Assembly (NCBI GenBank): GCA_945879015.1 | Contig: CAMCUO010000005.1 | Coordinates: 1,306-65,305 of the forward strand | Direction: 5' to 3' | From: Chitinophaga pinensis | GTDB lineage: Bacteria > Bacteroidota > Bacteroidia > 2-12-FULL-35-15 | DNA: 64,000 nt | Part shown: positions 1-64,000 of the stretch, piece by piece | How the letters are laid out: every line of letters starts with the position of its first letter | How positions within the stretch are numbered: position 1 is the first letter of the stretch | Translations under genes and position numbers: made by a program | The notes under the pieces: model-generated | The model's database searches: none | What the model was told of the DNA's origin: nothing | The model's input: only the letters and a program-made list of their open reading frames with translations

Positions 1-1
1 A

Positions 2-925
2 ACTGGTATATAAAATACGTTAACCTTCCTTTTTCTCTCTTGCTTAAATTAATGGGAAAATATTTGGTAGATGAAGTAGAATTAAAAACGGCAAAATTCT
101 TTTTTATAAAATCAACTATATCTTTTGCTTCCATGTAAAATTTATCGGACAATCGATTTTTCTCCTTTGATAGAATCATGAAATAGTTTAATATTTCCTC
201 CTTACTTGCTTCACATTCTATTTGTTCAAATCCGGGTGGCAATTCTGGAGTAACTTCTGTAATTTCGGGAATCACTTTTTCGACAATTGAAATTTGGTTA
301 GATTCAACATCACTGCCCGAACTTTTTTTTTCTGATATTTCGTTTTCAATAAATCGTTTTACAAGCGGTTCATATTTATTTGTTAGGAATTCGCTGTATT
401 TTAAACATAAATTTTCTAAAAAATTTTTAAATTTCAGAAAATCATTATCAAATGTATATTGGAGGTGGTATTTTAAAAAATATTCGGCTGGCGTTTCATC
501 ACCTTTCACTATTTCCGTTAAAGAAAATTGCAAAGAAAAAAACAAGTCAAAATTATAGTCCCATTTATCTATAAAGCAATTCGTTTCAAAATTAACTATA
601 TTCAAATACTCGGATTCATTATCATTCCTTAAAAAATAGTCGGGGAATGGAAAGACTCTACTGTCTTCTGAATTTTTAAGGGCGCCAGGATACCTTATCT
701 TCTCATAATTTTCCAAATAGCTTCCATTTTCCCCATTATATTGAACTGATATAATGTTTTTTTGCCAAAGAGCGGATTGTATTGCATCCTGAAAGGTTTT
801 TATTAAAAACTGTCGGTCGTATATTTTCCATTTTTCATCACAACCTGTTAACTGAATGAAGATTGAGCCTGTATTTATTTCGTATTTATTTGCCACTTCT
901 GAAATTGTTTTTTTGTTTTTTTCAT
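2..925 (-). pseudogene. Frameshifted hypothetical ORF. It is open for about 308 codons from 929 down past the window start. The only ATG, at 923-925, is out of frame by +1 across two A7 homopolymers.
   Basis: Manual reverse-strand translation gives a continuous reading frame from 929 to 2: ...NTGSIFIQLTGCDEKWKIYDRQF...KYFPINLSKREKGRLTYFIYQ. The frame-0 ATG gives MKKTKKQFQKWQINTK then stop. A single extra A in the A7-C-A7 tract (908-922) would fuse the two. No domain is recognisable. Confidence 0.4.
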
Positions 926-1190
926 TTACTTACGAATGTTGCCTGATAATAGCGGGTGTTTTTTGTACTGGCGCAATCGCTCTGGTCGCTATTATAAAAT
1001 CTGTTGCGCTCATATGACCAAATGTCGGACGCATCAATTTCAAATAAATCATAAAAAGTGTCGCTTCCGAACATAACAAACTTAATATTATATAATTGTT
1101 TTAGAATATTATAAAATTACATGATTCCCAATAAATTCCATTCATAAAATGGAAGTTCTTAATGTTTCTCTATTAAAATTTCTGCTTGAT

Positions 1191-2456
1191 TCATTTTCCC
1201 AATACCATTTCCATTGTTTCATCCAATGATTGTTCATCAAATGAAGCCAAATAAATTTCAGTTACTTTTAGGCTTTTATGACCTAATGCTTTTGAGATGG
1301 AGTACAAATCCGCTTTTTTCTTTCTTGCTATATTAGCAAAGCTATTGCGACTTGAGTGAAAATGCAAACGTTTGTTTAGTTTACATGATGCTGCAAGCTT
1401 CTTTAAATTGTAATTTATTTCCGAAGCTTTTGCATCCAATTGCTTTCTTAAAAATTGCTGATCGGAATAGTCAATATCATTATCCAAAATGGGAAACAAA
1501 AAATTTTCCGGCTTAGCGCTTCTCTTTTTGTAATATTTGATTATTTCTTTTGATTCAGAATTTACCTTGATCGACTTAAAGTGTCCCGTTTTACCCATCT
1601 CATAATGCAAACGTCCATTAATGATGTTTATGTTCTTTAGCTGGATTAGGTCGCTAATCCGAATTCCTGCATTATTAAAAGAAAAAAGATAGTAATTACG
1701 AACATCAATCAACTTTTGCTGCTCTGGTGCTTTCAACTTGGTTCGTTTTATTTTTGCCACTTCTTCAGAGGAAAGCGTTTCTTTCTCAGTAGCAACGTTT
1801 TTCATCTTAATGTGTAAAAAAGGATTTTTGTCTCGGTCAATTAATGGTTGTGATTCATTCATTGCTTTATACAAAATTGCTCTTACAGTTTTTAAATGAA
1901 AATTTATAGTGTTTGATTTTTTACCTTCTTTAATAAGAGCAGATTCATATTGTCTCAAAAATTCAACATTTAATTCATCGAAAAGAAGCGATTGCTTCTT
2001 AATATGTTTTTCAATGCTTCTGAGAACAGAGAGATGGTTCTTTGCTGTGGAAAGTTTATTGCGTTCCACTAAATGATCCACTGATTTTTTTGCATATACT
2101 AGAAAATCAGAAGAAGCATTGTATTTGTTGGTTGCTTTGTCTTTAATGTGTTGAGATGTCTGTGAGCCATCAGTTAAAGAAACCTGCTGCTTTACCCGGA
2201 TAACATCATTTAACTTTTGCTCGATGTCTGAATTGATTGCTTTGGCATTGGATAAAGCTTTCTTTTCCGGATTTTTTTTGGTGCGAGTGATATAAAGGCA
2301 ATTGTTTTCATCATCCCAATTTTCAGGTTTTACAGAATAACCAGTGGAGATATACCTTGATTTACGATTAGCTGTTATTCGGAGCATGATAGGGTGAGTA
2401 CCATTTGAATAAGTTTTGTAGGTATAATAAACAATGGCTATCTTTGGTGCTGACAT
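1191..2456 (-). CDS. Tyrosine-type site-specific recombinase/integrase, Bacteroides phage-integrase family with an N-terminal arm-binding domain.
   Basis: The N-terminus from the M at 2456 reads MSAPKIAIVYYTYKTYSNGTHPIMLRITANRKSRYISTGYSV, a typical arm-type DNA-binding domain. The catalytic core has RISDLIQL, HFHSSRNSFA (HxxR) and LGHKSLKVTEIY (Tyr nucleophile). The ORF-track start at 2549 adds 31 unlikely residues. Confidence 0.85.
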   Translation of the reverse strand: MSAPKIAIVYYTYKTYSNGTHPIMLRITANRKSRYISTGYSVKPENWDDENNCLYITRTKKNPEKKALSNAKAINSDIEQKLNDVIRVKQQVSLTDGSQTSQHIKDKATNKYNASSDFLVYAKKSVDHLVERNKLSTAKNHLSVLRSIEKHIKKQSLLFDELNVEFLRQYESALIKEGKKSNTINFHLKTVRAILYKAMNESQPLIDRDKNPFLHIKMKNVATEKETLSSEEVAKIKRTKLKAPEQQKLIDVRNYYLFSFNNAGIRISDLIQLKNINIINGRLHYEMGKTGHFKSIKVNSESKEIIKYYKKRSAKPENFLFPILDNDIDYSDQQFLRKQLDAKASEINYNLKKLAASCKLNKRLHFHSSRNSFANIARKKKADLYSISKALGHKSLKVTEIYLASFDEQSLDETMEMVLGK

Positions 2457-2784
2457 GATTGAATTTAATTTTTTTGCAAAACAAATATAATCATTTTGGT
2501 TGAAACATGGTTGAATCGAAATGCTCTTTTTAATACTTTTTATGAACATTCAATGCCTATTTAGTATTTTACAAGTTATTGATATTCAGTAATTAAATAG
2601 AATTTAGTGGAATTAAGTAGAGTTCTCTCGACTCTCGAGCGGAGTCGAGAAACTGCTATTCTCTGCAAAACAATGTCATTAGCAAATTTTAACTTTACTA
2701 AGAATCGATTGTTAATTATTTCGTACTTTAGCATTCATAATTCATCCCCGCCATACTATTTAAATAGTATTTTTGCAATCATAT

Positions 2785-3534
2785 ATGTTTACGTTACTAA
2801 AAAAGGAAATTCGCAGTTTTTTAAGTTCACTCATTGGTTATATAGCCATTGGAGTGTTTTTACTGCTTATTAGTTTGTTCATGTGGTGGATTAAATCCGA
2901 TTCGGGTTCAAGTGCTAATTTGAACGTATTAGATAGCGGTTATGCAAACATTGATTCTTTATTTATCATAGCGCCTTGGGTGTTTCTCTTTTTAATTCCA
3001 GCCATTACCATGCGCTCTTTTGCAGATGAAAAAAAATCTGGAACAATTGAACTTTTACTTACTCGCCCACTTACAGATTTACAAATCATTTTAGCAAAAT
3101 ATTTTGCCGGACTAGTATTGGTTTTGTTTTCTCTATTGCCAACGTTAATTTATTATTATTCAGTGCATAAATTGGGTAGTCCTGTCGGAAACATAGATAC
3201 TGGAGGAATGTGGGGTTCTTATATTGGATTGTTATTCCTAGGTGCTGCTTTTGTTTCTATCGGAATATTTGCTTCTGCTATCACCGACAACCAAGTTGTT
3301 TCTTTTATACTCGCATTATTCCTTTGTTTCTTCATTTATATTGGGTTTGATTTTATTAGCTCTTTTTCTCTTTTCGGAAAAATTGATAATATCATTTTGG
3401 CATTGGGAATAAACAATCATTATGTATCAATGAGTCGCGGAGTAGTGGACACAAGAGATGTATTGTATTTTGTTAGTTTGATTGCTGTATTTATTTTGGG
3501 AACAAGAACGGTTTTGGAAAGTCGTAAATGGTAG
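2785..3534 (+). CDS. gldF: ABC-2 type transporter permease, GldF-like (gliding-motility associated).
   Basis: About 250 aa six-TM ABC-2 permease; start MFTLLKKEIRSFLSSLIGYIAIGVFLLL. It is followed directly by a GldG-like gene. gldA is not adjacent. Confidence 0.6.
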   Translation: MFTLLKKEIRSFLSSLIGYIAIGVFLLLISLFMWWIKSDSGSSANLNVLDSGYANIDSLFIIAPWVFLFLIPAITMRSFADEKKSGTIELLLTRPLTDLQIILAKYFAGLVLVLFSLLPTLIYYYSVHKLGSPVGNIDTGGMWGSYIGLLFLGAAFVSIGIFASAITDNQVVSFILALFLCFFIYIGFDFISSFSLFGKIDNIILALGINNHYVSMSRGVVDTRDVLYFVSLIAVFILGTRTVLESRKW

Positions 3535-3662
3535 GTTGATGTGCAGATTTGCAGATTTTTGATGTGCAGATTATTTGGTTTTAAGTAAATAATTTAATAG
3601 GTAGCAACAAATAATAATTTTAATGTCACACTGAGCGGAGTCGAAGTGCGTAATTCATAGAG

Positions 3663-5351
3663 ATGAAAAGTAGAAATAAAAAACGGGATTTAGTAGCACT
3701 TGGTTTGGCGATTGCCTTACTGATAATGCTGAACTATATCGGCTCGTTTATGTTTCATCGTTTCGATTTAACTACTGAAAAACGTTATACTTTATCAGAC
3801 GCTACTAAAAAATTATTGGGGGATTTAGACGATGTTGTTTTTGTAAAAGTGTATTTGGAAGGCGAATTCCCTGCTGGTTTCAAGCGTTTGAGAAATGAAA
3901 CTAAAGAAATGTTGGATGAATTCAGAGCTTATTCTGATAATAATATCGAATACGAATTTATTAATCCTTCTGCAAATCCTGATAAAAAAGAACAGAATGA
4001 AGTTCATAAACAACTTTATGAGAAAGGTTTAGACCCTACTAATTTAGAAGTGAAGGATGATAATGGAACTTCGCAACAAATTATTTTCCCTGGAGCAATT
4101 GTAACTTATAAAGGTCATGATTTACCATGGCAACTTCTAAAAACACAAATGGGTCGTTCGCCCGAAGCACAAATAAATAATTCTATTCAATCATTAGAAT
4201 ATGAATTTGCAAGTTGTATAAGAAATTTGAGTGTTCATATTCGTCCAAAAGTTGCATTCATTGCAGGTCACGATGAGTTGGATACACTAGCTGTTCAGGA
4301 TATTGCAGATGCATTGAACGAGTTTTATGCTGTTAAACGTGTTACAATTGATGCACAATTAAAAGCCTTGAGTGGTTTTAAAGCGATTATTATTGCTAAG
4401 CCAGATTCTTCGTTTACTGATAAAGATAAATTCATCATTGATCAATTTATTATGAAAGGCGGGAAAGTACTTTGGTTAATCGATCCATTGTATACTAGTC
4501 CCGACAGTCTTCGCAGAAATGGTGGGACACTTTCTGTACCGTATAATTTGCGATTGGATGATATGTTATTTAAATATGGAGCAAGAATAAACCCTGATTT
4601 GATTGTAGATATGCAATCTTCCATGATTCCTGTGAATGTTTCAATGAAAGGACAACCAGCCAATATTCAAATGAAGCCTTGGATTTTTTCTCCATTGATT
4701 TTGCCTACCGGTAATCATCCAATTGTAAAAAATTTAGATGTAATTAAAATGGATTTCGTTTCAAGCATTGATACAGTTGCATCGATTGGAATTAAAAAAA
4801 CAATTTTATTGCAATCATCAAAATATTCGAAAACGATGCTTTCTCCTGTTAGAGTCGATTTGCGAATGGTGAATATGCCACAAGATGAAAAACGTTTTAA
4901 TAATCCTTATAGAAATGTGGCTGTTTTATTAGAAGGAAAATTCGAATCTGTATTTAAAAATCACCTAGATCCTAAAATTGCAAAGGACAGCGCCATTGGA
5001 TATAAGGCGGATGGAGTAATATCAAAAATGATTGTGATAGCAGATGGAGATGCAATTCGTAACGATATTGATTATCGTTCACAAAAAAAATTGCCTTTGG
5101 GTTACGATAAATATACTAATCAAACGTATGGGAATAAAAATTTCCTACTGAACTGTATGAACTATTTATGCGATGATTCAGGCTTGATTGGTGTTAGAGC
5201 GCGTGAATTAACTTTGAGATTGTTAGATAAGAAGAAATTAAAAAATGAACGATTGAAATGGCAAGTTATGAATAGTGGTTTGCCTTTATTAGGATTAGTT
5301 CTTTTTGGAATCATTTATAATATTAGACGTAAACGTAAATATTCATCCTAA
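3663..5351 (+). CDS. gldG: GldG-like ABC-transporter auxiliary protein (N- and C-terminal TM anchors, large periplasmic domain).
   Basis: 562 aa. N-terminal TM (LVALGLAIALLIMLNYIG) and C-terminal TM (LPLLGLVLFGIIYNI). This is the canonical partner of gldF in Bacteroidota. Confidence 0.65.
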   Translation: MKSRNKKRDLVALGLAIALLIMLNYIGSFMFHRFDLTTEKRYTLSDATKKLLGDLDDVVFVKVYLEGEFPAGFKRLRNETKEMLDEFRAYSDNNIEYEFINPSANPDKKEQNEVHKQLYEKGLDPTNLEVKDDNGTSQQIIFPGAIVTYKGHDLPWQLLKTQMGRSPEAQINNSIQSLEYEFASCIRNLSVHIRPKVAFIAGHDELDTLAVQDIADALNEFYAVKRVTIDAQLKALSGFKAIIIAKPDSSFTDKDKFIIDQFIMKGGKVLWLIDPLYTSPDSLRRNGGTLSVPYNLRLDDMLFKYGARINPDLIVDMQSSMIPVNVSMKGQPANIQMKPWIFSPLILPTGNHPIVKNLDVIKMDFVSSIDTVASIGIKKTILLQSSKYSKTMLSPVRVDLRMVNMPQDEKRFNNPYRNVAVLLEGKFESVFKNHLDPKIAKDSAIGYKADGVISKMIVIADGDAIRNDIDYRSQKKLPLGYDKYTNQTYGNKNFLLNCMNYLCDDSGLIGVRARELTLRLLDKKKLKNERLKWQVMNSGLPLLGLVLFGIIYNIRRKRKYSS

Positions 5352-6427
5352 TGCGTAAAAACAGAATTGCTATTATTTTAGTAATATTAATGGGTTCACT
5401 TACCTTTTGGTTTATTAATAAAAACCGAAAGAGTACATTAAGTGCAGAAATGAAAAGTTTTGCAGTAAAAGATACAGCATCTATCAGTAAAATATTTTTA
5501 GCAGATAAAAATGGTCGTAATCTTACGTTAGAACGTACAGAAAGTGGTAAATGGACTGTGAATGGAAAATATGGAGTTCGTATGGATGCCTTGGAAACCT
5601 TGCTGAAAACAATTATGCGAGTGGATGTGAAAGAGCCTGTGGGAAAAAAAGCACAAGATAATGTTATCAAGAGATTGGCTACAAGGGCTGTGAAATGTGA
5701 AATTTATCAAAAAGGCGAACTTACTAAAGCCTATTATGTTGGTTCCGAAACACAAGATTTAACGGGTACATACATGATTATGATTGATATTGAAACGATG
5801 CAAGCTATGGAGCGACCTTTTGTAACTTATATTCCAGGCTTTGAAGGATATTTGACAACACGTTATTTTACTGAAGAAAAAGGTTGGAGAGATCGCACTA
5901 TGTTTCAATATAATCCAAATGATATTAAATCAGTAAGAATGGAAATTCCTTACAACCCTTCTTTTGGATATGAATTAACAGTGAAAGGAAATAACGATTA
6001 TGAAATTAAAATGCTTTCGGATAATAAAGTAGTTGCGAATATTGACCCACTAGCAGTAAAACAATACCTTTCATATTTTCAGATTTTAAGTTTCGAAAGT
6101 TTTGAAGTGGATTTAAAACAAAATCAAATTGATTCTGTTTTGAAATCTCAACCAATTAATATTTTAACGGTTACCGATAAAGATGGAAAAGTAAATAAAG
6201 TGAAATTTTTTGCCAGAAAACCTAAAAAGGAGTCTTATGGTAAAGATGGACTTTTGTTAAAATTTGATGAAGAACGAATGGATGCACTAATGAACAACGG
6301 AGTTGATTTTGTTATGGTGCAATTTTACATGTTCGGTAAAGTAATGCCTACAGTCGATTATTTCCAAAAAGGTACAAATCAAAGCCCTCAGCCTGTTAAT
6401 CTTCCGGTAAATAAGCCAAAAGCCTAA
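5351..6427 (+). CDS. DUF4340-like periplasmic protein that is usually encoded after gldG.
   Basis: 358 aa with an N-terminal TM anchor. Its start overlaps the gldG stop (ATGCGTAAA/TAATG). It conserves the gldF-gldG-DUF4340 trio. Confidence 0.55.
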   Translation: MRKNRIAIILVILMGSLTFWFINKNRKSTLSAEMKSFAVKDTASISKIFLADKNGRNLTLERTESGKWTVNGKYGVRMDALETLLKTIMRVDVKEPVGKKAQDNVIKRLATRAVKCEIYQKGELTKAYYVGSETQDLTGTYMIMIDIETMQAMERPFVTYIPGFEGYLTTRYFTEEKGWRDRTMFQYNPNDIKSVRMEIPYNPSFGYELTVKGNNDYEIKMLSDNKVVANIDPLAVKQYLSYFQILSFESFEVDLKQNQIDSVLKSQPINILTVTDKDGKVNKVKFFARKPKKESYGKDGLLLKFDEERMDALMNNGVDFVMVQFYMFGKVMPTVDYFQKGTNQSPQPVNLPVNKPKA

Positions 6428-6452
6428 ATATTTTTATTAACCAAAATTGCAT

Positions 6453-6484
6453 AAAGTCCCTGTTTTTAGGGACTTTATTTGTTA
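6453..6484 (+). terminator. Rho-independent terminator after the gldFG operon.
   Basis: Hairpin aaagtccc-tgttttta-gggacttt followed by a T-rich tail. Confidence 0.5.
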
Positions 6485-6580
6485 AAAAGTTGGTTGAAAC
6501 TAAAGTTTGAAAGGCCCCTTTTTTTTGTTTAAATATTTATATTTGTTCTATTAAATAAAAAAACTTAATTCGACCTAAAT

Positions 6581-7702
6581 ATGAAATTTATTGTTTCCAG
6601 TACTTCATTATTAAAACAATTACAAGCCATCAGTGGTGTGCTTAACTCAAATAATGCTCTTCCGATTTTAGATAATTTTCTTTTCGAAATTGAAAAGGGA
6701 ACTTTGAAGATTTCTGCATCAGATTTGGAAACTACAATGACAACGTCAATTAGTATCGAATCAAAAGATTCAGGTAGCATTGCAGTTCCTGCAAAATTAT
6801 TATTGGATACTTTAAAAACATTTGCAGATCAGCCTTTGACTTTTTCTGTTGATGATAAAAAATACGGAATAGAAATTATTTCTGATTATGGAAAATACAA
6901 ATTAACAGGCCATAACGGAGAAGAGTTTCCAAAATTACCAGCATTGGAATCAGGTTCATCGCTTGATATTGATGCAAGTGTATTAGCATCAGCAATCAAC
7001 AAAACAATTTTTGCAACAGGTAACGATGAACTTCGTCCAGTAATGTCAGGTGTGTTTTGTCAATTAGCTACTGATAGCATTACGTTTGTTGCTACAGATG
7101 CTCATAAATTGGTGCGTTACCGTAGAACAGATGCTAAAGCAAAAGCTGCTTCATCATTCATTATTCCTAAAAAACCATTGAACCTTTTAAAGAATACTTT
7201 AGCTAGTGTTAGTGGAAATGTGAAAATCGAATACAACAATACCAATGCATTTTTCTCATTTGAAAACACAAATTTAATTTGTCGTTTAATTGATGGAAAA
7301 TATCCAAACTACGAAGCAGTTATTCCAAAAGAAAATCCAAATAAATTAACGGTTGATCGTGTTTCATTCTTAAGTTCAATCAAACGTGTCTCTATTTTCT
7401 CAAATAAAACAACTCACCAAGTGCGTTTGAAAATTGCAGGAAGTGAATTGAGTGTTTCTGCGGAAGATCTTGATTTTGCTAACGAAGCAAGCGAAAGATT
7501 AACTTGTCAGTATGGTGGAGAAGACATGGAGATTGGTTTTAACTCTAAATTTTTAGCGGAGATGTTAAGCAACATGTCATGCGAAAATGTAAATTTAGAA
7601 ATGAGCGCACCAAACCGTGCTGGAATTTTATTGCCAACAGAAAAAGATACTGCTGGTGAAGATGTGTTGATGTTGGTGATGCCAGTTATGTTGAATAGCT
7701 AA
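6581..7702 (+). CDS. dnaN: DNA polymerase III beta sliding clamp.
   Basis: 373 aa. MKFIVSSTSLLKQLQAISGVLNSNNALPILDNFLFEI is a canonical DnaN N-terminus. Confidence 0.9.
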   Translation: MKFIVSSTSLLKQLQAISGVLNSNNALPILDNFLFEIEKGTLKISASDLETTMTTSISIESKDSGSIAVPAKLLLDTLKTFADQPLTFSVDDKKYGIEIISDYGKYKLTGHNGEEFPKLPALESGSSLDIDASVLASAINKTIFATGNDELRPVMSGVFCQLATDSITFVATDAHKLVRYRRTDAKAKAASSFIIPKKPLNLLKNTLASVSGNVKIEYNNTNAFFSFENTNLICRLIDGKYPNYEAVIPKENPNKLTVDRVSFLSSIKRVSIFSNKTTHQVRLKIAGSELSVSAEDLDFANEASERLTCQYGGEDMEIGFNSKFLAEMLSNMSCENVNLEMSAPNRAGILLPTEKDTAGEDVLMLVMPVMLNS

Positions 7703-7763
7703 ATTCTTGCAAAATATAATTACGAATAAATGTCATCTCGAATTGAGGTGACATTTTTGTTAT

Positions 7764-7893
7764 AGAGCGTCATTGCGAGTCACGCCCAGAGCATCGGGGC
7801 GGGATGTGGCAATCTCTCATGATGAGGAGATTCGCTACCATTGAGGAGAGATTGCCACATCTCGCGAAAATGCGGGACTCGCAATGACGCTCT
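7764..7893. repeat. About 130 bp composite palindromic element (MITE/REP-like), in L-spacer-R arrangement.
   Basis: agagcgtcattgcgagtc...gggatgtggcaatctctc, then a 27 bp spacer, then gagagattgccacatctcgcg...gactcgcaatgacgctct. The same half-units recur at 23202-23325 in inverted (R-L) order. Confidence 0.7.
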
Positions 7894-7977
7894 AATAATA
7901 ATTCAATTTATTTTACTAAATTCGTAATATGAAATGCAAAGCATTCATGATTATCGTATAAACTAATAACCCAATAA

Positions 7978-9090
7978 ATGAAAAAAGTACTACTTTCCAT
8001 CTTCGTTCTATTTGCTACAATTGCAAGTGCGCAAACAACAGTAATTGACAGCATTTTGTCTGGCGGCATCTATCGTAATTACAGAGTATATATTCCTGCT
8101 TCATACACAGGAACAACTGCACGACCACTGGTTTTTGATTTGCATGGTTATACTTCAAGCGCAATTGCTGAACAAGGCTATTCTAATTTTATGCCCATTG
8201 CGGATACTGCCAATGTGATTTTCGTTTATCCGAACGGAACATTAGATGTTAGCAGTCAGCCATATTGGAATGCGGGATTTGGTGCAGCAATGGATGATAT
8301 TGGATTTATTTCCAATTTAATTGATACGCTTTTAACTCAATACAACATTGATGCTAACATGGTTTATTCCTGTGGAATGAGCAATGGCGGATACATGAGT
8401 CATACTTTAGCATGTGAATTAAGTAATAAGATTGCAGCTATTGCTTCAGTAACTGGCAGTATGACTACGTATCAACAATCTATTTGTGTGCCTAATCGTC
8501 CTGTTCCAATTATGCAAATAAGCGGAAATGCAGATGGAACAGTTTCTTACGGAGGAGGAGGAGGCTCAATGGGAATTGATGCTTTGGTAAATTACTGGGT
8601 GACAAATAATAATTGTAATCCTACACCAATTTTTACAAACGTTCCGAATACAAGCACTACAGATGGCTGTACAGCGGAGCATTATTTATACAATGGGGGA
8701 ACAAATGGTTCAACTTGCGAGAAATATAAAATTATTGGTGGGGGACATACTTGGCCTGGTTCTCCATTTATTATTGGTGTTACCAATCAAGATTTTAAAG
8801 CATCCGAAAAAATTTGGTTGTTCTTTAGAAAATATAAATTAAATCAATTAACGGGAATAAGTGATTTGCAAAATGCTGATAAGATTACTCTTTTTCCAAA
8901 CCCAGCTACAAATATTGTAAACATTGAAGGAGAAAATGTTTCTTCAGTAATTATATATGATCTTGATGGAAGAGTGCTTATTCAAACTCAGCAAAAGCAA
9001 ATAGATATTTCTGCTTTAGCAAAGGGAGTTTATTCTGTTGTTGTTATTTCTGAGAAGAATAGAAGTGTGAAAAAATTGGTGAAGATGTAA
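7978..9090 (+). CDS. Secreted alpha/beta-hydrolase (PHB-depolymerase/esterase family) with a T9SS C-terminal sorting domain.
   Basis: Signal peptide. GMSNGG (GxSxG nucleophile elbow). C-terminal about 80 aa (TLFPNPATNIVNIEGENVSSVIIYDLDGRVL...) is a Por-secretion CTD. Confidence 0.7.
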   Translation: MKKVLLSIFVLFATIASAQTTVIDSILSGGIYRNYRVYIPASYTGTTARPLVFDLHGYTSSAIAEQGYSNFMPIADTANVIFVYPNGTLDVSSQPYWNAGFGAAMDDIGFISNLIDTLLTQYNIDANMVYSCGMSNGGYMSHTLACELSNKIAAIASVTGSMTTYQQSICVPNRPVPIMQISGNADGTVSYGGGGGSMGIDALVNYWVTNNNCNPTPIFTNVPNTSTTDGCTAEHYLYNGGTNGSTCEKYKIIGGGHTWPGSPFIIGVTNQDFKASEKIWLFFRKYKLNQLTGISDLQNADKITLFPNPATNIVNIEGENVSSVIIYDLDGRVLIQTQQKQIDISALAKGVYSVVVISEKNRSVKKLVKM

Positions 9091-10134
9091 TTACTTATAA
9101 ATAAGTAGTTCTTTCGAGCCATCACTTTTCATATAACCTCTATACATTCCTGCCGAATTAAAAGGCATGGTAATATTTCCTTTTGCATCAATGGCAATAA
9201 GTCCGCCTTCACCTCCAAGAGTTACTAATTTTTTCATCACTACTTCGTTCGCAGCATCTGCAAGAGATAAACCTTTGTATTCCATAAGCGCTGAAACATC
9301 ATAAGCAACTACCGAACGAATAAAAAATTCACCATGACCGGTACAGGAAACTGCACAGGTTTTATTGTTAGCATAAGTTCCAGCACCAATAATAGGTGCA
9401 TCACCAACGCGACCAAATTTCTTATTGGTCATTCCTCCAGTAGAAGTTCCTGCTGCAAGGTTTCCATATTGGTCAAGTGCAACTAAGCCAACCGTTCCAA
9501 ATTTTTTGTCTTTTAAGTCTATATCTGTAGGTTCAACAAAGCTTGTAGTATCAGAATGATCCAGTTGTAGTTGCTCAGCTTTTTTTATTTTCTGTAATTG
9601 ATCCCAACGTTTCTGTTCAAAGAAATAACTGGTGTCAGCAAATTCACATTTACATTGTTTTGCAAATTTTTCTGCTCCGACACCAACCATCATTACATGC
9701 GGTGATTTTTCCATCACGCATCTTGCCGCTGTGATAGGATTTTTTATGGTACGGACTCCGGCTACAGAACCAGCCATCAATGTTTTTCCATTCATGATAG
9801 AAGCATCCATTTCGTTTTTGCCATCAGCAGTAAAAACAGAACCTTTCCCGGCATTGAATAAAGGAGAATCTTCTAGAATTTTTATTGAGACAATAACTGC
9901 ATCAATGCTTGTTCCGCCTTTGCTTAATGTATCGTAACCTTTTTTTAGTGCTTCATTGAGTTTGTCGGTATATTCTTTTTCAAGCTCAGTGCTCATGTTC
10001 TTTTTTAATATCGTTCCAGCACCACCATGTATAGCAAGGGCGAAATTTTTATTAGGTGTTTGCTTTTTCTCTTGCGATAGAACTAGTATCGGTAAAAACA
10101 GAATCAAGTATATAAATAGAGTTGTTTTTTTCAT
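9091..10134 (-). CDS. Isoaspartyl peptidase / L-asparaginase (Ntn hydrolase), secreted.
   Basis: GTVGLVALDQYGNLAAGTSTGGMTNKKFGRVGDAPIIGAGTYAN carries the autoproteolytic Thr motif. Likely start MKKTTLFIYLILFLPILVLSQ at 10134. Confidence 0.8.
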   Translation of the reverse strand: MKKTTLFIYLILFLPILVLSQEKKQTPNKNFALAIHGGAGTILKKNMSTELEKEYTDKLNEALKKGYDTLSKGGTSIDAVIVSIKILEDSPLFNAGKGSVFTADGKNEMDASIMNGKTLMAGSVAGVRTIKNPITAARCVMEKSPHVMMVGVGAEKFAKQCKCEFADTSYFFEQKRWDQLQKIKKAEQLQLDHSDTTSFVEPTDIDLKDKKFGTVGLVALDQYGNLAAGTSTGGMTNKKFGRVGDAPIIGAGTYANNKTCAVSCTGHGEFFIRSVVAYDVSALMEYKGLSLADAANEVVMKKLVTLGGEGGLIAIDAKGNITMPFNSAGMYRGYMKSDGSKELLIYK

Positions 10135-10189
10135 TTTATGAACCTTAAAATTAATCAACATTATCTTTCCAAATAAAATACACCCCTAA

Positions 10190-10205
10190 CCCCTCTCAAG
10201 AGGGG
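10190..10205 (-). terminator. GC-rich hairpin (cccctc-tcaa-gagggg) downstream of gpx, a likely terminator.
   Basis: Perfect 6 bp GC stem with a 4 nt loop in an AT-rich context; lies in the intergenic region 3' of the minus-strand gpx. Confidence 0.35.
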
Positions 10206-10281
10206 AATGAATACTGCTAATATATAAATAAGTTCTTCGAAAAAATTATTCTTAGTGCCTTTGTGCTCTTAGTGGTATGTT

Positions 10282-10749
10282 TTACAACATCTTCAAAATT
10301 TCATCACTCATTGGGTTTACAGCAGATGAATAGTATTTTACTAATTCTCCTTTTTCGTTAATTAAGTATTTGCAAAAATTCCAAGTAGGCACTTCATTGT
10401 TCCACCCATTTTCTTTTTCATCACTTAACCAATTGTACAAAGTATTATCTTTTACATCAATTTTTTCAAAAAGCTGAAATGTAACTCCGAAATTTTTTCT
10501 GCAAAAAGCACCAATATCTGAATTCGTTCCAGGTTCTTGTCCGCCAAAATTATTTGCAGGAAAACCAAGTATAGTTAGTTTGTTGCCATGTGTTTCATGC
10601 AATTTCTGCAATTCATCATACTGAGGAGTATAGCCACATTCAGAGGCAGTATTCACAATCAATAGTTTTTTTCCTTTATAAGACGAAAAGTCGATTTCTT
10701 TTCCTTCAATAGACTTCAATTTGAAATCATAAAATGATTTTGAACTCAT
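10282..10749 (-). CDS. gpx: Glutathione peroxidase.
   Basis: LLIVNTASECGYTPQYDELQ and LGFPANNFGGQEPG are classic GPx signatures. Start likely MSSKSFYDF (10749); the ORF track extends to 10824. Confidence 0.8.
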   Translation of the reverse strand: MSSKSFYDFKLKSIEGKEIDFSSYKGKKLLIVNTASECGYTPQYDELQKLHETHGNKLTILGFPANNFGGQEPGTNSDIGAFCRKNFGVTFQLFEKIDVKDNTLYNWLSDEKENGWNNEVPTWNFCKYLINEKGELVKYYSSAVNPMSDEILKML

Positions 10750-10827
10750 TTTTGTATTATTAGGTCGTGATGAAACTCCTTTTGGAGAAAACAATTTTAG
10801 TAATTGATATATTAAATTTTTCATAAA

Positions 10828-13251
10828 TTATTCTACTATCCTCAGTTTTGCAAATTTTATTAATAATTGTTTTTGTCCAATTCCATCAAAAAATATTGTT
10901 GCTTTATTATTTGGAAATGCGCCATCCATACTAACCACTTTTCCACTGCCAAAACGATCGTGCTGGACTTGCATCCCTACATTTAAATCTCGTAAACTTT
11001 CAGTATCGAAATCAGAAGTGTTTTTGGATGCTTTATTTACTTTCACCAACTTTTTCCCAATTACTGGTCGTTGTACAAATGTTTCCTTTGGTTTAGATGT
11101 ATGCAATTTCGGTTTTAATGAATATTCTTCATCAGCAAATATCCGCCCTTTGTTTTCTGTTGGTAACTGAATATATTTTGAATCCAATTCTTCAATGAAT
11201 CTGCTTGGTTCGCAATAAATTAAATTCCCCCAACGGTAACGAGTTGTAGAGTAGGAGAGTGTGATTCTTTTTTCTGCACGTGTTAATGCAACATAAAATA
11301 ATCTTCGTTCTTCTTCCAAATCTGCTCTTTCGGTTAACGACATCTGTGAAGGAAATAAATTTTCTTCCATTCCAACAATATATACATACGGGAACTCTAA
11401 TCCTTTCGCAGCATGAATCGTCATCAATACTACTTTGTTTTTATCTTCTTCTGTTTCGTTCTTTTTATCAGCATCTGTCATTAATGCAATGTCTTGCATG
11501 AAAATATTCAGAGTAGTTGTTGGTTGCTCGCTGTTGGTTGTAGGTTCATCCGTAAATAACAAAGCACTTTCTTCTTCTTCTCTTTTGACTTTTAACTTTT
11601 GACTTTCTTCTCTTTCTAATTGGTTCTCAATCTCCGTTTCATCTTTTACAATTTCAATCTCACTTTCAGTAAATTCTTTTATTCCATTTAGTAATTCTTG
11701 AATATTCTCATGCCTGCTTACTCCTTCGGGAGATTTATCAGCATACAAGTCTTTTAGAATGCCTGAATGTATTGCTATATGTTGTCCTAAGTCATAAGCA
11801 TTTTGTGTTGTCAATTGTGCTGAAAAACTTTTTATCATGCTAGCGAATTCATCAACTTTAGTTTTTGCACCGGTGTTTAGCCCAATATCAAATTCGTTTA
11901 TGTTTTCAATTACTTTCCACAAACTGATATTATGGTCGTTGGCAGCTACAATAATTTTTTCAAGTGTTGTATCGCCAATTCCACGAGCAGGATAATTTAT
12001 TATTCTTTTTAAAGCTTCTTCATCGTTATTGTTAATCGTCATACGATAATAAGCCAATAAATCTTTTATTTCTTTTCGTTGATAAAAAGACAATCCGCCG
12101 TAAATGCGATACGCAATATTTTGTCTACGTAAAGCTTCTTCCATTGCTCTGGATTGCGCATTGGTTCTATATAAAATAGCAAAGTCACGGTTATGCGCCT
12201 GCTCATTCATTTTTGTTTCGAAAATAGAATTGGCAATAAAATTTCCTTCTAAATTATCACTTTCGGTTTTTACAACTTTAATTATTTCACCTTCTGCATT
12301 ATCTGTGAAAACATTTTTTTTCAGCTGATCTTTATTTTTTGCGATAACGGAATTTGCAGCACCAACAATATTTTTTGTAGAACGATAATTTTGTTCCAAT
12401 TTAAAAATGCGTAATTCAGGATAATCTTTTTCGAAATTTAAAATGTTCTGAATGGTTGCTCCACGGAAAGCATAAATACTTTGAGCATCATCACCCACCA
12501 CACATATATTTCGGAAAGCCGCTGCCAACTGTTTAACAATTAAGTATTGAGAAAAGTTGGTATCCTGATACTCATCCACCAAAATATATTTGAACTTATG
12601 TTGATATTTATGAAGCACTGCCGGAAAATCGCGCAAGAGAACATTTGTATTGAATAGCAAATCATCAAAATCCATAGCACCAGCCTTGAAACAGCGGTTG
12701 CGATAAATTTCATAAATAATACCCATTTTTGGTTTGGCCGACTGACGATCTTCCTCTTGAATTTGAGGATTATTAAGATAAGATTGAGCCGAAATCAGGT
12801 TGTTTTTTGCAGAAGAAATTCGCGACAAAACAGCTCCTGGTTTATAAATTTTATCGTCCAAACCTTGTTCTTTAAGGATAGTTTTGATTAAACTTTTGGC
12901 ATCATCCGTATCATAAATGGTAAAATTGGGAGGATAGCCTATTTTTTCAGCCTCACTGCGTAAAATCCTGGCAAAAACTGAGTGAAAAGTACCCATCCAA
13001 AGGTTTTTTGCTTCGCCTTGACCCACAATTTTAGCAATCCGCTCCTTCATTTCTCGAGCGGCCTTATTGGTGAACGTTAAGGATAGAATATTAAAAGGAT
13101 CAACTCCTTTGGTCATGATATGCGCTACTCGGTAGGTCAAAACACGCGTTTTCCCCGAACCCGCTCCTGCTATAATCATTACTGGACCTTCGGTACACTC
13201 AACTGCCTCTCTTTGAACCGGATTTAGCTCTTCTAAATACGTTTTTGACAT
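10828..13251 (-). CDS. ATP-dependent DNA helicase, UvrD/PcrA/Rep family.
   Basis: 807 aa. LNPVQREAVECTEGPVMIIAGAGSGKTRVLTYRVAHIM contains helicase motifs I and Ia. Confidence 0.85.
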   Translation of the reverse strand: MSKTYLEELNPVQREAVECTEGPVMIIAGAGSGKTRVLTYRVAHIMTKGVDPFNILSLTFTNKAAREMKERIAKIVGQGEAKNLWMGTFHSVFARILRSEAEKIGYPPNFTIYDTDDAKSLIKTILKEQGLDDKIYKPGAVLSRISSAKNNLISAQSYLNNPQIQEEDRQSAKPKMGIIYEIYRNRCFKAGAMDFDDLLFNTNVLLRDFPAVLHKYQHKFKYILVDEYQDTNFSQYLIVKQLAAAFRNICVVGDDAQSIYAFRGATIQNILNFEKDYPELRIFKLEQNYRSTKNIVGAANSVIAKNKDQLKKNVFTDNAEGEIIKVVKTESDNLEGNFIANSIFETKMNEQAHNRDFAILYRTNAQSRAMEEALRRQNIAYRIYGGLSFYQRKEIKDLLAYYRMTINNNDEEALKRIINYPARGIGDTTLEKIIVAANDHNISLWKVIENINEFDIGLNTGAKTKVDEFASMIKSFSAQLTTQNAYDLGQHIAIHSGILKDLYADKSPEGVSRHENIQELLNGIKEFTESEIEIVKDETEIENQLEREESQKLKVKREEEESALLFTDEPTTNSEQPTTTLNIFMQDIALMTDADKKNETEEDKNKVVLMTIHAAKGLEFPYVYIVGMEENLFPSQMSLTERADLEEERRLFYVALTRAEKRITLSYSTTRYRWGNLIYCEPSRFIEELDSKYIQLPTENKGRIFADEEYSLKPKLHTSKPKETFVQRPVIGKKLVKVNKASKNTSDFDTESLRDLNVGMQVQHDRFGSGKVVSMDGAFPNNKATIFFDGIGQKQLLIKFAKLRIVE

Positions 13252-13440
13252 AAATTCTTTAAATTTTGCTCAAAAATAAGCTAAAAATGATGCTAAAAAG
13301 CAGATTTTAATGTGTGTTGAAAAGTAATCCTGCGTTTTTTTTTAACACATGCAACTTTTGGGCATAATTGTACATCTGCTATGTATATTTCAATATAATT
13401 AGTAAATTAGTCGGATAATAAAATCAAAAAAAATTTTAAA

Positions 13441-13851
13441 ATGAAAAAACTTATCTATTCTCTTGTAATTACATTTTTAATGGGATTATCGGTAAACACA
13501 TTCGCTCAAAAAGCAGTTGCTACTATGGCATATTTGAATGTTAAAACTTCTAAAAAAGTTGTAGATGATAAAACTGCAATTGTTAGCTTTCAGTTAAATA
13601 ACATTTCAGATGAAGCTACATTAGCAAAATATAAGAAAGCATTTTCTTCTCAACAAAGAATTCAGTCAGTAACTACTTCTTTGCAAAAAGGAAATATGGC
13701 TTCTTTTTATATTAAAATGGACAAAACAGCAACACTAGAAACTTTACAAAGATTATTCGTTAAGGCACATGTTGCATCAGTAAATGTTGATGGCAAAGTT
13801 GCAGCTACTAAAGATCTTTCTAAATTAAAACAAAAATCTGCTAAAAAATAA
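13441..13851 (+). CDS. Small secreted hypothetical protein.
   Basis: 136 aa with signal peptide MKKLIYSLVITFLMGLSVNTFAQ; Lys-rich; no recognisable domain. Confidence 0.45.
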   Translation: MKKLIYSLVITFLMGLSVNTFAQKAVATMAYLNVKTSKKVVDDKTAIVSFQLNNISDEATLAKYKKAFSSQQRIQSVTTSLQKGNMASFYIKMDKTATLETLQRLFVKAHVASVNVDGKVAATKDLSKLKQKSAKK

Positions 13852-13871
13852 TATTTTTTCATACTTATAAA

Positions 13872-14999
13872 ATGGGTATTACTTTTTGTAATCCCCATTT
13901 TGTTTTTTACACCCATTCCATTATTGTGGTCGAACCGATAAACAAACAATTGCATTTCATCATTGGCATTGGACGCTCCGGAACGACCATTCTGAATAAG
14001 ATATTAAATTCTCATCCTTCTATTCACAGTTTACCAGAGGCAAATTTCCTTCTTTTTTTTCTGAACGATTATAAAAATGTAACTCGTTTTACAAAAGAGA
14101 ATATTGAGTTAATGTTTCAGCAGATTAAGATCTTTTCATTGTCGCATCCATTGGTTGGTTGGGAATTGGACATGGAAAATGCAAAGCAAAATCTTATAGA
14201 TATTGTTTCAAAAGGTGAATTGTCCTATGCTACACTTTGTAAAACTATTTATTCTGAAATTAAAGTAACAGGGAAAGACAAGTCAAACGCTACAATGCTG
14301 ATTGATAAAAATCCTGCTTTTACTTTATCAGTTGACCAATTGGAAAAACATTTTCCTGAATCAAAATTTATTTTGTTGGTTAGAGATTACAGAGCAAATG
14401 TATTGTCGAGAAAACAAAATGCTTATTTGAAATCACCTCTTGTGCCTTATAATGCTACTCGTTGGAGAGTTTTTAATCTGATTGCCAATAAGTTTTATCA
14501 AAAGCATAAGAGCAAAGTATTGTTATTGAGATATGAAGATTTGGTGAGCGAATACGATGCATCCATGAAAAAAGTGTTTGCCTTTTTAAATGTGAAAGAG
14601 GAAGATATGAAAGAAACGGACTTGTCGAAAGTGGATGTTTCAAAAATGGAAATTGCTAATGAGCATAAAAAATACTTTTCAAAAAAATATGAAGATTTAA
14701 GTAAGCCAATTAATACCAAGAGAGTAAATGCATGGCAAACAGAATTGAGCAAAGAGGATATTGCTGAGTGTGATACTATTTGTGCGAGTTTTGCTAAAGT
14801 GTTTGGTTATACAGAATTTACTCCTGTTCCTTTTTTCAAAAAAATCGGGATTATCTTAAAGAACATTTTTATTATTATTCCTTCTTATTTAGATATTAAA
14901 AAGGATCAGTTGTTGTACCACGTTTCTGCAAAAACAAAAATGAATGCTTTGATTAAGCGACACGAAACGCTTGGTTTTATTAAGCGTTCAGATTCGTAA
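13872..14999 (+). CDS. Sulfotransferase-family protein (PAPS-dependent).
   Basis: 5'-PSB P-loop IIGIGRSGTTILNKILNSHPS; about 370 aa; paralog of the adjacent convergent gene. Confidence 0.7.
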   Translation: MGITFCNPHFVFYTHSIIVVEPINKQLHFIIGIGRSGTTILNKILNSHPSIHSLPEANFLLFFLNDYKNVTRFTKENIELMFQQIKIFSLSHPLVGWELDMENAKQNLIDIVSKGELSYATLCKTIYSEIKVTGKDKSNATMLIDKNPAFTLSVDQLEKHFPESKFILLVRDYRANVLSRKQNAYLKSPLVPYNATRWRVFNLIANKFYQKHKSKVLLLRYEDLVSEYDASMKKVFAFLNVKEEDMKETDLSKVDVSKMEIANEHKKYFSKKYEDLSKPINTKRVNAWQTELSKEDIAECDTICASFAKVFGYTEFTPVPFFKKIGIILKNIFIIIPSYLDIKKDQLLYHVSAKTKMNALIKRHETLGFIKRSDS

Positions 15000-15014
15000 A
15001 TTATACTTAATTAT

Positions 15015-15045
15015 AACGTCACACTGAGCGGAGTCCAAGTGCGTT
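15015..15045. repeat. Short dispersed motif cgtcacactgagcggagtcCaagtgcg (GAGTCGAAG family).
   Basis: Near-identical to 3625-3652. Related copies at 2624-2650, 37201-37230 and 54955-54975. Confidence 0.4.
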
Positions 15046-15052
15046 ATCTTTA

Positions 15053-16096
15053 CTAAATCCGATTCTTCGAAGGAGAAGGCCTGAAGGCTAAAGGTAGCTT
15101 GTATTTTATCTTAATTAAAATTCCCCAGACTGAGGATTTCAAATAACAATAGTTGTAATATAGTTTATCGAAAATAGTAGTTTTTTTTGAAGGAATGTGT
15201 TTCGCATAACCGAATCTCAAAGCCAATTTCTCACAAGCAAAATCAAGCAAAGCAATTTCTTCCGATTTTAATTCATTCACATAAGCATTAACCCTTTCGG
15301 TATTTACCTTTTTTTCCAAATTACCGTGCATACGTTGAATTTTTTCATTCTTTTCCTTAGAAACATTTTCCACCGCATGCTTTTTTATCTCTTTTGAAAG
15401 TTCCTGAAAATTGAGCATTTGCTCGGTATACGGAACATGAATGTAGGAACAAAGCAATTGTAAGTGCTCTGTAGGATCACTTGCCAAGTCTTCATATTTA
15501 ATTAAATGATAGGGAATGTTTTTCGTGGCAAGACATTCAAAAATGCTTTCATAATAATAATTCCAATCGGCTGCCAACTTGTGAATTGGAACATTTTCAT
15601 CCGAATATTTTCTTCTCGATAAAATATTGTCTCTGTAATCTCTAACAATGACAATAAATTTTGCATCAGGAAAGATTTCTGAAATTTTATCAATGTGCAA
15701 AGAGTAAGATGGATTTTTATCGATTACCCAATTCACATTTTTCTTCTCTTTTTGAGATAGGGGGTAATTCAAATAAGCGAGCTTGCAAACATTTGCAAAA
15801 GTTTTATCCTTTAACTGAAGGATATCTTTCTTTAATTCCGGACCGGGTTTCCATATACTTATCACTCTGTTGAAATTTTGGTCGAACATATCAATAAATG
15901 CATCCACTACTTTCTCATCATTAAAATCCTGCTGATGAAAGGTGTGATAAGAGTGCATAATGAATTCGTTTTCTGGACTGGCAATAATCTCAGGATTGGA
16001 ATTGAGTATATTTGTGAGAAGAGTAGTGCCCGAGCGACCCATTCCTACAATAAAGGCAATTTTTGGTAAAGATGATAATGGTTTTAATTCAGTCAT
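15053..16096 (-). CDS. Sulfotransferase-family protein (PAPS-dependent), paralog.
   Basis: IVGMGRSGTTLLTNILNSNPEI P-loop; 347 aa; convergent with 13872-14999. Confidence 0.7.
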   Translation of the reverse strand: MTELKPLSSLPKIAFIVGMGRSGTTLLTNILNSNPEIIASPENEFIMHSYHTFHQQDFNDEKVVDAFIDMFDQNFNRVISIWKPGPELKKDILQLKDKTFANVCKLAYLNYPLSQKEKKNVNWVIDKNPSYSLHIDKISEIFPDAKFIVIVRDYRDNILSRRKYSDENVPIHKLAADWNYYYESIFECLATKNIPYHLIKYEDLASDPTEHLQLLCSYIHVPYTEQMLNFQELSKEIKKHAVENVSKEKNEKIQRMHGNLEKKVNTERVNAYVNELKSEEIALLDFACEKLALRFGYAKHIPSKKTTIFDKLYYNYCYLKSSVWGILIKIKYKLPLAFRPSPSKNRI

Positions 16097-16268
16097 TTAA
16101 TAGCTCAGCCTATGTTTTAAGCATTCAATATACAAAGTAATACTTAGGAAAATCTAAAATAGACAAATTATCCCTCTGCTTTTTCAAGGAGAGGGAAGGC
16201 TGAGGTTTTAAAAGGGCTATTTTTGATTTTCACCTAGTATAAAAGTAACAATTATTCGTTTATTTGAG

Positions 16269-16276
16269 TATTTTTG
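16269..16276 (+). promoter_or_regulatory. Candidate Bacteroidota sigma-A -7 box (TAttTTTG) for the dlt-like operon.
   Basis: TATTTTTG sits 35 bp upstream of the ATG at 16311. It is preceded by the hairpin tccctct-N12-agaggga at 16171-16196. Confidence 0.25.
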
Positions 16277-16310
16277 AGATATTTGTATAGTATGGTAATG
16301 GGCATAAATT

Positions 16311-18854
16311 ATGAGGCTAATTGACAAATATTTTCCTTTAATTTCAGTTACTTCAGAAAATCGGGAGGCGCTTTTCAATATCGATAGGCTTCGTTTTTTT
16401 AGTCTGGCTTTAGCGCAATTTATTTTAATTCTTTTTATTGTTACTCGCTATAATTTTGAAAAGTCATCAGGAATAATCGATTATGCTCCTTATGTTATTC
16501 TAGTATTTGCAATTTATAGTTTTATTGCCATCCGTTTTCGTCCAGCATTTCTATTTCTTGCGTGTGTTGCACTTGTTTATGCAGCATTTGGAATTCTGGC
16601 TGGAAGTTTTTTTATTCTTATCGGATTAGGTTTGATTTTAATTTGTCACTTACCTATAAAATATACTTATCGCTTTGTATTAATATTAGCTATTGCATTT
16701 CTTCTAGCTCTTTTTAGGACAGAATTTATTTACATTCCATGGATGACTATGACTGCTATGTACATGGCTCCATTGTTTATGTTCCGACTCATTATTTATT
16801 TGTATGAAATAAAGAACGGAGTGGTACCTGCAAATAAATGGCAAAGTATCAGTTACTTTTTTATGTTTCCAAATGTGTTCTTTCTCTTCTTTCCAATTAT
16901 CGATTACAAAACCTATATCAAAACACACCTCGATTCACCTGAAAAAGAAATATGGCAAAAAGGAATTCGATGGATGCTGCGTGGATTGATTCACATCATG
17001 TGTTATCGTTTGATCTGTTTTCATTTTTTAATCGGACCAGTTGAAGTAATTGACCTTCCAACAATGTTGCAATACATGGTGGTTAATTATTCTTTGATTA
17101 TCAGACTTTCTGGTGTATTTCATTTTATGATTGGTCTGGTTTGTATGTTTGGATTCAATCTTCCTCAAATATTTGACAATTATTTTACTGCTACCAGCTT
17201 TGTTGATTTGTGGAGAAGAATAAATATTTATTGGAGAAATTTCGTTCTAAAAATATTTTTCTACCCAACAATGTTTAGGTATAAAAAAATTCTGAAAAAG
17301 AATTTGTTGGCTTTTACCATGATGACGGTTTTCTTTATAACCTGGATAATGCATAGTTATCAGTTGTTTTGGATAACAGGTGTAGTTTCTGTTAGATCCA
17401 TAGATGTTATTTTTTGGATGGTGATTGGTGCATGTATAACTACAAATTCGGTAATTGTTGAAAAATATACTTTAGCTGAAGACAGAGTAGAAAAGCCTCA
17501 ATCGGAGTTTAAAAAGTATTTCATGAAAATAATCCGAATGATGGGAATGTTTCTTTTCATGTCAATTATGTGGTCGTTATGGAATACACGTACATTGGAA
17601 GATTGGCTTTTTATTGTTTCAAAAGGAAAACAAGTTGATTCGAAACAGTTACTTCTTATTTTTTCGGTTGTAATTGGAATTATTGGTTTAGGAATTCTTG
17701 TTCAGATGATGTTGAAAAATGTTAAGTTAAAACAGCTTATTAATAGGAAACCGCACGAAACAATTTTATTGACTTTGTCTACACTTACACTTCTAACATT
17801 ATTTTCTTTCAAAGAAATTCGTTCTAATATACCTTTATCAGTGCAACATTTGTACGATCAAATTTCTGATGGTTCAGCTAACAAACTTGAGAAAACAAAT
17901 GCTGAAGCAGGTTATTACGATAAATTGATTGAAGGCGAAGAGGGCAATACAATTGGCATAGGAGGAAGGTCATTAAAAAAGATGGTGAAGAAAAATCCTT
18001 ATACCAATGCTTATATTTATCAAAACAATATTGTAAACCGAAGAATGAAACCCAATCTCAACATTGTTGGTTCGGATCATAATTTTCAAAGTAATAGTTT
18101 TGGAATAAGAGATAAAGAGTATTCTATAAAAAAACCTCTTGGAACAAAACGTTTAGCATTGCTTGGCGGCTCTTATCAAATGGGTTCTGGTGTAAATAAC
18201 AATGAAGTTTTTGAAGCCATTGCAGAAGAAAGAATGAACAAAGAGTTGGTGGATACAAATTATAAAGCTTTTGAAATTTTCAATTTTGCTGCTGGTGGTT
18301 ATTATTTGTTGCAGCATGTTGAAATAGTTCATACATCTGTATTTCAATACGACATGGATGCCTTGGTATATTTTGCGCATACTGATGAAAGAGGCAAAGT
18401 GGTAAAAGATTTTACTACTATTATCAAGAAAGAATTGCCATTGAAATACCCATTTCTTCAGCAAATTGTCAAAGAAAGCGGCATTAAATCTTATATGAGT
18501 ATTTTACAAATAAGAGAATTACTGACTCCATATGCCGATACAATTATGAAATGGGGTTATAAGGAAATATATGAGCAATGTAAAAAGAACAATGTGGTTC
18601 CTGTTTGGGCCTATATGGAAACTACTACTGAGTTTGTTGATGATGCAGAATATAATGAGCTAAAAGCATACGCTGAATCATTAGGTTTTGTAACTTTGGA
18701 TTTACGCAATACCTATGGCAATATTGATAGAGTTGAAATTCAGATTTCGGATTTAAATACTCACCCAAATGTATTAGGACATCGATTGATTGCTGAAAGG
18801 TTTTATAAAGAGTTGAAATTAAAAAGAGATAGTATTTTTAGAATTGTTGAATAA
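16311..18854 (+). CDS. Fused MBOAT (DltB/AlgI-like) membrane O-acyltransferase plus C-terminal DltD/SGNH-like extracytoplasmic domain.
   Basis: 847 aa. The N-terminal roughly 450 aa is polytopic, with the MBOAT motif LWRRINIYWRNF (the WRRWHIS analog; its His is replaced by Asn) and the invariant His in TWIMHSY. After two more TMs, a roughly 340 aa domain has GGSYQMGSG (block I-like) and DLNTHPNVLGHRLIAE (SGNH block V, DxxH). Confidence 0.75.
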   Translation: MRLIDKYFPLISVTSENREALFNIDRLRFFSLALAQFILILFIVTRYNFEKSSGIIDYAPYVILVFAIYSFIAIRFRPAFLFLACVALVYAAFGILAGSFFILIGLGLILICHLPIKYTYRFVLILAIAFLLALFRTEFIYIPWMTMTAMYMAPLFMFRLIIYLYEIKNGVVPANKWQSISYFFMFPNVFFLFFPIIDYKTYIKTHLDSPEKEIWQKGIRWMLRGLIHIMCYRLICFHFLIGPVEVIDLPTMLQYMVVNYSLIIRLSGVFHFMIGLVCMFGFNLPQIFDNYFTATSFVDLWRRINIYWRNFVLKIFFYPTMFRYKKILKKNLLAFTMMTVFFITWIMHSYQLFWITGVVSVRSIDVIFWMVIGACITTNSVIVEKYTLAEDRVEKPQSEFKKYFMKIIRMMGMFLFMSIMWSLWNTRTLEDWLFIVSKGKQVDSKQLLLIFSVVIGIIGLGILVQMMLKNVKLKQLINRKPHETILLTLSTLTLLTLFSFKEIRSNIPLSVQHLYDQISDGSANKLEKTNAEAGYYDKLIEGEEGNTIGIGGRSLKKMVKKNPYTNAYIYQNNIVNRRMKPNLNIVGSDHNFQSNSFGIRDKEYSIKKPLGTKRLALLGGSYQMGSGVNNNEVFEAIAEERMNKELVDTNYKAFEIFNFAAGGYYLLQHVEIVHTSVFQYDMDALVYFAHTDERGKVVKDFTTIIKKELPLKYPFLQQIVKESGIKSYMSILQIRELLTPYADTIMKWGYKEIYEQCKKNNVVPVWAYMETTTEFVDDAEYNELKAYAESLGFVTLDLRNTYGNIDRVEIQISDLNTHPNVLGHRLIAERFYKELKLKRDSIFRIVE

Positions 18855-18888
18855 TATATTTGTTTGTCAAACTTAAAATATAAAAAAC

Positions 18889-19152
18889 ATGCGTGCAGAC
18901 ATTAACGAAATAAAAGAAACAGTAAAGGCGTTCGTTAATAAACGTTTTTTAAAAAATGCTGAAGGGAAAGAATTAAACTATTCAACTCCTCTCATTTCTG
19001 GTGGTATTATTGATTCGATACTTGCTATGCAGTTGGTTGTTTTCCTAGAACAAACCTACAGGTTTGAATTTCAAGCACACGAAGTTGATAAAGATAATTT
19101 AGATAACATCGATATCATTGCAGGGTTTGTTGTAAAGAAGTTGAATGCATAA
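18889..19152 (+). CDS. D-alanyl-carrier-protein-like (DltC-like) small carrier protein.
   Basis: 87 aa. GGIIDSILAMQLVVFLEQ has the phosphopantetheine Ser in a DltC-like context. Its stop overlaps the next start (ATGCATAA). Confidence 0.75.
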   Translation: MRADINEIKETVKAFVNKRFLKNAEGKELNYSTPLISGGIIDSILAMQLVVFLEQTYRFEFQAHEVDKDNLDNIDIIAGFVVKKLNA

Positions 19153-20599
19153 GGTAAATAAGCTATATCAGCTTCTTGAAAATTCGGCAGAACAGTTTCC
19201 GGATAATACTGCTTTAGTTTTGCAAGAAAAAAAGATTAGCTATCAACAATTAGATTCATTAGCTAATAAAATAAAACAAGCTCTTCATTCTATAAACATT
19301 TCTGAAGGAAATCGTATCGCTATTTGCTCTCCTAAATCCATTGAATTTGTCGCCTCTATTTTCGGAATATTAAAAGCTGGTGCTGCTTATGTTCCTGTTG
19401 ATTATAATTCACCTATTGAACGCAATAATTTTATTATTGAAAATTGTGAAGTAGCTGCAATTATTATTACTAAAGACTTGTTAGAAAATTTTAAAAATAA
19501 TTTTACGTTTTTCGCAGATATTGGAATTGATTTAGTTTTAGCAAAAAGCAATAAGGTAACATTAAAAAAATCTTCTGAAGATTTATCCTATATTCTATAT
19601 ACTTCAGGCTCAACGGGAAATCCAAAGGGTGTAATTTATACCAATGCTGGAGCACTTGAATTTATCAATTGGAGTTCAAATACTTTTTCTCCCACTTCGA
19701 GTGATTGTTTTTCGTCGCATGCGCCTTTTCATTTCGATCTTTCTATTTTTGATTTATATGTTTCTATAAAGCATGGAGCAACTTTGGTTCTGATAAAAGA
19801 AGAAGTGGCGAAACAACCTATGCTATTGGCTCAATTAATTTCAGAACAAAAAATTAGTATTTGGTATTCTACTCCTTCAATTCTAATAATGCTTTCGGAA
19901 TATGGCAAAATGGAAAAGTATAAGTATGATAGTTTGAGATTGATATTATTTGCTGGTGAAGTTTTCCCAATTGTCAAATTAAATACATTAAAGAAAAAAG
20001 TTAAAACATCGGTTTTTTATAATCTTTATGGACCAACAGAAACAAATGTTTGTACGTATTATCAATTGCCTGAAAATATTGAAACAAATATTCCGATTGG
20101 AAAAGTATGCGAACATTATCAAGCCTGTGTTGTTGGTGATGAGCTTTTAATTAGCGGAAAAGGTGTGATGTTGGGTTATTGGAATGTTCCTGAAAAAGAT
20201 AATTTTTGGAAGGACCAAGAAAATAGATTTTGGTACAAAACGGGTGATTTGGTAGATGTTGCAGAGAGTGGAGATTATATCTTTAAAGGCAGAAGAGATA
20301 GAATGGTGAAGCGCAATGGTTATAGAATAGAATTGGATGAAATAGAAACAGGATTAAGTAAACATCCCGATATTGTTATTGCGGCTGTTGTCAGTAAGAA
20401 CAATGAAGAAGAGCAAATGATTATTTCTGCCTTTGTTGTTTTAAGAAATACTGAGCAAAAATCAGTCATAAAAATGAAGGAATATTGTATGAATCACTTA
20501 CCTTCGTATATGGTTCCCAACGACTTTATTTTTGTTGAGGATTTGCCACAAACATCAAGCAATAAAGTGGATTATCAGAAATTAAAACAATTAGCCTAA
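19145..20599 (+). CDS. Stand-alone adenylation enzyme (ANL superfamily), DltA-like aminoacyl-carrier-protein ligase.
   Basis: Motifs: YTSGSTGNPKGV (A3), FHFDLSIFDLY (A4; Asp rather than Glu after the pocket, as in DltA), YGPTE (A5), YKTGD (A7), GRRDRMVKRNGYRIELDEIE (A8), NKVD (A10). About 484 aa; no C or T domain. Confidence 0.8.
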   Translation: MHKVNKLYQLLENSAEQFPDNTALVLQEKKISYQQLDSLANKIKQALHSINISEGNRIAICSPKSIEFVASIFGILKAGAAYVPVDYNSPIERNNFIIENCEVAAIIITKDLLENFKNNFTFFADIGIDLVLAKSNKVTLKKSSEDLSYILYTSGSTGNPKGVIYTNAGALEFINWSSNTFSPTSSDCFSSHAPFHFDLSIFDLYVSIKHGATLVLIKEEVAKQPMLLAQLISEQKISIWYSTPSILIMLSEYGKMEKYKYDSLRLILFAGEVFPIVKLNTLKKKVKTSVFYNLYGPTETNVCTYYQLPENIETNIPIGKVCEHYQACVVGDELLISGKGVMLGYWNVPEKDNFWKDQENRFWYKTGDLVDVAESGDYIFKGRRDRMVKRNGYRIELDEIETGLSKHPDIVIAAVVSKNNEEEQMIISAFVVLRNTEQKSVIKMKEYCMNHLPSYMVPNDFIFVEDLPQTSSNKVDYQKLKQLA

Positions 20600-21747
20600 T
20601 GGAACTTTCCTTATCAACAGAGCAAATGCTTATCCAGGAAAACATTATTGGTTTTGCTCAAAAAGAATTGAATAATAATATTATTGAGCGCGATAAAAAC
20701 CAGCAGTTTTTACCTGAATTATGGAAAAAATGTGCGGAACAAAAACTTACTGGATTACCTGTTGAGGAAAAATTTGGTGGTGCTGGTTTAGATCCTATTT
20801 CTTCTGTTTTAGCATTGGAAGCATTGGGTTATGGCTCCGATGACGGTGGTTTGAATTTTTCTATATGTGCACATTTATTGGCTTGTGTTGTTCCTATCTG
20901 GAAATACGGAAACGAAAATCAAAAGAAAAAATACTTGCCTGATTTATGTAATGGAAAAAAAATTGCTGTAAATGCAATGACAGAAAGCGAATCGGGTTCG
21001 GATGTTTTTAATATTAAAACAACTGCTAAAAAGCAGGATAATGGATTTGTGATAAACGGAACAAAAACGTTTTGTTCAAATGGTCCAGTTGGAGATATAA
21101 TTTTAGTTTATGCGCTTACTGATGAAAGCAAAGGGTATTATGGTGGAATTACAGCTTTCATTGTAGATAAAAATGCAAAAGGATTTAAAGTCGGTCAGAA
21201 ATATGAGAAAATGGGTTTGCGCAGTTCGGGTATTTCTGAAGTAATATTTGAAAATGTTTTTGTTTCAGAAGAAGATATGGTTGGAGGATTTGGTGGTGGA
21301 GCAACGGTGTTTAATCATTCGATGGAGTGGGAGCGAACTGGTATGGCAGCTTTGCATGTTGGAACCATGCGCAAGTTGCTTGAAAAATCAATTGATTATG
21401 TTCAAACACGCAAATCAGGAAATGAAGTAATCGGTAAAAAACAAGCTATCGCTCATCGCATTGCAAATATGAAAGTTCAATTGGAAGCAGCTTCTTTGCT
21501 TACTTATAAAGCTGCATTAGGATTAGAAAAAAATAAAGAGAACATGATTCATGCAGCTTCAGCTAAACTTTTTGTGAGTGAAGCATTTGTTGCTGCTGCG
21601 ATTGATACCATGCAACTTTTTGGTGGAAATGGTTATATGACAGAATACGGTATTGAAAGAATTGTGCGAGATGCTCTTGGAAGTACTGTTTATTCTGGCA
21701 CATCCGATATTCAACGTAACATCATTTCTCGTTTGCTTGGATTGTAA
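20599..21747 (+). CDS. Acyl-CoA dehydrogenase-fold flavoprotein, atypical (candidate acyl-carrier-protein dehydrogenase).
   Basis: 382 aa ACAD fold. The C-terminal signature reads RDALGSTVYSGTSDIQRNIISR; the catalytic Glu of the canonical YEGT is replaced by Ser. Start overlaps the adenylase stop (TAATG). Confidence 0.8.
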   Translation: MELSLSTEQMLIQENIIGFAQKELNNNIIERDKNQQFLPELWKKCAEQKLTGLPVEEKFGGAGLDPISSVLALEALGYGSDDGGLNFSICAHLLACVVPIWKYGNENQKKKYLPDLCNGKKIAVNAMTESESGSDVFNIKTTAKKQDNGFVINGTKTFCSNGPVGDIILVYALTDESKGYYGGITAFIVDKNAKGFKVGQKYEKMGLRSSGISEVIFENVFVSEEDMVGGFGGGATVFNHSMEWERTGMAALHVGTMRKLLEKSIDYVQTRKSGNEVIGKKQAIAHRIANMKVQLEAASLLTYKAALGLEKNKENMIHAASAKLFVSEAFVAAAIDTMQLFGGNGYMTEYGIERIVRDALGSTVYSGTSDIQRNIISRLLGL

Positions 21748-21790
21748 AATATTTAGTATTTTAGCGCTAGTTCTCGATACTACTAAATTT

Positions 21791-23179
21791 ATGAAACTAT
21801 ACGATGTCATCATTATTGGCGGGGGGCCAACAGGTTCAACTGCTGCGACACTTTTAGCTCAAAAAGGGTTAAGTGTTTTGTTGTTAGAAAAAGAATCCTT
21901 CCCAAGAGAACATGTTGGTGAATCATTGATTCCGATTTCTTATGATCAATTGAATAAGTTGGGATTGGTTGAAGAAATGAAAAAAATTTCTAGTCGTAAA
22001 CCTGGAGTTAGTTTTGATGCAAATGATGGTGTGAACCGATCTTTATGGTGTTTTAAAAGTGTTATTAAAGATGAATCATATTTAGCTTTTCATGTTATCC
22101 GTTCGGCATTTGATAAGCTTTTGTTGGATAATAGTAAAAAAGTGGGAGCTGAAGTGAGAGAGCAATACATGGTGAAAAATGTAATTCTTGATAGAGCAGA
22201 TAAAATAGTAGAAGTGCATGCAACAAATGCAGAAGGCAAAGAAGAAAAATTTGAATCCAAATTTATTGTTGACGCAAGTGGACTAAGTACTTTTCTAGGA
22301 AGAAAATTGGGAGTTAAAAAAGCATATGCGGGTTTAGATAGAGTGGCTACTTGGTCGCACTGGACAAACACCGAATTTGATACAAATTTAAAAGAAGGCG
22401 TTATTAAAATTGTTTATTTGGGTGGAGAGAAAAAAGGATGGATATGGGTTATTCCTGTGAGCAAAGAGCATTTGAGCATTGGTGTGGTTGTGAATAACAG
22501 TCATGTGAAAGAAAAGAAAAAGCAATTTCAAGATTCAGAAGATTGGAAAAAAGATTATTATTTGCAGGAACTACAAGAATGTTATTTGTATAAAACGGTA
22601 TTGAAAAACGCTAAGATGGAGCATAAAGTTGCCATGGCTGGTGACTACTCTTATTACTGCGAAAAAAAGTATGGTGAAAATTATGCTTTAGTTGGAGATG
22701 CTGGTGCATTTTTAGATCCTATTTTTTCAAGCGGAATTTTTGTTGGAATGAAGAGTGCTGAATTGGTAGCGGATGGTATTGAAGCGAACCTGAAAGGAAA
22801 AGGGAATGCTGAAATGGACAAAGCTTATGTTAATATCAATGGTGCTGTCAACTTACTTGAAAAATTTATTCGCTTGTTTTATACTCCTGAAGCACTTGAT
22901 TTTTCTAAGATTGGAACTCCAGAAGGACTTTTAATGTTTAAAAAATACGAACAAACATATTCCGTTTTCCATTACTTATTAGCGGGTGATTTTTTCAATA
23001 ATTATGAAAAGTACAGTGAATTTATTGATACCATACGTGATGAGAAGACTATGGCCAAATTCGAAAATTTAATTGATCACGCGCACAGCGCCTTACCTAA
23101 AAGTTGCGGAGAAGATTTTGAAGAAATGTATGGTGAAATGACGCATAAAATTGAGTTTGATCATAAGGCGTTTGAGTAA
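21791..23179 (+). CDS. Flavin-dependent halogenase (PltA/PrnC-like clade).
   Basis: GxGxxG IIIGGGPTGSTAA; FPREHVGESLIP; WxWxIP as GWIWVIPV (22436-22459); FxxPxxSxG as FLDPIFSSGI. The ORF-track N-terminal extension from 21653 overlaps the ACAD gene and is rejected. Confidence 0.75.
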   Translation: MKLYDVIIIGGGPTGSTAATLLAQKGLSVLLLEKESFPREHVGESLIPISYDQLNKLGLVEEMKKISSRKPGVSFDANDGVNRSLWCFKSVIKDESYLAFHVIRSAFDKLLLDNSKKVGAEVREQYMVKNVILDRADKIVEVHATNAEGKEEKFESKFIVDASGLSTFLGRKLGVKKAYAGLDRVATWSHWTNTEFDTNLKEGVIKIVYLGGEKKGWIWVIPVSKEHLSIGVVVNNSHVKEKKKQFQDSEDWKKDYYLQELQECYLYKTVLKNAKMEHKVAMAGDYSYYCEKKYGENYALVGDAGAFLDPIFSSGIFVGMKSAELVADGIEANLKGKGNAEMDKAYVNINGAVNLLEKFIRLFYTPEALDFSKIGTPEGLLMFKKYEQTYSVFHYLLAGDFFNNYEKYSEFIDTIRDEKTMAKFENLIDHAHSALPKSCGEDFEEMYGEMTHKIEFDHKAFE

Positions 23180-23201
23180 ATAGCATTGTGCACCCATTCG
23201 T

Positions 23202-23325
23202 GAGAGATTGCCACATCCCGCGAAAATGCGGGACTCGCAATGACGCTCTGTTATGTGGTTATCGCTTTTAGAACGTCATTGCGAGGCACGACCCGAGCAT
23301 TCGGGGCGGGATGTGGCAATCTCTC
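23202..23325. repeat. About 125 bp composite palindromic element, same family as 7764-7893 but in R-spacer-L order.
   Basis: gagagattgccacatcccgcgaaaatgcgggactcgcaatgacgctct, then a 23 bp spacer, then acgtcattgcgaggcacgacccgagcattcggggcgggatgtggcaatctctc. Confidence 0.7.
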
Positions 23326-23349
23326 CAATATTGCGAAGACCAGTCACCC

Positions 23350-24063
23350 TCAAAAAAACCAAGCACTAACATTCATCACAATCTTCCTTCCCCAAGAAGG
23401 AACATGTTTTAAAAAATAAAAATTCTGAAATTTTAATTGCCACCAAAGTGTTGCATTTACTTTAGCACAAATTTGTTTTTTGTCATTTTCAAATTCTTCA
23501 CGTAAAATATCAATAATCAAAATCCACCGTTCATTTTCTGTTTTGTTCCATACTTCATGTTCGTATGCATCACAGAAGGCAAAGAGTTTTCCATTTTTCC
23601 ATGAAATTTGCTCATTTCCAACTCTCATTCCAATTTCCGGTAAGCTATTTTTGCAGTTTAAAGTAAAGTGACATCGATACATCACATTGCTATCACCATG
23701 ATGTGGTTTTATGGAAGTATTTGCATTTAAAATGGAAAACGAAGCATGTGTCATTGCTGGAATGCTTTCGATTATTCTTGTCGTCTCCGGACATTTTTCA
23801 CAATTTTCTTTTTTCTTTTTGCTCCAAACATACAATGGAAAAATAGTCCAGTTCTCTGCTTTGCTGGCAAGTGATTTATTCATGTAAGGAATAATATTTT
23901 TATCCTTTGATTCAACAAGTTTGGTGAATTCTTTTAAAATTAAATCGTAATTGTCTTCAAAAAGAGCCACCCATTTTTTGTCATGGATATCAAAAAAATT
24001 AGGCTCTGGGCCTTTGTAAGCGCTATTCTCTGCAAACGAATACCATTTCTTTGAATTTCCCAT
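23350..24063 (-). CDS. Aspartyl/asparaginyl beta-hydroxylase-family 2OG/Fe(II) oxygenase, paralog 1.
   Basis: 237 aa. HHGDSNVMYRCHFTL, WKNGKLFAFCDAYEHEVWN, ILIIDI; matches the AspH core (H..R.H..L / FDDSFEHE.WN). Confidence 0.65.
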   Translation of the reverse strand: MGNSKKWYSFAENSAYKGPEPNFFDIHDKKWVALFEDNYDLILKEFTKLVESKDKNIIPYMNKSLASKAENWTIFPLYVWSKKKKENCEKCPETTRIIESIPAMTHASFSILNANTSIKPHHGDSNVMYRCHFTLNCKNSLPEIGMRVGNEQISWKNGKLFAFCDAYEHEVWNKTENERWILIIDILREEFENDKKQICAKVNATLWWQLKFQNFYFLKHVPSWGRKIVMNVSAWFF

Positions 24064-24806
24064 TAGTAAACTTTAAATAGATTAACACTTACTATAGCCA
24101 GTCGTGTAAATGGATGTAAACATTTTGCTAAAAACTTAATTGTTCTAGCAGATAATTTTTTAAGAAAAGTATATTTCTGCCATCTCTTTTGTAAAAAAAG
24201 CGAAGTCATTACTGTTGCGCAAATTTTTTCTTTTTCATTTTTAAATTCATCACGCACAACATCCACCACAAAAATAAAACGATCTTTCTCCGAATTATTA
24301 TACGCTTCATGTTGATAGGCATCCATAAACATCAACCATTTCCCATTTTTCCATGGACGAACTTCCTCTTTAACTTTAAAGGCACATTCTGGAAGTCCAG
24401 CCGGAATTTCCAGTCCTAAATGACATCTATAAATAGTATTTGTATCTCCGCAATGTGGATGAATTTTACTTTTTGCTTCTAATAAATTAAAAGAGGAAGA
24501 AGTAATTTCTGGATATTTTTGAATAATGGAATAAGTTATTGGAAAATATTTCTGATTTTTAAACTGTTGAATTCCCCATGTTCTCAGTGGAATTGTTTTC
24601 CAGCTATTTTCACGCGAAACCATTGATTTTATAAAATAACCAATGAGGTTGTCGCTTTTAAGATATTCTTTGAGTTCTTTATAAATGGCTTCGTAATTTT
24701 CTTCAAACTCTTTTGTCCAGCGAAATTCTTCTGGTTTAGTAAAAGGAGCTTCCGTTCCATGATATTCGTCATTTACGTTATATATGTTGTACCAAGCCTT
24801 TTGCAT
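24063..24806 (-). CDS. Aspartyl/asparaginyl beta-hydroxylase-family oxygenase, paralog 2.
   Basis: 247 aa. HPHCGDTNTIYRCHLGL, WKNGKWLMFMDAYQHEAYN, FIFVVDV. Its stop overlaps paralog 1's start. Confidence 0.65.
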   Translation of the reverse strand: MQKAWYNIYNVNDEYHGTEAPFTKPEEFRWTKEFEENYEAIYKELKEYLKSDNLIGYFIKSMVSRENSWKTIPLRTWGIQQFKNQKYFPITYSIIQKYPEITSSSFNLLEAKSKIHPHCGDTNTIYRCHLGLEIPAGLPECAFKVKEEVRPWKNGKWLMFMDAYQHEAYNNSEKDRFIFVVDVVRDEFKNEKEKICATVMTSLFLQKRWQKYTFLKKLSARTIKFLAKCLHPFTRLAIVSVNLFKVY

Positions 24807-24850
24807 CCACTCTTTATTTATTATATTTGTTTTAGTAAAAACTCTAGCAA

Positions 24851-25537
24851 ATGTCTGAATTCGAATTTACAAATAAAAATCCTAAGTTCTTTTATGATTC
24901 TGCTCAGTTTCCTTTTTTGAAGCCATTGCTTGATAATGTTGGGGTTATTCGAAAAGAGTTGCAAGATATTATTGCTTCAGGAAAGGAAAATCAATGGATG
25001 AATACGTTTCCACATTATGTAAAATCTGACGAGCACAAAGCTTGGAAGGTATTTTCATTTTTGTTCTTTAATATGAAGCTTCCCAACAACGCAAAATTAT
25101 GTCCGAAAACGGCTGAACTCATTTATTCTATTACAGAGATTCTTTCTTGTGATTATTCTTATATGAATCCAGGAACTCATGTGCTGCCTCACAAAGGTTA
25201 TTCACGAATGGTTTTACGTTGTCACATTGCTTTGATTGTTCCAGATGAGGAACTTTGTGCTTTACGTGTTGGAAATGAAATTAAACATTGGAAAGAAGGC
25301 GAACTTATAATTTTTGATGATTCATTTGAACATGAAGCATGGAATAGATCCGACAAAAGAAGAGTTGTTTTAATGTTTGATATTCCAAATCCCCTTTGGG
25401 GATATACTGCTCATGAAATTTCAAAATATAAAATTGATAAAATTGATGATCCTTTTCTTTTATCGATGGCTCCCAAAGATGAATGGATAAAAGCGTTTGA
25501 AAAAGGAATTTTTCCTTTGGAGAGTTTTAAAGATTAA
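24851..25537 (+). CDS. Aspartyl/asparaginyl beta-hydroxylase-family oxygenase, paralog 3 (most canonical).
   Basis: 228 aa. LPHKGYSRMVLRCHIALIVP, WKEGELIIFDDSFEHEAWNRSDKRRVVLMFDI. Near-textbook AspH C-terminal core. Confidence 0.7.
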   Translation: MSEFEFTNKNPKFFYDSAQFPFLKPLLDNVGVIRKELQDIIASGKENQWMNTFPHYVKSDEHKAWKVFSFLFFNMKLPNNAKLCPKTAELIYSITEILSCDYSYMNPGTHVLPHKGYSRMVLRCHIALIVPDEELCALRVGNEIKHWKEGELIIFDDSFEHEAWNRSDKRRVVLMFDIPNPLWGYTAHEISKYKIDKIDDPFLLSMAPKDEWIKAFEKGIFPLESFKD

Positions 25538-25602
25538 ATTTTGGTTGAGAATTGTTATATAGTCAATTGATTAAAGGTATTCTCAGCTTAAATGGTTCTG
25601 AC

Positions 25603-26526
25603 TTATTTCTTCTTCACAAAAACTTTCTTCACCAAACCAACCGCTTTCTCAACAACTAAACCTACAATAATTCCAGCAAGGACACAGGATAGTGCTTTTA
25701 TAAACCAGGCCAAAGCAGACATGTTAGCCAAAGTGTGTTCGAGATCGTGAATTAAATTGGCAGAAAATTCAAAGCCGTGAGCAATGATTTCTGCACCCAC
25801 CCAAAGCATGGCTGCGGTACCCACATAACTCAAAATTTTTAGGAAATGCGGCATGAACCTGACAAGACCAAGTCCGAATTTTTGCAGGACAGGATGAAAT
25901 TTATCCTTGGCTAAGTGAAGTCCTATGTCGTCTGCTTTAACAATCAATCCAACAAATCCGTAGACTGCAATAGTAATAAAAACACCAACAGCCAGCATCA
26001 CCAAAATCTGCTTCATCATTGGCTGGTCGGTGACATAACTATAAGCAATGGCAATAATTTCTGCGGAGAGAATAATGTCAGTGCGAACCGCACCTGTAAT
26101 CCTTTCTTTTTCCAATTCATCTGGCGTGATGACTTTTACTTCATCCATTGTTAGAGGCAGATCAGGATGTTTGCTAAACATTGAATGCAACTTTTCGTAC
26201 CCTTCGAAACATAAATAAGCTCCACCTAACATTAAAATTGGTGTGATTGCCCAAGGAGCTAAGTACCCGAGCAACAAAGCTGCAGGAGTTAAAATAAGAA
26301 GTTTATTTATGAGAGATCGTTTGGCAATCCTGTAAATGATAGTTAGTTCACGTGATGGATCGAGTCCAACAACGTACTTTGGCGTAACGGCTGTATCGTC
26401 AATGACAATGCCCGAAACCTTCCCGCTAGTTTTGATTACCTGTGCAGGTACATCACTCAAGTTGGCTGCAGTTGTTTTTACTAAAGCTGAAATATCATCT
26501 AAAAGTGCAAAAAAACCCGAAGCCAT
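25603..26526 (-). CDS. DUF808 (YedI-like) inner-membrane protein.
   Basis: MASGFFALLDDISALVKTTAA and PWAITPILMLGGAYLCFEGYEKL match the E. coli YedI family. Confidence 0.7.
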   Translation of the reverse strand: MASGFFALLDDISALVKTTAANLSDVPAQVIKTSGKVSGIVIDDTAVTPKYVVGLDPSRELTIIYRIAKRSLINKLLILTPAALLLGYLAPWAITPILMLGGAYLCFEGYEKLHSMFSKHPDLPLTMDEVKVITPDELEKERITGAVRTDIILSAEIIAIAYSYVTDQPMMKQILVMLAVGVFITIAVYGFVGLIVKADDIGLHLAKDKFHPVLQKFGLGLVRFMPHFLKILSYVGTAAMLWVGAEIIAHGFEFSANLIHDLEHTLANMSALAWFIKALSCVLAGIIVGLVVEKAVGLVKKVFVKKK

Positions 26527-26584
26527 ATGCTATAATTTTGCTAATGTGTACATATTGAAATCGATGCAGGTGATTTTTTTCGAT

Positions 26585-27196
26585 TTAGAGCAAAGCATTT
26601 ATCGCCTCCATATTCTCATCACAAACTTCACCGCTAAATTTTAATTCCGCATTTTGATCGCTCAAAATTGCAGCAGCTTTATTTAGTTTTGCACCAATTG
26701 TTTTGTAGTCATCCACGTGCAATTCGTATAATTGATTGTCCACATGCTCTTGATCTGACAGTAATTTGTAGCCAAGTAACTTGTTGTAATGAATGGCTCT
26801 ATCATTGTCGCTCAATATTCTGATACGAGAAATTTTGCTGACATTTAATTTTAAAAACATAAAATTCAAAAGACACAATGTTGCAAAAACGGCTGCAAAG
26901 GAGCTGATGTAGTCTTTGTCACTAATAAAAATTCCTCCTTCGCCAAATCCTAAGCCTACATCATAATTTTTTGCATTGATGAGTCCAACTTGTTTGCCTT
27001 CAAATTCAATAATAAAATAATAATTGTTTCTGTTGTTTACGGATTTGAACCAAATTTTTTGAGCTTCAGGTGTAATGAAATTACGGTATTCCATGTAATT
27101 AGCAATATCACTTTGGTTTCTCCAATTACGAACCATCTCAATATCTTTTTCTTGCACTCTTACAAGCCGAACGCCATATTGTTCAAGAACTAACAT
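26585..27196 (-). CDS. GNAT-family N-acyltransferase (RimJ/RimL-like).
   Basis: 203 aa. Lies at the 3' end of the KASIII operon; its start overlaps the GT2 stop. Confidence 0.55.
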   Translation of the reverse strand: MLVLEQYGVRLVRVQEKDIEMVRNWRNQSDIANYMEYRNFITPEAQKIWFKSVNNRNNYYFIIEFEGKQVGLINAKNYDVGLGFGEGGIFISDKDYISSFAAVFATLCLLNFMFLKLNVSKISRIRILSDNDRAIHYNKLLGYKLLSDQEHVDNQLYELHVDDYKTIGAKLNKAAAILSDQNAELKFSGEVCDENMEAINALL

Positions 27197-28107
27197 ATGA
27201 TTTCGTCTTCGTTATAGGAAGGCGCATTGTTCAAAGCTTTTAACATCTGACTTATATATTGTGCGACAATTCCAATGCAGAAAATAATTATACCTGTAGA
27301 AAAAAGAATACTTACAATCAAAGAAGTATAACCTTCCACATCAATTTTTAAGTAAAACTTTTTAATGATGTAAAAAATTCCAATAATGAAATTGATAGTA
27401 GCTAAACTAAATCCAATATAGGTTACCAATTTTAATGGTAGAGTAGATGAAAACATGATGATGGTAGAAGTCATCTTAAACAATCCTGCTACTTTGTAAC
27501 GTTGCTTATGTATGTAATCAGGATTTGCATTTACATCTACAAAGGCTAATTTTTTTGTGTACCATAAACACAATTCATCAATAAAAACAAATTGTTTGTG
27601 ATTGTGTACCAACTTATCAGTCAGTGATTTTTTTAATAATCTAAAACTGCTTCCTTTTCCTTTTTGTGGGCCTTCCAGCTTTGCTAGTATTTTATATGCT
27701 CCAGAAAAAATTCCTCTAAAAAAAGGTTGATTTTGTTTTGGATACAATCCATAAACCAGATCAGCATTTGTATTTTTTTGATTATCGATTAGCTTTTGAA
27801 TTTCTGAAGGGTGAACTTCTAAATCATCATCAATGGTAATAACAAAATCTCCTTTCGCATGTTTGAAGCCACAAACAGTAGCTCCGTGCTGACCGAAATT
27901 TTTACTTAAGCGAATAATGGTTGTGTTGGATGAACTTGCTTTTATTTTTTTTAATACTTCCCAGCTATTGTCGGTACTACAATCATCCACAAAAATAATT
28001 TCGTAGGAATATTTGTTTTCAAAAAATGAAACAATGCTTTGGTGCACCTTCTCAAGTGCATTTTCAGAACCATAAACTGGAATAACTATGCTATAGTTTG
28101 TGCTCAT
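27190..28107 (-). CDS. Family-2 glycosyltransferase, polyprenyl-phosphate sugar synthase type (ArnC/GtrB/DPM1-like).
   Basis: SIVIPVYGSENALEKV...YEIIFVDDCSTDNS (DxD). Two C-terminal TM helices; about 305 aa, the ArnC architecture. Confidence 0.75.
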   Translation of the reverse strand: MSTNYSIVIPVYGSENALEKVHQSIVSFFENKYSYEIIFVDDCSTDNSWEVLKKIKASSSNTTIIRLSKNFGQHGATVCGFKHAKGDFVITIDDDLEVHPSEIQKLIDNQKNTNADLVYGLYPKQNQPFFRGIFSGAYKILAKLEGPQKGKGSSFRLLKKSLTDKLVHNHKQFVFIDELCLWYTKKLAFVDVNANPDYIHKQRYKVAGLFKMTSTIIMFSSTLPLKLVTYIGFSLATINFIIGIFYIIKKFYLKIDVEGYTSLIVSILFSTGIIIFCIGIVAQYISQMLKALNNAPSYNEDEIIC

Positions 28108-28847
28108 ATTTTACTATTTAAAAGTAATCCACCATCCATTTTTATAACTGTTCCAGTAATTCTTTTTGATGCGGCACTTAATAAAAACGCAGCAGTATTT
28201 GCAACATCAATTGGTTCACTTATTCCAAGTGGGTAACGACTTTCAATTTCTGCAAATTCTTCTTTTGAATAAATTTGCTCTGCTTGTTCCAAAATTTTTG
28301 TCCGAACCAGACCAGGAGCAATGGTGTTTACTCGTATTTTTTTAGAAGCTGTTTCCAAAGCCAATCCTAAAGCAAAAGACTCTAATGCAGCTTTTGATGC
28401 AGTATAAAGCGAACCTCCCGTGTATGGATGATTTGCAGAAATGGATGAAATGAAAACAACTGATGCTTCGTTATTTAATTTTTTTGCAGATAATAATCCA
28501 CTACTCAGCAATACAGCCGATGAAAAATTTATTTTAAAAAGTTCATCAATGTGTCTTGATTTTAAAAACTTTATTGGAAGTGGATTGATAATTCCAGCAC
28601 AATGAACGAAACCATCAATAGCAGGTATTTTAGAAATCAAATAATTAATTTCCTCTTCGTTTGACAAATCAGCAATAAAAAAGCCTGCTTTATTTTTTAA
28701 TAATGCTTTTGTTTTATTTAATTCATCAGCATTGCGACCAGTGATAATGATATTAGCACCCAAAGAATCACACAATTGCGCAGTTGCTCTTCCTATTCCA
28801 GAAGTAGCACCAGTCACCAAAATTGTTTTATTCTCAAGCTCTGTCAT
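28104..28847 (-). CDS. SDR-family 3-oxoacyl-ACP reductase (FabG-like).
   Basis: TGATSGIGRATA Rossmann motif; YTASKAAL catalytic YxxxK. Confidence 0.8.
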   Translation of the reverse strand: MTELENKTILVTGATSGIGRATAQLCDSLGANIIITGRNADELNKTKALLKNKAGFFIADLSNEEEINYLISKIPAIDGFVHCAGIINPLPIKFLKSRHIDELFKINFSSAVLLSSGLLSAKKLNNEASVVFISSISANHPYTGGSLYTASKAALESFALGLALETASKKIRVNTIAPGLVRTKILEQAEQIYSKEEFAEIESRYPLGISEPIDVANTAAFLLSAASKRITGTVIKMDGGLLLNSKI

Positions 28848-29892
28848 ATTCTAAAAGTTTTGTATAAACATTTTCGGTTTCTAAAATAACACTTCCCCAG
28901 GAATATCCAACTCCGAAACCACTCAATAACAAAGATAATTTTTTTGTTCGTAATGCTTCTTTCATTTTGTAGCACATGGTTAATGGAATAGAAGCGGAGC
29001 TAGTGTTCCCAAAAACATCTATAGAATAAGGCACTTTTTCAAGATCTATTTTTAATTTTTTTCTCACACTTTCGTTGATGAGCTTGTTGGCTTGATGCAT
29101 AACGAAGTAATCTGTATTCTCTTTTGATTTATTACTTTTTTCATAAAGTGTAGTAATATTTGAAGCCGCTTCTTTCAATGCAAAATTAAAAACATCCATT
29201 CCATTTAAAATCAAATGCTTTTTTGCTCTACTAATTCCTGGTTCAATTTCTACTAAATCTTCCAATGTTTTATCAAACGGTGTTCTGCAACTTCCATGTT
29301 CAATTATGATTGCATTTTTTCCGGAGCCATCGCTTTGTAAATTAAAATGCATTTCATTTTTAGTTTGTGAATGCTCTATCAATGTTGCGGTTCCTGCATC
29401 TCCAAAAAGTGGATAAGTGCTTTTATCGGTATATGTTGTAGATGTAGATGACTTATCTCCAACTATCAATAAGCCTTTTTTTAATTGTCCGCTTTGCATT
29501 AAGTTGGTGATTACCGACAATCCATAAACATATCCAGAACAACCTAAGCTGATATCAAATGCGATACAATCTTTTTTTAATCCTAAACGGTTTTGTAATA
29601 AAATGGAAGTCGCTGGTAAAATATAATCGGGTGACTGAGAAACAAAAATCAGGACATCAATTTCTTCAGCACAATTATATTTATCTAATAAATGTTTAGC
29701 TGCTGTAAAACATAAATCGGAGCAAGCAACATCTTTAGCGGCAACTCTTCTTTCTTTTATTCCAGTAGTTTTTGCAAATAATTCTCTTTCCTCAACTGAA
29801 ATATGATTGTAATCGGCAGTTTTTTCTATGTGAGTTGGCACACAGCTGGAGATTGCAATAATATTCGTTTTAGTAGTAGATAGATAGGCCAC
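28834..29892 (-). CDS. 3-oxoacyl-ACP synthase III (FabH-like), copy A.
   Basis: Cys-His-Asn triad: SLGCSGYVYGL, MHQANKLI, FGNTSSASIP. Confidence 0.8.
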   Translation of the reverse strand: MAYLSTTKTNIIAISSCVPTHIEKTADYNHISVEERELFAKTTGIKERRVAAKDVACSDLCFTAAKHLLDKYNCAEEIDVLIFVSQSPDYILPATSILLQNRLGLKKDCIAFDISLGCSGYVYGLSVITNLMQSGQLKKGLLIVGDKSSTSTTYTDKSTYPLFGDAGTATLIEHSQTKNEMHFNLQSDGSGKNAIIIEHGSCRTPFDKTLEDLVEIEPGISRAKKHLILNGMDVFNFALKEAASNITTLYEKSNKSKENTDYFVMHQANKLINESVRKKLKIDLEKVPYSIDVFGNTSSASIPLTMCYKMKEALRTKKLSLLLSGFGVGYSWGSVILETENVYTKLLEYDRA

Positions 29893-30129
29893 TTATTTTA
29901 ATTTTTCGATAGTAATATTATAAAGATCTTGGATTGTTTGTGCCGATTTTAAATCAGCGCCATTTAATAATGCATTAAAATTCGCATCAATGTATGCAAT
30001 GATAATTAAGGCATGCATACTGCTCCAACCTTTTATACTTCTAAAGTTTGTAGCGGAGCTAAGAGTCCCAGGTTCTAAATCTTCAAATTCAACTTCTAAA
30101 CCTTTCGTAAATTCTTCTATGCTATTCAT
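29893..30129 (-). CDS. Acyl carrier protein (dedicated).
   Basis: 78 aa acidic. KGWSSMHALIII has the Ser attachment site. Sits between the two KASIII genes. Confidence 0.6.
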   Translation of the reverse strand: MNSIEEFTKGLEVEFEDLEPGTLSSATNFRSIKGWSSMHALIIIAYIDANFNALLNGADLKSAQTIQDLYNITIEKLK

Positions 30130-30165
30130 AAATGTAAATATATTAAAATATACAATTCAAGATGA

Positions 30166-31179
30166 CTATAGCTCAATAATGGTTGCACCCCAAGACAAAC
30201 CGACTCCAAATCCTGCGAGTAATATTTTTTGTCCTGGTTTTGCTTTTCCTGATTTAATGGCTTCACTTAATGTAATGGGGATGCTTGCAGCAACTGTGTT
30301 TCCAACACCTGCCATGTAATTAAAAACTTTTTCCTCCGGAATTTTCATTTTTGTTCGTATGGAATTAATCAAAAATAAATTCGCTTGATGAAAAATAAAA
30401 AGATCAACGTCTTCGATATTTAATTTTTCTTTCGCCAATAAATCTTTAATCATTGCTGGAACAGTTTTTAATCCAAAATGAAAAACTCCAGCACCGTCCA
30501 TGTGTAAATTAGCATCGGTAGTCACATTTCCGTGTTCATTTTCTATTTCAATAAAAGAATTTTTTGAAATTGGATTTCTTGCACCACCATCTCTGATGAT
30601 AATTTTTTCTGCCATTTTTCCATCTGTTCCAAAAACGAATGAACTAATGTTAGCATTTTTTTTACCAGACGAAATGAGCGTTGCAGCTGCACCATCACCA
30701 AAAACAAATTTTGAACTTCTATCTTTTTTATGAATATTTTTTGTGAGTGTTGAAGAAGTAATTAGCAAAACATTTTTCAATCCCAAAGACTCAATCATTC
30801 CTTTTGCCATCCCTAATCCATATACAAATCCGCTACAACCTAAACTGTAATCCATTGCTCCAGCATTTATTGGAAGCCCTAATTTTGCTTGTATGATAGA
30901 GGCAGAGGCAGGAAACATGTAATCAAACTCCAAAGCACAAAAAAGTAAAAAATCAATTTCTTCAGGTTTAACTTTGTGTTCTTTGAAAAGTGCTAATGCT
31001 GCTTTAACAGCAAGATCAGAAGCTGTTTCATTTTTAGCTACTATATGCCTTTCAACAACTCCAATTCTTGCATAGTTTTCTTTTTGAGAAACAGTTGCAG
31101 GAAAAGCTTTGAAAAAATCTGTATTACTATAGATTTTTTCGGGAAGATAATAACTGATAGCTTTTATGAATGCCGACAT
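30166..31179 (-). CDS. 3-oxoacyl-ACP synthase III (FabH-like), copy B.
   Basis: SLGCSGFVYGL, FIFHQANLFL, AGVGNTVAASIP. Confidence 0.8.
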   Translation of the reverse strand: MSAFIKAISYYLPEKIYSNTDFFKAFPATVSQKENYARIGVVERHIVAKNETASDLAVKAALALFKEHKVKPEEIDFLLFCALEFDYMFPASASIIQAKLGLPINAGAMDYSLGCSGFVYGLGMAKGMIESLGLKNVLLITSSTLTKNIHKKDRSSKFVFGDGAAATLISSGKKNANISSFVFGTDGKMAEKIIIRDGGARNPISKNSFIEIENEHGNVTTDANLHMDGAGVFHFGLKTVPAMIKDLLAKEKLNIEDVDLFIFHQANLFLINSIRTKMKIPEEKVFNYMAGVGNTVAASIPITLSEAIKSGKAKPGQKILLAGFGVGLSWGATIIEL

Positions 31180-31279
31180 CTTTGTAAAATGAATAGAAAA
31201 TATTTAAAAAGTGTTTATGACAATTTTCGAATTAAAAGTACAAAAATACTTTCTCATCTTGGGAAAAACTTAATTATAT

Positions 31280-33304
31280 TTGGTGGGTAAAGAATTGTAT
31301 AGAATTTCAATGAAAAAGAACAAAGTAAAGGAAGCCCCTAAGCCTGAAAAAAAGATTGTTGAAAACGTGTTCAGTGAAAAAAAATTGAATCGTAGAATAA
31401 TTTTATTTTTTGTGCTTTTATGTTTTTTGGTTTACGGGAAAAGTATCAAGAATAATTATTCTATGGATGATGAGTTTGTTGTTAGAAATAACCAACAAGT
31501 TCAAAGAGGAATTGAAGCAATACCTGAAATTTTTAGAACAACCTATGTTGTAAATAGTCAAAAATCGAACTACGAATATCGTCCAATTGTTAAAGCATCA
31601 TTTGCGTTAGAGTGTGAGTTTTTTGGAGTAAATCCACATGTTAGTCATTTCATAAATGTGTTGCTTTATACTTTAGCGATAGTATTGCTTTACATGACTC
31701 TCAAGGCTTTACTGTCGAAATACAATATACTTCTTCCTTTTATAATTACGACTTTATTTTTGATTCATCCATTGCATTCCGAAGTTGTAATAAGCATTAA
31801 AAATAGAGATGTTATTTTAAGTTTTACAGGATTTATTCTTTCCATATTCTTTTATTTAAAATTCATTGAAACAAAAAAATATTATCACTTATTTTTCGGA
31901 GTATTTTTTATTCTTTTTGGATTGATGTCTAAAAAAGATGCGATGACCATTGTTGCTATTATTCCCTTTACTCTTTGGTTTTTAAAAGATGTTTCTTTCA
32001 AACGAATGATTCCAATTTTTATTTCTTACATATTTCCAATTCTCATTTATCGATTTGCAAACAAAATTGCGAATCATAATTTTTCGAGAAAAACATTGGA
32101 TTGGGAAAATCCTTTATATCTGGGTTCAACTTTAGCGGATCGTATTCCGAGCGGATTTTATAGCATTTATTTTTATCTAAAAATGTTTTTAATTCCGCAT
32201 CCGCTTGTTTCCTACTATGGCTACAATCAAGTGCCTATAGCTACTTGGTCGAATGCAATTGTATGGATTGTTTTAATCGGATTAATAGGCGTAGGTTATT
32301 ATGTAATTAAAAATTTCAAAACAAAAGGAATTGAAATTTTTGGAATTCTATTCTTTTTAGTAACCATTTCAATGTTTACAAATGTGTTGGTTCCAGTTGT
32401 AGGTATTGTAGGTGAGCGATTTGCATTTATTCCATCACTAGGATTGTGTTTTATATCAGCTTGGGCTTTGTTTAAAGGTTTTAAAATTGCTTTTGAAAAC
32501 AAAGAATTGAAATTTCCAGCACTTTCAAGTCCGATTTTCGTGACTTTAGGTTTAGTTGTTTTGCTATTTAGTATCCGTTCATTTGTTAGAATAAAAGATT
32601 GGAAGGATACATTTACTTTGTATCAAACAGATGTTAAAAATGCTCCAGAATCGGCTCATGCCAACTCATTGATAGCAGCAGCATCCATTCAAAAGATTAA
32701 GGAAAATGAAAAAATGAGCATAAATCAGAAACGATTTTATGTTCAAAATGCGGAAAAATACTATTTAGAATCCATTCGCATTATTCCAGACTACATCTCT
32801 TCCTTAAACAATTTGGGAATGATTTATTACACCTATTACAATCAGCCTGAAAAGTCGATTCCCTATCTTAAAAAGGCAATATCATTAGATACAAATTATG
32901 TGGAAGCATACTTTAACTTAGCGACTTGTGAAGCAAAGGGGAAAAACTATGTTGAAGCAGAAAAACATTACCTGAAATCAATAGAAATTGACTCCAATTT
33001 TGTGAGCACTTATTTTTCATTAAGCGCCATGTATGCGGAAGAAAAGAAGTATGATGAAATTTTAAAATTGAATCAAAATGCTATAGATAAAGGGGTTAAG
33101 GCAGATGTATTGCATGTGAATATTGGTAATGTTTATTTCATGAGAAAGGATACAATTTCTGCAGTACCGCATTTTGAAGAATGCATACGTTTGAACTCAA
33201 ATAACAGGTTTTTGAACTCGTTTTTGGCCAATTATTTCAAAGAAAAGGGTGATTTAGTGAAAGCGAACAAATATTATGACTTGATGGGGGCTTCAAAACG
33301 TTAA
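31280..33304 (+). CDS. GT-C fold membrane glycosyltransferase (ArnT/PMT family-like) with a C-terminal TPR domain.
   Basis: About 11 N-terminal TM helices. C-terminal TPRs: YFNLATCEAKGKNYVEAEKHYLKSIEIDSNF, YFSLSAMYAEEKKYDEILK. Divergent from the KASIII/GT2 operon. Confidence 0.65.
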   Translation: MVGKELYRISMKKNKVKEAPKPEKKIVENVFSEKKLNRRIILFFVLLCFLVYGKSIKNNYSMDDEFVVRNNQQVQRGIEAIPEIFRTTYVVNSQKSNYEYRPIVKASFALECEFFGVNPHVSHFINVLLYTLAIVLLYMTLKALLSKYNILLPFIITTLFLIHPLHSEVVISIKNRDVILSFTGFILSIFFYLKFIETKKYYHLFFGVFFILFGLMSKKDAMTIVAIIPFTLWFLKDVSFKRMIPIFISYIFPILIYRFANKIANHNFSRKTLDWENPLYLGSTLADRIPSGFYSIYFYLKMFLIPHPLVSYYGYNQVPIATWSNAIVWIVLIGLIGVGYYVIKNFKTKGIEIFGILFFLVTISMFTNVLVPVVGIVGERFAFIPSLGLCFISAWALFKGFKIAFENKELKFPALSSPIFVTLGLVVLLFSIRSFVRIKDWKDTFTLYQTDVKNAPESAHANSLIAAASIQKIKENEKMSINQKRFYVQNAEKYYLESIRIIPDYISSLNNLGMIYYTYYNQPEKSIPYLKKAISLDTNYVEAYFNLATCEAKGKNYVEAEKHYLKSIEIDSNFVSTYFSLSAMYAEEKKYDEILKLNQNAIDKGVKADVLHVNIGNVYFMRKDTISAVPHFEECIRLNSNNRFLNSFLANYFKEKGDLVKANKYYDLMGASKR

Positions 33305-33450
33305 TTTTAATGCAACTAAATAGGTTTAAAAACATCTTATTTAACAGATAAATAGTATTTTAGACATGATTTAATAATCGTTTATTTTTGAATCTCAATT
33401 AAGTCAAATTTCTTCAATCCTTAATATAGATTTTGTATAATTTTTTCAGA

Positions 33451-33490
33451 GTCGGAATTCCTTAATTATTAAGCGATTCCGACTTTTTTA
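33451..33490 (+). terminator. Rho-independent terminator after the GT-C/TPR gene.
   Basis: gtcggaat-N16-attccgac plus a T-run. Confidence 0.6.
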
Positions 33491-33544
33491 TGCCCGAAAT
33501 ATTAAATTTTTCGGATAAATCACGTTTTTTTTTGAACTGTCTAT

Positions 33545-33572
33545 TGTTTATAATAAATATTTATTACCTTTG
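33545..33572 (+). promoter_or_regulatory. Candidate Bacteroidota sigma-A promoter for the str operon.
   Basis: TTG at 33545 (-33 element); TAccTTTG at 33565-33572 (-7 element); about 19 bp spacing. Confidence 0.3.
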
Positions 33573-33639
33573 CCCTCCCAAAAAAGCGGGGGTGTATTTA
33601 ATTTACACTGAAAAACGATAAAAATTTAACAACAGAAAA

Positions 33640-34041
33640 ATGCCTACAATATCACAATTAGTGCGTAAAGGGAGATTAAAAGCAGTTAACAAAAGTAAGT
33701 CTGCAGCTCTTGATTCTTGTCCACAAAAACGTGGGGTTTGTACTCGTGTTTACACGACTACTCCAAAGAAACCGAATTCAGCTATGAGAAAAGTAGCTCG
33801 TGTGCGTTTAACCAACAAAAAAGAGGTGAATGCATACATCCCGGGAGAAGGTCATAACCTGCAAGAACACTCAATTGTGTTGATTCGTGGTGGAAGAGTT
33901 AAAGATTTACCAGGAGTTCGTTATCACATCGTTCGTGGTGCTTTAGATACTTCAGGAGTTGATGGTCGTAACCAAAGACGTTCAAAATACGGAACAAAGA
34001 AACCAAAAGCAGGAGCTGCTAAACCAGCTGCTAAAAAATAA
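33640..34041 (+). CDS. rpsL: 30S ribosomal protein S12.
   Basis: [12 protein letters not shown]... Confidence 0.95.
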
Positions 34042-34113
34042 TTAAAAATCGAGTGAGGATTTGAGTAAGGAAAAACCTGAAGCAACAAATTTAAGCTCTA
34101 AAAAAAACAAACA

Positions 34114-34584
34114 ATGAGAAAGACCAAAGCCAAAAAGAGAATTCTTTTACCTGATCCAAAATTCAATGATATTTTGGTAACACGTTTTGTAAACAATTTA
34201 ATGTATGATGGTAAAAAAAGTACTTCATACGATGTATTTTATGATGCAATCGAAATTGTTCAGAAAAGAACTCCAGATGTTGATGGTTTAGAAACTTTCA
34301 AAAAAGCATTGAGTAATATCACTCCAGCAGTTGAAGTTCGTAGTCGCAGAGTTGGTGGTGCAACATTTCAAATTCCTTCTGAGATTCGTCCAGAAAGAAA
34401 ACTTTCAATGGGAATTAAGTGGATGATTCTTTATGCTCGTAAACGTAACGAAAAATCAATGGCTCAGAAATTAGCTGGAGAAATTGTTGCAGCAGCAAAA
34501 GAAGAAGGTGCAGCTTACAAAAAGAAAGAAGACGTTCATAAAATGGCAGAAGCTAACAAAGCTTTCTCTCACTTTAGATTTTAA
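34114..34584 (+). CDS. rpsG: 30S ribosomal protein S7.
   Basis: 156 aa S7 signature. Confidence 0.95.
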
Positions 34585-34721
34585 TTAATGTTGCGCTTTG
34601 CGCTTACATTAATTTATCCTGATGAAATCGGGATTTTATAAATAAGAATAAGAATAGCGTTGTTGAATGTGAGTTTAGGTAAAACCAACAACAAACAACC
34701 AGCAACAAACAACTAATTAAA

Positions 34722-36845
34722 ATGGCAGATTTAAGATATACAAGAAACATTGGAATTGCAGCTCACATCGATGCAGGTAAAACAACTTGCACCGAGCGTA
34801 TTCTTTATTATACAGGAGTGAATCACAAAATTGGTGAAGTTCATGACGGTGCAGCAACAATGGATTGGATGGTTCAAGAGCAAGAGAGAGGTATAACAAT
34901 CACATCTGCTGCTACTACTTGTTTTTGGAAATACAGAGACCAACAATATAAAGTAAACATTATTGATACACCGGGTCACGTTGACTTTACAGTTGAGGTG
35001 AATCGTTCATTACGCATCCTTGATGGTTTAGTTTTCTTGTTTTCTGCTGTTGATGGTGTTGAGCCACAATCAGAAACAAACTGGAGACTAGCTAACAACT
35101 ATAACGTAACCCGTATTGGTTTCGTAAATAAAATGGATCGCTCTGGTGCTGACTTTTTAAAGGTTGTTGCACAAGTGAAAGAAGTATTGGGTGGAAATCC
35201 TTTACCATTACAATTGCCGATTGGTGCTGAAGAAACATTTGTTGGAGTGGTTGATTTGATTAATTTCCGTGGAATTGTTTGGAATGAAGAAGATCAAGGA
35301 ATGACTTTCAAAGAAGTTCCTATTCCAGCAGAAATGATGGAAGAAGCAAAAGAGTGGAGAGGTAAATTATTGGAAGCAATCGCGGAATTCGATGATAGAT
35401 TGATGGAGAAATTTTTCGTAGATCCTGAATCTCTTACAGAGCGCGAAATTCTTGATGCACTTCGTCAAGCTTGTGTTGCGAACAAAGTAGTTCCAATGGT
35501 TTGCGGATCAGCATTTAAAAATAAAGGTGTTCAAACAATGTTGGATTTGGTAATGGAATTAATGCCATCACCAATGGATAAAGAAGAAACCAAAGGAACA
35601 CATCCTGATACTGGTGCAGAAATTTCTCGTAAGCCAGATGTTAAAGAGCCATTTACAGCATTAGCATTTAAAATTGCAACCGATCCTTTTGTTGGTCGTT
35701 TGTGTTTCTTCCGTGCTTATTCTGGTCGTTTAGATGCTGGTTCATATGTATTAAATACTCGCAGTGGAAACAAAGAACGTATTTCTCGTATTTTCCAAAT
35801 GCATGCAAATAAACAAAACGCAATTGATTTTATTGAAGCAGGTGATATTGGTGCAGCTGTAGGATTTAAAGATATCAAAACAGGTGATACACTTTGTGAT
35901 GAGAAACATCCTATCGTTCTTGAATCAATGAATTTCCCTGAGCCTGTTATAGGTGTTGCCATTGAGCCTAAAACTCAAGCTGACTTGGATAAATTAGGCG
36001 TTTCATTAAATAAATTAGCTGAAGAAGATCCTACTTTCCGTGTTAAAACGGATGAAGATAGTGGTCAAACAATCATCAGTGGAATGGGGGAACTTCACTT
36101 AGAGATTATTATGGATCGTTTGAAGCGTGAATTCAAAGTTGAATGTAATCAAGGTCCGCCTCAAGTATCATACAAGGAAACTATTAATGGCGAAGTATCA
36201 CACCGCGAGGTTTATAAAAAACAATCTGGTGGTCGTGGTAAGTTTGCCGATATACAAGTTGTTATTTCTCCAGTTGATGCAGATTTTGATGCAACAACAA
36301 AAAAAGCTGGTGGATTACAATTCGTAAACGAAATTTCTGGTGGTAATATTCCTCGTGAATTTATTCCAGCAGTTGAAAAAGGATTTAAATCAGCAATGGT
36401 GAATGGTGTATTAGCAGGTTATCCTGTAGATACATTAAAAGTAAGATTGTTAGATGGTTCATATCACAATGTCGATTCAGATGCATTATCGTTTGAGATT
36501 TGTGCTCGTTCTGCATTCCGTGAAGCAATGCCAAAAGCAAAACCAGTTTTATTGGAGCCTATCATGAAAGTGGAAGTTCTTACTCCAGAACAAAACATGG
36601 GTGATGTTGTAGGTGATTTGAATAAACGCAGAGGTATGATTGAAGGAATGGATACTAGAGCTGGTTCTCAAGTTATCAAAGCAAAAGTTCCATTGTCTGA
36701 AATGTTTGGATACGTTACAACTTTGCGCACTATCACTTCTGGTCGTGCAACTTCTACAATGGAATTTTCTCATTATGCAGAAGCTCCACGTAGCACTTCA
36801 GATGAGGTAATCGCTAAAGCAAAAGGTAAAGCAGAAAAAGTATAA
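34722..36845 (+). CDS. fusA: Elongation factor G.
   Basis: [17 protein letters not shown]; 707 aa. No tuf follows it, which matches the usual Bacteroidota arrangement. Confidence 0.95.
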
Positions 36846-36877
36846 TAAATTAACATCGTTCTTTATAAAACAAAACT

Positions 36878-37186
36878 ATGAGCCAAAAAATCAGAATCAA
36901 ATTAAAATCTTACGACTTCAACTTAGTTGACAAGTCAGCAGAGAAAATTGTTAAAACTGTGAAAATGACAGGAGCTGTTGTTAGTGGACCAATTCCATTG
37001 CCAACACAGAAAAAAATCTATACTGTTTTACGTTCTCCGCACGTTAATAAAAAAGCACGTGAGCAATTTCAATTGTGCTCATACAAAAGATTGTTAGACA
37101 TCTACAACTCAACTTCTAAAACGGTTGACGCACTTATGAAATTAGAATTACCAAGTGGAGTAGAAGTTGAAATCAAAGCATCGTAA
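36878..37186 (+). CDS. rpsJ: 30S ribosomal protein S10.
   Basis: 102 aa S10. Confidence 0.95.
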
Positions 37187-37279
37187 TAAAATTTGTTGAG
37201 CCGTCACCCTGAGAGGAGTCGAAGGGGGAAGGCAGACAAATCTCAATAAGAAAAAAAAATAATTAATTAATTAAACACA

Positions 37280-37897
37280 ATGTCTGGAATAATAGGTAAA
37301 AAAATTGGAATGACTAGTATCTTCAGTGCCAATGGTAAATATATACCATGCACAGTTATTGAAGCTGGTCCTTGCGTTGTTACGCAAGTAAAAACCTTGG
37401 AGAAAGACGGATACGCTTCAGTACAATTGGCTTTTGATGAGAAGAAAGAAAAACATACTTCTTCTGCTATGCAAGGTCATTTCGCTAAAGCCGCCACCAC
37501 TCCTAAACGTAAATTAGTTGAATTTAAATACTTCGAAACTGCAAAAACTCTTGGAGAAGTAGTTACTGTTGATCTTTTCGCTGAAGGCGATTTTATTGAT
37601 GTAGCTGGCACTTCAAAAGGTAAAGGTTTTCAGGGTGTTGTTAAACGCCACGGTTTTGGTGGAGTTGGTGGAACTACTCACGGTCAACATGATCGTTTGC
37701 GTGCACCAGGTTCATTAGGAGCTTCTTCTTGGCCTTCACGTGTATTCAAAGGAATGAGAATGGGCGGAAGAATGGGTGGAGATCGCGTTAAAATCCAAAA
37801 CTTAGAAGTAGTAAAAGTAATTGCTGATAAAAATCTTTTAATTATCAAAGGTTCTATCGCAGGAGCAAAAGGTTCATACGTTACAATCGAGAAATAA
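37280..37897 (+). CDS. rplC: 50S ribosomal protein L3.
   Basis: 205 aa L3. Confidence 0.95.
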
Positions 37898-37898
37898 A

Positions 37899-38528
37899 AT
37901 GGAAGTATCAATTTTAAATATAAGCGGTAAAGCAACTTCTAAGAAGTTGAGCTTAAACGATGCAATCTTTGGCATCGAGCCGAATGACCATGCCATTTAT
38001 TTGGATGTTAAACAACATTTAGCAAATAAACGTCAAGGTACTCACAAATCTAAAGAAAGAGCTGAAGTTCGTGGTTCTAGCAAGAAATTAAAAAACCAAA
38101 AAGGTACAGGTGGAGCTCGTGCAGGTAACGATAAATCTCCAACCCGTGTTGGTGGTGGTAGAGCATTCGGACCTCGTCCAAGAGACTACGCTTTCAAATT
38201 GAATAAAAAATTGAAGCGTTTGGCTCGTATGTCGGCATTAACTTATAAAGCTCAAGGTAGCAGTATTACTATTTTAGAAGATTTCATTTTTGATTCTCCT
38301 AAAACACAGAAATATGCTGATTTGATGAATAATTTAAAGCTTTCCGACAAAAAAACACTATTGGTGTTGGGTGAATCAAATAAAAACATATATTTGTCCT
38401 CCCGAAATTTGACCAATGCAAAAGTCGTAACTGCTTCGGATTTAAACACTTACGATATTTTGAACGCAACAAATTTGTTGTTAGTTGAGAGCTCATTGAA
38501 GGAAATTGAAAATTTATTAAGCAATTAA
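37899..38528 (+). CDS. rplD: 50S ribosomal protein L4.
   Basis: 209 aa L4. Confidence 0.95.
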
Positions 38529-38532
38529 TAAG

Positions 38533-38823
38533 ATGAACGTGATAGTAAAACCGGTTATAACCGAAAAAATGACAGCACAGGGCGAAAAATTTAATCGCTA
38601 TGGTTTTGTAGTGGCAAAAGCTGCTAACAAAGTGGAAATAAAATCAGCTGTTGAGAAATTATATGGTGTTACTGTTGAATCAGTAAACACTCAAAATTAT
38701 ATTGGTAAAATAAAAACTCGTAACACTACAAAAGGTATTGCTATTGGTAGAGTGAACCAACATAAAAAAGCAGTTGTGACGCTTAAAGCAGGCGAATCAA
38801 TTGATTTTTACGCAGGCATTTAA
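38533..38823 (+). CDS. rplW: 50S ribosomal protein L23.
   Basis: 96 aa L23. Confidence 0.95.
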   Translation: MNVIVKPVITEKMTAQGEKFNRYGFVVAKAANKVEIKSAVEKLYGVTVESVNTQNYIGKIKTRNTTKGIAIGRVNQHKKAVVTLKAGESIDFYAGI

Positions 38824-38915
38824 TAAATGAAAATCCTAATTTTATTTAGGATTTAGAGATTAGAATTTTAATAAACTATACTCCGAGCAGTCGGAGTGAT
38901 AATAAAAAAACTGAG

Positions 38916-39740
38916 ATGGCTTTAAAGAAATTTAGACCCCTAACCCCAGGGCAACGATTTAAATTAGTTAGTGATAACGATGATATTACGCACGGCAAAC
39001 CTGAAAAGAGTTTGTTGGAGCCAGTAAAAAAATCGGGAGGACGCGATAATACAGGTAAAATGACTATGCGCTACATTGGTGGTGGTCACAAACAACAATA
39101 TCGTATTATCGATTTCAAAAGAGATAAAGCAGGAATTCCAGCAACAGTTAAAACAATTGAGTACGATCCAAATCGTACTGCTCGTATTGCTCTAGTAGTT
39201 TATGCTGATGGTGAAAAACGTTATATCGTTGCTCCAACAGGTTTACAAGTAGGACAAAAAATTGTATCAGGTAAAGATGCTACTCCAGAAGTTGGAAACG
39301 CATTGTATTTAGCTGATATTCCATTAGGTACAACAATCCACAATATTGAATTACGTCCAGGACAAGGTGCTATCATGGCTCGTAGTGCTGGTTCTGCAGC
39401 TCAATTGAGTGCTAGAGATGGTAAATATGCAATCGTTAAAATGCCTTCAGGTGAAACACGTATGGTGTTAATTACTTGTATGGCTACAATTGGTGCTGTA
39501 TCTAATGCTGACCATAACTTAGAAATAAGCGGTAAAGCAGGTCGTACTCGTTGGCAAGGTCGCAGACCGAGAACTCGTCCGGTAGCTATGAACCCAGTCG
39601 ATCACCCAATGGGTGGAGGTGAAGGTAGAGCTTCAGGAGGTCACCCTCGTTCACGTACAGGAACACCTTCAAAAGGATATAAAACACGTTATCCTAAAAA
39701 GGCTTCTAACAAATACATTATCGAAAGAAGAAAAAAATAA
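38916..39740 (+). CDS. rplB: 50S ribosomal protein L2.
   Basis: 274 aa L2. Confidence 0.95.
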
Positions 39741-39799
39741 TAATATAAACAGTTTAATGGTCTCGCTTATTTGGGATTCACAACTTAAAAACAAAATAG

Positions 39800-40078
39800 A
39801 TGTCACGTTCATTAAAAAAAGGTCCTTTTATCGACTGGAAACTTGAGAAAAAATTATTAGATCTTCAAGCTTCAGGTAAAAAAACAGTAATTAAAACTTG
39901 GTCACGTAGATCAATGATTTCTCCAGATTTCGTTGGTTTAACAGTAGCAGTTCACAATGGAAATAAATTTATTCCAGTTTATGTAACTGAAAACATGGTT
40001 GGACATAAGTTCGGTGAATTTTCACCAACACGTACATTCAGAGGTCACTCTGGAAACAAAGATAAAGTAGCTAAATAA
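39800..40078 (+). CDS. rpsS: 30S ribosomal protein S19.
   Basis: 92 aa S19. Confidence 0.95.
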
Positions 40079-40109
40079 GATTATTAAAGAGATTATAATA
40101 TAAAGTAAA

Positions 40110-40550
40110 ATGGGAGTTAGAAAACAAAACGCGGCAGATGCGCGCAAAGAGGCAAACAAAAGCAGATATTTTGCTGTATTGAAAAATTGCCCTACATCTC
40201 CACGTAAGATGAGATTGTTGGCCGACCTTATTAGAGGTAAAGAAGTTTTTATGGCTTTGAATATTTTAAAGTTCAATCCAAAAGAAGCATCTGGCAGATT
40301 AGAAAAATTGTTGACATCAGCAATTTCTAACTATGAAGCAAAAACAGGACAACGTTCTGAAGATAGCAACTTAGTTGTGAAAGAAATTTTTGTTGACAGT
40401 GCATTACAAATGAAGCGTTTAAGAACTGCTCCACAAGGTCGTGCAAACAGAATCAGAAAGCGTTCAAATCACGTTACTATTGTTGTTGACAGCAAAAAAG
40501 TAGAAGAGAAGAAAAAAGTATCAAACAAGAAACAAGAAGAAACTAAATAA
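40110..40550 (+). CDS. rplV: 50S ribosomal protein L22.
   Basis: 146 aa L22. Confidence 0.95.
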
Positions 40551-40559
40551 TAATTTTCA

Positions 40560-41348
40560 ATGGGACAAAAAGCAAATCCGATAGGCTTACGTTTAGGCAT
40601 CATTAAAGGATGGGATTCAAACTGGTACGGTGGAAAAAATTTCGCTGATAAATTAGTTGAAGATTTTAAAATCAGAGAATATTTGAAAGCTCGTTTAGCT
40701 AAAGCAAGTATTTCAAAAATCGTAATTGAAAGAACAGTTAAAATTATTACTGTTACAATTAATACTTCTCGTCCGGGAATCATTATCGGTAAAGGCGGAG
40801 CTGAAGTTGATAAAATTAAAGAAGAATTAAAAAAGATTACAAAAAAAGATATTCAAATCAATATTTTTGAAATTAAACGTCCGGAATTAGATGCTCGTTT
40901 AGTTGCTGATAGTATTGCTCGTCAAATTGAAGGACGTATTTCTTTCCGTAGAGCTGTGAAAATGGCAGTTGCTTCTACAATGAGAATGGGTGCTGAAGGT
41001 ATTAAAGTAAAGTGTTCTGGTCGTTTAGCTGGAGCAGAGATGGCACGTACTGAAGGATACAAAGAAGGACGTACTCCATTGCATACTTTGCGTGCTGATA
41101 TTGATTATGCTTTGGGTGAAGCTCACACAACTTATGGTCGTATTGGTGTAAAAGTTTGGATTTGTAAAGGTGAAGTTTATGGAAAACGTGATCTTTCTCC
41201 AAATGTTGGAAATGCAGCAGCAGGTTCAAAAGATGGAAAAGGTGGCGGATCTCATAAAGGTGGAAATCCAAAGTTTGATAACAAACGCGGACCAGGTGGA
41301 CCAAGAAAAGGTGGAAACGATAACAGAGGTAGAGATTCTAGAAAATAG
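40560..41348 (+). CDS. rpsC: 30S ribosomal protein S3.
   Basis: 262 aa S3 with a Gly/Lys-rich tail. Confidence 0.95.
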
Positions 41349-41393
41349 TTTTTGAAAAGAACAAAATATTAATTGATATAATAAAAAAATACA

Positions 41394-41822
41394 ATGTTAC
41401 AGCCGAAAAGAACCAAATATAGAAAGATGCACAAAATGAAAATGAAAGGCAACGCTAAGCGTGGTGATCAACTTTCATTCGGTTCATTTGGATTAAAGGC
41501 AACGGAAGGATGCTGGGTGACAGCTCGTCAATTAGAAGCTGCAAGGGTTGCAGTTACTCGTTTCATGAAACGTGAAGGTCAAATATGGATTTGTGTTTTC
41601 CCTGATAAACCTATTACATCTAAGCCTGCAGAGGTTCGTATGGGTAAAGGTAAAGGTGCTCCTGAATATTGGGTTGCCGTAGTAAAACCAGGTCGTATTC
41701 TTTTTGAAGCAGAAGGCGTTCCAATGGAAGTTGCAAAAGAAGCATTGCGTTTGGCAGCTCAAAAATTGCCAATCACAACTAAATTCATCGTTAGAAGAGA
41801 TTACGCTGCAGAAGCGAACTAA
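41394..41822 (+). CDS. rplP: 50S ribosomal protein L16.
   Basis: 142 aa L16. Confidence 0.95.
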
Positions 41823-41900
41823 ATAAAAGAACACCAACAAAATGAAATGAAGCCTGTAAAGGCGAAATTCCATTCGACAAAAAACAAAAAAAACAAACGA

Positions 41901-42104
41901 ATGAAACAAGAAGATATCAAACAACTTTCAACTGCTGATTTAGCTGATAGAATCAAAGAACAAAAAAATTCTTTGTCTAAATTAAAGTTAAATCATTCAG
42001 TATCTCCTATTGAAAATCCGTCTAGCATCACTGCTAACAGAAAAACAGTAGCTAGATTACAAACAGAATTGCGTTCAAGACAAATAGCTGAGGCTAAAAA
42101 ATAA
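41901..42104 (+). CDS. rpmC: 50S ribosomal protein L29.
   Basis: The internal start [14 protein letters not shown] gives a 67 aa L29. The ORF track begins 18 codons earlier (41847); the start is ambiguous. Confidence 0.8.
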
Positions 42105-42112
42105 TTTCAAAC

Positions 42113-42370
42113 ATGGAAGAAAGAAATTTAAGAAAAGAAAAAATTGGTACGGTTACAAGTAACAAAATGGAAAAATCCATTGTGGTTTCTGTTGAACGTA
42201 AAGTAAAACATCCGAAATACGGAAAGTTTTTAAACAAGACAACAAAGTTTGTGGCACATGATGATGCAAACACTTGCAATATTGGTGATACTGTGAAAAT
42301 TGTTGAGACTCGTCCTATCAGTAAAAGTAAATGCTGGAGATTAGTTGAAGTAATCGAAAGAGCTAAGTAA
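42113..42370 (+). CDS. rpsQ: 30S ribosomal protein S17.
   Basis: 85 aa S17. Confidence 0.95.
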
Positions 42371-42454
42371 AAATAAGGATTAAGGATTTTATTATTTGGG
42401 ATTTGTGTCCTTTTAAAATCCTAAATCTTAAATCCTAAATAAGAAAATAGTAAA

Positions 42455-42823
42455 ATGGTACAACAAGAATCAAGATTATTAGTAGCAGATAACAGCGGTG
42501 CAAAAGAAGTGCTTGTTATTCGTGTACTTGGTGGAACGAAAAAAAGATATGCTTCTATTGGAGATAAAGTGGTAGTAACAGTAAAACACGCTTTGCCTTC
42601 CGGAAACATTAAAAAAGGTGCAGTTTCTAAAGCAGTTGTTGTTAGAACAAAAAAAGAAATCAGCCGTTCAGACGGATCTTATATTCGTTTTGATGACAAT
42701 GCAGTTGTATTGTTAAACGCAACAGACGAATTAAGAGGAACACGTATTTTCGGGCCAGTAGCTCGTGAATTAAGAGATAAAAATTTTATGAAAATTATTT
42801 CTTTAGCACCTGAAGTATTATAG
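42455..42823 (+). CDS. rplN: 50S ribosomal protein L14.
   Basis: 122 aa L14. Confidence 0.95.
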
Positions 42824-42874
42824 ATAATTAGTATTACCGTCTGCTTCAGCAAATGGGATTAAAAATAAAAAACA

Positions 42875-43201
42875 ATGAAAGTTAAATTACATATCAAAAA
42901 AGACGACTTAGTAAAAGTCCTTGCAGGCGACTCAAAAGGTCAAGAGGGGAAAGTTTTATCAATTGATAAAATTAAAAACCGTGCACTTGTTGAAGGAGTA
43001 AATTTAGTATCAAAACATACTAAGCCGGATGCAAAAAATCCTCAAGGAGGAATCATTAAGAAAGAAGCAACGGTGCATATTTCAAACTTAATGTTAGTTG
43101 AACCAGGAACAGGTAAAGTTACCCGTGTTGGTCGCAAATTAGATGAAAAATCGAATAAATTAGTACGTTACTCAAAAAAGACCGGGGAGGTAATTAAATA
43201 A
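42875..43201 (+). CDS. rplX: 50S ribosomal protein L24.
   Basis: 108 aa L24 (KOW). Confidence 0.95.
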
Positions 43202-43758
43202 TGGGATATTCACCACGTTTAAAAGACAAATATAAAGCAGACGTAGTTCCAGCTTTACAAAAAAAGTACGGTTACAGCAGTTCAATGCAAGTGCCTAAAC
43301 TTCAAAAGATATGCCTTAATCAAGGTGTTGGAGACGCAGTTTCTGATAAAAAATTGATTGAAAGCGCTATCAAAGAAATGTCAACAATCAGCGGACAAAA
43401 AGCTGTTTCTACCATTTCTAAAAAGGATATTTCTAACTTCAAACTTCGTAAAGGCGTGCCTATCGGAGTAAGAGTTACTCTTCGCGGAGATATGATGTAT
43501 GAGTTTTTGGACAGATTAATTTCTGTTGCATTACCTCGTATTCGTGATTTCAGAGGAATCAATGATAAAGGTTTTGACGGAAGTGGAAACTATACTTTAG
43601 GTGTTACTGAACAAATCATTTTCCCGGAAATTGATATTGATAAAGTAAGTAAGATTATGGGTATGGACATAACTTTCGTTACTTCAGCTGATTCAGACGG
43701 AGAAGCATTAGCATTGTTAAGTGAATTTGGATTACCATTTAAGAACCAAAAAAAATAA
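43201..43758 (+). CDS. rplE: 50S ribosomal protein L5.
   Basis: 185 aa L5. Confidence 0.95.
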
Positions 43759-43767
43759 TATAAGTCG

Positions 43768-44037
43768 ATGGCAAAAGAATCAATGAAAGCAAGAGAAGTT
43801 AAACGTAAGAAACTTGCTGATCTATACGCTGAAAGAAGAGCTGCTTTAAAAGCTGCAGGAGATTCAGTTGGACTGCAAAAATTACCAAGAGCTTCTTCAC
43901 CAACTCGTCAACGTAACCGTTGTAGATTAACTGGTCGTCCTAGAGGTTATATGCGTCAATTCGGTATTTCACGTAATCAATTCCGTGAAATGGTATTGGA
44001 TGGTTTAATTCCGGGATTGACAAAATCAAGTTGGTAA
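43768..44037 (+). CDS. rpsN: 30S ribosomal protein S14.
   Basis: 89 aa S14. Confidence 0.95.
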
Positions 44038-44110
44038 TTCGGTTCGATTACAAAAAGAGTATTAATGTATAATTATCCTGCGTGCGGGATAACATATAAA
44101 ACCAAATAAA

Positions 44111-44506
44111 ATGACAGATACAATTGCAGATTACCTCACAAGAGTGAGAAATGCTATCAAAGCAAACCACAGAATCGTAGAGATTCCTTCTTCTAACCTT
44201 AAAAAAGAGATTACTAAGATCCTTTTCGAAAAAGGCTACATCCTTAGTTACAAATTTGAAGATTCAGCTTCTCAAGGCAACATTAAAATTGCATTGAAAT
44301 ACCATCCTGTTAACAAACAGTCGGCTATCAAAAATCTTGAAAGAGTGAGTTCTCCAGGTTTACGTAAGTATACTGGTTCTGCTAAAATACCTCGCGTATT
44401 GAACGGATTAGGAATCGCTATTATTTCAACTTCAAAAGGTGTAATGACTGATAAAGAAGCGAAAACACAAAAAGTAGGTGGTGAAGTATTGTGTTATGTT
44501 TATTAA
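44111..44506 (+). CDS. rpsH: 30S ribosomal protein S8.
   Basis: 131 aa S8. Confidence 0.95.
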   Translation: MTDTIADYLTRVRNAIKANHRIVEIPSSNLKKEITKILFEKGYILSYKFEDSASQGNIKIALKYHPVNKQSAIKNLERVSSPGLRKYTGSAKIPRVLNGLGIAIISTSKGVMTDKEAKTQKVGGEVLCYVY

Positions 44507-44525
44507 TATTTAGGAGGAAAGAAAA

Positions 44526-45080
44526 ATGTCAAGAATAGGTAAATTACCAATAACACTTCCGAAAGGAGTAGAGGTAAATGTTTCAGATAAAAACGTTGCA
44601 ACTGTTAAAGGACCAAAAGGAACTTTAACTCAAGCAATGGATACAGCAATTACTGTTGCAAACGCCGATGGTGTATTAACAGTAGCTCGTGCAACTGACC
44701 AAAAACGTCATAGAGCAATGCATGGTTTATACCGTGCGCTTCTAGCTTCAATGATAAAAGGTGTTAGCGAAGGATATAAAACAGAACAAGAACTTGTTGG
44801 TGTTGGTTATCGTGCTGCAAACAAAGGACAATTGTTAGAATTAACTTTAGGTTATTCTCATAACGTTGCTTTTGAATTGCCAGTTGAAATAAAAGTAACT
44901 ACTGCAACAGAAAAAGGTTCGAACCCAAAAATTATTTTGGAATCAGCTGATAAACAATTGTTAGGTGCAGTTGCTGCTAAAATTCGTTCTATGCGTAAAC
45001 CTGAACCTTATAAAGGAAAAGGTATCAAATTTACTAATGAGATTTTGAGAAGAAAAGCAGGTAAATCAGCAGGTAAATAA
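44526..45080 (+). CDS. rplF: 50S ribosomal protein L6.
   Basis: 184 aa L6. Confidence 0.95.
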   Translation: MSRIGKLPITLPKGVEVNVSDKNVATVKGPKGTLTQAMDTAITVANADGVLTVARATDQKRHRAMHGLYRALLASMIKGVSEGYKTEQELVGVGYRAANKGQLLELTLGYSHNVAFELPVEIKVTTATEKGSNPKIILESADKQLLGAVAAKIRSMRKPEPYKGKGIKFTNEILRRKAGKSAGK

Positions 45081-45131
45081 TAAAATAAGAATTTAATTGT
45101 CGGCTAAACCGACAGAAATAAGGTAAATAAA

Positions 45132-45491
45132 ATGGCTAATAACACAAAAGAATTCAGAAGAAACAGAATCAAACAACGTATTCGTAAGGTTGTTAATGGT
45201 GACGCACAAAGTCCACGTTTGTCTGTTTTTAGAAGTAATAAAGGTATCTACGTTCAATTGATCGATGATATTTCAGAAAAAACTTTAATTGCTGCATCTT
45301 CAGCTGATAAAGGAATTGCTGATGTAAAAGGAAATAAAATTGATCAAGCAAAATTGGTAGGTAAAGCTATTGCTGAAAAAGCTATCAAGGCAGGTATTTC
45401 ATCGGTACGTTTTGACAGAAATGGTTATTTGTACCATGGTCGTGTTAAATCATTAGCAGAAGGTGCTCGTGAAGCAGGTTTAAAATTCTAA
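45132..45491 (+). CDS. rplR: 50S ribosomal protein L18.
   Basis: 119 aa L18. Confidence 0.95.
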
Positions 45492-45583
45492 AAATTACAA
45501 ATTACAAATTGAAAATTAAAGATTGAAAGATTAAAGTGAGATAAAAATCCTAAATCCTAAATCTAAAATCTAAAAATAGAAAA

Positions 45584-46102
45584 ATGTCAAACGCAAACAT
45601 TAAGAGAGTAAAATCAAGTGATATCGAATTGAAAGATAAACTTGTTAGCATCCAACGTGTAACTAAGGTTACAAAAGGAGGAAGAAACTTTACATTTTCA
45701 GCTATTGTTGTAGTTGGAAACGAAAAAGGAATTGTTGGATATGGTTTGGGTAAAGCAAAAGAAGTAACTGATGCTATTACTAAAGGTATTGATGATGCTA
45801 AAAAGAATTTAATTAAAGTTGCAATCGTTAAAGGAACTGTTCCTCACGAACAATATGGTAAGTTCAGCGGATCATTGGTTTTCTTGAAACCAGCAGCACA
45901 CGGAACTGGTGTTATTGCAGGTGGTGCGATGCGTGCAGTTTTAGAAAGCGTTGGTGTAACAGATGTATTGGCAAAATCAAAAGGCTCATCAAATCCTCAC
46001 AACGTTGTGAAAGCAACTATGGATGCGTTGATGAAAATGCGTGATGCTGCTACAGTTGCGCAAACTCGTGGTATATCAATGGAAAAAGTATTTAACGGAT
46101 AA
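45584..46102 (+). CDS. rpsE: 30S ribosomal protein S5.
   Basis: 172 aa S5. Confidence 0.95.
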
Positions 46103-46207
46103 TTAAGTTAAAAAGTTAAAAAGTTGAAAAGTTAAAAAGTTGATGTTTTAGTAACAACTTTGAAACCTTAAAACTTTCAAACCTTAAAACTTTCAAACTA
46201 AAATAAA

Positions 46208-46384
46208 ATGGCAACAATTAAAATTAAACAGGTAAAAAGCGGAATCGGTCAAACAGTGCGTCAAAAGCGTACTTTGCAAGCTTTAGGTTTTATCAAAATG
46301 AACCAAACTATTGAAAAGGAAGCAACTCCTCAGATTCTTGGGATGGTGAAAAAAGTAGCTCATTTGCTAGTTGAAGTAAAATAA
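46208..46384 (+). CDS. rpmD: 50S ribosomal protein L30. Not in the ORF track because it is under 60 aa.
   Basis: Manual translation: MATIKIKQVKSGIGQTVRQKRTLQALGFIKMNQTIEKEATPQILGMVKKVAHLLVEVK (58 aa) followed by TAA. Confidence 0.85.
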   Translation: MATIKIKQVKSGIGQTVRQKRTLQALGFIKMNQTIEKEATPQILGMVKKVAHLLVEVK

Positions 46385-46467
46385 AAATTAGAGAAGTATT
46401 GAATTAGAGAATGCAGAATAACTAAAATCACATTCGCTAAATCTACAAATCAATAAAAAGAAAAAAA

Positions 46468-46935
46468 ATGAATTTAAGTAATTTAACACCAGCAGAAGGT
46501 TCAGTAAAAAACGCTAAAAAGCGTATTGGTAGAGGTCAAGGATCTGGAAAAGGCGGAACTTCAACAAAAGGTCACAAAGGTGCTCAGTCACGTTCTGGAT
46601 ACTCTGCTAAAAGAGGTTTTGAAGGTGGTCAAATGCCATTACAAAGACGTGTTCCAAAATTTGGATTTAAAAATATTAATCGTGTTGAATACCGTGGAAT
46701 TAACTTAGATGTTATTCAAGGATTAGTTGATGCGAACAAAGTAGCTACAATCGATTTAGCATTTTTAATTTCAAAAGGATTGGCTCACAAAAACGATAAA
46801 GTAAAAGTGCTTGGTCGTGGTGAATTAAAATCAAAAGTTGATGTTTCTGTTCATGCATTTTCTGCATCAGCAAAATCAGCAATTGAAGCAAAAGGTGGAT
46901 CAGCTGTTTCGGTTGAAAAAGTTGCAAAAGCTTAA
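46468..46935 (+). CDS. rplO: 50S ribosomal protein L15.
   Basis: 155 aa L15. Confidence 0.95.
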   Translation: MNLSNLTPAEGSVKNAKKRIGRGQGSGKGGTSTKGHKGAQSRSGYSAKRGFEGGQMPLQRRVPKFGFKNINRVEYRGINLDVIQGLVDANKVATIDLAFLISKGLAHKNDKVKVLGRGELKSKVDVSVHAFSASAKSAIEAKGGSAVSVEKVAKA

Positions 46936-46957
46936 TTAAACGCAGTAATACTGTTTT

Positions 46958-48304
46958 ATGAAAAACTTTATAAATACATTAAAAAACATTTGGAAAATTG
47001 AGGAACTAAGAGGTCGTATTCTTATGACACTTGGTCTTATTTTGATTTACCGTTTGGGTTCATATGTTGTTCTTCCAGGAGTTAATACACAAGTTCTTGC
47101 TGATGCAAGTAAATCTTCAAACGAAGGAATTATTGGATTGATTAATATTTTTGCAGGTGGAGCATTTTCTCGTGCATCTATTTTCGGATTAGGAATTATG
47201 CCTTATATCTCTGCATCTATTGTTGTGCAATTATTAGGAATGGCTTTGCCATATTTCAGAAAATTACAAATGTCTGGAGAAAGTGGTCGTAAAAAAATAA
47301 ATCAAATCACTCGTTTTTTGACAGTTGGTATCACTTTGATGCAAGCTCCTGGGTACATTGCTACTCAAATTACAAGCAAACCGGGTGTTGTTGCTGATCC
47401 TGGGTTTTTCTGGATGGCGCAATCTATTTTGATTTTAATTACAGGAACGATGTTCGTTATGTGGTTAGGAGAAAAAATTACAGATAAAGGAATTGGAAAT
47501 GGTATTTCATTAATCATTATGATTGGTATCATTGCTCGTTTACCTGAATCTTTTTTACAAGAATTTGCTAATCGCTTAGGTGGTGACGGTGGAGGTGGTG
47601 GATTAATCATGTTGTTAATCGAAATGGTTCTTTTATTATTAATTATTGTTGGAACAATTATGTTGGTTCAAGGAACAAGAAAAATTCCTGTTCAATACGC
47701 TAAAAAAATTGTTGGAAGTAAACAATATGGTGGTACTCGTCAGTATATTCCTTTAAAAGTAAATGCTGCAGGTGTAATGCCAATCATCTTTGCGCAAGCA
47801 ATTATGTTTATCCCAATTACAGTTATTTCTTATGCTCAATCCGATTCATTGACAGGTGTGCTAGGTGCTTTGTCTAATCACAATGGATTCTGGTATAATT
47901 TAGTTTTTGCATTATTAATTATTGTGTTTACTTATTTCTATACAGCTATTACGGTTAATCCTAATCAAATGGCAGAAGACATGAAACGCAATGGTGGATT
48001 TGTACCAGGTGTTGTACCAGGTAAAAAAACAGCTGAATTTATTGATGCTGTGATGTCGCGTATTACATTACCAGGTTCTATTCTATTAGCATTTGTGGCT
48101 ATTTTGCCAGCATTCGCTTATATATTAAATGTAGATGCAGGATTCGCACAATTTTTTGGTGGAACATCTTTATTGATTTTGGTTGGTGTTGTGTTGGATA
48201 CATTACAACAAATAGAAAGTTATTTATTAATGCGTCATTATGATGGATTGATGAAAACAGGAAGAATAAAAGGTCGTTCTTCAATGAGTATGACCACAGC
48301 TTAA
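46958..48304 (+). CDS. secY: Preprotein translocase SecY.
   Basis: 448 aa, 10 TM. Confidence 0.95.
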   Translation: MKNFINTLKNIWKIEELRGRILMTLGLILIYRLGSYVVLPGVNTQVLADASKSSNEGIIGLINIFAGGAFSRASIFGLGIMPYISASIVVQLLGMALPYFRKLQMSGESGRKKINQITRFLTVGITLMQAPGYIATQITSKPGVVADPGFFWMAQSILILITGTMFVMWLGEKITDKGIGNGISLIIMIGIIARLPESFLQEFANRLGGDGGGGGLIMLLIEMVLLLLIIVGTIMLVQGTRKIPVQYAKKIVGSKQYGGTRQYIPLKVNAAGVMPIIFAQAIMFIPITVISYAQSDSLTGVLGALSNHNGFWYNLVFALLIIVFTYFYTAITVNPNQMAEDMKRNGGFVPGVVPGKKTAEFIDAVMSRITLPGSILLAFVAILPAFAYILNVDAGFAQFFGGTSLLILVGVVLDTLQQIESYLLMRHYDGLMKTGRIKGRSSMSMTTA

Positions 48305-48326
48305 TATAAGAAGAGGAGAAAGAAAC

Positions 48327-49115
48327 GTGTCGAAAGGCTTGTATTATAAAACGAAAGAAGAGATAGAATTAATAAGAGAAAGTTCTTTACTTGTTGGAAA
48401 AACTTTAGCCGAAGTTGCAAAAGTTATTAAACCCGGAATCACTACACTATCATTAGATAAAGTAGCGTACGAGTTTATTAATGATAACAAAGCAATTCCC
48501 GCTTTTTTGAATTACAGCGGTTTTCCGAATTCACTATGCATTTCTGTAAATGCACAAGTGGTTCACGGAATACCAGGAAAGTATGAATTAAAAGATGGTG
48601 ATATTGTTTCTGTTGATTGTGGAGTTATAAAAAATAAATTTTTTGGTGACTCTGCATATACCTTTGCAATAGGAGAAGTAAAGCCCGAAATTTTGAATCT
48701 CTTACAGGTTACAAAAGAAAGTCTTTACAAAGCAATTGAAGTATCAATAGTTGGAAAGCGATTAGGAGATGTTGGTGAAGCAGTTCAAGATTATGCCGAA
48801 AAAAATGGATACTCTGTAGTAAGAGAATTAGTTGGACACGGAATAGGACAGAATTTGCACGAAGCACCGGAAGTTCCAAATTATGGAAAAAGAGGAACAG
48901 GATTAAAGTTGCAAGAAGGGTTGGTAATCGCAATTGAGCCAATGATTAATTTTGGTAAAAAAGCAATTAAAACAGATAGTGATGGTTGGACAATTGCAAC
49001 TGCTGATAATTTACCATCAGCACACTTTGAGCACACAATAGCAATAGGAAAAAACAAAGCAGATATTTTATCAAGCTTTGAATATATTGAAGAAGTATTA
49101 AAGAATAAAAAATAA
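48327..49115 (+). CDS. map: Methionine aminopeptidase type I.
   Basis: 262 aa MetAP. Confidence 0.9.
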   Translation: MSKGLYYKTKEEIELIRESSLLVGKTLAEVAKVIKPGITTLSLDKVAYEFINDNKAIPAFLNYSGFPNSLCISVNAQVVHGIPGKYELKDGDIVSVDCGVIKNKFFGDSAYTFAIGEVKPEILNLLQVTKESLYKAIEVSIVGKRLGDVGEAVQDYAEKNGYSVVRELVGHGIGQNLHEAPEVPNYGKRGTGLKLQEGLVIAIEPMINFGKKAIKTDSDGWTIATADNLPSAHFEHTIAIGKNKADILSSFEYIEEVLKNKK

Positions 49116-49137
49116 AGATTAGGATTTTTAAAAAAGT

Positions 49138-49356
49138 ATGGCCAAACAATCATCAATTGAGCAAGATGGAACAATATTAGAAGCATTGTCAAATGCAATG
49201 TTTCGTGTTGAGCTCGAAAATGGACATGTGATTACAGCTCACATTTCAGGAAAAATGCGAATGCACTATATTAAAATTTTAACAGGCGATAAAGTAAAAA
49301 TTGAAATGTCGCCCTACGATTTAACAAAAGGAAGAATATCTTACAGATATAAATAA
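49138..49356 (+). CDS. infA: Translation initiation factor IF-1.
   Basis: 72 aa S1-like IF-1. Confidence 0.95.
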
Positions 49357-49395
49357 TAAAATAAAAGATTAGTAATAAAGTAATTCATAGAAATA

Positions 49396-49512
49396 ATGAA
49401 AGTTAGAACATCCATTAAAAAGAGAAGTGTTGACTGCAAAATCGTTCGCAGAAAGGGCGTTTTGTATGTAATCAACAAAAAAAATCCTAAGTTTAAACAA
49501 AGACAAGGATAA
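49396..49512 (+). CDS. rpmJ: 50S ribosomal protein L36. Not in the ORF track.
   Basis: Manual translation: [38 protein letters not shown] (38 aa). Confidence 0.85.
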
Positions 49513-49564
49513 TTAAAAACGAAAATTCAATGTGATAAAATCACATTATTAAACAAAAAATAAA

Positions 49565-49942
49565 ATGGCTAGAATTGCAGGTATTGACTTACCAAACAAC
49601 AAAAGAGGAGAAATCGGTTTAACATATATTTATGGTATCGGCCGTAGTACTGCTCAAAAAGTATTGACAGAAGCAGGAATCGATTGGAACGTTAAAGTTC
49701 AAGATTGGAATGACGATCAGTTAACTGCTATTCGTACAATCTTAACTGATAAATATAAATTAGAAGGTTCTTTACGTTCTGAAGTTCAATTAAACATTAA
49801 ACGTTTGATGGATATTGGTGCTTACAGAGGAATTCGCCATCGTGTTGGTTTACCAGTTCGTGGACAAACAACTAAAAACAACGCACGTACTAGAAAAGGT
49901 AAGCGTAAAACAGTTGCAAACAAGAAAAAAGTAACTAAATAA
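49565..49942 (+). CDS. rpsM: 30S ribosomal protein S13.
   Basis: 125 aa S13. Confidence 0.95.
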
Positions 49943-50043
49943 ACCTCTCCCCAACCCTCTCCAAATAGAGAGGGAGGATAAGGAAAAAAAAGTAAATTAA
50001 TTAAACGGTCAGCGTTAACTGACGATCATATAAATAAAAACAA

Positions 50044-50454
50044 ATGGCTAAAACAAATCAAGCAACAACTACAGTAAAAGCTGCCGCTAAGAAAAGAGTT
50101 GTAAAAGTAGATGCAATTGGCGAAGCGCATATCAATGCTACCTTCAACAATATCATCATTTCATTAACAAATTTAACTGGACAAGTTATTTCTTGGTCTA
50201 GTGCTGGAAAAATGGGTTTCCGTGGTTCTAAGAAAAACACACCTTATGCAGCTCAATTAGCAGCTTCAGATTGTGCTAAAGTTGCTTACGACAATGGATT
50301 GAGAAAAGTGAAAGTATTTGTAAAAGGTCCAGGTGCTGGTCGTGAATCGGCTATCCGTACTTTAGCAGCTGCTGGAATTGAAGTTACAGAAATCATGGAT
50401 ATCACGCCAATCCCTCACAATGGTTGTCGTCCTCCAAAACGCAGAAGAGTATAG
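50044..50454 (+). CDS. rpsK: 30S ribosomal protein S11.
   Basis: 136 aa S11. Confidence 0.95.
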
Positions 50455-50558
50455 AAGAAATTATAAATTATGAATTAGTAATGAAAAATGATAATCATAA
50501 TTTGTAGCAAAAAAATAAAAATTTATAATTCATAATTTACAATTTATAATTACAACAA

Positions 50559-51164
50559 ATGGCAAGATACATCGGCCCCAAATCAAGAATAGCAAGAAAA
50601 TTTAAAGAACCAATTTTTGGTCCTGATAAAGTATTAGAAAAAAAGAACTACCCTCCTGGACAACATGGTTTGTCTAAGAAGCGTTCGAAGCAATCAGAAT
50701 ATGCTGTTCAGTTACAAGAGAAACAAAAAGCAAAATATACTTACGGTATTTTAGAGCGTCAATTCTGGAAAATTTATACAATGGCTCAACGTGCACATGG
50801 TGTTACAGGTGAGGTATTGTTACAATTGATCGAATCTCGTATCGATAACGTTGTTTATCGTATGGGTATTTCTCCTACACGTAGTGGTGCTCGCCAATTA
50901 GTTGGTCACCGTCACATTACTGTTAACGGAAACGTAATGAACATTCCTTCTTATATTTTAAAACCAGGTGATATTGTTGCAGTTCGTGAGCGTTCAAAAA
51001 CATTAGAAGTAATTAGTGCTAGTGTTTCTGGTGCTAATAATGCTTACCCTTGGATGGATTTTGATAAAACTTCTATGACAGGAAAATTCATTTCTGTTCC
51101 TGAAAGAGTTCAAATTCCAGAAAATATTAAAGAACAATTAATTGTCGAATTGTACTCTAAATAA
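50559..51164 (+). CDS. rpsD: 30S ribosomal protein S4.
   Basis: 201 aa S4. Confidence 0.95.
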
Positions 51165-51239
51165 TAGAGAATTAGTATTGGTGCTTGCATCATTTATAAG
51201 AAAAATTAAAATAGTAATTAACTTAATAAAATATAACAC

Positions 51240-52232
51240 ATGGCAATTTTAGCTTTTCAAAAACCTGATAAGGTAATTATGATTAACTCTAGTGAAACTG
51301 AAGGTCAATTCGAATTCCGTCCTCTAGAGCCTGGTTATGGTATTACTGTTGGTAATGCTTTAAGAAGAATTTTATTGTCATCTTTAGAAGGCCATGCTAT
51401 CACTACTATCAAAATAGAAGGTGTTGATCATGAATTTTCTACACTTAAAGGTGTTGCAGAAGATATAACTGAAATCATTTTGAACTTAAAACAAGTTCGT
51501 TTCAAAAAGCAAATTGAAACAACAGATTTCGAAAAAGTAACGGTAACAGTTACTGGTAAAAGTCAGTTAACTGCTGGAGATATCGGTAAATTTACTTCAG
51601 GATTCCAAGTATTAAATTCAGATCTAGTTATCTGCAACATGGAATCAAACGTGAAATTGAAAATTGAATTAACAATTGATAAAGGTCGTGGTTATGTTCC
51701 TGCTGAAGAGAACAAACCAGTAAATGCTTCTGCTGGATTAATTCCAATCGATTCTATCTACACTCCAATCAAAAATGTTCAATACAGCATCGAAAACTTC
51801 CGTGTTGAGCAAAAAACAGATTATGAGAAGTTGATTATGAACATCACAACTGATGGTTCTATTCATCCGAAAGAAGCTTTGAAAGAAGCTGCTAAAATTT
51901 TAATTCACCACTTCATGTTATTCTCTGATGAGCGTATCACTTTGGATACTGAAGAAAAAATGGCTACTGAAGAGTTTGATGAAACATCATTACACATGCG
52001 TCAGTTGCTTAAAACTAAACTAGTTGATATGGATTTGTCAGTTCGTGCTTTAAATTGCTTAAAAGCTGCTGATGTTGAAACTTTAGCTGATTTAGTATCA
52101 TTTGCAAAACACGACCTTTTAAAATTCAGAAACTTCGGTAAAAAATCACTTACTGAATTGGAAGACTTAGTTGCAAACAAAGGTTTGACTTTCGGAATGA
52201 ACTTAGCAAAATATAAATTAGATAAAGAATAA
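51240..52232 (+). CDS. rpoA: DNA-directed RNA polymerase alpha subunit.
   Basis: 330 aa RpoA. Confidence 0.95.
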
Positions 52233-52242
52233 AAACAGATTA

Positions 52243-52305
52243 GAGATATGAGATGTGAGATGTGAGACGTTTAGTTTTATCTCACATCTCACATCTCACA
52301 TCTCA
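52243..52305 (+). promoter_or_regulatory. Long near-perfect hairpin built from GAGATGT heptads between rpoA and rplQ (attenuator, processing site or terminator).
   Basis: tgagatgtgagatgtgaga-N14-tctcacatctcacatctca; about 19 bp stem. Confidence 0.5.
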
Positions 52306-52319
52306 ATACTAAAAATAAA

Positions 52320-52814
52320 ATGAGACACGGAGATAAATTAAATAATTTAGGCAGAAAAACTGCTCATCGTAAGGCGATGTTAGCTAATATGGCTAGTTCA
52401 TTAATTTTACACAAACGCATTAGCACTACGCTTGCAAAAGCAAAGGCATTGAGAATTTATGTTGAGCCAATTTTGACAAAATCAAAAGATGATTCAACTC
52501 ATTCAAGACGTACGGTTTTTGCATATTTGGGTAACAAAGAAGCAGTAGAAATGCTTTTCAAAGATATATCATCAAAAATTGCTGATCGTCCAGGTGGATA
52601 CACTAGAATTCTTAAGACTGGTGGCCGTTTAGGCGATAATGCTGATATGTGCTTTATCGAATTGGTTGACTTCAACGAAAATATGTTAGCTGCTAAAGCT
52701 CCTGCTAAAGCTAAAACATCTAGACGTGGTGGTAAAAAGAAATCAACAGATACAACAGCTAAAACAGTTGAAAAAACTGAAGAATCAACAGATGACAACA
52801 CAAAAAGTGAATAA
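52320..52814 (+). CDS. rplQ: 50S ribosomal protein L17.
   Basis: 164 aa L17 with a C-terminal Lys/Thr-rich extension. Confidence 0.95.
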
Positions 52815-52843
52815 TTTGTTGACTTAATATTTTTAATCTTAAA

Positions 52844-52878
52844 AAGGATAAAGTAATTTTGCTTTATCCTTTTTTTAT
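52844..52878 (+). terminator. Rho-independent terminator of the ribosomal-protein superoperon.
   Basis: aaggataaag-N8-ctttatcctt plus T7. Confidence 0.6.
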
Positions 52879-52935
52879 GCACGGACCTCACCCCGACCAT
52901 CTCCTTGGAGAAGGAGAGGGAGAAAAAGAAAAACT

Positions 52936-54072
52936 ATGAAGTATACAGCAAAAACTCCCGCAATTTTATTACTTGAAGATGGTAAAGTATTTCACGGAAA
53001 AGCTGCCGGAAAGATTGGTATAGCTACTGGTGAAATATGCTTCAATACTGGGATGACCGGATACCAGGAAATATTTACAGATCCTTCTTATTTCGGACAA
53101 ATCATTGTAGCAACCAATGTACACATTGGAAATTACGGGGTAAATAAAGATGAAGTGGAATCAGACTCTATTAAAATTGCTGGTTTAGTTTGTAAACAGT
53201 TCAATGAGTTTCATTCCCGTAAACGTTCTGATGGCTCTTTAAAGGATTATTTTGTAGATGGAAACATTGTTGCCATTTCAGATGTAGATACACGCGCAAT
53301 CGTTCGTTATATTCGTGATAAAGGCGCTATGAATTGTATCATTTCCTCAGAAACGCAAGACATATCAGTTCTTAAAGAAAAACTTTCAAAAGTGCCTTCT
53401 ATGGCTGGCTTAGAGCTTTCCTCAAAAGTAAGCACCACTAAACCTTATTTTGTTGGAGATCCTAATGCTGATTATAAAGTTGCAGTAACAGATTATGGTG
53501 TAAAGAAAAACATCTTGCGTTCATTGGTTGAGCGTGGTTGTTATTTGCAAGTATTTCCTATGAAAACTTCTTTCGAAGAAATGAAAAAATGGAATCCTGA
53601 TGGATTTATGATTTCAAACGGACCCGGTGATCCATCTGTTATGAATGAAGAGATTGTAACAATTAAAACAATTATAAATTCGGGTATTCCAACATTCGGA
53701 ATTTGTTTGGGACATCAATTGATTGCTGAAGCTTCAGGAATTTCAACATTTAAAATGCATAAAGGACACAGAGGAATTAATCATCCTGTAAAAAATATTC
53801 TTACTGGTAAAAGTGAAATTACTTCGCAAAACCATGGATTTGGTGTAAAGGCAGAAGATGTTGCCAAAGTGAAAAATATGGAAGTAACACACATCAACTT
53901 AAATGATAATACTATTGAAGGATTACGTTATACTGATAGAAATGTTTTCTCTGTTCAATATCACCCGGAAGCTTGTCCAGGTCCATACGATGCCCGCTAT
54001 TTATTTGATGATTTTATTACTATGATTTCATCAGTAAAAAAGAAAGAAAAGAAAACGGCTGTTCCAGCTTAA
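52936..54072 (+). CDS. carA: Carbamoyl-phosphate synthase small (glutamine amidotransferase) subunit.
   Basis: GICLGHQLIAEASG active-site Cys; 378 aa. Confidence 0.9.
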   Translation: MKYTAKTPAILLLEDGKVFHGKAAGKIGIATGEICFNTGMTGYQEIFTDPSYFGQIIVATNVHIGNYGVNKDEVESDSIKIAGLVCKQFNEFHSRKRSDGSLKDYFVDGNIVAISDVDTRAIVRYIRDKGAMNCIISSETQDISVLKEKLSKVPSMAGLELSSKVSTTKPYFVGDPNADYKVAVTDYGVKKNILRSLVERGCYLQVFPMKTSFEEMKKWNPDGFMISNGPGDPSVMNEEIVTIKTIINSGIPTFGICLGHQLIAEASGISTFKMHKGHRGINHPVKNILTGKSEITSQNHGFGVKAEDVAKVKNMEVTHINLNDNTIEGLRYTDRNVFSVQYHPEACPGPYDARYLFDDFITMISSVKKKEKKTAVPA

Positions 54073-54088
54073 GAGCTTTTGTATTTAG

Positions 54089-54850
54089 TTATATTTTTAT
54101 TCCTGTCCTTACAGTATAATCTATTCTGTTTAAAAGAATTTTTTCTGGAGATACTTCAAAGTATTCATCTACTGCTTTCCTCGCACCTTCCCAATGGCCA
54201 TAGTCATCAATTATAAGAACGCCTTTTTTTACAAGTAGTGGGAATAAATGCAATAATTCGTGTTTTGTTGATTCATACCAATCAGTATCAAGTCGTAAAA
54301 TACTTATACTGGTAGGCAAAACAAAAGGGATTGTATCTTCCACTTTTCCTTTAGTAAAAATAATTTTTTCAGAATTATATCCAGTAGAAAGCATGTTTTT
54401 TTTGACCTCATCAAGCGGACCATAACACCATATTATATCCTTTTCTTTTTCCGTTTTATTCAAAAGCTTTTTTGCAGAATTGCCACCAAAATCGACATCT
54501 TTTTCTGTGGGTTCTGACATGCCTTCAAAAGTATCATAGAGGTATATTTTTCTAGATGTGTCTTTAAAATGGATTAAAGTCAATGCCATCATCATTGCGC
54601 TGCCACCTTTGTAAACGCCACATTCTACAAAATCACCGGGTATTTTATTTTTAACAATGTATTCTACACTTTTAAATAATGAATACATGGGCTCAACTGA
54701 ACAAGTGGAAAACTGTTTGCATTTGTTGTAAATGGCTTCAAAATCAGGCTCCGTCATATCAATCGGAATCCCTGATTTGTTTATTGTGGAATCAGTTTTT
54801 TTGATTTCATAGCCAATATTTCGAAGAGTTTTTTTTATAAAATGTTTCAT
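54089..54850 (-). CDS. Class I SAM-dependent O-methyltransferase, TylF/MycF (macrocin-OMT) family.
   Basis: VECGVYKGGSAMMMALTL...YLYDTFEGMSEPTEKD. Confidence 0.7.
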   Translation of the reverse strand: MKHFIKKTLRNIGYEIKKTDSTINKSGIPIDMTEPDFEAIYNKCKQFSTCSVEPMYSLFKSVEYIVKNKIPGDFVECGVYKGGSAMMMALTLIHFKDTSRKIYLYDTFEGMSEPTEKDVDFGGNSAKKLLNKTEKEKDIIWCYGPLDEVKKNMLSTGYNSEKIIFTKGKVEDTIPFVLPTSISILRLDTDWYESTKHELLHLFPLLVKKGVLIIDDYGHWEGARKAVDEYFEVSPEKILLNRIDYTVRTGIKI

Positions 54851-54954
54851 GCTTGCTTCTAATTATGGTGAACAGCTTCCATAATGCTATTTCAATGGCA
54901 ATTTATGTCGCCTTTTCGAGTATGATCTCTTGACGATATTGTTAACTATTACTA

Positions 54955-55104
54955 GTGACCTCGAAGGGAGTCGAATGGCGAGACTTTGCTCGCCACCGGG
55001 AGCAGTGCCTCGTGGCCCATAACCTTCGGTACCGGAAACCGACACTCTATCCAGTTGAGTGGCGAGGCTTAGCTCGTCATCGCGAGCTACGCCTCGCCAC
55101 TACA
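54955..55104 (-). repeat. Decayed tRNA-Arg-derived copy interrupted by two roughly 41 bp nested-palindrome insertions.
   Basis: Shares gtgacctcgaagggagtcgaa and aaccttcggtaccggaaaccgacactctatccagttgag with the intact tRNA. Insertions: tggcgagactttgctcgcca... and tggcgaggcttagctcgtcatcgcgagctacgcctcgcca. Confidence 0.5.
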
Positions 55105-55112
55105 TAATAATT

Positions 55113-55188
55113 TGTGACCTCGAAGGGAGTCGAACCCCCAACCTTCGGTACCGGAAACCGACACTCTATCCAGTTGAGCTACGAAGCC
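55113..55188 (-). tRNA. tRNA-Arg (anticodon CCG).
   Basis: Reverse complement GGCTTCGTAGCTCAACTGGATAGAGTGTCGGTTTCCGGTACCGAAGGTTGGGGGTTCGACTCCCTTCGAGGTCACA folds as a cloverleaf. Anticodon loop TTCCGGT; T-loop TTCGACT; several G-U pairs in the acceptor and T stems; no encoded CCA. Confidence 0.6.
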
Positions 55189-55203
55189 AAATTTGTTTTT
55201 TAC

Positions 55204-55265
55204 TCAGTTGAGTGGCGAGGTTTCACTCGCCATCGCGAGTTTTTTGCCTCGCGACTACGAAGCCA
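55204..55265 (-). repeat. tRNA 5'-half fragment carrying the same palindromic insertion.
   Basis: cagttgag + tggcgaggtttcactcgccatcgcgagttttttgcctcgcgac + tacgaagcca. Confidence 0.45.
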
Positions 55266-55292
55266 TATTTGTTGCAAAGGTAAATTATCTAA

Positions 55293-55553
55293 TTATACTT
55301 TATCGAAATATTTAGTAATGAGTTTATGAAGGTTTTCTGTATTTAAATTTTTCAATTTTTTCTCTAAAATCATCGCATCTGAGCGGCTTTGTTTTTCAAA
55401 ATATCCTATTAATTCCCAAGGAATATATGGTTTTGTAGATTTTTCAATCCCTGAATTGTGCCTATTTAATCTATCTTTAATACTGTTTTTTTGCCCAATA
55501 TAAAAGCGATTGTGACTTTTTGAATGTAAAATATATACGTAAAATTCTACCAT
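55293..55553 (-). CDS. Small GIY-YIG nuclease-domain protein.
   Basis: FYVYILHSKSHNRFYIGQKNSIKDRLNRHNSG is the canonical GIY...YIG...R...N motif. 86 aa; embedded among tRNA-derived repeats. Confidence 0.8.
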   Translation of the reverse strand: MVEFYVYILHSKSHNRFYIGQKNSIKDRLNRHNSGIEKSTKPYIPWELIGYFEKQSRSDAMILEKKLKNLNTENLHKLITKYFDKV

Positions 55554-55564
55554 AATTTATTGCC

Positions 55565-55652
55565 AAACCTTCGGTACCGGAAACCGACACTCTATCCAGT
55601 TGAGTGGCGAGGCTTTGCTCGCCATCGCGAGCTACGCCTCGCGACTACGGAA
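55565..55652 (-). repeat. tRNA-Arg fragment (D and anticodon arms) with a palindromic insertion, third copy.
   Basis: aaccttcggtaccggaaaccgacactctatccagttgag + tggcgaggctttgctcgccatcgcgagctacgcctcgcgac + tacggaacca. Confidence 0.45.
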
Positions 55653-55760
55653 CCATTATGTTGTAAAGATATTAACTATTTCCCTATGTTTTTATTAGAA
55701 GCAATACAATAAAATCAGTACTTTTATGTTTATATAATGCACTAATTGTGTTTATCTATA

Positions 55761-58109
55761 ATGAAAAAAATAAGTTTACTATTCTCTTTCCTAATACTCG
55801 TTTCTATTCTTTCAGCTCAGCAAATTCCTATTGGTGCGTGGCAAGAACATCTTTCCTATAAGAATGCCATTTCTGTAGCGGAAGGTAATGGATTAGTATA
55901 TTGTTTAACGACCAGCGGTATTTTCAATTTTAAAAAATCTGATAACTCTATGACTCGTTTATCTAAAGTAAACGGATTGTCGGACATAGAAGGTGTGGTA
56001 GTTAATTATAATCCCTATAACAACAAGTTTTTAATTGCCTATAAAAATTCTAACATAGATATTATTGAGACTGGACAGATTATTAATATTTCTGACATTA
56101 AAAGTAAATCAATTATTGGTAACAAATCCATTAATAATATTTATTTTATCAATCAATTTGCTTACTTATCCTGTGGTTTTGGAATTGTTGTTTTAGATAC
56201 CGAAAGAAACGAAATAAAAGATACCTATTATATTGGTCCATTAGGAGGAGCAATTAATGTTATGGACCTTACTTCTGATGGAACTTATTTTTATGCTGCA
56301 ACCGAAACATGTATTTATAAAGCTTTGGTTAGCAATCCTAATTTATCAAATTACACATCCTGGACAAACATAAATAATGTTGCTACAGGACTTGATTTGC
56401 CAATAGGAATGTTTAATTCAGTTACATCTTTTTATGGAAATATTTACGCAAATTTTTCAAAAAATAGTATGACAGGTGCTTACGGAGAAGATTCTTTATT
56501 TGTTTTTGATGGCACTAATTGGACGCATTTTATTCCACCGGGTTTTCCAATATCAGGAAGTGGCTATGTTTGTCATTCGATAAAAATAAATAATAATCAG
56601 TTGGTTTTAGTTTTGGATGGTTCTGTTCTGACCTATAATTCAACATTAGGTGGAACAGGTTATTATTCAGGATATTTAGGAGATATTACAAGAGCAAAAG
56701 CAGCTGTGCTGGATGCTGCAGGTTCCATTTGGTTTGCTGATAGTAAATTTGGGCTGGCTTCATGGCGGCCAAGCATTGGCTATCAATATCGTTATCCAAA
56801 TGGACCTAGCAGCGAAAGTGTATTAAATATGTGTCTGGAAAAAAATCAGTTATACGTTGCTCCGGGTGGATATGCAAAATATAAAATTGATGGAATATAT
56901 CAATTTAAAGAAGAGCAATGGTATAATATAAGATCAACCTCCACAGCCGTTTCTATGGATTCAATTCAGGATATTATGAATGTTTTAGTAGATCCCAATG
57001 ATCCCAAAAAATTATATGCTACTAGTTGGAATTTTGGTATGTTGGAATTGTATGATGGTCAGCCAGTGAAATTATATAATACTACCAATAGTACTTTGTC
57101 TGATATAGATGCCCCAGGTTATAATATTTGGACCTATGGTTTAGCCGTTGATGAAGGTGGAAATTTGTGGGTAAGTAATTCAGGTGTTAGCAGTTCTCTT
57201 TGTTATAAAAATACTAGTGGCGTTTGGGGAGCATTAGATTTTGAATCAATTATCAATAAGGCAAATGTCGAACAGATACTTATTGATAAACAGGATCAAA
57301 AATGGGTAGTTATTTCTAATAGTGGTGGAGGAATTTTGGTGTATAAAGGAAATACGACTGATCCTCCTGCATTAGGTTCTAATGCTAAAAAATTAACTAC
57401 AGCAGCTGGCAATGGTGGTTTACCAAGCAATGTTGTTTATTGTTTAGCAGAAGATTTAGATGATGAAATTTGGGTAGGCACTGATAAAGGAATTGCTGTT
57501 TTTTATTCGCCAGAAAATGTATTCTCAGGTTCAAATTTTGATGCTCAACAAATTTTGTTGGAACAGGATGGTCAAGTGCAAATATTACTTGAAACAGAAA
57601 ACGTTCTTTCGATTGCTGTTGATGATGCAAATCGTAAATGGATCGGAACTACTAATTCTGGCGTGTATTTAATGTCAGCAGATGGAACAACTCAAATTCA
57701 TCATTTTGATATTTCTAACAGTCCGCTATTCAGCAATACTGTAAAAAGCATAACTATTAATCACGAAACGGGTGAAGTATATTTTGGAACAAATAAAGGA
57801 ATTATTTCTTATAGAGGAACTTCAATAGAGGCATTAGAGAGCTTTACAGATGTTTATGCTTTTCCTAATCCTGTTAAACACGATTATGAAGGGCCAATTG
57901 CAATAAAAGGATTAATGAATAATTCTACTTTAAAAATCACTGACATTAGTGGTGCTTTGGTTTATGAAATGAAATCGGAAGGCGGACAAGCCATTTGGTA
58001 TGGCAAAAATTTCAAAGATGAACGAGTAAGTTCAGGGGTTTACATGGTTTTTTGCACAAGTGAAGATGGAGCTAAAAAAACGGTCACCAAAATATTGGTA
58101 ATAAATTAA
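55761..58109 (+). CDS. T9SS C-terminal-domain protein with two-component-regulator-type beta-propeller repeats (PorZ-like).
   Basis: Signal peptide MKKISLLFSFLILVSILSAQ; about 780 aa. C-terminal CTD: FPNPVKHDYEGPIAIKGL...GVYMVFCTSEDGAKKTVTKILVIN. Confidence 0.55.
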   Translation: MKKISLLFSFLILVSILSAQQIPIGAWQEHLSYKNAISVAEGNGLVYCLTTSGIFNFKKSDNSMTRLSKVNGLSDIEGVVVNYNPYNNKFLIAYKNSNIDIIETGQIINISDIKSKSIIGNKSINNIYFINQFAYLSCGFGIVVLDTERNEIKDTYYIGPLGGAINVMDLTSDGTYFYAATETCIYKALVSNPNLSNYTSWTNINNVATGLDLPIGMFNSVTSFYGNIYANFSKNSMTGAYGEDSLFVFDGTNWTHFIPPGFPISGSGYVCHSIKINNNQLVLVLDGSVLTYNSTLGGTGYYSGYLGDITRAKAAVLDAAGSIWFADSKFGLASWRPSIGYQYRYPNGPSSESVLNMCLEKNQLYVAPGGYAKYKIDGIYQFKEEQWYNIRSTSTAVSMDSIQDIMNVLVDPNDPKKLYATSWNFGMLELYDGQPVKLYNTTNSTLSDIDAPGYNIWTYGLAVDEGGNLWVSNSGVSSSLCYKNTSGVWGALDFESIINKANVEQILIDKQDQKWVVISNSGGGILVYKGNTTDPPALGSNAKKLTTAAGNGGLPSNVVYCLAEDLDDEIWVGTDKGIAVFYSPENVFSGSNFDAQQILLEQDGQVQILLETENVLSIAVDDANRKWIGTTNSGVYLMSADGTTQIHHFDISNSPLFSNTVKSITINHETGEVYFGTNKGIISYRGTSIEALESFTDVYAFPNPVKHDYEGPIAIKGLMNNSTLKITDISGALVYEMKSEGGQAIWYGKNFKDERVSSGVYMVFCTSEDGAKKTVTKILVIN

Positions 58110-58139
58110 TTTTTTAAAGAGCTCCATTGTTGTTAAAAT

Positions 58140-58865
58140 ATGCTTCACAAAACAGGTGGTATAATACTTCAAACAACAAATTACTCCGATACTAGTTTAA
58201 TTGCTAAAATTTACACCGAGCGATTTGGCTTGCAATCCTACATGATTTCAGGTGCTAGAAGCAAAAAGTCAAAAACAAAAGCTTCATTGTTTCGGCCCAT
58301 GGCTATTGTAGATATTGAAGTTTCCAATTCTACTAAATCAAATTTACATCGCATTTCCGAAATTTCTATTCAACATCCCTATTCTGATATTCCATACAAT
58401 ATTGTAAAAAGCTCAATTGCAATTTTTTTAAATGAAGTATTATTCCGGTCTTTAAAAGAAGAACATCCGGATGAGGATTTGTTTTCATTTATAAAAAATT
58501 CATTATTGATTTTGGACATTAAAAATGAAAGTTGTTCAAGCTTTCATCTTTGTTTTTTAGTTCAAATAAGTAAATTTTTTGGTTTCTATCCTCAAGGAAG
58601 TTTTTCTGAAAGTAATTCTTATTTTGATTTGTGTAATGGTAAATTCACTTCTCAAATTCCTAGCCACAACAATTATTTAAATCCAAGCTTAGCTCTTTTA
58701 TTAGATAAAATTATGCAAGCTAAATTTGAGAATATTCATGAAATAAAAATAGATTCAATTCATAGGAAAACAGTACTATATTCTCTCGTTTTTTTCTTCC
58801 AATTTCACATTCCATCCTTCGGAGAAATCAAGTCCATGGCTGTTTTGGAGGAGGTAATCAGTTAA
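58140..58865 (+). CDS. recO: DNA repair protein RecO.
   Basis: MLHKTGGIILQTTNYSDTSLIAKIYTERFG. 241 aa. Confidence 0.8.
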   Translation: MLHKTGGIILQTTNYSDTSLIAKIYTERFGLQSYMISGARSKKSKTKASLFRPMAIVDIEVSNSTKSNLHRISEISIQHPYSDIPYNIVKSSIAIFLNEVLFRSLKEEHPDEDLFSFIKNSLLILDIKNESCSSFHLCFLVQISKFFGFYPQGSFSESNSYFDLCNGKFTSQIPSHNNYLNPSLALLLDKIMQAKFENIHEIKIDSIHRKTVLYSLVFFFQFHIPSFGEIKSMAVLEEVIS

Positions 58866-58927
58866 ATTTGGATTTTAATCGAAATTTTTGTATGTTTGAA
58901 TATTATAAACCCTTAAACCCTAATCAT

Positions 58928-59542
58928 ATGAAAAAAATTTACTCTTTAATTATTGCCATATCAATTACCCTTTTTAGCATAAACGCATCAGCAGTTACTA
59001 TCGTAGTTATGGTTGGACAAAATGCTAGCGGTGTTGCGGCCAATGAATACAATCCAGCAACTTATACAGCTAATGTTGGTGATGTAGTTGCATTTACTTG
59101 GTTTAGTGGTATGCATAATGTAACGAATGGTTCAGTTCCTGCTGGGGCTGCAACATTTGCATCTGGAACAATGAGTAGTACTGGTGTTTACAATTACACT
59201 GTTACTGTGTCTGGTTCTTATGGTTATTTTTGTTCTTTTCATGCTTCTACAATGTTTGGTGGATTTAGTGCAACAGTAACTGGTATTGCTAATCCAACAG
59301 TTGATTTATTGACAAGTGCTTATCCAAATCCTTTCAAGGATAAATTTACACTTAAGTATGGTGCAGTTGAGTCTATTGATTTGTTTAACATTATTGGTGA
59401 AAAAGTAAAAACTTTTGAATTGCCGAAAAATGAAACAAAAACAGAAATTGACCTTACTGATTTAAATACTGGTGTTTATTTCATCCGTACTTACCATGAA
59501 GGAGTTATTGTTGAAACTAAAAAGATTGTAAAAACTAAATAA
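58928..59542 (+). CDS. Cupredoxin (type-1 blue copper, plastocyanin/azurin-like) with a T9SS C-terminal sorting domain.
   Basis: Signal peptide MKKIYSLIIAISITLFSINASA. Ligand set: H in GMHNVTNG, then C-x2-H-x4-M in YGYFCSFHASTMFGG. CTD: AYPNPFKDKFTLKY...GVYFIRTY. Confidence 0.65.
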   Translation: MKKIYSLIIAISITLFSINASAVTIVVMVGQNASGVAANEYNPATYTANVGDVVAFTWFSGMHNVTNGSVPAGAATFASGTMSSTGVYNYTVTVSGSYGYFCSFHASTMFGGFSATVTGIANPTVDLLTSAYPNPFKDKFTLKYGAVESIDLFNIIGEKVKTFELPKNETKTEIDLTDLNTGVYFIRTYHEGVIVETKKIVKTK

Positions 59543-59627
59543 TCTTTTTTTTGATTTTTTTGAAATCGCCAAGAGTAATTCTCTTGGCGATTTTATTTTT
59601 TGTATCTTTATAATAAACATATCTAAA

Positions 59628-60011
59628 ATGAAATCTATTCTTATTTTTTGTTTCTTTTTTATAGCATCAAGCATTGTTTCTGCTCAAGCAGATAAACAAA
59701 ACATAAAAGTGGTTACTAATACCGAACCTTCTTTCCCGAAAGGTGACAATGCTTTGTTTACATATGTTTATATGAATTTAAAGTATTCTGAAGAGTCGAA
59801 AAAAAAATATATTGAGGGTGAAGTTACACTTAGCTTTGACGTGAAGCCTGATAGTACTGTTACAAATGTATCCGTAATAAGTGGTGTTGGATATGGAGTG
59901 GATGAAGAAGTAAAAAAGTTAATTCAATCATTGAAATTTAGTCCCGGTGTTCAAAATGGAACAGTTATTAAAATGAATACGATGTATACATTCCCTGTAA
60001 AAGCTCATTAG
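59628..60011 (+). CDS. Periplasmic TonB C-terminal-domain protein.
   Basis: Signal peptide; EPSFPKGDNALFTYVYMNLKYSEESKKKYIEGEVTLSFDVKPDSTVTNVSVISG (TonB_C-like fold). Confidence 0.55.
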   Translation: MKSILIFCFFFIASSIVSAQADKQNIKVVTNTEPSFPKGDNALFTYVYMNLKYSEESKKKYIEGEVTLSFDVKPDSTVTNVSVISGVGYGVDEEVKKLIQSLKFSPGVQNGTVIKMNTMYTFPVKAH

Positions 60012-60015
60012 AGGC

Positions 60016-61038
60016 ATGAAAATACGCATTCTAATATCGTTTTTAATAATATCTACTGGGATTTATGCTCAACGTAAAAGTCGCAGAAACGATACGTTGC
60101 GTATCTTCAATAAAATTGATACTACTTATATTGAAGATTATCACGATATGTTTACGCTCAGAACCATTGCAGTTGTTCGCTACAATAATTTTACGTTAAC
60201 TGATAATGTTTCTGGTGCCAAAATGCAATATGGTATAAACGATAATCTTAGCATGGGTTTGGGGTTAAGTTTTAAATCAATAGGAGTTGAGTATCAGCAA
60301 AAAATTTATGGTAACTCTATTCAATATTCTTTAGCAACAGGAGGGAACTCAAGGCGTTTTATTTATGATGTTTATTATAGATATACAAAAGGGTTTCGTT
60401 CTCGTGATAGATATTTAACAGGTGATACATTATTAGGTAAGCCTTTGTGGGATTATCTTTACAGACCAGATATTACGAATTACAATGCGGGCTTTAATTT
60501 TTTATATGTCTTTAATAACAAAAAATTTTCAAGTGCGGCTCCATATAGTTTTACACAACGCCAAAAAAAGAATGCGGGTTCTTTGTTGTTAGGAACATAT
60601 GCATTGTTGTATGGACTTACTGCCGATACGGTTATGTTTCCAGATTCATTAAGAAATTCGTTTCAGCCTGAATTACAATTTAAAAATGCGTCCTCTTATA
60701 CGTGGGGCATCTCATGTGGTTATACATACACTGTAACCATTGGTAAATATTGGTATTTGAATATGTCAACTGTGCCAGGTATTTCTTTTCAAGGTTTTTA
60801 TTCCACCAATGCTTTCGATCAAATTTCTTACCAAAATGGATCACTTGGCCTAACATTGCAATCAAAATTTTCAATTGGGTTTAATAAAAAGTTAAATTAT
60901 TTAGGGCTTTGTTATGCTGCAAATAATTATTTGATAAATAATGATTCTCGGTCTTCATTAAATTATAAATTCAGTTCTATAAGAATATATTACGGCCACC
61001 GTTTTGATATAAGAAGTTTTCTTAAAAAGAGATTGTAA
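60016..61038 (+). CDS. Hypothetical outer-membrane (beta-barrel-like) protein.
   Basis: Signal peptide; 340 aa; Tyr/Gly-rich amphipathic strands; C-terminal aromatic. Confidence 0.4.
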   Translation: MKIRILISFLIISTGIYAQRKSRRNDTLRIFNKIDTTYIEDYHDMFTLRTIAVVRYNNFTLTDNVSGAKMQYGINDNLSMGLGLSFKSIGVEYQQKIYGNSIQYSLATGGNSRRFIYDVYYRYTKGFRSRDRYLTGDTLLGKPLWDYLYRPDITNYNAGFNFLYVFNNKKFSSAAPYSFTQRQKKNAGSLLLGTYALLYGLTADTVMFPDSLRNSFQPELQFKNASSYTWGISCGYTYTVTIGKYWYLNMSTVPGISFQGFYSTNAFDQISYQNGSLGLTLQSKFSIGFNKKLNYLGLCYAANNYLINNDSRSSLNYKFSSIRIYYGHRFDIRSFLKKRL

Positions 61039-61040
61039 TT

Positions 61041-63416
61041 CTACTTCTTCTTACTCACAATTTCAAATTGCTGAATAATAGACTCACCTTCTTCGTCAAC
61101 TAATGTAAGTGTATGAATGCCTTCATCTGGAGTTAAACCCATTTGGTGGTTACTTTGAGTTGTTCCAATAAATACTCCATCCAAGTGCCAATAGATATTT
61201 ATATTTCCTTTGCGATGTGCTACTTGAAAAATTGTTTTTCCCATTGAACCATCAATCTCAACAGGAACATATATTTTACTGAATAGTTTTGGATAAATAA
61301 TTTCCATTCCACTTAATCCAGTTGTTTCGCAATCGCTCCGTAAGGGTGGCAATTCTTTATAAGTGGAGTTTTTCGATTTAAAATAAAATTCCATTGCTGG
61401 TGGCAAAACAAACCAACTTATATGTTTCATTTTATTTACATCCTCGCAATTGCTGTTCACTCTATAAGTTTCATTTGCATCCAAATGAATTAAACGATGG
61501 TATTTGCAGGACTCAGTTCTTAATCCACTTTTTTGTATTCTCACTTCTTCAACAGGTTTACAAATATCAGTTGCGCGAGAACCACTTTGTTTACAAAGTT
61601 TTATTTTTTCCATTTCATCATAGGGAGGAGTAAACCATTTCCCAGGTTTTAATACACTAAAAATATCAAACAGAATTGGTGCAGCAGTTTCTATTCCAAT
61701 CAATCCTGGGCGACCTTCACCATCAGCATTTCCTACCCAAACTCCTACAACATATTTTGGAGTTATTCCTATAGCCCAACCATCTCTATAACCAAAACTT
61801 GTTCCTGTTTTCCAAGCAACTTTTGATGAGGATGTATATTGTTTCCACCCTCCATCTTCATCTGGACGAGCAACTTCAACCATTGCTTCAAACGTAAAAT
61901 AGATGGATGCAGCATCAATGATGGATGAGTTTTCTAAATCAGATTTTTTTTCTTCTTGTAATGTATAATAGGGTGCATGGAAATCATTCCTATCGTATTT
62001 TCCTCCATAGCTTGTATAGTTGTTTAAAGCGCGAGCCATACTTGCATACATTCCAGTTATATCCCATAATTTTCCTTCTGCTCCGCCCAAAATAACTGAT
62101 AATCCATAATGATCTGGAGCACTTGTTAGTGTTGTCATTCCTAGTTTTTTTAGATTGTAATTAAATTTTTCAATTCCATAATTTTGTAGCATACGAACAG
62201 CTGGAATATTTAAACTTCTGGCCAATGCACGCTTTGCTGGAACAGCACCATCAAATGTTTGATTGTAATTTTGCGGAGCGTAACCTGCAATTTGTGTTGG
62301 AATATCTGGAATAAGAGTAGTGGATAATAATTCTCCATCATTTAGCATGCTAGCAAATAGAAATGGTTTTAAAATACTTCCTGTACTTCTAGGAGCGCTT
62401 ATTACATCTACATCTCCTTCGTATTCTGGTTTCCCTTTGTTATTGGTGTTTCCAACATAAGCCAATACATTTCCTGTATTTACATCTAACACAATTGCAC
62501 AAGCATTGTGAATTTCATTTCCTCTTAAAATTTTATGGTGATTTTCAATAATGGTATTTACTCGTTCTTGTAAATGCCCATCTAATGTTGAAATAATTCG
62601 TTGCCCAGAAAAGTTTTCTTTTACAGCTCTTTGTAAAAGATGTGGGGCTAGTTGGGTTATAGCGTGTGGCTTTCCAGGTAATGGTTCTTGTTTGCTTAAT
62701 TCACATGTTTCTTTATCAATAAGTTTTGCTACAAATAATTGATCCAATAATCGGTTTCTTTTTTTGAATAATCGTTCTTGATTTTTTCCTGGATAAATTA
62801 AACTTGGAGCATTCGGCAAAACTGCCAATGTTGCGGCTTCTGCCCATGATAATTTTGATGGCTCTCGACCAAAATATCGCCATGAAGCAGCATCAATTCC
62901 CACTACATTGCTTCCGAATGGTGCATTTGATGCATAAAGTTCGAGGATTTCTTTTTTTGAATAACTGAACTCTAATCTGGTTGCTAAAATAATTTCAATA
63001 AATTTTTCAAAGAATGTTCGTTTTTGCCCTTTTCTTGACATGCGAATTACTTGCATTGTTATAGTGCTTCCACCGCTAATGGTTCGTTTAGCTTCTATAT
63101 TTTGTTTTGTTGCTCTAGCAATAGCTGCAGGGCTTACTCCCCAATGTGAGTAATATCCTCTATCCTCGAATTGAATTATACAATCAATAAATTTTTGAGG
63201 CAATTTTTTTGTTAATGGAAATCTCCATTGTCCATCTTCTGCAATTTTTGCAGCAAGTAATTCTCCTTTGTTATCTTCTAATACTGTACTAGTTTTGTTT
63301 TTAAATAGGGGAGAAGGTAAGCAGAGGCAATACCAAGAAACTAAAATTAGTAGTAGTATCGAAAGTATCCCTTTTCTAGTTTTAAGAAAATTTAATATGA
63401 AAGGAATACGTTTCAA
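61041..63416 (-). CDS. pbpC: Penicillin-binding protein 1C (bifunctional transglycosylase/transpeptidase).
   Basis: FEDRGYYSHWGVSPAAIARA (GT51 motif); 791 aa; C-terminal PBP1C-specific domain. Confidence 0.85.
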   Translation of the reverse strand: MKRIPFILNFLKTRKGILSILLLILVSWYCLCLPSPLFKNKTSTVLEDNKGELLAAKIAEDGQWRFPLTKKLPQKFIDCIIQFEDRGYYSHWGVSPAAIARATKQNIEAKRTISGGSTITMQVIRMSRKGQKRTFFEKFIEIILATRLEFSYSKKEILELYASNAPFGSNVVGIDAASWRYFGREPSKLSWAEAATLAVLPNAPSLIYPGKNQERLFKKRNRLLDQLFVAKLIDKETCELSKQEPLPGKPHAITQLAPHLLQRAVKENFSGQRIISTLDGHLQERVNTIIENHHKILRGNEIHNACAIVLDVNTGNVLAYVGNTNNKGKPEYEGDVDVISAPRSTGSILKPFLFASMLNDGELLSTTLIPDIPTQIAGYAPQNYNQTFDGAVPAKRALARSLNIPAVRMLQNYGIEKFNYNLKKLGMTTLTSAPDHYGLSVILGGAEGKLWDITGMYASMARALNNYTSYGGKYDRNDFHAPYYTLQEEKKSDLENSSIIDAASIYFTFEAMVEVARPDEDGGWKQYTSSSKVAWKTGTSFGYRDGWAIGITPKYVVGVWVGNADGEGRPGLIGIETAAPILFDIFSVLKPGKWFTPPYDEMEKIKLCKQSGSRATDICKPVEEVRIQKSGLRTESCKYHRLIHLDANETYRVNSNCEDVNKMKHISWFVLPPAMEFYFKSKNSTYKELPPLRSDCETTGLSGMEIIYPKLFSKIYVPVEIDGSMGKTIFQVAHRKGNINIYWHLDGVFIGTTQSNHQMGLTPDEGIHTLTLVDEEGESIIQQFEIVSKKK

Positions 63417-63424
63417 TTAGTATA

Positions 63425-64000
63425 TTAATTGGTAGAATTTTTATTTTTCAATTCGTTTCGCAATTGACGAGCAGTTTTTTTGCTACCATCATGACTCCAG
63501 CCAGGCGGGCCAAAAACATACATAAATTTTGCTTTTAAAGAAGATGATTTACGTAAGTCTTTACCAATATTTATCCATTCATGAAAAACCATTTTTATTG
63601 GGTGATGTGTTTTTATATTTTCTGTTAGTCCATAAATCACTTTCTCTTTTGCATCTTCTGCCACAAATGTTCCAAATAACTTGTCCCAAATGATAAAAAC
63701 CATTCCCATGTTTTTATCAAGATACTTTACATTGCTTGCGTGATGGACTCTATGGTGGGATGGAGTAGACATGAAATATTCAAGAAACCCTAGTTTGTTC
63801 ACTGTTTTTGTATGAATGAGAATGCCGTATATTTGAGTAGCAGAATAAATAAACATAATGTCAATTCCTTTGAACCCTAAAAGTGCTAATGGAATAAAAT
63901 AAATAAAGCGATACAATGGTTGAAAAACAGATGATCGAAATCCTACGGTTAAATTAAATTCCTCAGATGAATGATGCGTAACATGAACAGCCCAAAACAT
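63425..64000 (-). CDS. Fatty-acid hydroxylase / sterol-desaturase superfamily membrane protein; partial, the N-terminus lies beyond the window end.
   Basis: His boxes HVTHHSSEE and HHRVHHASN. Confidence 0.7.
   Translation of the reverse strand: MFWAVHVTHHSSEEFNLTVGFRSSVFQPLYRFIYFIPLALLGFKGIDIMFIYSATQIYGILIHTKTVNKLGFLEYFMSTPSHHRVHHASNVKYLDKNMGMVFIIWDKLFGTFVAEDAKEKVIYGLTENIKTHHPIKMVFHEWINIGKDLRKSSSLKAKFMYVFGPPGWSHDGSKKTARQLRNELKNKNSTN

What the first reader, a model, noticed from the sequence alone, without database searches (positions are those of the whole stretch)
13441..33304. A roughly 20 kb accessory island wedged between uvrD and the str ribosomal operon, with two sulfotransferases at its left end
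Every gene from 13441 to 33304 is accessory-type: a secreted small protein, two convergent PAPS-sulfotransferase paralogs (GRSGTT P-loops), the dlt-like/halogenase operon, the AspH triplet, DUF808, and the KASIII/GT operon. It is bracketed by core genes, and one of the palindromic repeat elements (23202-23325) sits inside it. Sulfotransferase, halogenase and hydroxylases together predict a heavily decorated (sulfated, halogenated, hydroxylated) envelope glycoconjugate or lipid.
Basis: inference. Interest (0 to 1): 0.6.

Follow-up and report, generated by a model that had tools for sequence, protein, structure and literature searches.

The report
Surface-decoration cluster with Dlt-like halopyrrole module
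The 20 kb between uvrD and the ribosomal-protein operon is a conserved but movable biosynthetic gene cluster of an uncultured Bacteroidota lineage, and its core looks like an undescribed relative of the Gram-positive D-alanylation (Dlt) machine that would attach a halogenated, proline-derived pyrrole group to something on the cell surface.

Summary

"Accessory" is right in one sense. uvrD and rpsL are direct neighbours in five or six more distant genomes, and close relatives carry different subsets and arrangements. It is not a foreign island: GC, codon usage and 4-mers match the flanks, and there are no mobility genes or flanking repeats.

The genes are not a random set. Almost all of them recur together, reshuffled, at other loci in relatives whose key protein is only 41-50% identical. 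That marks one biosynthetic cluster.

The main finding is the operon at 16311-23179:
- an 847-aa single-chain MBOAT (best fold match DltB) with an invariant Tyr-Tyr motif and an SGNH domain;
- a carrier protein;
- a proline-type adenylase (code DLFYLALVCK);
- a prolyl-carrier dehydrogenase;
- a flavin halogenase.

The first four genes stay linked in 53 of 63 assessable loci across metagenomes and in a cultured Microvirga. The published view is that Dlt is the only carrier-protein-fed MBOAT/SGNH pathway.

Most likely function: (halo)pyrrole-2-carboxyl transfer across the membrane onto a surface acceptor built or decorated by the neighbouring genes. The acceptor and the chemistry are untested.

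The parts
10828..13251 (-). uvrD, the left core flank. Not part of the cluster.
   Evidence: Pfam UvrD-helicase and UvrD_C. Genes further left keep their order in relatives.
13441..13851 (+). Small (136 aa) predicted secreted protein of unknown function that travels with the cluster.
   Evidence: N-terminal hydrophobic segment 4-22. No family hit. Homologues next to the cluster in L001-L003, L018 and L084, 44-73% identical.
13872..14999 (+). PAPS-type sulfotransferase 1.
   Evidence: Sulfotransfer_3 and Sulfotransfer_1. GIGRSGTT and RDYRANVLS motifs.
15053..16096 (-). PAPS-type sulfotransferase 2, a 33% identical paralogue convergent with the first.
   Evidence: Pfam and motifs. Closest solved relatives are TPST1/2 and the CurM/OLS sulfotransferases.
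16311..18854 (+). Single-chain MBOAT (about residues 1-440), two extra helices, an invariant GYYxxL motif (Y535/Y536) in a flexible linker, and an SGNH domain (about 565-847). Proposed transmembrane acyltransferase that offloads the carrier protein.
   Evidence: AF2 pLDDT 84. Foldseek top hits DltB 6bug/8jem, then HHAT and PORCN. C-terminal hits are SGNH esterases. Invariant W301, R303, N305, H348, Y535, Y536, S621, N658, H818. Linked to carrier protein, adenylase or ACAD in 53 of 63 assessable loci.
18889..19152 (+). 87-aa peptidyl carrier protein (GGIIDS phosphopantetheine site).
   Evidence: PP-binding hit is weak. Sub-threshold standalone-ACP hits. 28% identical to PigG, which has the same length. 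Present within 1.5 kb of the MBOAT in 55 of 73 loci.
19145..20599 (+). Stand-alone adenylation enzyme, predicted to be L-proline specific.
   Evidence: Best single-domain solved matches are the prolyl-carrier-protein ligases 6o6e (273 bits) and 7thn. Specificity code DLFYLALVCK, against PigI DLFYIAWVCK. 35% identical to PigI.
20599..21747 (+). Prolyl-carrier-protein dehydrogenase (ACAD fold), predicted to make pyrrolyl-2-carboxyl-S-carrier protein.
   Evidence: Three of the four best solved matches are annotated prolyl-ACP/PCP dehydrogenases (4irn, 5zw0, 6af6). The fourth, 6cxt, is deposited as butyryl-CoA dehydrogenase. NCBIfam PigA 418 bits and RedW 381 bits, both below equivalog cut-offs.
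21791..23179 (+). Flavin-dependent halogenase of the type that acts on carrier-tethered substrates.
   Evidence: Solved matches 8zop, CndH, Bmp2, CmlS, Mpy16 and PltA. GGGPTGS, K70 aligned with CndH K76, GWIWVIP and GDAGAFLDP all present.
23194..23330 (.). GC-rich palindromic repeat element between the convergent halogenase and hydroxylase genes. Not specific to the island.
   Evidence: Hairpin -79.4 kcal/mol, z = -9.1. Sibling at 7760-7893.
23350..25537 (.). Three Fe(II)/2-oxoglutarate hydroxylase paralogues of the AspH/LpxO/OlsC family (23350-24063 -, 24063-24806 -, 24851-25537 +).
   Evidence: Asp_Arg_Hydrox. OlsC scores above LpxO in NCBIfam, all below cut-off. Human AspH is the closest solved structure. 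28-38% identical to each other.
25603..26526 (-). DUF808 membrane protein, probably an unrelated lineage-specific insertion.
   Evidence: GC 0.406 against about 0.33. Absent from the otherwise colinear cluster in the closest relative L166 and from the reshuffled clusters.
26585..31179 (-). Operon KASIII - ACP2 (29893-30129) - KASIII - SDR ketoreductase - ArnC/PgfS-like polyprenyl-phosphate GT2 - PseH-like GNAT. Proposed to make an N-(hydroxyacyl) amino sugar on a polyprenyl phosphate carrier.
   Evidence: Pfam and NCBIfam. Cys-His-Asn triads and overlapping gene junctions. GT2 has C-terminal TM helices. The block is conserved in L007, L018, L062, L084, L086-L088, L094, L165 and L166.
31280..33304 (+). 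Polytopic membrane protein with C-terminal TPR repeats. Candidate GT-C (PMT_2/TMTC-like) glycosyltransferase using the polyprenyl-phosphate sugar.
   Evidence: About 10 TM helices. Invariant D63-D64 in the first loop. Family members match TMTC_DUF1736 (6 of 10) and PMT_2 (5 of 10). JGI names some homologues 'protein O-mannosyl-transferase'. The window protein itself has no Pfam hit in this domain.
33640..34041 (+). rpsL, the first gene of the str/S10 ribosomal operon and the right core flank.
   Evidence: Ribosom_S12_S23. Directly adjacent to uvrD in L030, L038, L050, L060 and L077.

Best explanation
The uvrD-rpsL interval holds one native biosynthetic gene cluster for a decorated cell-surface product. 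It sits in a spot of the chromosome that is rearranged often in this uncultured Bacteroidota lineage.

Shown:
- The gene content.
- Conservation of the set as a unit at different loci.
- Native composition.
- The architecture of the 847-aa protein.
- Tight, cross-phylum linkage of that protein to a carrier protein, a proline-type adenylase and a prolyl-carrier dehydrogenase.

Inferred mechanism:
1. The adenylase loads L-proline onto the 87-aa carrier protein.
2. The ACAD-family enzyme oxidises it to pyrrolyl-2-carboxyl-S-carrier protein.
3. The flavin halogenase chlorinates or brominates the tethered pyrrole.
4. The MBOAT domain takes the acyl group from the carrier protein at the cytoplasmic face, as DltB does from DltC. 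It passes the group to the invariant Tyr (Y535 or Y536) on the outer face.
5. The fused SGNH domain (S621/H818) moves it onto a hydroxyl of an extracytoplasmic acceptor.

The neighbouring genes probably build or further decorate that acceptor:
- Two KASIII enzymes, ACP2 and a ketoreductase make a short hydroxyacyl-ACP.
- The GNAT puts it on an amino sugar.
- The ArnC-like GT2 loads the sugar on polyprenyl phosphate.
- The GT-C/TPR protein transfers it outside the cytoplasm.
- The hydroxylases and sulfotransferases add OH and sulfate groups in the cytoplasm.

The acceptor could be a glycolipid or LPS, a polysaccharide, or a secreted protein. This is not determined.
For: Variable interval:
- rpsL abuts uvrD in L030, L038, L050, L060 and L077.
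- Close relatives have the full set (L001-L003), the set without the pyrrole cassette (L007, L018), the cassette inverted or on the other side of uvrD (L009, L023, L032, L051), or none within 10 kb.

One cluster:
- L084, L086, L087, L088 and L094 (MBOAT 41-50% identical) carry KASIII-ACP2-KASIII-SDR-GT2-GNAT-hydroxylase(s)-MBOAT-PCP-A-ACAD-halogenase together, with or without sulfotransferases, the GT-C/TPR gene and the small protein.
- L166 is colinear with the window but lacks DUF808.

Native composition.

MBOAT-SGNH:
- Structure and fold.
- Invariant H348, Y535/Y536, S621 and H818.
- The acyl-Tyr shuttle concept, and Dlt as the only carrier-protein-fed case, come from PMC12148441.

Coupling:
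- Carrier protein within 1.5 kb in 55 of 73 loci, adenylase in 44 of 52, ACAD in 40 of 46.
- 53 of 63 linked overall.
- No other recurrent neighbour, so no other enzyme is available to offload the carrier protein.
- The same four genes occur in cultured Microvirga sp. VF16.
- Gene junctions are 34, -8, -1 and 43 nt.

Proline to halopyrrole.

Glycan module.
Against: - Nothing biochemical has been tested.
- The window's 847-aa protein has no sequence-level hit to any Pfam, NCBIfam or PDB entry. The MBOAT assignment rests on a predicted structure with modest TM-scores (0.56-0.60 to DltB).
- The Tyr motif is GYYxxL, not the published FXYXXF, and sits before a fused domain rather than at a C-terminus.
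- Ten of 63 assessable family members, including Rhodocaloribacter, have no adjacent carrier-protein genes. The family may be able to use acyl-CoA.
- The ACAD scores below the NCBIfam equivalog cut-offs, and its best solved match (AnaB) stops at a two-electron oxidation.
- The module genes for the glycan part are separable from the pyrrole cassette (L007, L018, L062). Co-location need not mean one product.
- Genes for the amino-sugar nucleotide, a flavin reductase and a phosphopantetheinyl transferase are not in the island.
Confidence: 0.55

Rival explanations
1. The pyrrole cassette makes a free small molecule, such as a halogenated pyrrole carboxylic acid or polyhalopyrrole used as an antibiotic or signal. 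The MBOAT-SGNH protein is an ordinary acetyl-CoA-dependent O-acetyltransferase for a polysaccharide that happens to be encoded next door.
For: - All characterised PltF/PltL/PltE/PltA-type cassettes feed diffusible natural products (established knowledge of pyoluteorin, prodigiosin and bmp pathways; solved matches).
- All MBOAT/SGNH pathways other than Dlt use acyl-CoA (PMC12148441).
- Rhodocaloribacter's homologue sits in a polysaccharide cluster without carrier-protein genes.
- 10 of 63 family members are unlinked.
Against: - Linkage of the four genes holds in 53 of 63 loci at 28-35% identity and across phyla. No thioesterase, condensation domain or ketosynthase recurs that could release or extend the tethered pyrrole.
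- The MBOAT gene is the first gene of the same tightly packed operon.
Confidence: 0.2
2. The cluster is a post-translational modification toolkit for secreted proteins such as giant type IX secretion adhesins. It would combine TMTC/PMT-like O-glycosylation, TPST-like tyrosine sulfation, AspH-like Asp/Asn hydroxylation and MBOAT-mediated acylation. This rival differs from the best explanation only in the acceptor.
For: - The GT-C family matches protein O-mannosyltransferase families.
- The GT2's second-best match is PgfS, from an adhesin glycosylation system.
- The closest solved sulfotransferases are TPST1/2, and the closest solved hydroxylase is human AspH.
- Giant PKD/CHU_C proteins and a small secreted protein flank the cluster in L003, L007-L009, L018, L084 and L165-L167.
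- The MBOATs HHAT and PORCN, which acylate secreted proteins, are among the fold matches.
Against: - The sulfotransferases and hydroxylases have no signal peptide or TM segment, so they act in the cytoplasm.
- The window has no giant adhesin gene in or beside the island.
- NCBIfam places the hydroxylases nearer the lipid enzymes OlsC and LpxO.
- The CurM-type sulfotransferase match is the longer one.
- The KASIII/ACP/ketoreductase/GNAT set points to acyl-sugar chemistry.
Confidence: 0.2
3. The interval is a classical horizontally acquired genomic island: an unrelated collection of accessory genes recently inserted between two core genes.
For: - Presence and absence vary among relatives, and the uvrD-rpsL junction is empty elsewhere.
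- A repeat element lies inside the interval.
- DUF808 has deviant GC.
Against: - No compositional signal: GC, GC3, codon usage p = 0.93, 4-mer r = 0.989.
- No integrase, transposase or phage genes.
- No adjacent tRNA and no flanking direct repeats.
- The genes recur as a co-inherited set in relatives whose MBOAT is 41-50% identical.
Confidence: 0.05

Closest known systems
Dlt pathway (DltA, DltC, DltB, DltX, DltD) for D-alanylation of teichoic acids in Firmicutes
   Same: - An adenylase loads an amino acid on a small carrier protein.
- An MBOAT sits in the membrane. DltB is the best structural match.
- There is an SGNH-type extracytoplasmic transferase.
- An invariant Tyr lies between the two catalytic centres.
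- The module is self-contained, with the acceptor encoded elsewhere.
   Different: - The amino acid is proline-type, not D-alanine.
- It is oxidised, and here also halogenated, while tethered.
- The MBOAT, the Tyr motif and the SGNH domain are one polypeptide.
- The motif is GYYxxL rather than FXYXXF.
- The hosts are Gram-negative (Bacteroidota, Alphaproteobacteria) and have no teichoic acids.
- The first conserved MBOAT His (WRRWH) is Asn (WRRIN); this comparison is from memory of the DltB/AlgI motif.
Thiotemplated pyrrole cassettes (PltF/PltL/PltE/PltA of pyoluteorin; PigI/PigG/PigA of prodigiosin; Bmp4/Bmp1/Bmp3/Bmp2)
   Same: The same four protein types in the same logic, with best solved and curated matches to these enzymes. 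The specificity code is 8 of 10 identical to PigI. The halogenase catalytic Lys and WxWxIP motif are present.
   Different: There is no polyketide synthase, condensation domain or thioesterase downstream. The only conserved partner is a membrane acyltransferase. The halogenase is present in only a subset of loci (13 of 23 assessable).
PatA/PatB, AlgI/AlgJ/AlgX and WssH/WssI MBOAT-SGNH O-acetylation systems of Gram-negative bacteria
   Same: An MBOAT plus an SGNH protein acylating an extracytoplasmic polymer through an acyl-Tyr intermediate carried on two extra helices after the MBOAT core (PMC12148441).
   Different: Those systems use acetyl-CoA and have no carrier protein, and their two proteins are separate. 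Here the proteins are fused and genetically tied to a carrier-protein loading set.
Arn/Lgm/Flm/Pgf-type periplasmic glycosylation (an ArnC- or GtrB-like GT2 plus a GT-C transferase)
   Same: The GT2 aligns over its full length to ArnC and PgfS and has C-terminal TM helices. A polytopic GT-C candidate is encoded divergently next to the operon.
   Different: The GT-C is PMT_2/TMTC-like with TPR repeats rather than ArnT-like. The operon also encodes a KASIII/ACP/KASIII/ketoreductase set and a GNAT. Scores are far below equivalog cut-offs.

Membership tests
Horizontally acquired genomic island | Base composition or codon usage differs from the host core | tested here: not met
   GC 0.326 against 0.332. 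GC3 p = 0.25. Codon-usage distance p = 0.93. 4-mer r = 0.989.
Horizontally acquired genomic island | Integrase, transposase or other mobility genes; tRNA or direct repeats at the borders | tested here: not met
   None among the annotated genes. The only tRNA is at 55114. No flanking repeats.
Horizontally acquired genomic island | Variable presence among close relatives, with an empty site elsewhere | tested here: met
   uvrD and rpsL are adjacent in L030, L038, L050, L060 and L077. Content varies among relatives with 75-93% identical uvrD.
Dlt-type carrier-protein-fed MBOAT/SGNH acylation pathway | MBOAT fold with the conserved catalytic His | tested here: met
   Foldseek top hits are DltB 6bug and 8jem, E = 1e-7. 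H348 is invariant. No sequence-level Pfam hit.
Dlt-type carrier-protein-fed MBOAT/SGNH acylation pathway | SGNH-type partner with a catalytic Ser and His | tested here: met
   The C-terminal domain matches GDSL/SGNH esterases. S621, N658 and H818 are invariant. Some homologues carry PF13472.
Dlt-type carrier-protein-fed MBOAT/SGNH acylation pathway | Dedicated adenylase and carrier protein encoded with the MBOAT | tested here: met
   Adjacent in the window and in 53 of 63 assessable loci.
Dlt-type carrier-protein-fed MBOAT/SGNH acylation pathway | Acyl-shuttle motif FXYXXF with an invariant Tyr | tested here: inconclusive
   An invariant GYYxxL lies after two extra helices in the flexible linker. 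This is the same position as the published motif but a different sequence.
Dlt-type carrier-protein-fed MBOAT/SGNH acylation pathway | D-alanine as the acyl group and teichoic acid as the acceptor | tested here: not met
   The specificity code is proline-type. DltA scores lower than the prolyl ligases. The hosts are Gram-negative.
Dlt-type carrier-protein-fed MBOAT/SGNH acylation pathway | Acyl transfer from the carrier protein to the MBOAT | not testable with these tools
   Needs biochemistry or at least a multimer structure prediction.
Thiotemplated (halo)pyrrole biosynthesis | Proline-specific stand-alone adenylase | tested here: met
   The top single-domain solved matches are prolyl-carrier ligases. 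The code DLFYLALVCK is 8 of 10 identical to PigI. The family consensus is DLLYLALVCK.
Thiotemplated (halo)pyrrole biosynthesis | ACAD-fold prolyl-carrier-protein dehydrogenase | tested here: inconclusive
   Best solved matches are AnaB 4irn and the L-prolyl-PCP dehydrogenases 5zw0 and 6af6. PigA scores 418 bits and RedW 381 bits, below cut-offs of 500 and 650. Two-electron versus four-electron oxidation cannot be told from sequence.
Thiotemplated (halo)pyrrole biosynthesis | Flavin halogenase with the catalytic Lys and WxWxIP | tested here: met
   K70 aligns with CndH K76, and GWIWVIP is present. Matches include Bmp2, PltA, Mpy16 and CndH.
Thiotemplated (halo)pyrrole biosynthesis | Downstream PKS, NRPS or thioesterase that uses or releases the pyrrolyl thioester | tested here: not met
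   None in the island, and none recurs next to the module.
ArnC/GtrB-type polyprenyl-phosphate glycosyltransferase plus GT-C pair | GT2 catalytic domain with C-terminal TM helices, full-length similarity to ArnC/GtrB-like enzymes | tested here: met
   ArnC 119 bits over residues 5-300 and PgfS 116 bits, both below equivalog cut-offs. TM helices at 230-292.
ArnC/GtrB-type polyprenyl-phosphate glycosyltransferase plus GT-C pair | GT-C fold transferase with an acidic motif in the first outer loop | tested here: inconclusive
   About 10 TM helices and an invariant D63-D64. Family members hit PMT_2 and TMTC_DUF1736, but the window protein does not. The fold search was swamped by TPR hits.
PAPS-dependent sulfotransferases | 5'-phosphosulfate-binding loop and 3'-phosphate-binding motif | tested here: met
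   GxGRSGTT and RDYRxNxLS in both proteins. Pfam Sulfotransfer_3 at 97 and 112 bits.
LpxO/OlsC lipid acyl 2-hydroxylases | Membership above curated cut-offs | tested here: not met
   OlsC 104-133 bits against a cut-off of 450. LpxO 55-98 bits against 500. Only the superfamily (Asp_Arg_Hydrox) is established.

The most novel reading that the evidence does not exclude
The 847-aa protein and its carrier-protein, adenylase and dehydrogenase partners would define a second, widespread class of carrier-protein-fed MBOAT-SGNH envelope acylation systems. The class has at least 1,505 sequence clusters at 50% identity and is present in Bacteroidota and Alphaproteobacteria. It would esterify a cell-surface polymer with proline-derived pyrrole-2-carboxylate. 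In this lineage a halogenase makes that a halogenated surface modification, which as far as I know and as far as the literature searches here show has not been reported for a bacterial envelope.
Probability: 0.4. Interest if true: 0.85.

Novelty: new variant of a known kind. Interest (0 to 1): 0.7.

Why it matters
Bacterial surfaces are known to be tuned by acetyl and D-alanyl esters. The field currently treats Dlt as the only MBOAT/SGNH pathway that draws its acyl group from a carrier protein (PMC12148441).

A large, unannotated, cross-phylum family that couples a single-chain DltB/DltX/DltD-like protein to natural-product-style tailoring on a carrier protein would join two fields that have been studied apart: envelope acylation and thiotemplated secondary metabolism. 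It would also predict aromatic, and here halogenated, esters on Gram-negative surfaces. Such groups could affect phage, predator, antimicrobial-peptide or host interactions.

The idea is directly testable, because a cultured carrier (Microvirga sp. VF16) exists and each step has an established assay.

Tried and rejected
- **Sequence searches with the 847-aa protein** against PDB, Pfam and NCBIfam gave nothing. Only structure prediction plus fold search identified it.
- **ACP_for_OlsHI lead.** The carrier protein's best NCBIfam hit is sub-threshold (75 bits against a cut-off of 130). The OlsH/OlsI paper describes no carrier protein. Dead end.
- **LgrA as top adenylase match** (401 bits). This is a sum over two adenylation domains. 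Single-domain LgrA constructs score about 193 bits, below PltF at 273.
- **Literature search for the specificity-code string** found nothing. I verified the proline assignment against PigI from an annotated prodigiosin cluster instead.
- **Literature searches linking MBOAT or DltB** with halogenase, pyrrole or prolyl-carrier dehydrogenase found no such paper.
- **Sigma-70 promoter and intrinsic terminator scans** were at chance level: 87 against 85.7 expected, and 7 against 9.6. Bacteroidota promoters are not covered by the scan.
- **Rfam scan** found only the tRNA.
- **Search for further recurrent neighbours** of the four-gene module found none.
- **Test for a separate 'unlinked' MBOAT-SGNH subfamily** that might use acyl-CoA found no clean split.
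- **Plasmid collection search** for more cultured carriers found only Microvirga.

Full report
**What is there**

The window comes from an uncultured Bacteroidota genome. An identical gene is on ENA contig ERZ27280328 k141_2655788. The nearest uvrD relatives are freshwater, groundwater and soil MAGs labelled Bacteroidia or Bacteroidota, at 75-93% identity.

Three things need correcting or adding:
- A 78-aa carrier-protein-like ORF lies at 29893-30129 (-) between the two KASIII genes.
- The 'TPR' protein has about 10 transmembrane helices in front of its repeats.
- The halogenase most likely starts at 21791.

Gene junctions define two tight operons. On the plus strand: MBOAT/SGNH, 34 nt gap, PCP, 8 nt overlap, adenylase, 1 nt overlap, ACAD, 43 nt gap, halogenase. 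On the minus strand: KASIII, ACP2, KASIII, SDR, GT2, GNAT.

**Is it an island?**

I mapped the window's proteins onto 80 uvrD loci from species-representative genomes.
- In five more distant genomes (L030, L038, L050, L060, L077; uvrD 58-61% identical), rpsL-rpsG-fusA sits directly and divergently next to uvrD. L079 has a 6.5 kb gap. The interval can therefore be empty.
- Among closer relatives the content varies:
  - L001-L003 have the same left end as the window.
  - L007 and L018 have the KASIII/GT/hydroxylase/sulfotransferase genes but no pyrrole cassette.
  - L009, L032 and L051 have the cassette inverted.
  - L023 has the cassette on the other side of uvrD.
  - L006, L010-L016, L027, L035 and L078 have none of these genes within 10 kb. 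Sampled loci there carry T9SS cargo, PKD/CHU_C proteins, glycosyltransferases and sensor kinases instead.
- In L167 the uvrD-rpsL interval is about 24.5 kb with partly different content.

There is no sign of foreign origin:
- GC is 0.326 in the island against 0.332 in the flanks.
- GC3 does not differ (p = 0.25), and neither does codon-usage distance (p = 0.93).
- Tetranucleotide correlation with the flanks is 0.989, higher than that of the ribosomal operon.
- There are no mobility genes, no adjacent tRNA and no flanking repeats.
- The palindromic element at 23194-23330 is a strong hairpin, but it has a sibling at 7760-7893, outside the island.

**One cluster, not a collection**

The decisive result is that the same genes travel together elsewhere.
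- In L084, a 4.5 Mb metagenomic contig whose MBOAT is 46% identical, the order is: GT-C/TPR, KASIII, ACP2, KASIII, SDR, GT2, GNAT, two hydroxylases, two sulfotransferases, MBOAT/SGNH, PCP, adenylase, ACAD, halogenase, sulfotransferase, small secreted protein. It is not next to uvrD or rpsL.
- L086, L087, L088 and L094 repeat the pattern.
- L166, the closest relative with enough sequence, is colinear with the window except that DUF808 is missing. DUF808 also has deviant GC (0.406), so it is best read as an unrelated insertion.
- The KASIII/GT/hydroxylase/sulfotransferase part also exists without the pyrrole cassette (L007, L018, L062). The cluster is therefore modular.

**The 847-aa protein**

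It has no Pfam, NCBIfam or PDB sequence match. With a 45-sequence alignment, AlphaFold2 gives a confident model (pLDDT 84, pTM 0.78).
- The membrane domain's best solved matches are DltB (6bug, 8jem; E = 1e-7 to 8e-7), followed by HHAT, PORCN, DGAT1 and ACAT2.
- The C-terminal domain matches SGNH/GDSL esterases.
- W301, R303, N305, H348, G534, Y535, Y536, S621, N658 and H818 are invariant in all 64 sequences scored as linked or unlinked, down to 28% identity.

A 2025 study (PMC12148441) shows that bacterial MBOAT/SGNH systems pass the acyl group through an invariant Tyr in an FXYXXF motif. In Dlt the motif is on the microprotein DltX. In the other systems it is on two extra helices at the MBOAT C-terminus. 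The same study states that only Dlt uses a carrier-protein donor.

Here an invariant GYYxxL follows two extra helices (444-467, 485-519). It lies in the only low-confidence stretch of the model (529-561), just before the SGNH domain. The protein thus looks like DltB, the DltX motif and DltD in one chain. The Tyr assignment is an inference.

**The cassette**

- *Adenylase.* The best single-domain solved matches are two L-proline-[prolyl-carrier-protein] ligases (6o6e at 273 bits, 7thn at 230 bits). DltA scores about 199 bits. The higher LgrA score is a two-domain sum.
- *Specificity code.* I mapped the ten Stachelhaus positions by hand onto the GrsA numbering, from memory of the GrsA sequence. 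This gives DLFYLALVCK.
  - The PigI-position enzyme of an annotated Pseudoalteromonas xiamenensis prodigiosin cluster gives DLFYIAWVCK, 8 of 10 identical.
  - Across the wider family, 29 of 51 adenylases read DLLYLALVCK and 16 read DLFYLALVCK.
- *ACAD.* Its four best solved matches are 4irn (prolyl-ACP dehydrogenase, AnaB), 6cxt (deposited as butyryl-CoA dehydrogenase), and 5zw0 and 6af6 (L-prolyl-PCP dehydrogenases). From memory, 6cxt is Bmp3 and 5zw0 is PigA; I did not check this. Its best curated models are PigA and RedW, both below their equivalog cut-offs.
- *Halogenase.* It matches CndH, Bmp2, CmlS, Mpy16 and PltA. It keeps the flavin motif, the catalytic Lys (K70, aligned with CndH K76), WxWxIP and GDAxxFxDP.

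Together these four proteins form the standard proline to pyrrolyl-S-carrier to halopyrrolyl-S-carrier set.

**Coupling of the two**

I scanned metagenome contigs with the family alignment and kept 80 loci, most 28-35% identical. Among assessable loci:

| Partner gene | Distance from the MBOAT/SGNH gene | Loci with it |
|---|---|---|
| Carrier protein | within 1.5 kb | 55 of 73 |
| Adenylase | within 4 kb | 44 of 52 |
| ACAD | within 6 kb | 40 of 46 |
| Halogenase | within 8 kb | 13 of 23 |

With stricter bookkeeping, 53 of 63 members are linked.
- All-against-all clustering of neighbours found no other recurrent gene. There is no thioesterase, condensation domain or ketosynthase. The MBOAT/SGNH protein is therefore the only conserved candidate for offloading the carrier protein.
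- A cultured alphaproteobacterium, Microvirga sp. VF16, has the same four genes on replicon pMVF16-2.
- The family comprises 1,505 clusters at 50% identity with E <= 1e-30.
- Literature searches found no paper connecting an MBOAT with a halogenase, a pyrrole or a prolyl-carrier dehydrogenase.

**The rest of the cluster**

- The GT2 aligns end to end with ArnC and PgfS and has C-terminal TM helices. It is a polyprenyl-phosphate glycosyltransferase type.
- The membrane/TPR protein has an invariant D63-D64 in its first loop. Its family members match TMTC_DUF1736 (6 of 10) and PMT_2 (5 of 10), and JGI calls some of them protein O-mannosyltransferases. I could not confirm the fold directly.
- Both KASIII proteins keep the Cys-His-Asn triad and score as FabH.
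- The GNAT is PseH-like.
- A reasonable reading is that a short hydroxyacyl-ACP is built, put on an amino sugar, loaded onto polyprenyl phosphate and transferred outside the cytoplasm.
- One lead comes from memory only and is untested. Flavobacterium psychrophilum O-antigen carries a 3,5-dihydroxyhexanoyl amide on a 4-amino sugar. Two KASIII rounds plus a ketoreductase would produce exactly that acyl group.
- The hydroxylases are AspH-superfamily. NCBIfam puts them nearer OlsC and LpxO, but the only solved relatives are human AspH.
- The sulfotransferases have intact PAPS motifs. Their closest solved relatives are tyrosylprotein sulfotransferases and the CurM/OLS enzymes, which sulfate 3-hydroxyacyl-ACP.
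- None of these soluble enzymes has a signal peptide or TM segment, so they act in the cytoplasm.

**Acceptor**

This is the main open point.
- A lipid or glycan target fits the acyl-sugar genes and the OlsC/LpxO and CurM similarities.
- A secreted-protein target fits the PMT/TMTC-like GT-C, and the PgfS, TPST and AspH similarities. It also fits the giant PKD/CHU_C proteins and small secreted proteins that flank the cluster in many relatives. The window has no such giant gene.

I keep both readings as alternatives.

**Verdict**

The region is accessory and variable, but it is a native, modular biosynthetic cluster rather than an acquired island. Its 'dlt-like' operon is better described as a Dlt-like membrane acyltransferase fed by a halopyrrole cassette.
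- The combination is a new variant of known kinds. Its functional coupling is supported by strong comparative evidence, but no biochemistry has been done.
- Interest is fairly high. The four-gene core is large, cross-phylum, unannotated and contrary to the current statement that only Dlt uses a carrier protein, and it can be tested in a cultured organism.

Noticed in passing
window 54969-55657: A 39-nt stretch identical to part of the tRNA-Arg(CCG) gene (55114-55188, -) is repeated at 55021-55059 and 55566-55604. Each copy is fused to a GC-rich palindromic unit (families D1 and D2). These may be scars of integration events at the tRNA.
   Followed up: no
window 3615-3654, 15008-15047, 37193-37232: A second short GC-rich repeat family (core GTCACACTGAGCGGAGTCGAAGTGCG) sits in intergenic spots. 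One copy lies between the convergent sulfotransferase genes and one lies after rpsJ (family D3).
   Followed up: no
window 7760-7893 and 23194-23330: Two copies of a roughly 135-nt GC-rich palindromic element in an AT-rich genome. The island copy folds to -79.4 kcal/mol, z = -9.1. It is REP- or MITE-like and may act as a bidirectional terminator between convergent genes.
   Followed up: partly
window 25603-26526: The DUF808 gene has GC 0.406 and GC3 0.36, against about 0.33 and 0.25 for its neighbours. It is missing from the otherwise colinear cluster in the closest relative (L166) and from all reshuffled clusters. It is probably a separate insertion into the cluster.
   Followed up: partly
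L165 6372-15614; L166 12667-20388; L167 1640-5116 and 12651-21419; L084 18495-22532; L003, L007, L008, L009, L018 upstream of uvrD: Relatives carry giant (1,000-3,000 aa) genes on one or both sides of the cluster. Those annotated in L084 and L165-L167 are PKD/CHU_C type IX secretion proteins and are often preceded by a small secreted protein. The giant ORFs upstream of uvrD in L003, L007, L008, L009 and L018 were not annotated. The window has no giant gene. The 145-aa protein in L165 is distantly similar to the window's small protein family.
   Followed up: partly
L096, L118, L137, L164: Some metagenomic loci carry two or three tandem paralogues of the MBOAT-SGNH gene. Several of the 'unlinked' family members are such extra copies.
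   Followed up: no
L083 (Rhodocaloribacter litoris CP076718, 1003565-1026168): A 33% identical MBOAT-SGNH homologue sits in a polysaccharide cluster with GT4 genes, Wzy, two sulfotransferases and a heparinase-like gene. It has no carrier-protein genes within 10 kb. It could serve as a natural comparison case for donor specificity.
   Followed up: no
window 7978-9090: A 370-aa protein with a type IX secretion C-terminal sorting domain (Por_Secre_tail) lies in the conserved left flank. This shows that the organism uses T9SS.
   Followed up: no

What the first reader, a model, noticed from the sequence alone, without database searches (positions are those of the whole stretch)
16311..20599. A complete Dlt-like carrier-protein aminoacylation module in a Gram-negative Bacteroidota genome, with DltB and DltD fused into one 847-aa protein
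Three translationally coupled genes encode the full logic of the Gram-positive D-alanylation (Dlt) pathway. The A-domain has A3 to A10 motifs and a DltA-type FDLSIFD pocket entry, and there is no condensation domain nearby. This points to a Dlt-type surface esterification system rather than an NRPS. Two features are unusual. First, the MBOAT (invariant His retained in TWIMHSY; the WRRWHIS His replaced by Asn in LWRRINIYW) is fused to an extracytoplasmic SGNH/DltD-like domain (DLNTHPNVLGHRL block V). Second, the host lacks teichoic acids. The acceptor is therefore unknown; it could be LPS, capsule, a glycolipid, or an outer-membrane or T9SS-anchored glycan.
Basis: partly seen in the sequence, partly recalled or inferred. 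Interest (0 to 1): 0.85.

Follow-up and report, generated by a model that had tools for sequence, protein, structure and literature searches.

The report
Pyrrole-loading membrane acyltransferase operon
A Bacteroidota operon joins the enzymes that turn proline into a (halogenated) pyrrole-2-carboxyl group on a carrier protein to a fused membrane acyltransferase that probably carries the group across the inner membrane onto an unknown envelope molecule; the same four-gene core occurs in at least eight bacterial phyla, and I found no description of it in the literature searched.

Summary
The three genes are real and lie at the stated coordinates, but the operon has five genes (16311-23179).

**Membrane protein.** The 847-aa protein is an MBOAT (best structural match DltB; His348 and Asn305 invariant). 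It is followed by two extra transmembrane helices, an invariant Tyr-Tyr in a flexible linker, and an SGNH domain (Ser621 and His818 invariant). It shows no specific DltD homology.

**Payload genes.**
- The carrier, adenylase and next gene match the proline-to-pyrrole cassette (PltL/PltF/PltE, PigG/PigI/PigA), not DltC/DltA.
- The adenylase specificity code is DLFYLALVCK. PigI has DLFYIAWVC and DltA has DLMTLCTVAK.
- The best solved adenylase match is PltF.
- The adjacent acyl-CoA-dehydrogenase-like gene matches prolyl-carrier dehydrogenases best (AnaB, Bmp3, PigA).
- A flavin-dependent halogenase follows.

**Distribution.** The order membrane protein, carrier, adenylase, dehydrogenase is colinear in 30 loci from Bacteroidota, Gemmatimonadota, Proteobacteria, Acidobacteriota, Chloroflexota, Planctomycetota and others.

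**Most likely function.** (Halo)pyrrole-2-carbonyl is made on the carrier and moved across the membrane from MBOAT to Tyr to Ser. It is then esterified to an unknown envelope glycoconjugate. This is not D-alanylation.

**Novelty.** It is a new variant of two known systems. The chemistry and the acceptor are inferred, not shown.

The parts
16311..18854 (+). 847-aa fusion protein: MBOAT core (about aa 20-430), two extra TM helices (aa 444-503), flexible linker carrying the invariant Tyr535-Tyr536, and an SGNH domain (aa 568-847)
17352..17354 (+). codon of His348, the invariant MBOAT catalytic histidine (WIMHSYQ)
17910..17927 (+). GYYDKL: candidate internal acyl-shuttle motif (family consensus G-Y-Y-x-x-L, both Tyr invariant in 74 sequences). 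It lies in the low-confidence linker after the last TM helix.
   Evidence: Compared with the FxYxxF shuttle of DltX/PatA described in PMC12148441. The role is inferred.
18012..18851 (+). SGNH domain. Block I is GGSY (Ser621, codon 18171-18173). Block II is N658/G663. Block V is LNTHPN (His818, codon 18762-18764). The acid residue two positions before His is D in 45 and N in 29 of 74 sequences, and N here.
18889..19152 (+). 87-aa stand-alone carrier protein with Ser43 in GGIIDSI
   Evidence: Best PDB hits are Bmp1 ACP domain 6cxt_A (E 4.6e-7), then PltL and PigG; DltC scores E 0.8. BLASTP to PigG gives E 5e-6, to DltC E 0.09.
19145..20599 (+). stand-alone adenylation enzyme, predicted L-proline-specific (code DLFYLALVCK)
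20599..21747 (+). acyl-CoA-dehydrogenase-fold prolyl-S-carrier-protein dehydrogenase (PltE/PigA/RedW/Bmp3/AnaB type)
   Evidence: NCBIfam: PigA 418 bits and RedW 381 bits, against 289 or less for other ACAD models. PDB: AnaB 322, Bmp3 295, PigA 291, against 257 or less for others.
21791..23179 (+). flavin-dependent halogenase (GWIWVIP and FLDPIFSSG motifs)
   Evidence: Pfam Trp_halogenase. PDB hits are 8zop, CndH, Mpy16, CmlS, Bmp2 and PltA. The start at 21791 follows the gene call.
13441..16096 (.). context conserved in Bacteroidota relatives: 136-aa secreted protein (13441-13851, +) and two sulfotransferases (13872-14999 +, 15053-16096 -)
23350..25537 (.). context: three PF05118 (OlsC/LpxO-like) hydroxylase paralogues
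26585..33304 (.). context conserved in Bacteroidota relatives: PseH-like GNAT, ArnC-like GT2 (polyprenyl-phosphate sugar transferase), FabG-like SDR, KASIII, 78-aa ACP, KASIII (all -), and a 674-aa GT-C (PMT_2/TMTC-like) plus TPR membrane protein (31280-33304, +)

Best explanation
A five-gene operon (16311-23179) makes an aromatic acyl group in the cytoplasm and delivers it outside the inner membrane.

1. The adenylase activates L-proline and loads it on Ser43 of the 87-aa carrier protein.
2. The ACAD-fold dehydrogenase oxidises prolyl-S-carrier to pyrrole-2-carbonyl-S-carrier.
3. The halogenase chlorinates or brominates the pyrrole ring while it is still tethered.
4. The loaded carrier docks on the cytoplasmic face of the MBOAT domain. 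His348 catalyses transfer of the acyl group to a tyrosine (Tyr536 or Tyr535) in the flexible periplasmic linker.
5. The acyl-Tyr swings to Ser621 of the fused SGNH domain. That domain esterifies a hydroxyl of an extracytoplasmic acceptor.

In this Bacteroidota lineage the acceptor is probably a glycoconjugate built by the co-conserved neighbouring genes. These are an ArnC-like polyprenyl-phosphate sugar transferase, a GT-C/TPR transferase, an N-acylation cassette, hydroxylases and sulfotransferases.

Shown here: the identity and fold of each component, and the conservation of the module. Inferred: the substrates, the direction of transfer, the role of the tyrosines and the acceptor.
For: **Payload**
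- The A-domain code DLFYLALVCK matches PigI from a complete pig cluster (DLFYIAWVC) and differs from DltA (DLMTLCTVAK). All 50 family A-domains carry DL[LFH]Y.ALV[CV]K.
- The best single-domain solved match is PltF at 273 bits, against 199 or less for DltA.
- The carrier is closest to Bmp1-ACP, PltL and PigG.
- The ACAD is closest to AnaB, Bmp3 and PigA and to the NCBIfam PigA/RedW models. It shares FNHSMEWER and YSGTSDIQR with them.
- The halogenase groups with enzymes that act on carrier-tethered substrates, including Mpy16, Bmp2 and PltA.

**Linkage**
- The adenylase stop overlaps the ACAD start by 1 nt, and the carrier and adenylase genes overlap by 8 nt.
- Of 44 related loci with at least 6 kb on both sides, 32 carry carrier, A and ACAD. 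30 of the related loci fetched are colinear. They span at least 8 phyla.

**Transfer machine**
- MBOAT fold with invariant His348 and Asn305; SGNH fold with invariant Ser621 and His818; invariant Tyr535-Tyr536 in a low-pLDDT linker.
- The last cytoplasmic loop (aa 465-484) has 5 K/R against 1 D/E, which puts the linker and the SGNH domain outside.
- The relay MBOAT-His to Tyr to SGNH-Ser to polymer has been demonstrated for DltBXD and PatAB (PMC12148441).

**Acceptor context**
- The ArnC-like GT2, the GT-C/TPR protein, the PseH-like GNAT, the KASIII-ACP-KASIII-FabG set, the hydroxylases and the sulfotransferases are conserved next to the module in L004, L006-L008, L010 and L011.
Against: - Nothing biochemical supports the scheme. 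The NCBIfam PigA and RedW scores (418 and 381) are below the curated equivalog cut-offs (500 and 650), so the ACAD may not be an exact functional equivalent. AnaB, its best solved match, stops at the 2-electron product.
- The candidate shuttle GYYxxL departs from the published FxYxxF at positions 1 and 6, and it is internal rather than C-terminal.
- The SGNH acid residue is not conserved (N in this protein).
- The closest SGNH structures are mostly hydrolases, so release rather than transfer is possible.
- Outside Bacteroidota the neighbourhoods are heterogeneous, with no uniform polysaccharide locus.
- 8 of 44 family members have no carrier, A or ACAD nearby.
- Topology rests on a crude positive-inside count only.
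Confidence: 0.6

Rival explanations
1. Export-coupled release. The same cytoplasmic chemistry operates, but the SGNH domain acts as a hydrolase. The fusion protein is then an off-loading device that frees (halo)pyrrole-2-carboxylate into the periplasm or medium as a small-molecule product, with no stable acylation of an envelope polymer.
For: - The operon has no thioesterase or other off-loading enzyme.
- The closest SGNH structures are mainly esterases and thioesterases such as TesA.
- The block V acid is not conserved.
- Outside Bacteroidota the neighbours include ABC and MFS transporters and methyltransferases rather than consistent glycan genes.
Against: - Every characterised bacterial MBOAT-SGNH pair is a transferase (PMC12148441).
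- Moving an acyl group through a Tyr relay only to hydrolyse it is uneconomical.
- In Bacteroidota the module is tightly conserved with glycoconjugate-building genes.
Confidence: 0.15
2. The payload is not aromatic. The ACAD performs only a 2-electron oxidation, as AnaB does, or none at all. The group transferred is then prolyl or a pyrroline-carboxyl, giving a true aminoacyl/iminoacyl esterification closer in spirit to Dlt.
For: AnaB is the best solved match of the ACAD at 322 bits. The equivalog cut-offs for PigA and RedW are not reached. 2 of 44 loci have carrier and A but no ACAD (L025, L041).
Against: - Bmp3 and PigA, which make the pyrrole, score nearly as high (295 and 291 bits).
- NCBIfam's best models are the pyrrole-forming PigA and RedW.
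- The co-transcribed halogenase, of the class that includes the pyrrolyl-S-carrier halogenases Mpy16, Bmp2 and PltA, needs an electron-rich aromatic ring (the ring requirement is established knowledge of these enzymes).
Confidence: 0.12
3. One reading: a Dlt-type system that esterifies a surface polymer with D-alanine (or a similar small amino acid), with the membrane protein being a DltB-DltD fusion.
For: The DltA HMMs give high raw scores (298 and 284 bits). DltB is the best structural match of the MBOAT part. The architecture of carrier plus adenylase plus MBOAT plus SGNH parallels Dlt.
Against: - The DltA scores are far below their cut-offs (476 and 560), and the DltC model gives 19 bits against a cut-off of 68.
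- The specificity code lacks the DltA residues, with Ala instead of Cys at position 301 among the differences.
- PltF and PigI outrank every DltA in the PDB.
- There is no DltD homology.
- A prolyl-carrier dehydrogenase is translationally coupled and conserved with the module across phyla.
Confidence: 0.04
4. Coincidental neighbours. The MBOAT-SGNH protein uses acetyl-CoA, as PatA and AlgI do, and the proline/pyrrole cassette feeds an unrelated cytoplasmic pathway.
For: 8 of 44 family members stand without the cassette, some of them in EPS loci (L003).
Against: 30 loci show the colinear order fusion-carrier-A-ACAD across distant phyla, while the flanks differ. The cassette has no other acceptor enzyme (KS, C domain or TE) next to it.
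Confidence: 0.05

Closest known systems
Dlt pathway of Gram-positive bacteria (DltA, DltC, DltB, DltX, DltD)
   Same: An adenylase loads a small stand-alone carrier protein. An MBOAT takes the acyl group from the carrier's phosphopantetheine arm. An SGNH-fold protein performs the final transfer outside the membrane. DltB is the closest solved structure to the MBOAT part.
   Different: The adenylase and carrier are of the proline/PltF-PltL type, not DltA/DltC. The tethered substrate is oxidised (and here halogenated) before transfer. MBOAT, shuttle and SGNH are one polypeptide. There is no DltX microprotein and no DltD homology. The hosts are diderm and, to general knowledge, lack teichoic acids.
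PatA/PatB, AlgI/AlgJ/AlgX, WssH/WssI: acetyl-CoA-dependent MBOAT-SGNH O-acetyltransferases
   Same: The MBOAT core is followed by two extra TM helices and then a tyrosine motif on the periplasmic side, with an SGNH partner. The Tyr-to-Ser relay is the probable mechanism (PMC12148441).
   Different: The donor here is inferred to be a carrier protein, not acyl-CoA. The motif is GYYxxL and internal, not a C-terminal FxYxxF. SGNH is fused in cis. The payload is an aromatic heterocycle rather than acetate.
Type II NRPS proline-to-pyrrole cassettes (PltF/PltL/PltE/PltA of pyoluteorin; PigI/PigG/PigA; RedM/RedO/RedW; Bmp4/Bmp1/Bmp3/Bmp2; CloN4/N5/N3)
   Same: A stand-alone Pro adenylase, a PCP, an ACAD-fold dehydrogenase and a flavin-dependent halogenase, with the best sequence matches to exactly these proteins.
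   Different: In the known pathways the pyrrolyl-S-PCP is handed to a cytoplasmic ketosynthase, a soluble acyltransferase or a thioesterase to build a small molecule. Here the only candidate recipient is a membrane MBOAT-SGNH protein, and the module is spread over many phyla as a compact four-gene unit.
OatA-type AT3-SGNH fusion O-acetyltransferases
   Same: A single polypeptide with a membrane acyltransferase domain, a tyrosine intermediate and a C-terminal extracytoplasmic SGNH domain (PMC12148441).
   Different: The membrane domain here is MBOAT, not acyltransferase-3. OatA uses acetyl-CoA.

Membership tests
Dlt D-alanylation system | DltA: D-alanine-specific adenylase reaching the DltA model cut-off and carrying the DltA pocket residues | tested here: not met
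   TIGR01734 scores 284 bits against a cut-off of 560, and NF003417 scores 298 against 476. The code is DLFYLALVCK against DLMTLCTVAK in B. cereus DltA. PDB DltA scores are 199 bits or less, below PltF at 273.
Dlt D-alanylation system | DltC-type carrier protein | tested here: not met
   NF003464 scores 19 bits against a cut-off of 68. PDB DltC gives E 0.8. BLASTP to B. cereus DltC gives E 0.09 and is out of register.
Dlt D-alanylation system | DltB: MBOAT with catalytic His that accepts a carrier-protein thioester | tested here: inconclusive
Dlt D-alanylation system | DltD homology of the extracytoplasmic domain | tested here: not met
Dlt D-alanylation system | DltX microprotein with a C-terminal FxYxxF motif | tested here: not met
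   No ORF of at least 60 aa that is a candidate microprotein lies in or directly beside the operon, but DltX is about 48 aa, so a shorter ORF was not excluded. An internal GYYDKL (family GYYxxL) sits in the fusion protein instead.
Type II NRPS prolyl-to-pyrrolyl-S-PCP cassette | Stand-alone L-Pro adenylase | tested here: met
   By sequence only. The best single-domain PDB hits are PltF and PigI. The code agrees with PigI at 7 of 9 positions and is uniform in 50 family members. Substrate was not assayed.
Type II NRPS prolyl-to-pyrrolyl-S-PCP cassette | Stand-alone PCP with a conserved Ser | tested here: met
   Ser43 aligns with the Ser of Bmp1-ACP, PltL and PigG.
Type II NRPS prolyl-to-pyrrolyl-S-PCP cassette | ACAD-fold prolyl-S-PCP dehydrogenase (PigA/RedW equivalog) | tested here: inconclusive
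   The best models are PigA at 418 bits (cut-off 500) and RedW at 381 (cut-off 650), against 289 or less for other ACADs. The best PDB hits are AnaB, Bmp3 and PigA with shared motifs. This is family level, below the equivalog cut-off.
Type II NRPS prolyl-to-pyrrolyl-S-PCP cassette | Four-electron oxidation to pyrrole, and halogenation on the carrier | not testable with these tools
   This needs enzyme assays with intact-protein MS.
Bacterial MBOAT-SGNH acyltransferases (PatAB/AlgIJX type) | MBOAT with an invariant His, plus two additional C-terminal TM helices | tested here: met
Bacterial MBOAT-SGNH acyltransferases (PatAB/AlgIJX type) | C-terminal FxYxxF acyl-shuttle motif | tested here: inconclusive
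   Y535 and Y536 are invariant in GYYxxL (G in 67 of 74, L in 68 of 74), in a low-pLDDT linker on the predicted outside. The motif differs at positions 1 and 6 and is internal.
Bacterial MBOAT-SGNH acyltransferases (PatAB/AlgIJX type) | SGNH partner with a Ser-His(-Asp) catalytic set | tested here: met
Bacterial MBOAT-SGNH acyltransferases (PatAB/AlgIJX type) | Acyl-CoA as donor | not testable with these tools
   Gene linkage to a carrier protein argues for a carrier donor, as in Dlt.
Flavin-dependent halogenases acting on carrier-tethered substrates | GxGxxG, WxWxIP and FxxPxxSxG motifs, and similarity to PltA/Bmp2/Mpy16/CndH/CmlS | tested here: met
   IIGGGPTGS, GWIWVIP and FLDPIFSSG are seen in the alignments, with scores of 142-174 bits to these enzymes. 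The catalytic Lys was not verified.

The most novel reading that the evidence does not exclude
O-(halo)pyrrole-2-carbonylation is a previously unseen, widespread modification of the bacterial cell envelope. A compact four-gene unit (MBOAT-Tyr-SGNH fusion, carrier, proline adenylase, prolyl-carrier dehydrogenase) found in at least eight phyla decorates extracytoplasmic glycans, glycolipids or glycoproteins with an aromatic, UV-absorbing heterocycle made from proline. In some Bacteroidota and Chloroflexota the ring is further halogenated. The system would also be the first natural MBOAT-SGNH machine with all three relay elements (His, Tyr, Ser) in one chain.
Probability: 0.45. Interest if true: 0.88.

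Novelty: new variant of a known kind. Interest (0 to 1): 0.76.

Why it matters
- Acylation of envelope polymers (D-alanylation, O-acetylation) controls resistance to antimicrobial peptides, lysozyme and phages. All known MBOAT-SGNH systems move acetate or D-alanine.
- If this module moves a pyrrole-2-carbonyl group, it adds a new chemical class to cell-surface decoration. It would also link secondary-metabolite chemistry (type II NRPS, halogenases) to envelope biology.
- The module occurs in environmentally dominant groups, including Candidatus Accumulibacter, Gemmatimonadota and soil Bacteroidota.
- The single-chain His-Tyr-Ser arrangement would be a convenient model for the transmembrane acyl relay that has only recently been worked out for Dlt and PatAB.
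- The finding also shows that 'Dlt-like' annotations in Gram-negatives (JGI calls some members DltB) can hide a different payload.

Tried and rejected
- Pfam and NCBIfam on the 847-aa protein, whole and in halves, gave no significant hit even at E up to 10. A family profile against PDB sequences found only weak GDSL matches and no MBOAT. The MBOAT assignment therefore rests on the predicted structure and on hhalign.
- Promoter and terminator scans were no better than shuffled sequence.
- A hydropathy and positive-inside count resolves only the last three helices, not the MBOAT core.
- A Pfam census of 141 neighbouring ORFs from 15 non-close loci gave no uniform acceptor pathway. Sulfotransferases and methyltransferases recur most.
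- I looked for a published link in a Rubrivivax EPS paper and a Lysobacter pyrrole-2-carboxylate paper. Neither concerns this module.
- Six literature searches for the combination MBOAT/DltB with pyrrole, prolyl or carrier protein found nothing. The library lacks most subscription journals, so this is not proof of novelty.
- I considered an ornithine-lipid link, because the carrier's best NCBIfam hit is the OlsH/OlsI-associated ACP (75 bits, below its cut-off of 130) and three OlsC-like hydroxylases lie nearby. No OlsH/OlsI-type genes are present and PDB matches favour prolyl carriers, so I left it as a note.
- The catalytic lysine of the halogenase could not be placed with confidence from the alignments.

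Full report
**1. What is in the sequence**

The window comes from a metagenome contig (ENA ERZ27280328). It is Bacteroidota-like: about 32% G+C, a T9SS-sorted protein at 7978-9090, and closest relatives in Bacteroidia and Chitinophaga MAGs.

They are not the whole unit:
- The carrier gene overlaps the adenylase gene by 8 nt.
- The adenylase stop overlaps the ATG of a fourth gene by 1 nt (20599-21747).
- A fifth gene follows 43 nt later (21791-23179; start as called).
- All five are on the + strand, after a 214-nt divergent intergenic region.

**2. The 847-aa protein**

Sequence libraries do not recognise it. Pfam and NCBIfam give nothing for the whole protein. Only a Lipase_GDSL_2 trace at E 0.11 appears in the C-terminal half. 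A 23-sequence family profile finds only weak GDSL hits among PDB sequences.

It belongs to a large, length-conserved family:
- More than 1700 hits in the clustered database.
- 774 clusters at 50% identity with E<=1e-30, almost all 820-900 aa and aligned end to end.

An AlphaFold2 model built on 74 homologues is confident (pLDDT 86, pTM 0.79).
- Profile-sequence comparison with a genuine B. cereus DltB (from a dltXABCD operon, L089) gives 94.9% probability over the WRRIN/WNRWH region.
- The same test against DltD gives 5.5%.

In 74 sequences the following are invariant: W301, R303, N305, Y307, W308, H348, Q351, Y535, Y536, S621, N658 and H818. His is retained in TWIMHSY, Asn stands in WRRINIYW, and block V is THPN. 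'DltD-like' should be read as 'SGNH'.

**3. Architecture between the two domains**

Published work on DltBXD and PatAB shows the following (PMC12148441):
- Bacterial MBOATs pass the acyl group to a tyrosine in an FxYxxF 'acyl shuttle'.
- In PatA/AlgI-type proteins that shuttle sits after two extra TM helices that DltB lacks.
- The acyl-Tyr then feeds the SGNH serine.

The family motif G-Y-Y-x-x-L is in the same place. G is present in 67 of 74 sequences, both Y in 74 of 74, and L in 68 of 74. It is not the canonical motif, and it is internal because the SGNH domain is fused behind it. I treat it as the probable shuttle. This is inferred.

**4. The payload genes**

*Adenylase.* It reaches the generic amino-acid-adenylation model (317 bits). 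It stays far below the DltA cut-offs (284 against 560; 298 against 476). Among solved structures the best single-domain hit is PltF, L-proline-[L-prolyl-carrier protein] ligase, at 273 bits. PigI follows at 230, and the DltA entries score 199 or less. The higher LgrA totals are sums over two domains.

I mapped the ten specificity positions from the GrsA numbering (my own knowledge of the Stachelhaus positions). I read them from a MAFFT alignment with real reference genes fetched here:
- PigI from a complete pig cluster of Pseudoalteromonas xiamenensis (L086/L088).
- DltA of B. cereus (L089).

| Protein | Specificity code |
|---|---|
| Window adenylase | DLFYLALVCK |
| PigI | DLFYIAWVC- |
| DltA | DLMTLCTVAK |
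| Family, 24 members | DLLYLALVCK |
| Family, 13 members | DLFYLALVCK |

The remaining family members are single-position variants.

*Carrier.* It is closest to the Bmp1 ACP domain (E 4.6e-7), then PltL and PigG. DltC scores E 0.8. BLASTP to PigG gives E 5e-6, aligned on the Ser, and to DltC E 0.09.

*Fourth gene.* It has an ACAD fold.
- Best NCBIfam models: PigA (418 bits) and RedW, 'L-prolyl-[PCP] dehydrogenase' (381 bits), against 289 or less for any other ACAD model.
- Both scores are below the equivalog cut-offs.
- Best solved relatives: AnaB prolyl-ACP dehydrogenase (322), Bmp3 (295) and PigA (291), against 257 or less for ordinary ACADs.
- The alignments share FNHSMEWER and YSGTSDIQR.

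*Fifth gene.* It is a flavin-dependent halogenase with GWIWVIP and FLDPIFSSG. It is most similar to 8zop, CndH, Mpy16, CmlS, Bmp2 and PltA.

Together these four genes are the PltF/PltL/PltE/PltA (or Bmp4/1/3/2) cassette, which makes halogenated pyrrole-2-carbonyl-S-carrier protein from proline.

**5. Is the linkage real?**

A genome-collection scan returned 80 loci (the best of 482 confirmed) from these groups:
- Bacteroidota, Rhodothermales and Ignavibacteria
- Gemmatimonadota
- Beta- and Gammaproteobacteria (Accumulibacter, Pseudothauera, Azoarcus, Halioglobus, Woeseia)
- Acidobacteriota
- Chloroflexota
- Verrucomicrobiota
- Planctomycetota
- Hydrogenedentota

Searching these loci by tblastn with the window's proteins gave the following:
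- Of 44 loci with at least 6 kb on both sides, 32 contain carrier, adenylase (at least 40% identity) and ACAD (at least 40% identity).
- 30 of the loci fetched have the colinear order fusion-carrier-A-ACAD.
- 11 of the 44 have a halogenase.
- 8 have none of the three genes. An example is Rhodocaloribacter litoris, where the gene sits alone in an EPS locus.

A Microvirga plasmid also carries the module. The ACAD is thus a core member of the unit, which is hard to reconcile with D-alanylation. The halogenase is a lineage-specific addition.

**6. Acceptor**

The acceptor is not identified. In Bacteroidota relatives (L004, L006-L008, L010, L011, L046) a larger cluster is conserved around the module:
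- A 136-aa secreted protein.
- Sulfotransferases.
- PF05118 hydroxylases (OlsC/LpxO-like).
- A PseH-like GNAT.
- A GT2 whose best models are ArnC and PgfS, that is, polyprenyl-phosphate sugar transferases.
- A FabG-like SDR.
- Two KASIII genes flanking a 78-aa ACP.
- A 674-aa multi-TM plus TPR protein. Its homologues carry PMT_2 and TMTC domains, and JGI names them protein O-mannosyltransferases.

This reads as a route that builds an N-acylated, possibly hydroxylated and sulfated sugar on a polyprenyl phosphate. A GT-C enzyme would then transfer it in the periplasm. The pyrrole ester could be added to that glycoconjugate. This is context-based inference with low confidence.

Outside Bacteroidota the neighbours are heterogeneous: sulfotransferases, methyltransferases, ABC/MFS transporters and some GTs.

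**7. Mechanism proposed, and rivals**

The most likely scheme is this:
1. L-Pro is loaded on the carrier and oxidised to pyrrolyl.
2. The ring is halogenated.
3. MBOAT His348 catalyses transfer of the acyl group to Tyr535/536.
4. The acyl group passes to Ser621.
5. Ser621 transfers it to an acceptor hydroxyl outside the inner membrane.

The rivals are:
- Hydrolytic release of free (halo)pyrrole-2-carboxylate. There is no thioesterase in the operon and the SGNH neighbours are mostly esterases.
- A non-aromatic prolyl or pyrroline payload, in the AnaB manner.
- True D-alanylation.
- Coincidental linkage.

Their weights are given in the rival list.

**8. Comparison and novelty**

The system works like Dlt in using a carrier protein as the donor for an MBOAT. 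It resembles PatA/AlgI in having the extra helices and a tyrosine on the same chain. It resembles OatA in having the SGNH domain fused. Its cytoplasmic half is a type II NRPS pyrrole cassette.

It fails the membership tests for DltA, DltC, DltD and DltX. It is an MBOAT-SGNH acyltransferase at the fold and catalytic-residue level.

Six full-text searches found no description of an MBOAT coupled to a prolyl/pyrrolyl carrier system. The library lacks most subscription journals. I rate it a new variant of a known kind. Interest is high because the unit is widespread and the predicted surface chemistry has not been reported.

Noticed in passing
window 26585-33304: A conserved block next to the module in Bacteroidota relatives: PseH-like GNAT, ArnC/PgfS-like GT2, FabG-like SDR, KASIII, 78-aa ACP (no family hit), KASIII, and a divergent 674-aa multi-TM plus TPR protein. 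Homologues of the last carry PMT_2/TMTC domains. It looks like a polyprenyl-phosphate-sugar periplasmic glycosylation route with an N-acylated amino sugar.
   Followed up: partly
window 13441-13851: A 136-aa protein with a signal peptide and no family hit. It is conserved beside the sulfotransferases in L004, L006 and L009 at 52-73% identity. It could be a cluster-specific secreted partner or even an acceptor protein.
   Followed up: partly
window 23350-25537: Three paralogous PF05118 (Asp/Asn beta-hydroxylase, OlsC/LpxO-like) genes in a row, conserved with the cluster in Bacteroidota. The carrier protein's best NCBIfam hit is the ACP of the OlsH/OlsI ornithine-lipid pathway (75 bits, below its cut-off of 130). 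A lipid connection is possible but unexplained.
   Followed up: partly
L041 9312-16354: Two tandem paralogues of the MBOAT-SGNH fusion gene are followed by a carrier and an adenylase (code DLLYNALVCK), with no ACAD within the locus. L025 likewise has an adenylase but no ACAD. L065 and L073 have a carrier but no recognisable adenylase. These may be variants with other payloads.
   Followed up: no
L003 (Rhodocaloribacter litoris CP076718.1), also L032, L034, L043, L057, L067, L071, L077: Family members with no carrier, adenylase or ACAD within 10 kb. In L003 the gene lies in an EPS locus with glycosyltransferases, Wzy and sulfotransferases. These may use an acyl-CoA donor, or a cassette encoded elsewhere.
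   Followed up: no
L087 (Microvirga sp. VF16 plasmid pMVF16-2) 3877-10146; L069 (Pseudothauera rhizosphaerae CC-YHH848): Cultured strains that carry the full module. In Microvirga the 883-aa fusion gene is divergent from carrier-A-ACAD. Both are candidate organisms for genetics.
   Followed up: partly
window 7978-9090: A 370-aa protein with esterase/PHB-depolymerase-like hits and a T9SS C-terminal sorting domain. This supports the Bacteroidota origin of the contig.
   Followed up: no
L088 6210-7671 (Pseudoalteromonas xiamenensis pig cluster): pigI is annotated as a 421-aa AMP-binding protein followed by a separate 65-aa ORF, so the C-terminal subdomain appears split off. This may be a frameshift or an assembly error. 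It is why position 517 of the PigI code is missing.
   Followed up: no

What the first reader, a model, noticed from the sequence alone, without database searches (positions are those of the whole stretch)
18889..23179. The Dlt-like module is operonically fused to a halopyrrole-type tailoring pair: an ACAD-like dehydrogenase lacking the YEGT glutamate, and a flavin-dependent halogenase
Carrier protein, adenylase, ACAD-like enzyme and flavin-dependent halogenase (with both halogenase signature motifs) lie in exactly this order with overlapping stop/start codons (ATGCATAA; TAATG). This arrangement is the hallmark of the pyoluteorin, prodigiosin, clorobiocin and pentabromopseudilin cassettes (PltF/PltL/PltE/PltA). 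In those, prolyl-S-carrier is oxidised to pyrrolyl-S-carrier and then halogenated. The ACAD-like protein has Ser in place of the catalytic Glu (YSGTSDIQ instead of YEGTxxIQ), consistent with a non-canonical carrier-tethered substrate. Combining such a cassette with a DltB/DltD-like exporter rather than a PKS or NRPS is not a described architecture. It suggests a halogenated, or dehydro-, aminoacyl or pyrrolyl group is transferred onto a cell-envelope acceptor. Because the A-domain looks DltA-like (suggesting D-Ala or another small amino acid), the substrate could instead be alanine-derived (dehydroalanyl or pyruvoyl).
Basis: partly seen in the sequence, partly recalled or inferred. Interest (0 to 1): 0.92.

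Follow-up and report, generated by a model that had tools for sequence, protein, structure and literature searches.

The report
Envelope acyltransferase fed by halopyrrole cassette
A five-gene operon in an uncultured Bacteroidota genome joins a proline-to-(halo)pyrrole carrier-protein cassette to a fused membrane acyltransferase of the teichoic-acid D-alanylation type, and its four-gene core recurs in at least eleven bacterial phyla, which points to an undescribed way of decorating cell-surface polymers.

Summary
On the + strand lie an 847-aa membrane protein (16311-18854), a carrier protein (18889-19152), an adenylase (19145-20599), an ACAD-like protein (20599-21747) and a flavin-dependent halogenase (21791-23179). 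The first two junctions of the cassette overlap. The halogenase follows a 43-nt spacer.

- **Adenylase:** it is PltF-like, not DltA-like. Its specificity code, DLFYLALVCK, matches PltF at 9 of 10 positions, so the substrate is proline.
- **ACAD:** it belongs to the prolyl-carrier-protein dehydrogenases (AnaB, Bmp3, PigA). The Ser-for-Glu change is that family's hallmark, not an oddity.
- **Halogenase:** it has the catalytic Lys and all signature motifs, and it groups with carrier-dependent halogenases.

In 45 of 83 genome loci examined, from at least eleven phyla, the membrane protein sits with carrier protein, Pro-adenylase and ACAD. The order is the same in 33 of them. Halogenases join the module in 16 loci. 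The flanking genes elsewhere are polysaccharide genes.

The most likely function is transfer of a pyrrole-2-carboxyl group, halogenated here, to an extracytoplasmic glycan. I found no published description. The chemistry is inferred, not shown.

The parts
16311..18854 (+). 847-aa fused MBOAT-SGNH acyltransferase. It has a TM bundle (about residues 1-520), a disordered linker (522-560) carrying the invariant Gly534-Tyr535-Tyr536, and an SGNH domain (561-847).
18889..19152 (+). 87-aa type II peptidyl carrier protein. The phosphopantetheine site is Ser43, in GGIIDS.
   Evidence: Best solved relatives are 6cxt chain A (taken to be the Bmp1 carrier domain; 4.6e-7), PltL and PigG. DltC scores only E 0.8. 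PP-binding is weak. The GG(I/L)xDS motif is conserved in 59 loci.
19145..20599 (+). 484-aa stand-alone adenylation enzyme, predicted L-proline--[carrier protein] ligase.
   Evidence: PltF 6o6e scores 2.9e-80 and PigI 4.4e-67, against 7e-58 for the best DltA. The pocket fragment is closest to PltF at 1.5e-31. Codes: window DLFYLALVCK, PltF DLLYLALVCK, DltA DLMVFCTVAK.
20599..21747 (+). 382-aa prolyl-carrier-protein dehydrogenase (ACAD fold, with Ser366 replacing the catalytic Glu).
   Evidence: PDB: AnaB 3.4e-95, the ACAD chain of 6cxt (taken to be Bmp3) 8.1e-87, PigA 9.6e-86. Ordinary ACADs score 2.9e-75 or worse. NCBIfam: PigA 418 bits, RedW 381 bits, both below the equivalog cut-offs. The YSGTS motif is near universal in the module's ACADs.
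21791..23179 (+). 462-aa flavin-dependent halogenase of the carrier-protein-dependent (PltA, Bmp2, Mpy16, CndH, CmlS) group.
   Evidence: Lys70, GxGxxG, WxWxIP and FxDPxFSxG are all present.
23201..23327 (.). GC-rich nested palindrome between the halogenase stop and the convergent hydroxylase gene. It probably acts as a bidirectional terminator and marks the 3' end of the operon.
   Evidence: RNA fold -77.4 kcal/mol, z -9.1. Its core motif recurs as an inverted pair at 7768-7889.
13872..16096 (.). Two divergent NoeE-like sulfotransferases (13872-14999 +, 15053-16096 -), conserved next to the module in its closest relatives.
23350..25537 (.). Three OlsC/LpxO-like Asp/Asn beta-hydroxylase-family paralogs (23350-24063 -, 24063-24806 -, 24851-25537 +), conserved with the module in Bacteroidota.
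26585..31179 (-). PseH-like GNAT, ArnC/PgfS-like polyprenyl-phosphate GT2, FabG-like SDR, FabH-like KASIII, a 78-aa ACP-like ORF (GWSSM) and a second KASIII. This is a glycan or lipid modification set conserved with the module in Bacteroidota.

Best explanation
This is a carrier-protein-dependent envelope acylation system. It works like the Dlt pathway but delivers a proline-derived heteroaromatic acyl group instead of D-alanine. The proposed steps are as follows.

1. The adenylase loads L-proline onto Ser43 of the 87-aa carrier protein.
2. The ACAD-like flavoenzyme oxidises prolyl-S-carrier, most likely by four electrons, to pyrrolyl-2-carboxyl-S-carrier.
3. In this Bacteroidota version the flavin-dependent halogenase chlorinates or brominates the tethered pyrrole.
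4. The loaded carrier docks on the cytoplasmic face of the MBOAT domain of the 847-aa protein. His348, with Asn305, catalyses transfer of the acyl group across the membrane. The likely first acceptor is Tyr535 or Tyr536 in the flexible linker, which would be the counterpart of the FxYxxF acyl-shuttle tyrosine of DltX and PatA.
5. The fused extracytoplasmic SGNH domain takes the acyl group on Ser621 (with His818) and esterifies a hydroxyl of a surface glycan or glycolipid.

Shown by computation: the family and fold assignments, the proline code, the catalytic residues and the conserved synteny. Inferred: four-electron rather than two-electron oxidation, halogenation on the carrier, the tyrosine shuttle, and the identity of the acceptor.
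For: - **Proline:** the code DLFYLALVCK matches PltF at 9 of 10 positions and DltA at 4 of 10. Of 51 module adenylases, 24 have exactly the PltF code and 13 have the window's code.
- **Carrier protein:** it is closest to 6cxt chain A (taken to be the Bmp1 carrier domain), PltL and PigG.
- **ACAD:** it is closest to AnaB, the ACAD chain of 6cxt (taken to be Bmp3) and PigA, and YSGTS is conserved.
- **Halogenase:** motifs and Lys are intact. Halogenases of two different clades sit at the module in Bacteroidota, Chloroflexota, Planctomycetota, Gemmatimonadota, Binatia and a deltaproteobacterium. That argues for a halogenatable, electron-rich tethered substrate, which a pyrrole is.
- **Membrane protein:** MBOAT plus SGNH fold, with invariant Asn305, His348, Gly-Tyr-Tyr 534-536, Ser621, Asn658 and His818. 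The Gly-Tyr-Tyr lies in the only disordered stretch of the model.
- **Synteny:** a carrier-protein gene lies beside the membrane protein in 59 of 84 loci. The full four-gene module is present in 45 loci, in the same order and strand in 33, and typically spans about 5.5 kb. No other gene is universally linked.
- **Neighbours:** outside Bacteroidota these are Wzy, GT4, GT2, UDP-glucose dehydrogenase and polysaccharide deacetylase genes. Here they are NoeE-like sulfotransferases, an ArnC-like GT2 and a PseH-like GNAT.
- **Mechanistic precedent:** the Dlt and PatAB tyrosine shuttle (PMC12148441).
Against: - No biochemistry exists for any member.
- The ACAD is as far from the four-electron enzyme Bmp3 (median 41% identity) as from the two-electron enzyme AnaB (median 44%). 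The oxidation state of the product is therefore open.
- The linker motif GYY(D/E)xL does not match FxYxxF at position 1.
- The SGNH acid residue three positions before His818 is not conserved.
- Pfam MBOAT and a family profile searched against PDB sequences do not detect DltB. The MBOAT assignment rests on fold and motifs.
- In one close relative (L088), the carrier protein, adenylase, ACAD and halogenase sit next to the hydroxylase-GNAT-GT2 block with no membrane protein upstream.
- More distant halogenase homologs (42-46% identity) occur without the module.
- No flavin reductase gene lies in the operon.
Confidence: 0.6

Rival explanations
1. The oxidation stops at two electrons, as in AnaB. 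A pyrroline-carboxyl (dehydroprolyl) group rather than a pyrrole is passed to the membrane protein, and the halogenase acts on something else or after transfer.
For: AnaB is the single best solved relative of the ACAD at 3.4e-95. The module's ACADs are slightly closer to AnaB than to Bmp3. About two thirds of modules have no halogenase.
Against: The NCBIfam models for the four-electron enzymes PigA and RedW are the top family hits. Carrier-dependent halogenases have been recruited to the module repeatedly, directly after the ACAD, and they need an aromatic or enol-like substrate. A cyclic imine thioester is hydrolytically labile, which makes it a poor shuttle cargo.
Confidence: 0.15
2. The cassette makes a soluble halopyrrole metabolite. 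The MBOAT-SGNH protein serves only to export and hydrolyse it, or is a functionally unrelated neighbour.
For: SGNH domains are often hydrolases. Free pyrrole-2-carboxylic acid and halopyrroles are known bacterial products (own knowledge). L088 keeps the cassette without the adjacent membrane protein.
Against: The four-gene synteny across at least eleven phyla, with gaps of tens of bases, argues for one machine. No PKS, NRPS condensation domain or thioesterase lies nearby. Known bacterial MBOAT/SGNH pairs are transferases onto polymers (PMC12148441). Polysaccharide genes flank the module elsewhere.
Confidence: 0.12
3. In the Bacteroidota cluster, the (halo)pyrrolyl-carrier feeds the cytoplasmic KASIII, ACP, SDR, GNAT and GT2 pathway, for example as a starter or acyl donor as in CloN/CouN-type transfer. 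The membrane protein acylates with something else.
For: The hydroxylases, GNAT, GT2, SDR, KASIII and ACP co-occur with the cassette in all close Bacteroidota relatives, including L088, which has no membrane-protein gene in the 5 kb upstream of the cassette.
Against: These accessory genes are absent from the module in all other phyla, whereas the membrane protein is the constant partner. Both KASIII proteins have the ordinary Cys-His-Asn condensing triad and pass the FabH subfamily cut-off. They lie on the opposite strand in a separate transcription unit.
Confidence: 0.08
4. This is a Dlt- or Alm-like aminoacylation with D-Ala, Gly or another small amino acid, in which the ACAD makes a dehydroalanyl or pyruvoyl group.
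For: The NCBIfam DltA models hit at 284-298 bits. The membrane protein is DltB-like and DltD-like by fold.
Against: The DltA hits are far below their cut-offs of 476 and 560 bits. PltF and PigI outscore every DltA. The pocket code is 9 of 10 to PltF against 4 of 10 to DltA. The ACAD and the carrier protein belong to the prolyl systems.
Confidence: 0.03

Closest known systems
Dlt pathway for teichoic-acid D-alanylation (DltA, DltC, DltB, DltX, DltD)
   Different: The cargo is proline-derived and is oxidised, and here halogenated, on the carrier before transfer. The MBOAT and SGNH parts are one polypeptide. There is no DltX microprotein; an internal invariant Gly-Tyr-Tyr loop may replace it. The hosts are diderm bacteria without teichoic acids. 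Sequence similarity to DltB is undetectable.
Halopyrrole cassettes: pyoluteorin PltF/PltL/PltE/PltA; Bmp1-4; marinopyrrole Mpy; prodigiosin PigI/PigG/PigA
   Same: The same four protein families, with the same proline code, the same Ser-for-Glu dehydrogenase and the same class of halogenase.
   Different: Those pathways hand the pyrrolyl-carrier to a PKS, an NRPS or a thioesterase to make diffusible metabolites. Here the constant partner is a membrane acyltransferase and no PKS or NRPS is present. The ACAD falls below the PigA and RedW equivalog cut-offs and is about 40-44% identical to AnaB and Bmp3, so it forms a separate subfamily.
PatA/PatB (peptidoglycan O-acetylation) and AlgI/AlgJ/AlgX (alginate O-acetylation)
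   Same: MBOAT plus SGNH logic in Gram-negative bacteria, a polymer acceptor outside the cytoplasmic membrane, and a tyrosine shuttle after extra C-terminal TM helices.
   Different: Those systems use acetyl-CoA, have no carrier protein (stated in PMC12148441) and keep the MBOAT and SGNH parts as separate proteins.
Clorobiocin and coumermycin pyrrolyl transfer (CloN3/4/5 with CloN1/2/7)
   Same: A prolyl-derived pyrrole-2-carboxyl group made on a carrier protein ends up as an ester on a sugar hydroxyl (own knowledge).
   Different: That transfer is cytoplasmic, uses soluble acyltransferases and targets a small-molecule antibiotic. No MBOAT is involved.

Membership tests
Prolyl-carrier-protein dehydrogenases (PigA, RedW, PltE, Bmp3, AnaB) | Three-domain ACAD fold, with the best similarity to characterised members rather than to acyl-CoA dehydrogenases | tested here: met
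   Pfam N, M and C domains are all present. AnaB 3.4e-95, the ACAD chain of 6cxt (taken to be Bmp3) 8.1e-87 and PigA 9.6e-86 rank above all acyl-CoA dehydrogenases.
Prolyl-carrier-protein dehydrogenases (PigA, RedW, PltE, Bmp3, AnaB) | Catalytic Glu of Y-E-G-T replaced by Ser (YSGTS or FSGTS) | tested here: met
   The window has VYSGTSDIQR. AnaB has FYSGTSEIQR and Bmp3 has LFSGTSDIQR. The motif is near universal in 44 module ACADs.
Prolyl-carrier-protein dehydrogenases (PigA, RedW, PltE, Bmp3, AnaB) | Reaches the NCBIfam equivalog score for PigA or RedW | tested here: not met
   418 bits against a cut-off of 500, and 381 against 650. It is a relative and a separate subfamily, not an ortholog of either.
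Prolyl-carrier-protein dehydrogenases (PigA, RedW, PltE, Bmp3, AnaB) | Oxidises prolyl-S-carrier (two or four electrons) | not testable with these tools
   It is equally distant from AnaB and Bmp3. An enzyme assay is needed.
Type II L-proline adenylating enzymes (PltF, PigI, RedM) | Stachelhaus pocket code D-L-(L/F)-Y-x-A-x-V-C-K | tested here: met
   The window has DLFYLALVCK, PltF has DLLYLALVCK and PigI has DLFYIAWVCK.
Type II L-proline adenylating enzymes (PltF, PigI, RedM) | Stand-alone A domain next to a stand-alone PCP related to PltL, PigG and Bmp1 | tested here: met
Flavin-dependent halogenases, carrier-protein-dependent group (PltA, Bmp2, Mpy16, CndH) | GxGxxG, WxWxIP and FxxPxxSxG motifs and the catalytic Lys | tested here: met
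   GGGPTG, GWIWVIP, FLDPIFSSG and Lys70 aligned to CndH Lys76.
Flavin-dependent halogenases, carrier-protein-dependent group (PltA, Bmp2, Mpy16, CndH) | Groups with this clade rather than with Trp halogenases or non-halogenating flavoproteins | tested here: met
   The top ten PDB hits are 8zop, CndH, Mpy16, CmlS, Bmp2, PltA, ChlB4 and relatives. PltM and the tetracycline halogenase score 54 bits, and geranylgeranyl reductase and FixC about 46 bits. No Trp halogenase is listed. No full tree was built.
Flavin-dependent halogenases, carrier-protein-dependent group (PltA, Bmp2, Mpy16, CndH) | Acts on pyrrolyl-S-carrier | not testable with these tools
   The scores do not separate the pyrrole-specific enzymes (Mpy16 151, Bmp2 146, PltA 146 bits) from the tyrosyl-specific CndH (157 bits).
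MBOAT superfamily (DltB, AlgI, PatA, HHAT, PORCN) | MBOAT fold | tested here: met
MBOAT superfamily (DltB, AlgI, PatA, HHAT, PORCN) | Invariant catalytic His, with an upstream Asn, His or Asp | tested here: inconclusive
   His348 and Asn305 (within WRRINIYW) are invariant in 31 sequences and the motifs are conserved in 84, with typical 43-residue spacing. Residue-level superposition on DltB His336 could not be inspected.
MBOAT superfamily (DltB, AlgI, PatA, HHAT, PORCN) | Matches the Pfam MBOAT model PF03062 | tested here: not met
   None of 31 family members matches. A family profile searched against PDB sequences does not reach DltB. Some homologs carry JGI's DltB or AlgI label.
SGNH/GDSL acyltransferases and hydrolases (DltD, PatB, AlgX) | SGNH fold with block I Ser, block III Asn and block V His | tested here: met
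SGNH/GDSL acyltransferases and hydrolases (DltD, PatB, AlgX) | Asp three residues before the catalytic His (DxxH) | tested here: not met
   The window has SDLNTHPN. Most relatives have WDxHPN, with the Asp two residues before the His. The enzyme may use a Ser-His dyad or a differently placed acid.
Dlt system | D-alanine-specific DltA | tested here: not met
   The pocket code matches DltA at 4 of 10 positions. The DltA models score 284-298 bits against cut-offs of 476 and 560.
Dlt system | DltX microprotein with a C-terminal FxYxxF acyl-shuttle motif | tested here: inconclusive
   The neighbour clustering found no gene conserved with the module apart from carrier protein, adenylase and ACAD, but it covered only ORFs of at least 80 aa, so a DltX-sized microprotein was not actually searched for. 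An invariant GYY(D/E)xL lies in the disordered linker at 522-560. It resembles the motif but does not match it.

The most novel reading that the evidence does not exclude
A previously unrecognised and phylogenetically widespread class of cell-envelope modification. In it, surface polysaccharides or glycolipids are esterified with pyrrole-2-carboxylate made from proline on a carrier protein. The acyl group is delivered by the first known carrier-protein-dependent MBOAT outside the Dlt system, which is also a natural MBOAT-SGNH fusion. In Bacteroidota and a few other lineages the pyrrole is halogenated first, which would give the first enzymatically halogenated cell-surface polymer.
Probability: 0.5. 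Interest if true: 0.9.

Novelty: new variant of a known kind. Interest (0 to 1): 0.8.

Why it matters
- **Paradigm:** the current view, stated in PMC12148441 (2025), is that only the Dlt pathway couples an MBOAT/SGNH pair to a carrier protein, that all other such pathways use acyl-CoA, and that the MBOAT and SGNH parts are separate proteins. This locus and its relatives break all three points.
- **Scale:** the fused membrane protein has 1,487 representatives of 50%-identity clusters at E 1e-30 or better. About half of the genome loci I examined carry the proline cassette.
- **Natural-product chemistry:** the textbook pyrrole and halopyrrole cassette would gain a second role, decorating the cell surface as well as making antibiotics.
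- **Ecology:** the module occurs in wastewater, soil and marine lineages, including Accumulibacter, Thauera relatives, Gemmatimonadota and Saprospiraceae. An aromatic, possibly halogenated ester on EPS or LPS could affect phage and predator recognition, hydrophobicity and floc formation.
- **Testability:** the prediction can be tested directly. Cultured carriers exist, namely Pseudothauera rhizosphaerae CC-YHH848 (four-gene module, L060) and Phaeodactylibacter xiamenensis KD52 (membrane protein with a halogenase nearby, L049).

Tried and rejected
- **AFDB fold library.** It was not available.
- **Promoter and terminator scan.** It found fewer promoter-like sites than the shuffled controls and no intergenic terminator, so it was uninformative. 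The tool's sigma-70 model does not suit Bacteroidota.
- **Literature.** Searches on the code string, on MBOAT with pyrrole, prolyl or halogenase, on MBOAT with SGNH, carrier protein and ACAD, on pyrrole-2-carboxyl with polysaccharide, on Bacteroidetes with halogenase and prolyl, and on PDB entry 8zop found no description of this architecture. The library covers open-access papers only.
- **OlsH/OlsI lead.** The carrier protein's best NCBIfam hit, the ornithine-lipid ACP for OlsH/OlsI, is below its cut-off (75 bits against 130). The OlsH/OlsI paper never uses the terms 'acyl carrier protein', MBOAT or DltB, so I dropped it.
- **Conserved small genes.** Several apparent small genes conserved around the module turned out to be shadow ORFs inside the core genes of high-GC genomes.
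- **AnaB versus Bmp3.** Identity to these two enzymes does not discriminate two-electron from four-electron chemistry.
- **D-Ala or dehydroalanyl reading.** Rejected on the specificity code.
- **Routine beta-oxidation ACAD.** Rejected on PDB ranking and motif.

Full report
**What is in the sequence.** Five co-directional ORFs lie on the + strand between 16311 and 23179.

| Gene | Coordinates | Product |
|---|---|---|
| Membrane protein | 16311-18854 | 847 aa |
| Carrier protein | 18889-19152 | 87 aa |
| Adenylase | 19145-20599 | 484 aa |
| ACAD-like protein | 20599-21747 | 382 aa |
| FAD enzyme (halogenase) | 21791-23179 | 462 aa |

- The carrier/adenylase junction is ATGCATAA, an 8-nt overlap. 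The adenylase/ACAD junction is TAATG, a 1-nt overlap.
- The halogenase does not overlap the ACAD. It starts at ATG 21791, 43 nt after the ACAD stop.
- The TTG start at 21653 in the ORF list is a longest-ORF artefact. The 462-aa product from 21791 is the exact sequence on record in the protein collection.
- A 34-nt gap separates the membrane protein from the carrier protein.
- Downstream, the 170-nt gap before a convergent gene is filled by a GC-rich nested palindrome (-77 kcal/mol, z -9.1).
- The window has about 33% GC and carries a ribosomal-protein operon, so the locus is chromosomal, in a Bacteroidota MAG.

**The cassette proteins.**

*Adenylase.*
- It reaches the amino-acid-adenylation-domain model exactly at its cut-off. 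It hits the DltA models only far below theirs, at 284-298 bits against 476 and 560.
- Among solved single-domain enzymes, PltF (2.9e-80) and PigI (4.4e-67), both L-proline--carrier ligases, outrank every DltA, the best of which scores 7e-58.
- A 133-residue fragment spanning the substrate pocket is closest to PltF at 1.5e-31.
- From that alignment I read the ten specificity positions. The window gives DLFYLALVCK, PltF DLLYLALVCK, PigI DLFYIAWVCK and DltA DLMVFCTVAK.
- The enzyme is therefore a proline activator.

*Carrier protein.* Its best solved relatives are 6cxt chain A (4.6e-7), PltL and PigG. DltC reaches only E 0.8. I take 6cxt chain A to be the Bmp1 carrier domain; PDB labels it 'Alpha/beta hydrolase fold protein'.

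*ACAD.*
- Its best solved relatives are AnaB (3.4e-95), the ACAD chain of 6cxt (8.1e-87) and PigA (9.6e-86). All rank ahead of every acyl-CoA dehydrogenase. I take the 6cxt chain to be Bmp3; PDB labels it 'Butyryl-CoA dehydrogenase'.
- Its best NCBIfam models are PigA (418 bits) and RedW (381 bits). Both are below the equivalog cut-offs.
- The Ser in YSGTSDIQ is shared by AnaB (YSGTSEIQ) and Bmp3 (FSGTSDIQ). It is the signature of this family rather than an anomaly.

*Halogenase.*
- The ten best solved relatives are all halogenases: 8zop, CndH, Mpy16, CmlS, Bmp2, PltA, ChlB4 and others. Non-halogenating flavoproteins score about 100 bits or more lower, and no tryptophan halogenase is listed.
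- Lys70 aligns with the catalytic Lys76 of CndH. GGGPTG, GWIWVIP and FLDPIFSSG are all present.

**The membrane protein.**
- Sequence methods fail on it. The homolog search scored 1,727 proteins at E 0.001 or better among its 8,000 candidates, and JGI labels a few of them DltB or AlgI.
- An AlphaFold2 model built from a 31-sequence alignment is confident (pLDDT 84, pTM 0.77). It shows a helical membrane bundle, a disordered stretch at 522-560 and an alpha/beta domain at 561-847.
- Foldseek's best hit is DltB (E 2.9e-7), followed by HHAT and PORCN. The C-terminal domain matches GDSL esterases.
- Invariant residues fit both active sites:
  - Asn305 in WRRINIYW and His348, the MBOAT Asn/His pair;
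  - Ser621 in GGS, Asn658 and His818 in HPN, which are SGNH blocks I, III and V.
- Gly534-Tyr535-Tyr536 is invariant in all 84 family members examined. It lies in the only disordered stretch of the model.
- In Dlt and PatAB, a tyrosine in a mobile FxYxxF motif carries the acyl group from the MBOAT to the SGNH serine (PMC12148441). The GYY(D/E)xL loop is the obvious candidate for that role, although it does not match the published motif at position 1.

**Conservation.** This is the strongest evidence.
- Relatives of the membrane protein at 79%, 50% and 44% identity have the same five genes in the same order, although their flanks differ.
- A scan of one genome per species returned 80 loci. Together with the four loci fetched earlier, this makes 84 loci (83 from genomes and MAGs, one from a JGI metagenome).
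  - 59 have the carrier-protein gene.
  - 45 have carrier protein, adenylase and ACAD together.
  - 33 have the identical order and strand, and the module typically spans about 5.5 kb.
- The module's hosts span Bacteroidota, Ignavibacteria, Rhodothermales, Gemmatimonadota, Beta- and Gammaproteobacteria (including Accumulibacter, a Thauera relative, Rubrivivax and Woeseia), Acidobacteriota, Chloroflexota, Planctomycetota, Verrucomicrobiota, Hydrogenedentota and Binatia.
- The adenylases of these modules carry the exact PltF code in 24 of 51 cases and the window's code in 13. The rest differ at one or two positions, apart from two outliers: one partial sequence and one weak (23%) hit with a different code.
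- The ACADs almost all keep YSGTS.
- After removing shadow ORFs, no other gene is universally linked.
- The fused protein family has 1,487 representatives of 50%-identity clusters at E 1e-30 or better.

**The halogenase is an accessory.**
- It is present in 16 of the 84 loci. All 16 keep the halogenase motifs, except that one partial ORF (L046) lacks the N-terminal part carrying GxGxxG and the Lys.
- They fall into two sequence types. One has RKPGV around the Lys and occurs in Bacteroidota and one Anaerolineales MAG. The other has KYGAxW, as in Mpy16, and occurs in Chloroflexota, Planctomycetota and a deltaproteobacterium.
- Independent recruitment of carrier-type halogenases to the same module argues that the tethered intermediate is an electron-rich ring, which a pyrrole is.
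- Seen from the halogenase side, metagenomic orthologs at 59% identity or more lie in the module wherever the contig is long enough.
- One exception is L088, where T9SS cargo genes replace the membrane protein upstream.
- Homologs at 42-46% identity are sometimes found elsewhere.

**Acceptor.**
- Outside Bacteroidota the module is often embedded among Wzy, GT4, GT2, UDP-glucose dehydrogenase and polysaccharide deacetylase genes. Family members that lack the cassette sit in sulfated-polysaccharide loci.
- In this window and its close relatives the module is flanked by:
  - two NoeE-like sulfotransferases;
  - three OlsC/LpxO-like hydroxylases;
  - a PseH-like GNAT;
  - an ArnC/PgfS-like polyprenyl-phosphate GT2;
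  - a FabG-like SDR;
  - two canonical KASIII enzymes;
  - an ACP-like ORF.
- All of these are envelope glycan or lipid modification functions.
- The acceptor is therefore most likely a surface glycan or glycolipid. Its identity is not determined.

**Mechanism and uncertainty.**
- The best-supported reading has five steps:
  1. proline is loaded on the carrier;
  2. it is oxidised to pyrrolyl-2-carboxyl-S-carrier;
  3. it is halogenated, in this lineage;
  4. the MBOAT domain passes it to the linker tyrosine;
  5. the SGNH domain passes it to an extracytoplasmic hydroxyl.
- The family assignments, the substrate code, the catalytic residues, the fold and the synteny are computed results.
- The oxidation state is inferred. 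The ACAD is as far from AnaB, a two-electron enzyme, as from Bmp3, a four-electron enzyme.
- On-carrier halogenation, the tyrosine shuttle and the acceptor are also inferred.
- Overall confidence is 0.6. The main rival, a two-electron dehydroprolyl cargo, stands at 0.15.

**Novelty.**
- Each part belongs to a known family. The architecture is a new variant.
- The 2025 mechanistic paper on MBOAT-SGNH systems states that pathways other than Dlt lack a carrier protein because they use acyl-CoA. It describes the MBOAT and SGNH parts as separate proteins.
- Seven literature searches found no paper linking an MBOAT to a prolyl or pyrrolyl carrier cassette. The library is open-access only, so absence is not proof.

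Noticed in passing
window 23201-23327 and 7768-7889: A GC-rich nested palindromic element of about 125 nt, with outer arms GAGAGATTGCCACATCCCGC / GCGGGATGTGGCAATCTCTC and inner arms around CGTCATTGCGAG. It folds at -77 kcal/mol (z -9.1). Its core occurs as an inverted pair at a second intergenic site (4 hits against 0.01 expected). It looks like a REP- or MITE-like repeat doubling as a bidirectional terminator.
   Followed up: partly
window 23350-25537: Three tandem paralogs of the Asp/Asn beta-hydroxylase family (228-247 aa). Their closest curated models are OlsC (ornithine-lipid acyl 2-hydroxylase) and LpxO, both below cut-off. They are conserved next to the module throughout the Bacteroidota clade. 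Their substrate is unknown.
   Followed up: partly
window 13872-16096: Two divergently oriented sulfotransferases, weakly NoeE-like (Sulfotransfer_3), with hydrophobic C-terminal tails. They are conserved immediately upstream of the module in the closest relatives but absent in L007 and L010.
   Followed up: partly
window 26585-31179 (- strand): A PseH-like GNAT, an ArnC/PgfS-like GT2, a FabG-like SDR, a KASIII, a 78-aa ACP-like ORF (GWSSM, no family hit) and a second KASIII. This looks like a set for making an N-(3-hydroxyacyl) amino sugar on a polyprenyl phosphate. Both KASIII proteins keep the Cys-His-Asn triad.
   Followed up: partly
window 25603-26526 (- strand): A DUF808 gene sits between the third hydroxylase and the GNAT in this window but is absent at that position in L001, L002 and the other relatives. 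It is a lineage-specific insertion into the cluster.
   Followed up: no
L088 79-5048: In one close relative (halogenase 83% identical), the carrier protein, adenylase, ACAD and halogenase cassette is preceded by two T9SS-sorted secreted proteins (Por_Secre_tail) instead of the MBOAT-SGNH gene and the sulfotransferases. The membrane protein may be encoded elsewhere in that genome.
   Followed up: partly
window 18889-19152: The carrier protein's best curated family hit is the recently defined ACP associated with the planctomycete OlsH/OlsI ornithine-lipid pathway (75 bits, cut-off 130). This outranks DltC and AsbD. The OlsH/OlsI paper itself never uses the term 'acyl carrier protein'.
   Followed up: partly
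window 13441-13851: A 136-aa protein with a signal or lipoprotein-like N-terminus and no family hit. It is conserved (61-73%) just upstream of the first sulfotransferase in L001, L005 and L008 but absent in L002.
   Followed up: no
window 33640-52814; 55114-55188: A run of short co-directional ORFs whose sizes and arrangement suggest a ribosomal-protein and elongation-factor operon (not scanned against any family library), and a tRNA-Arg(CCG). These suggest that the cluster is chromosomal.
   Followed up: no
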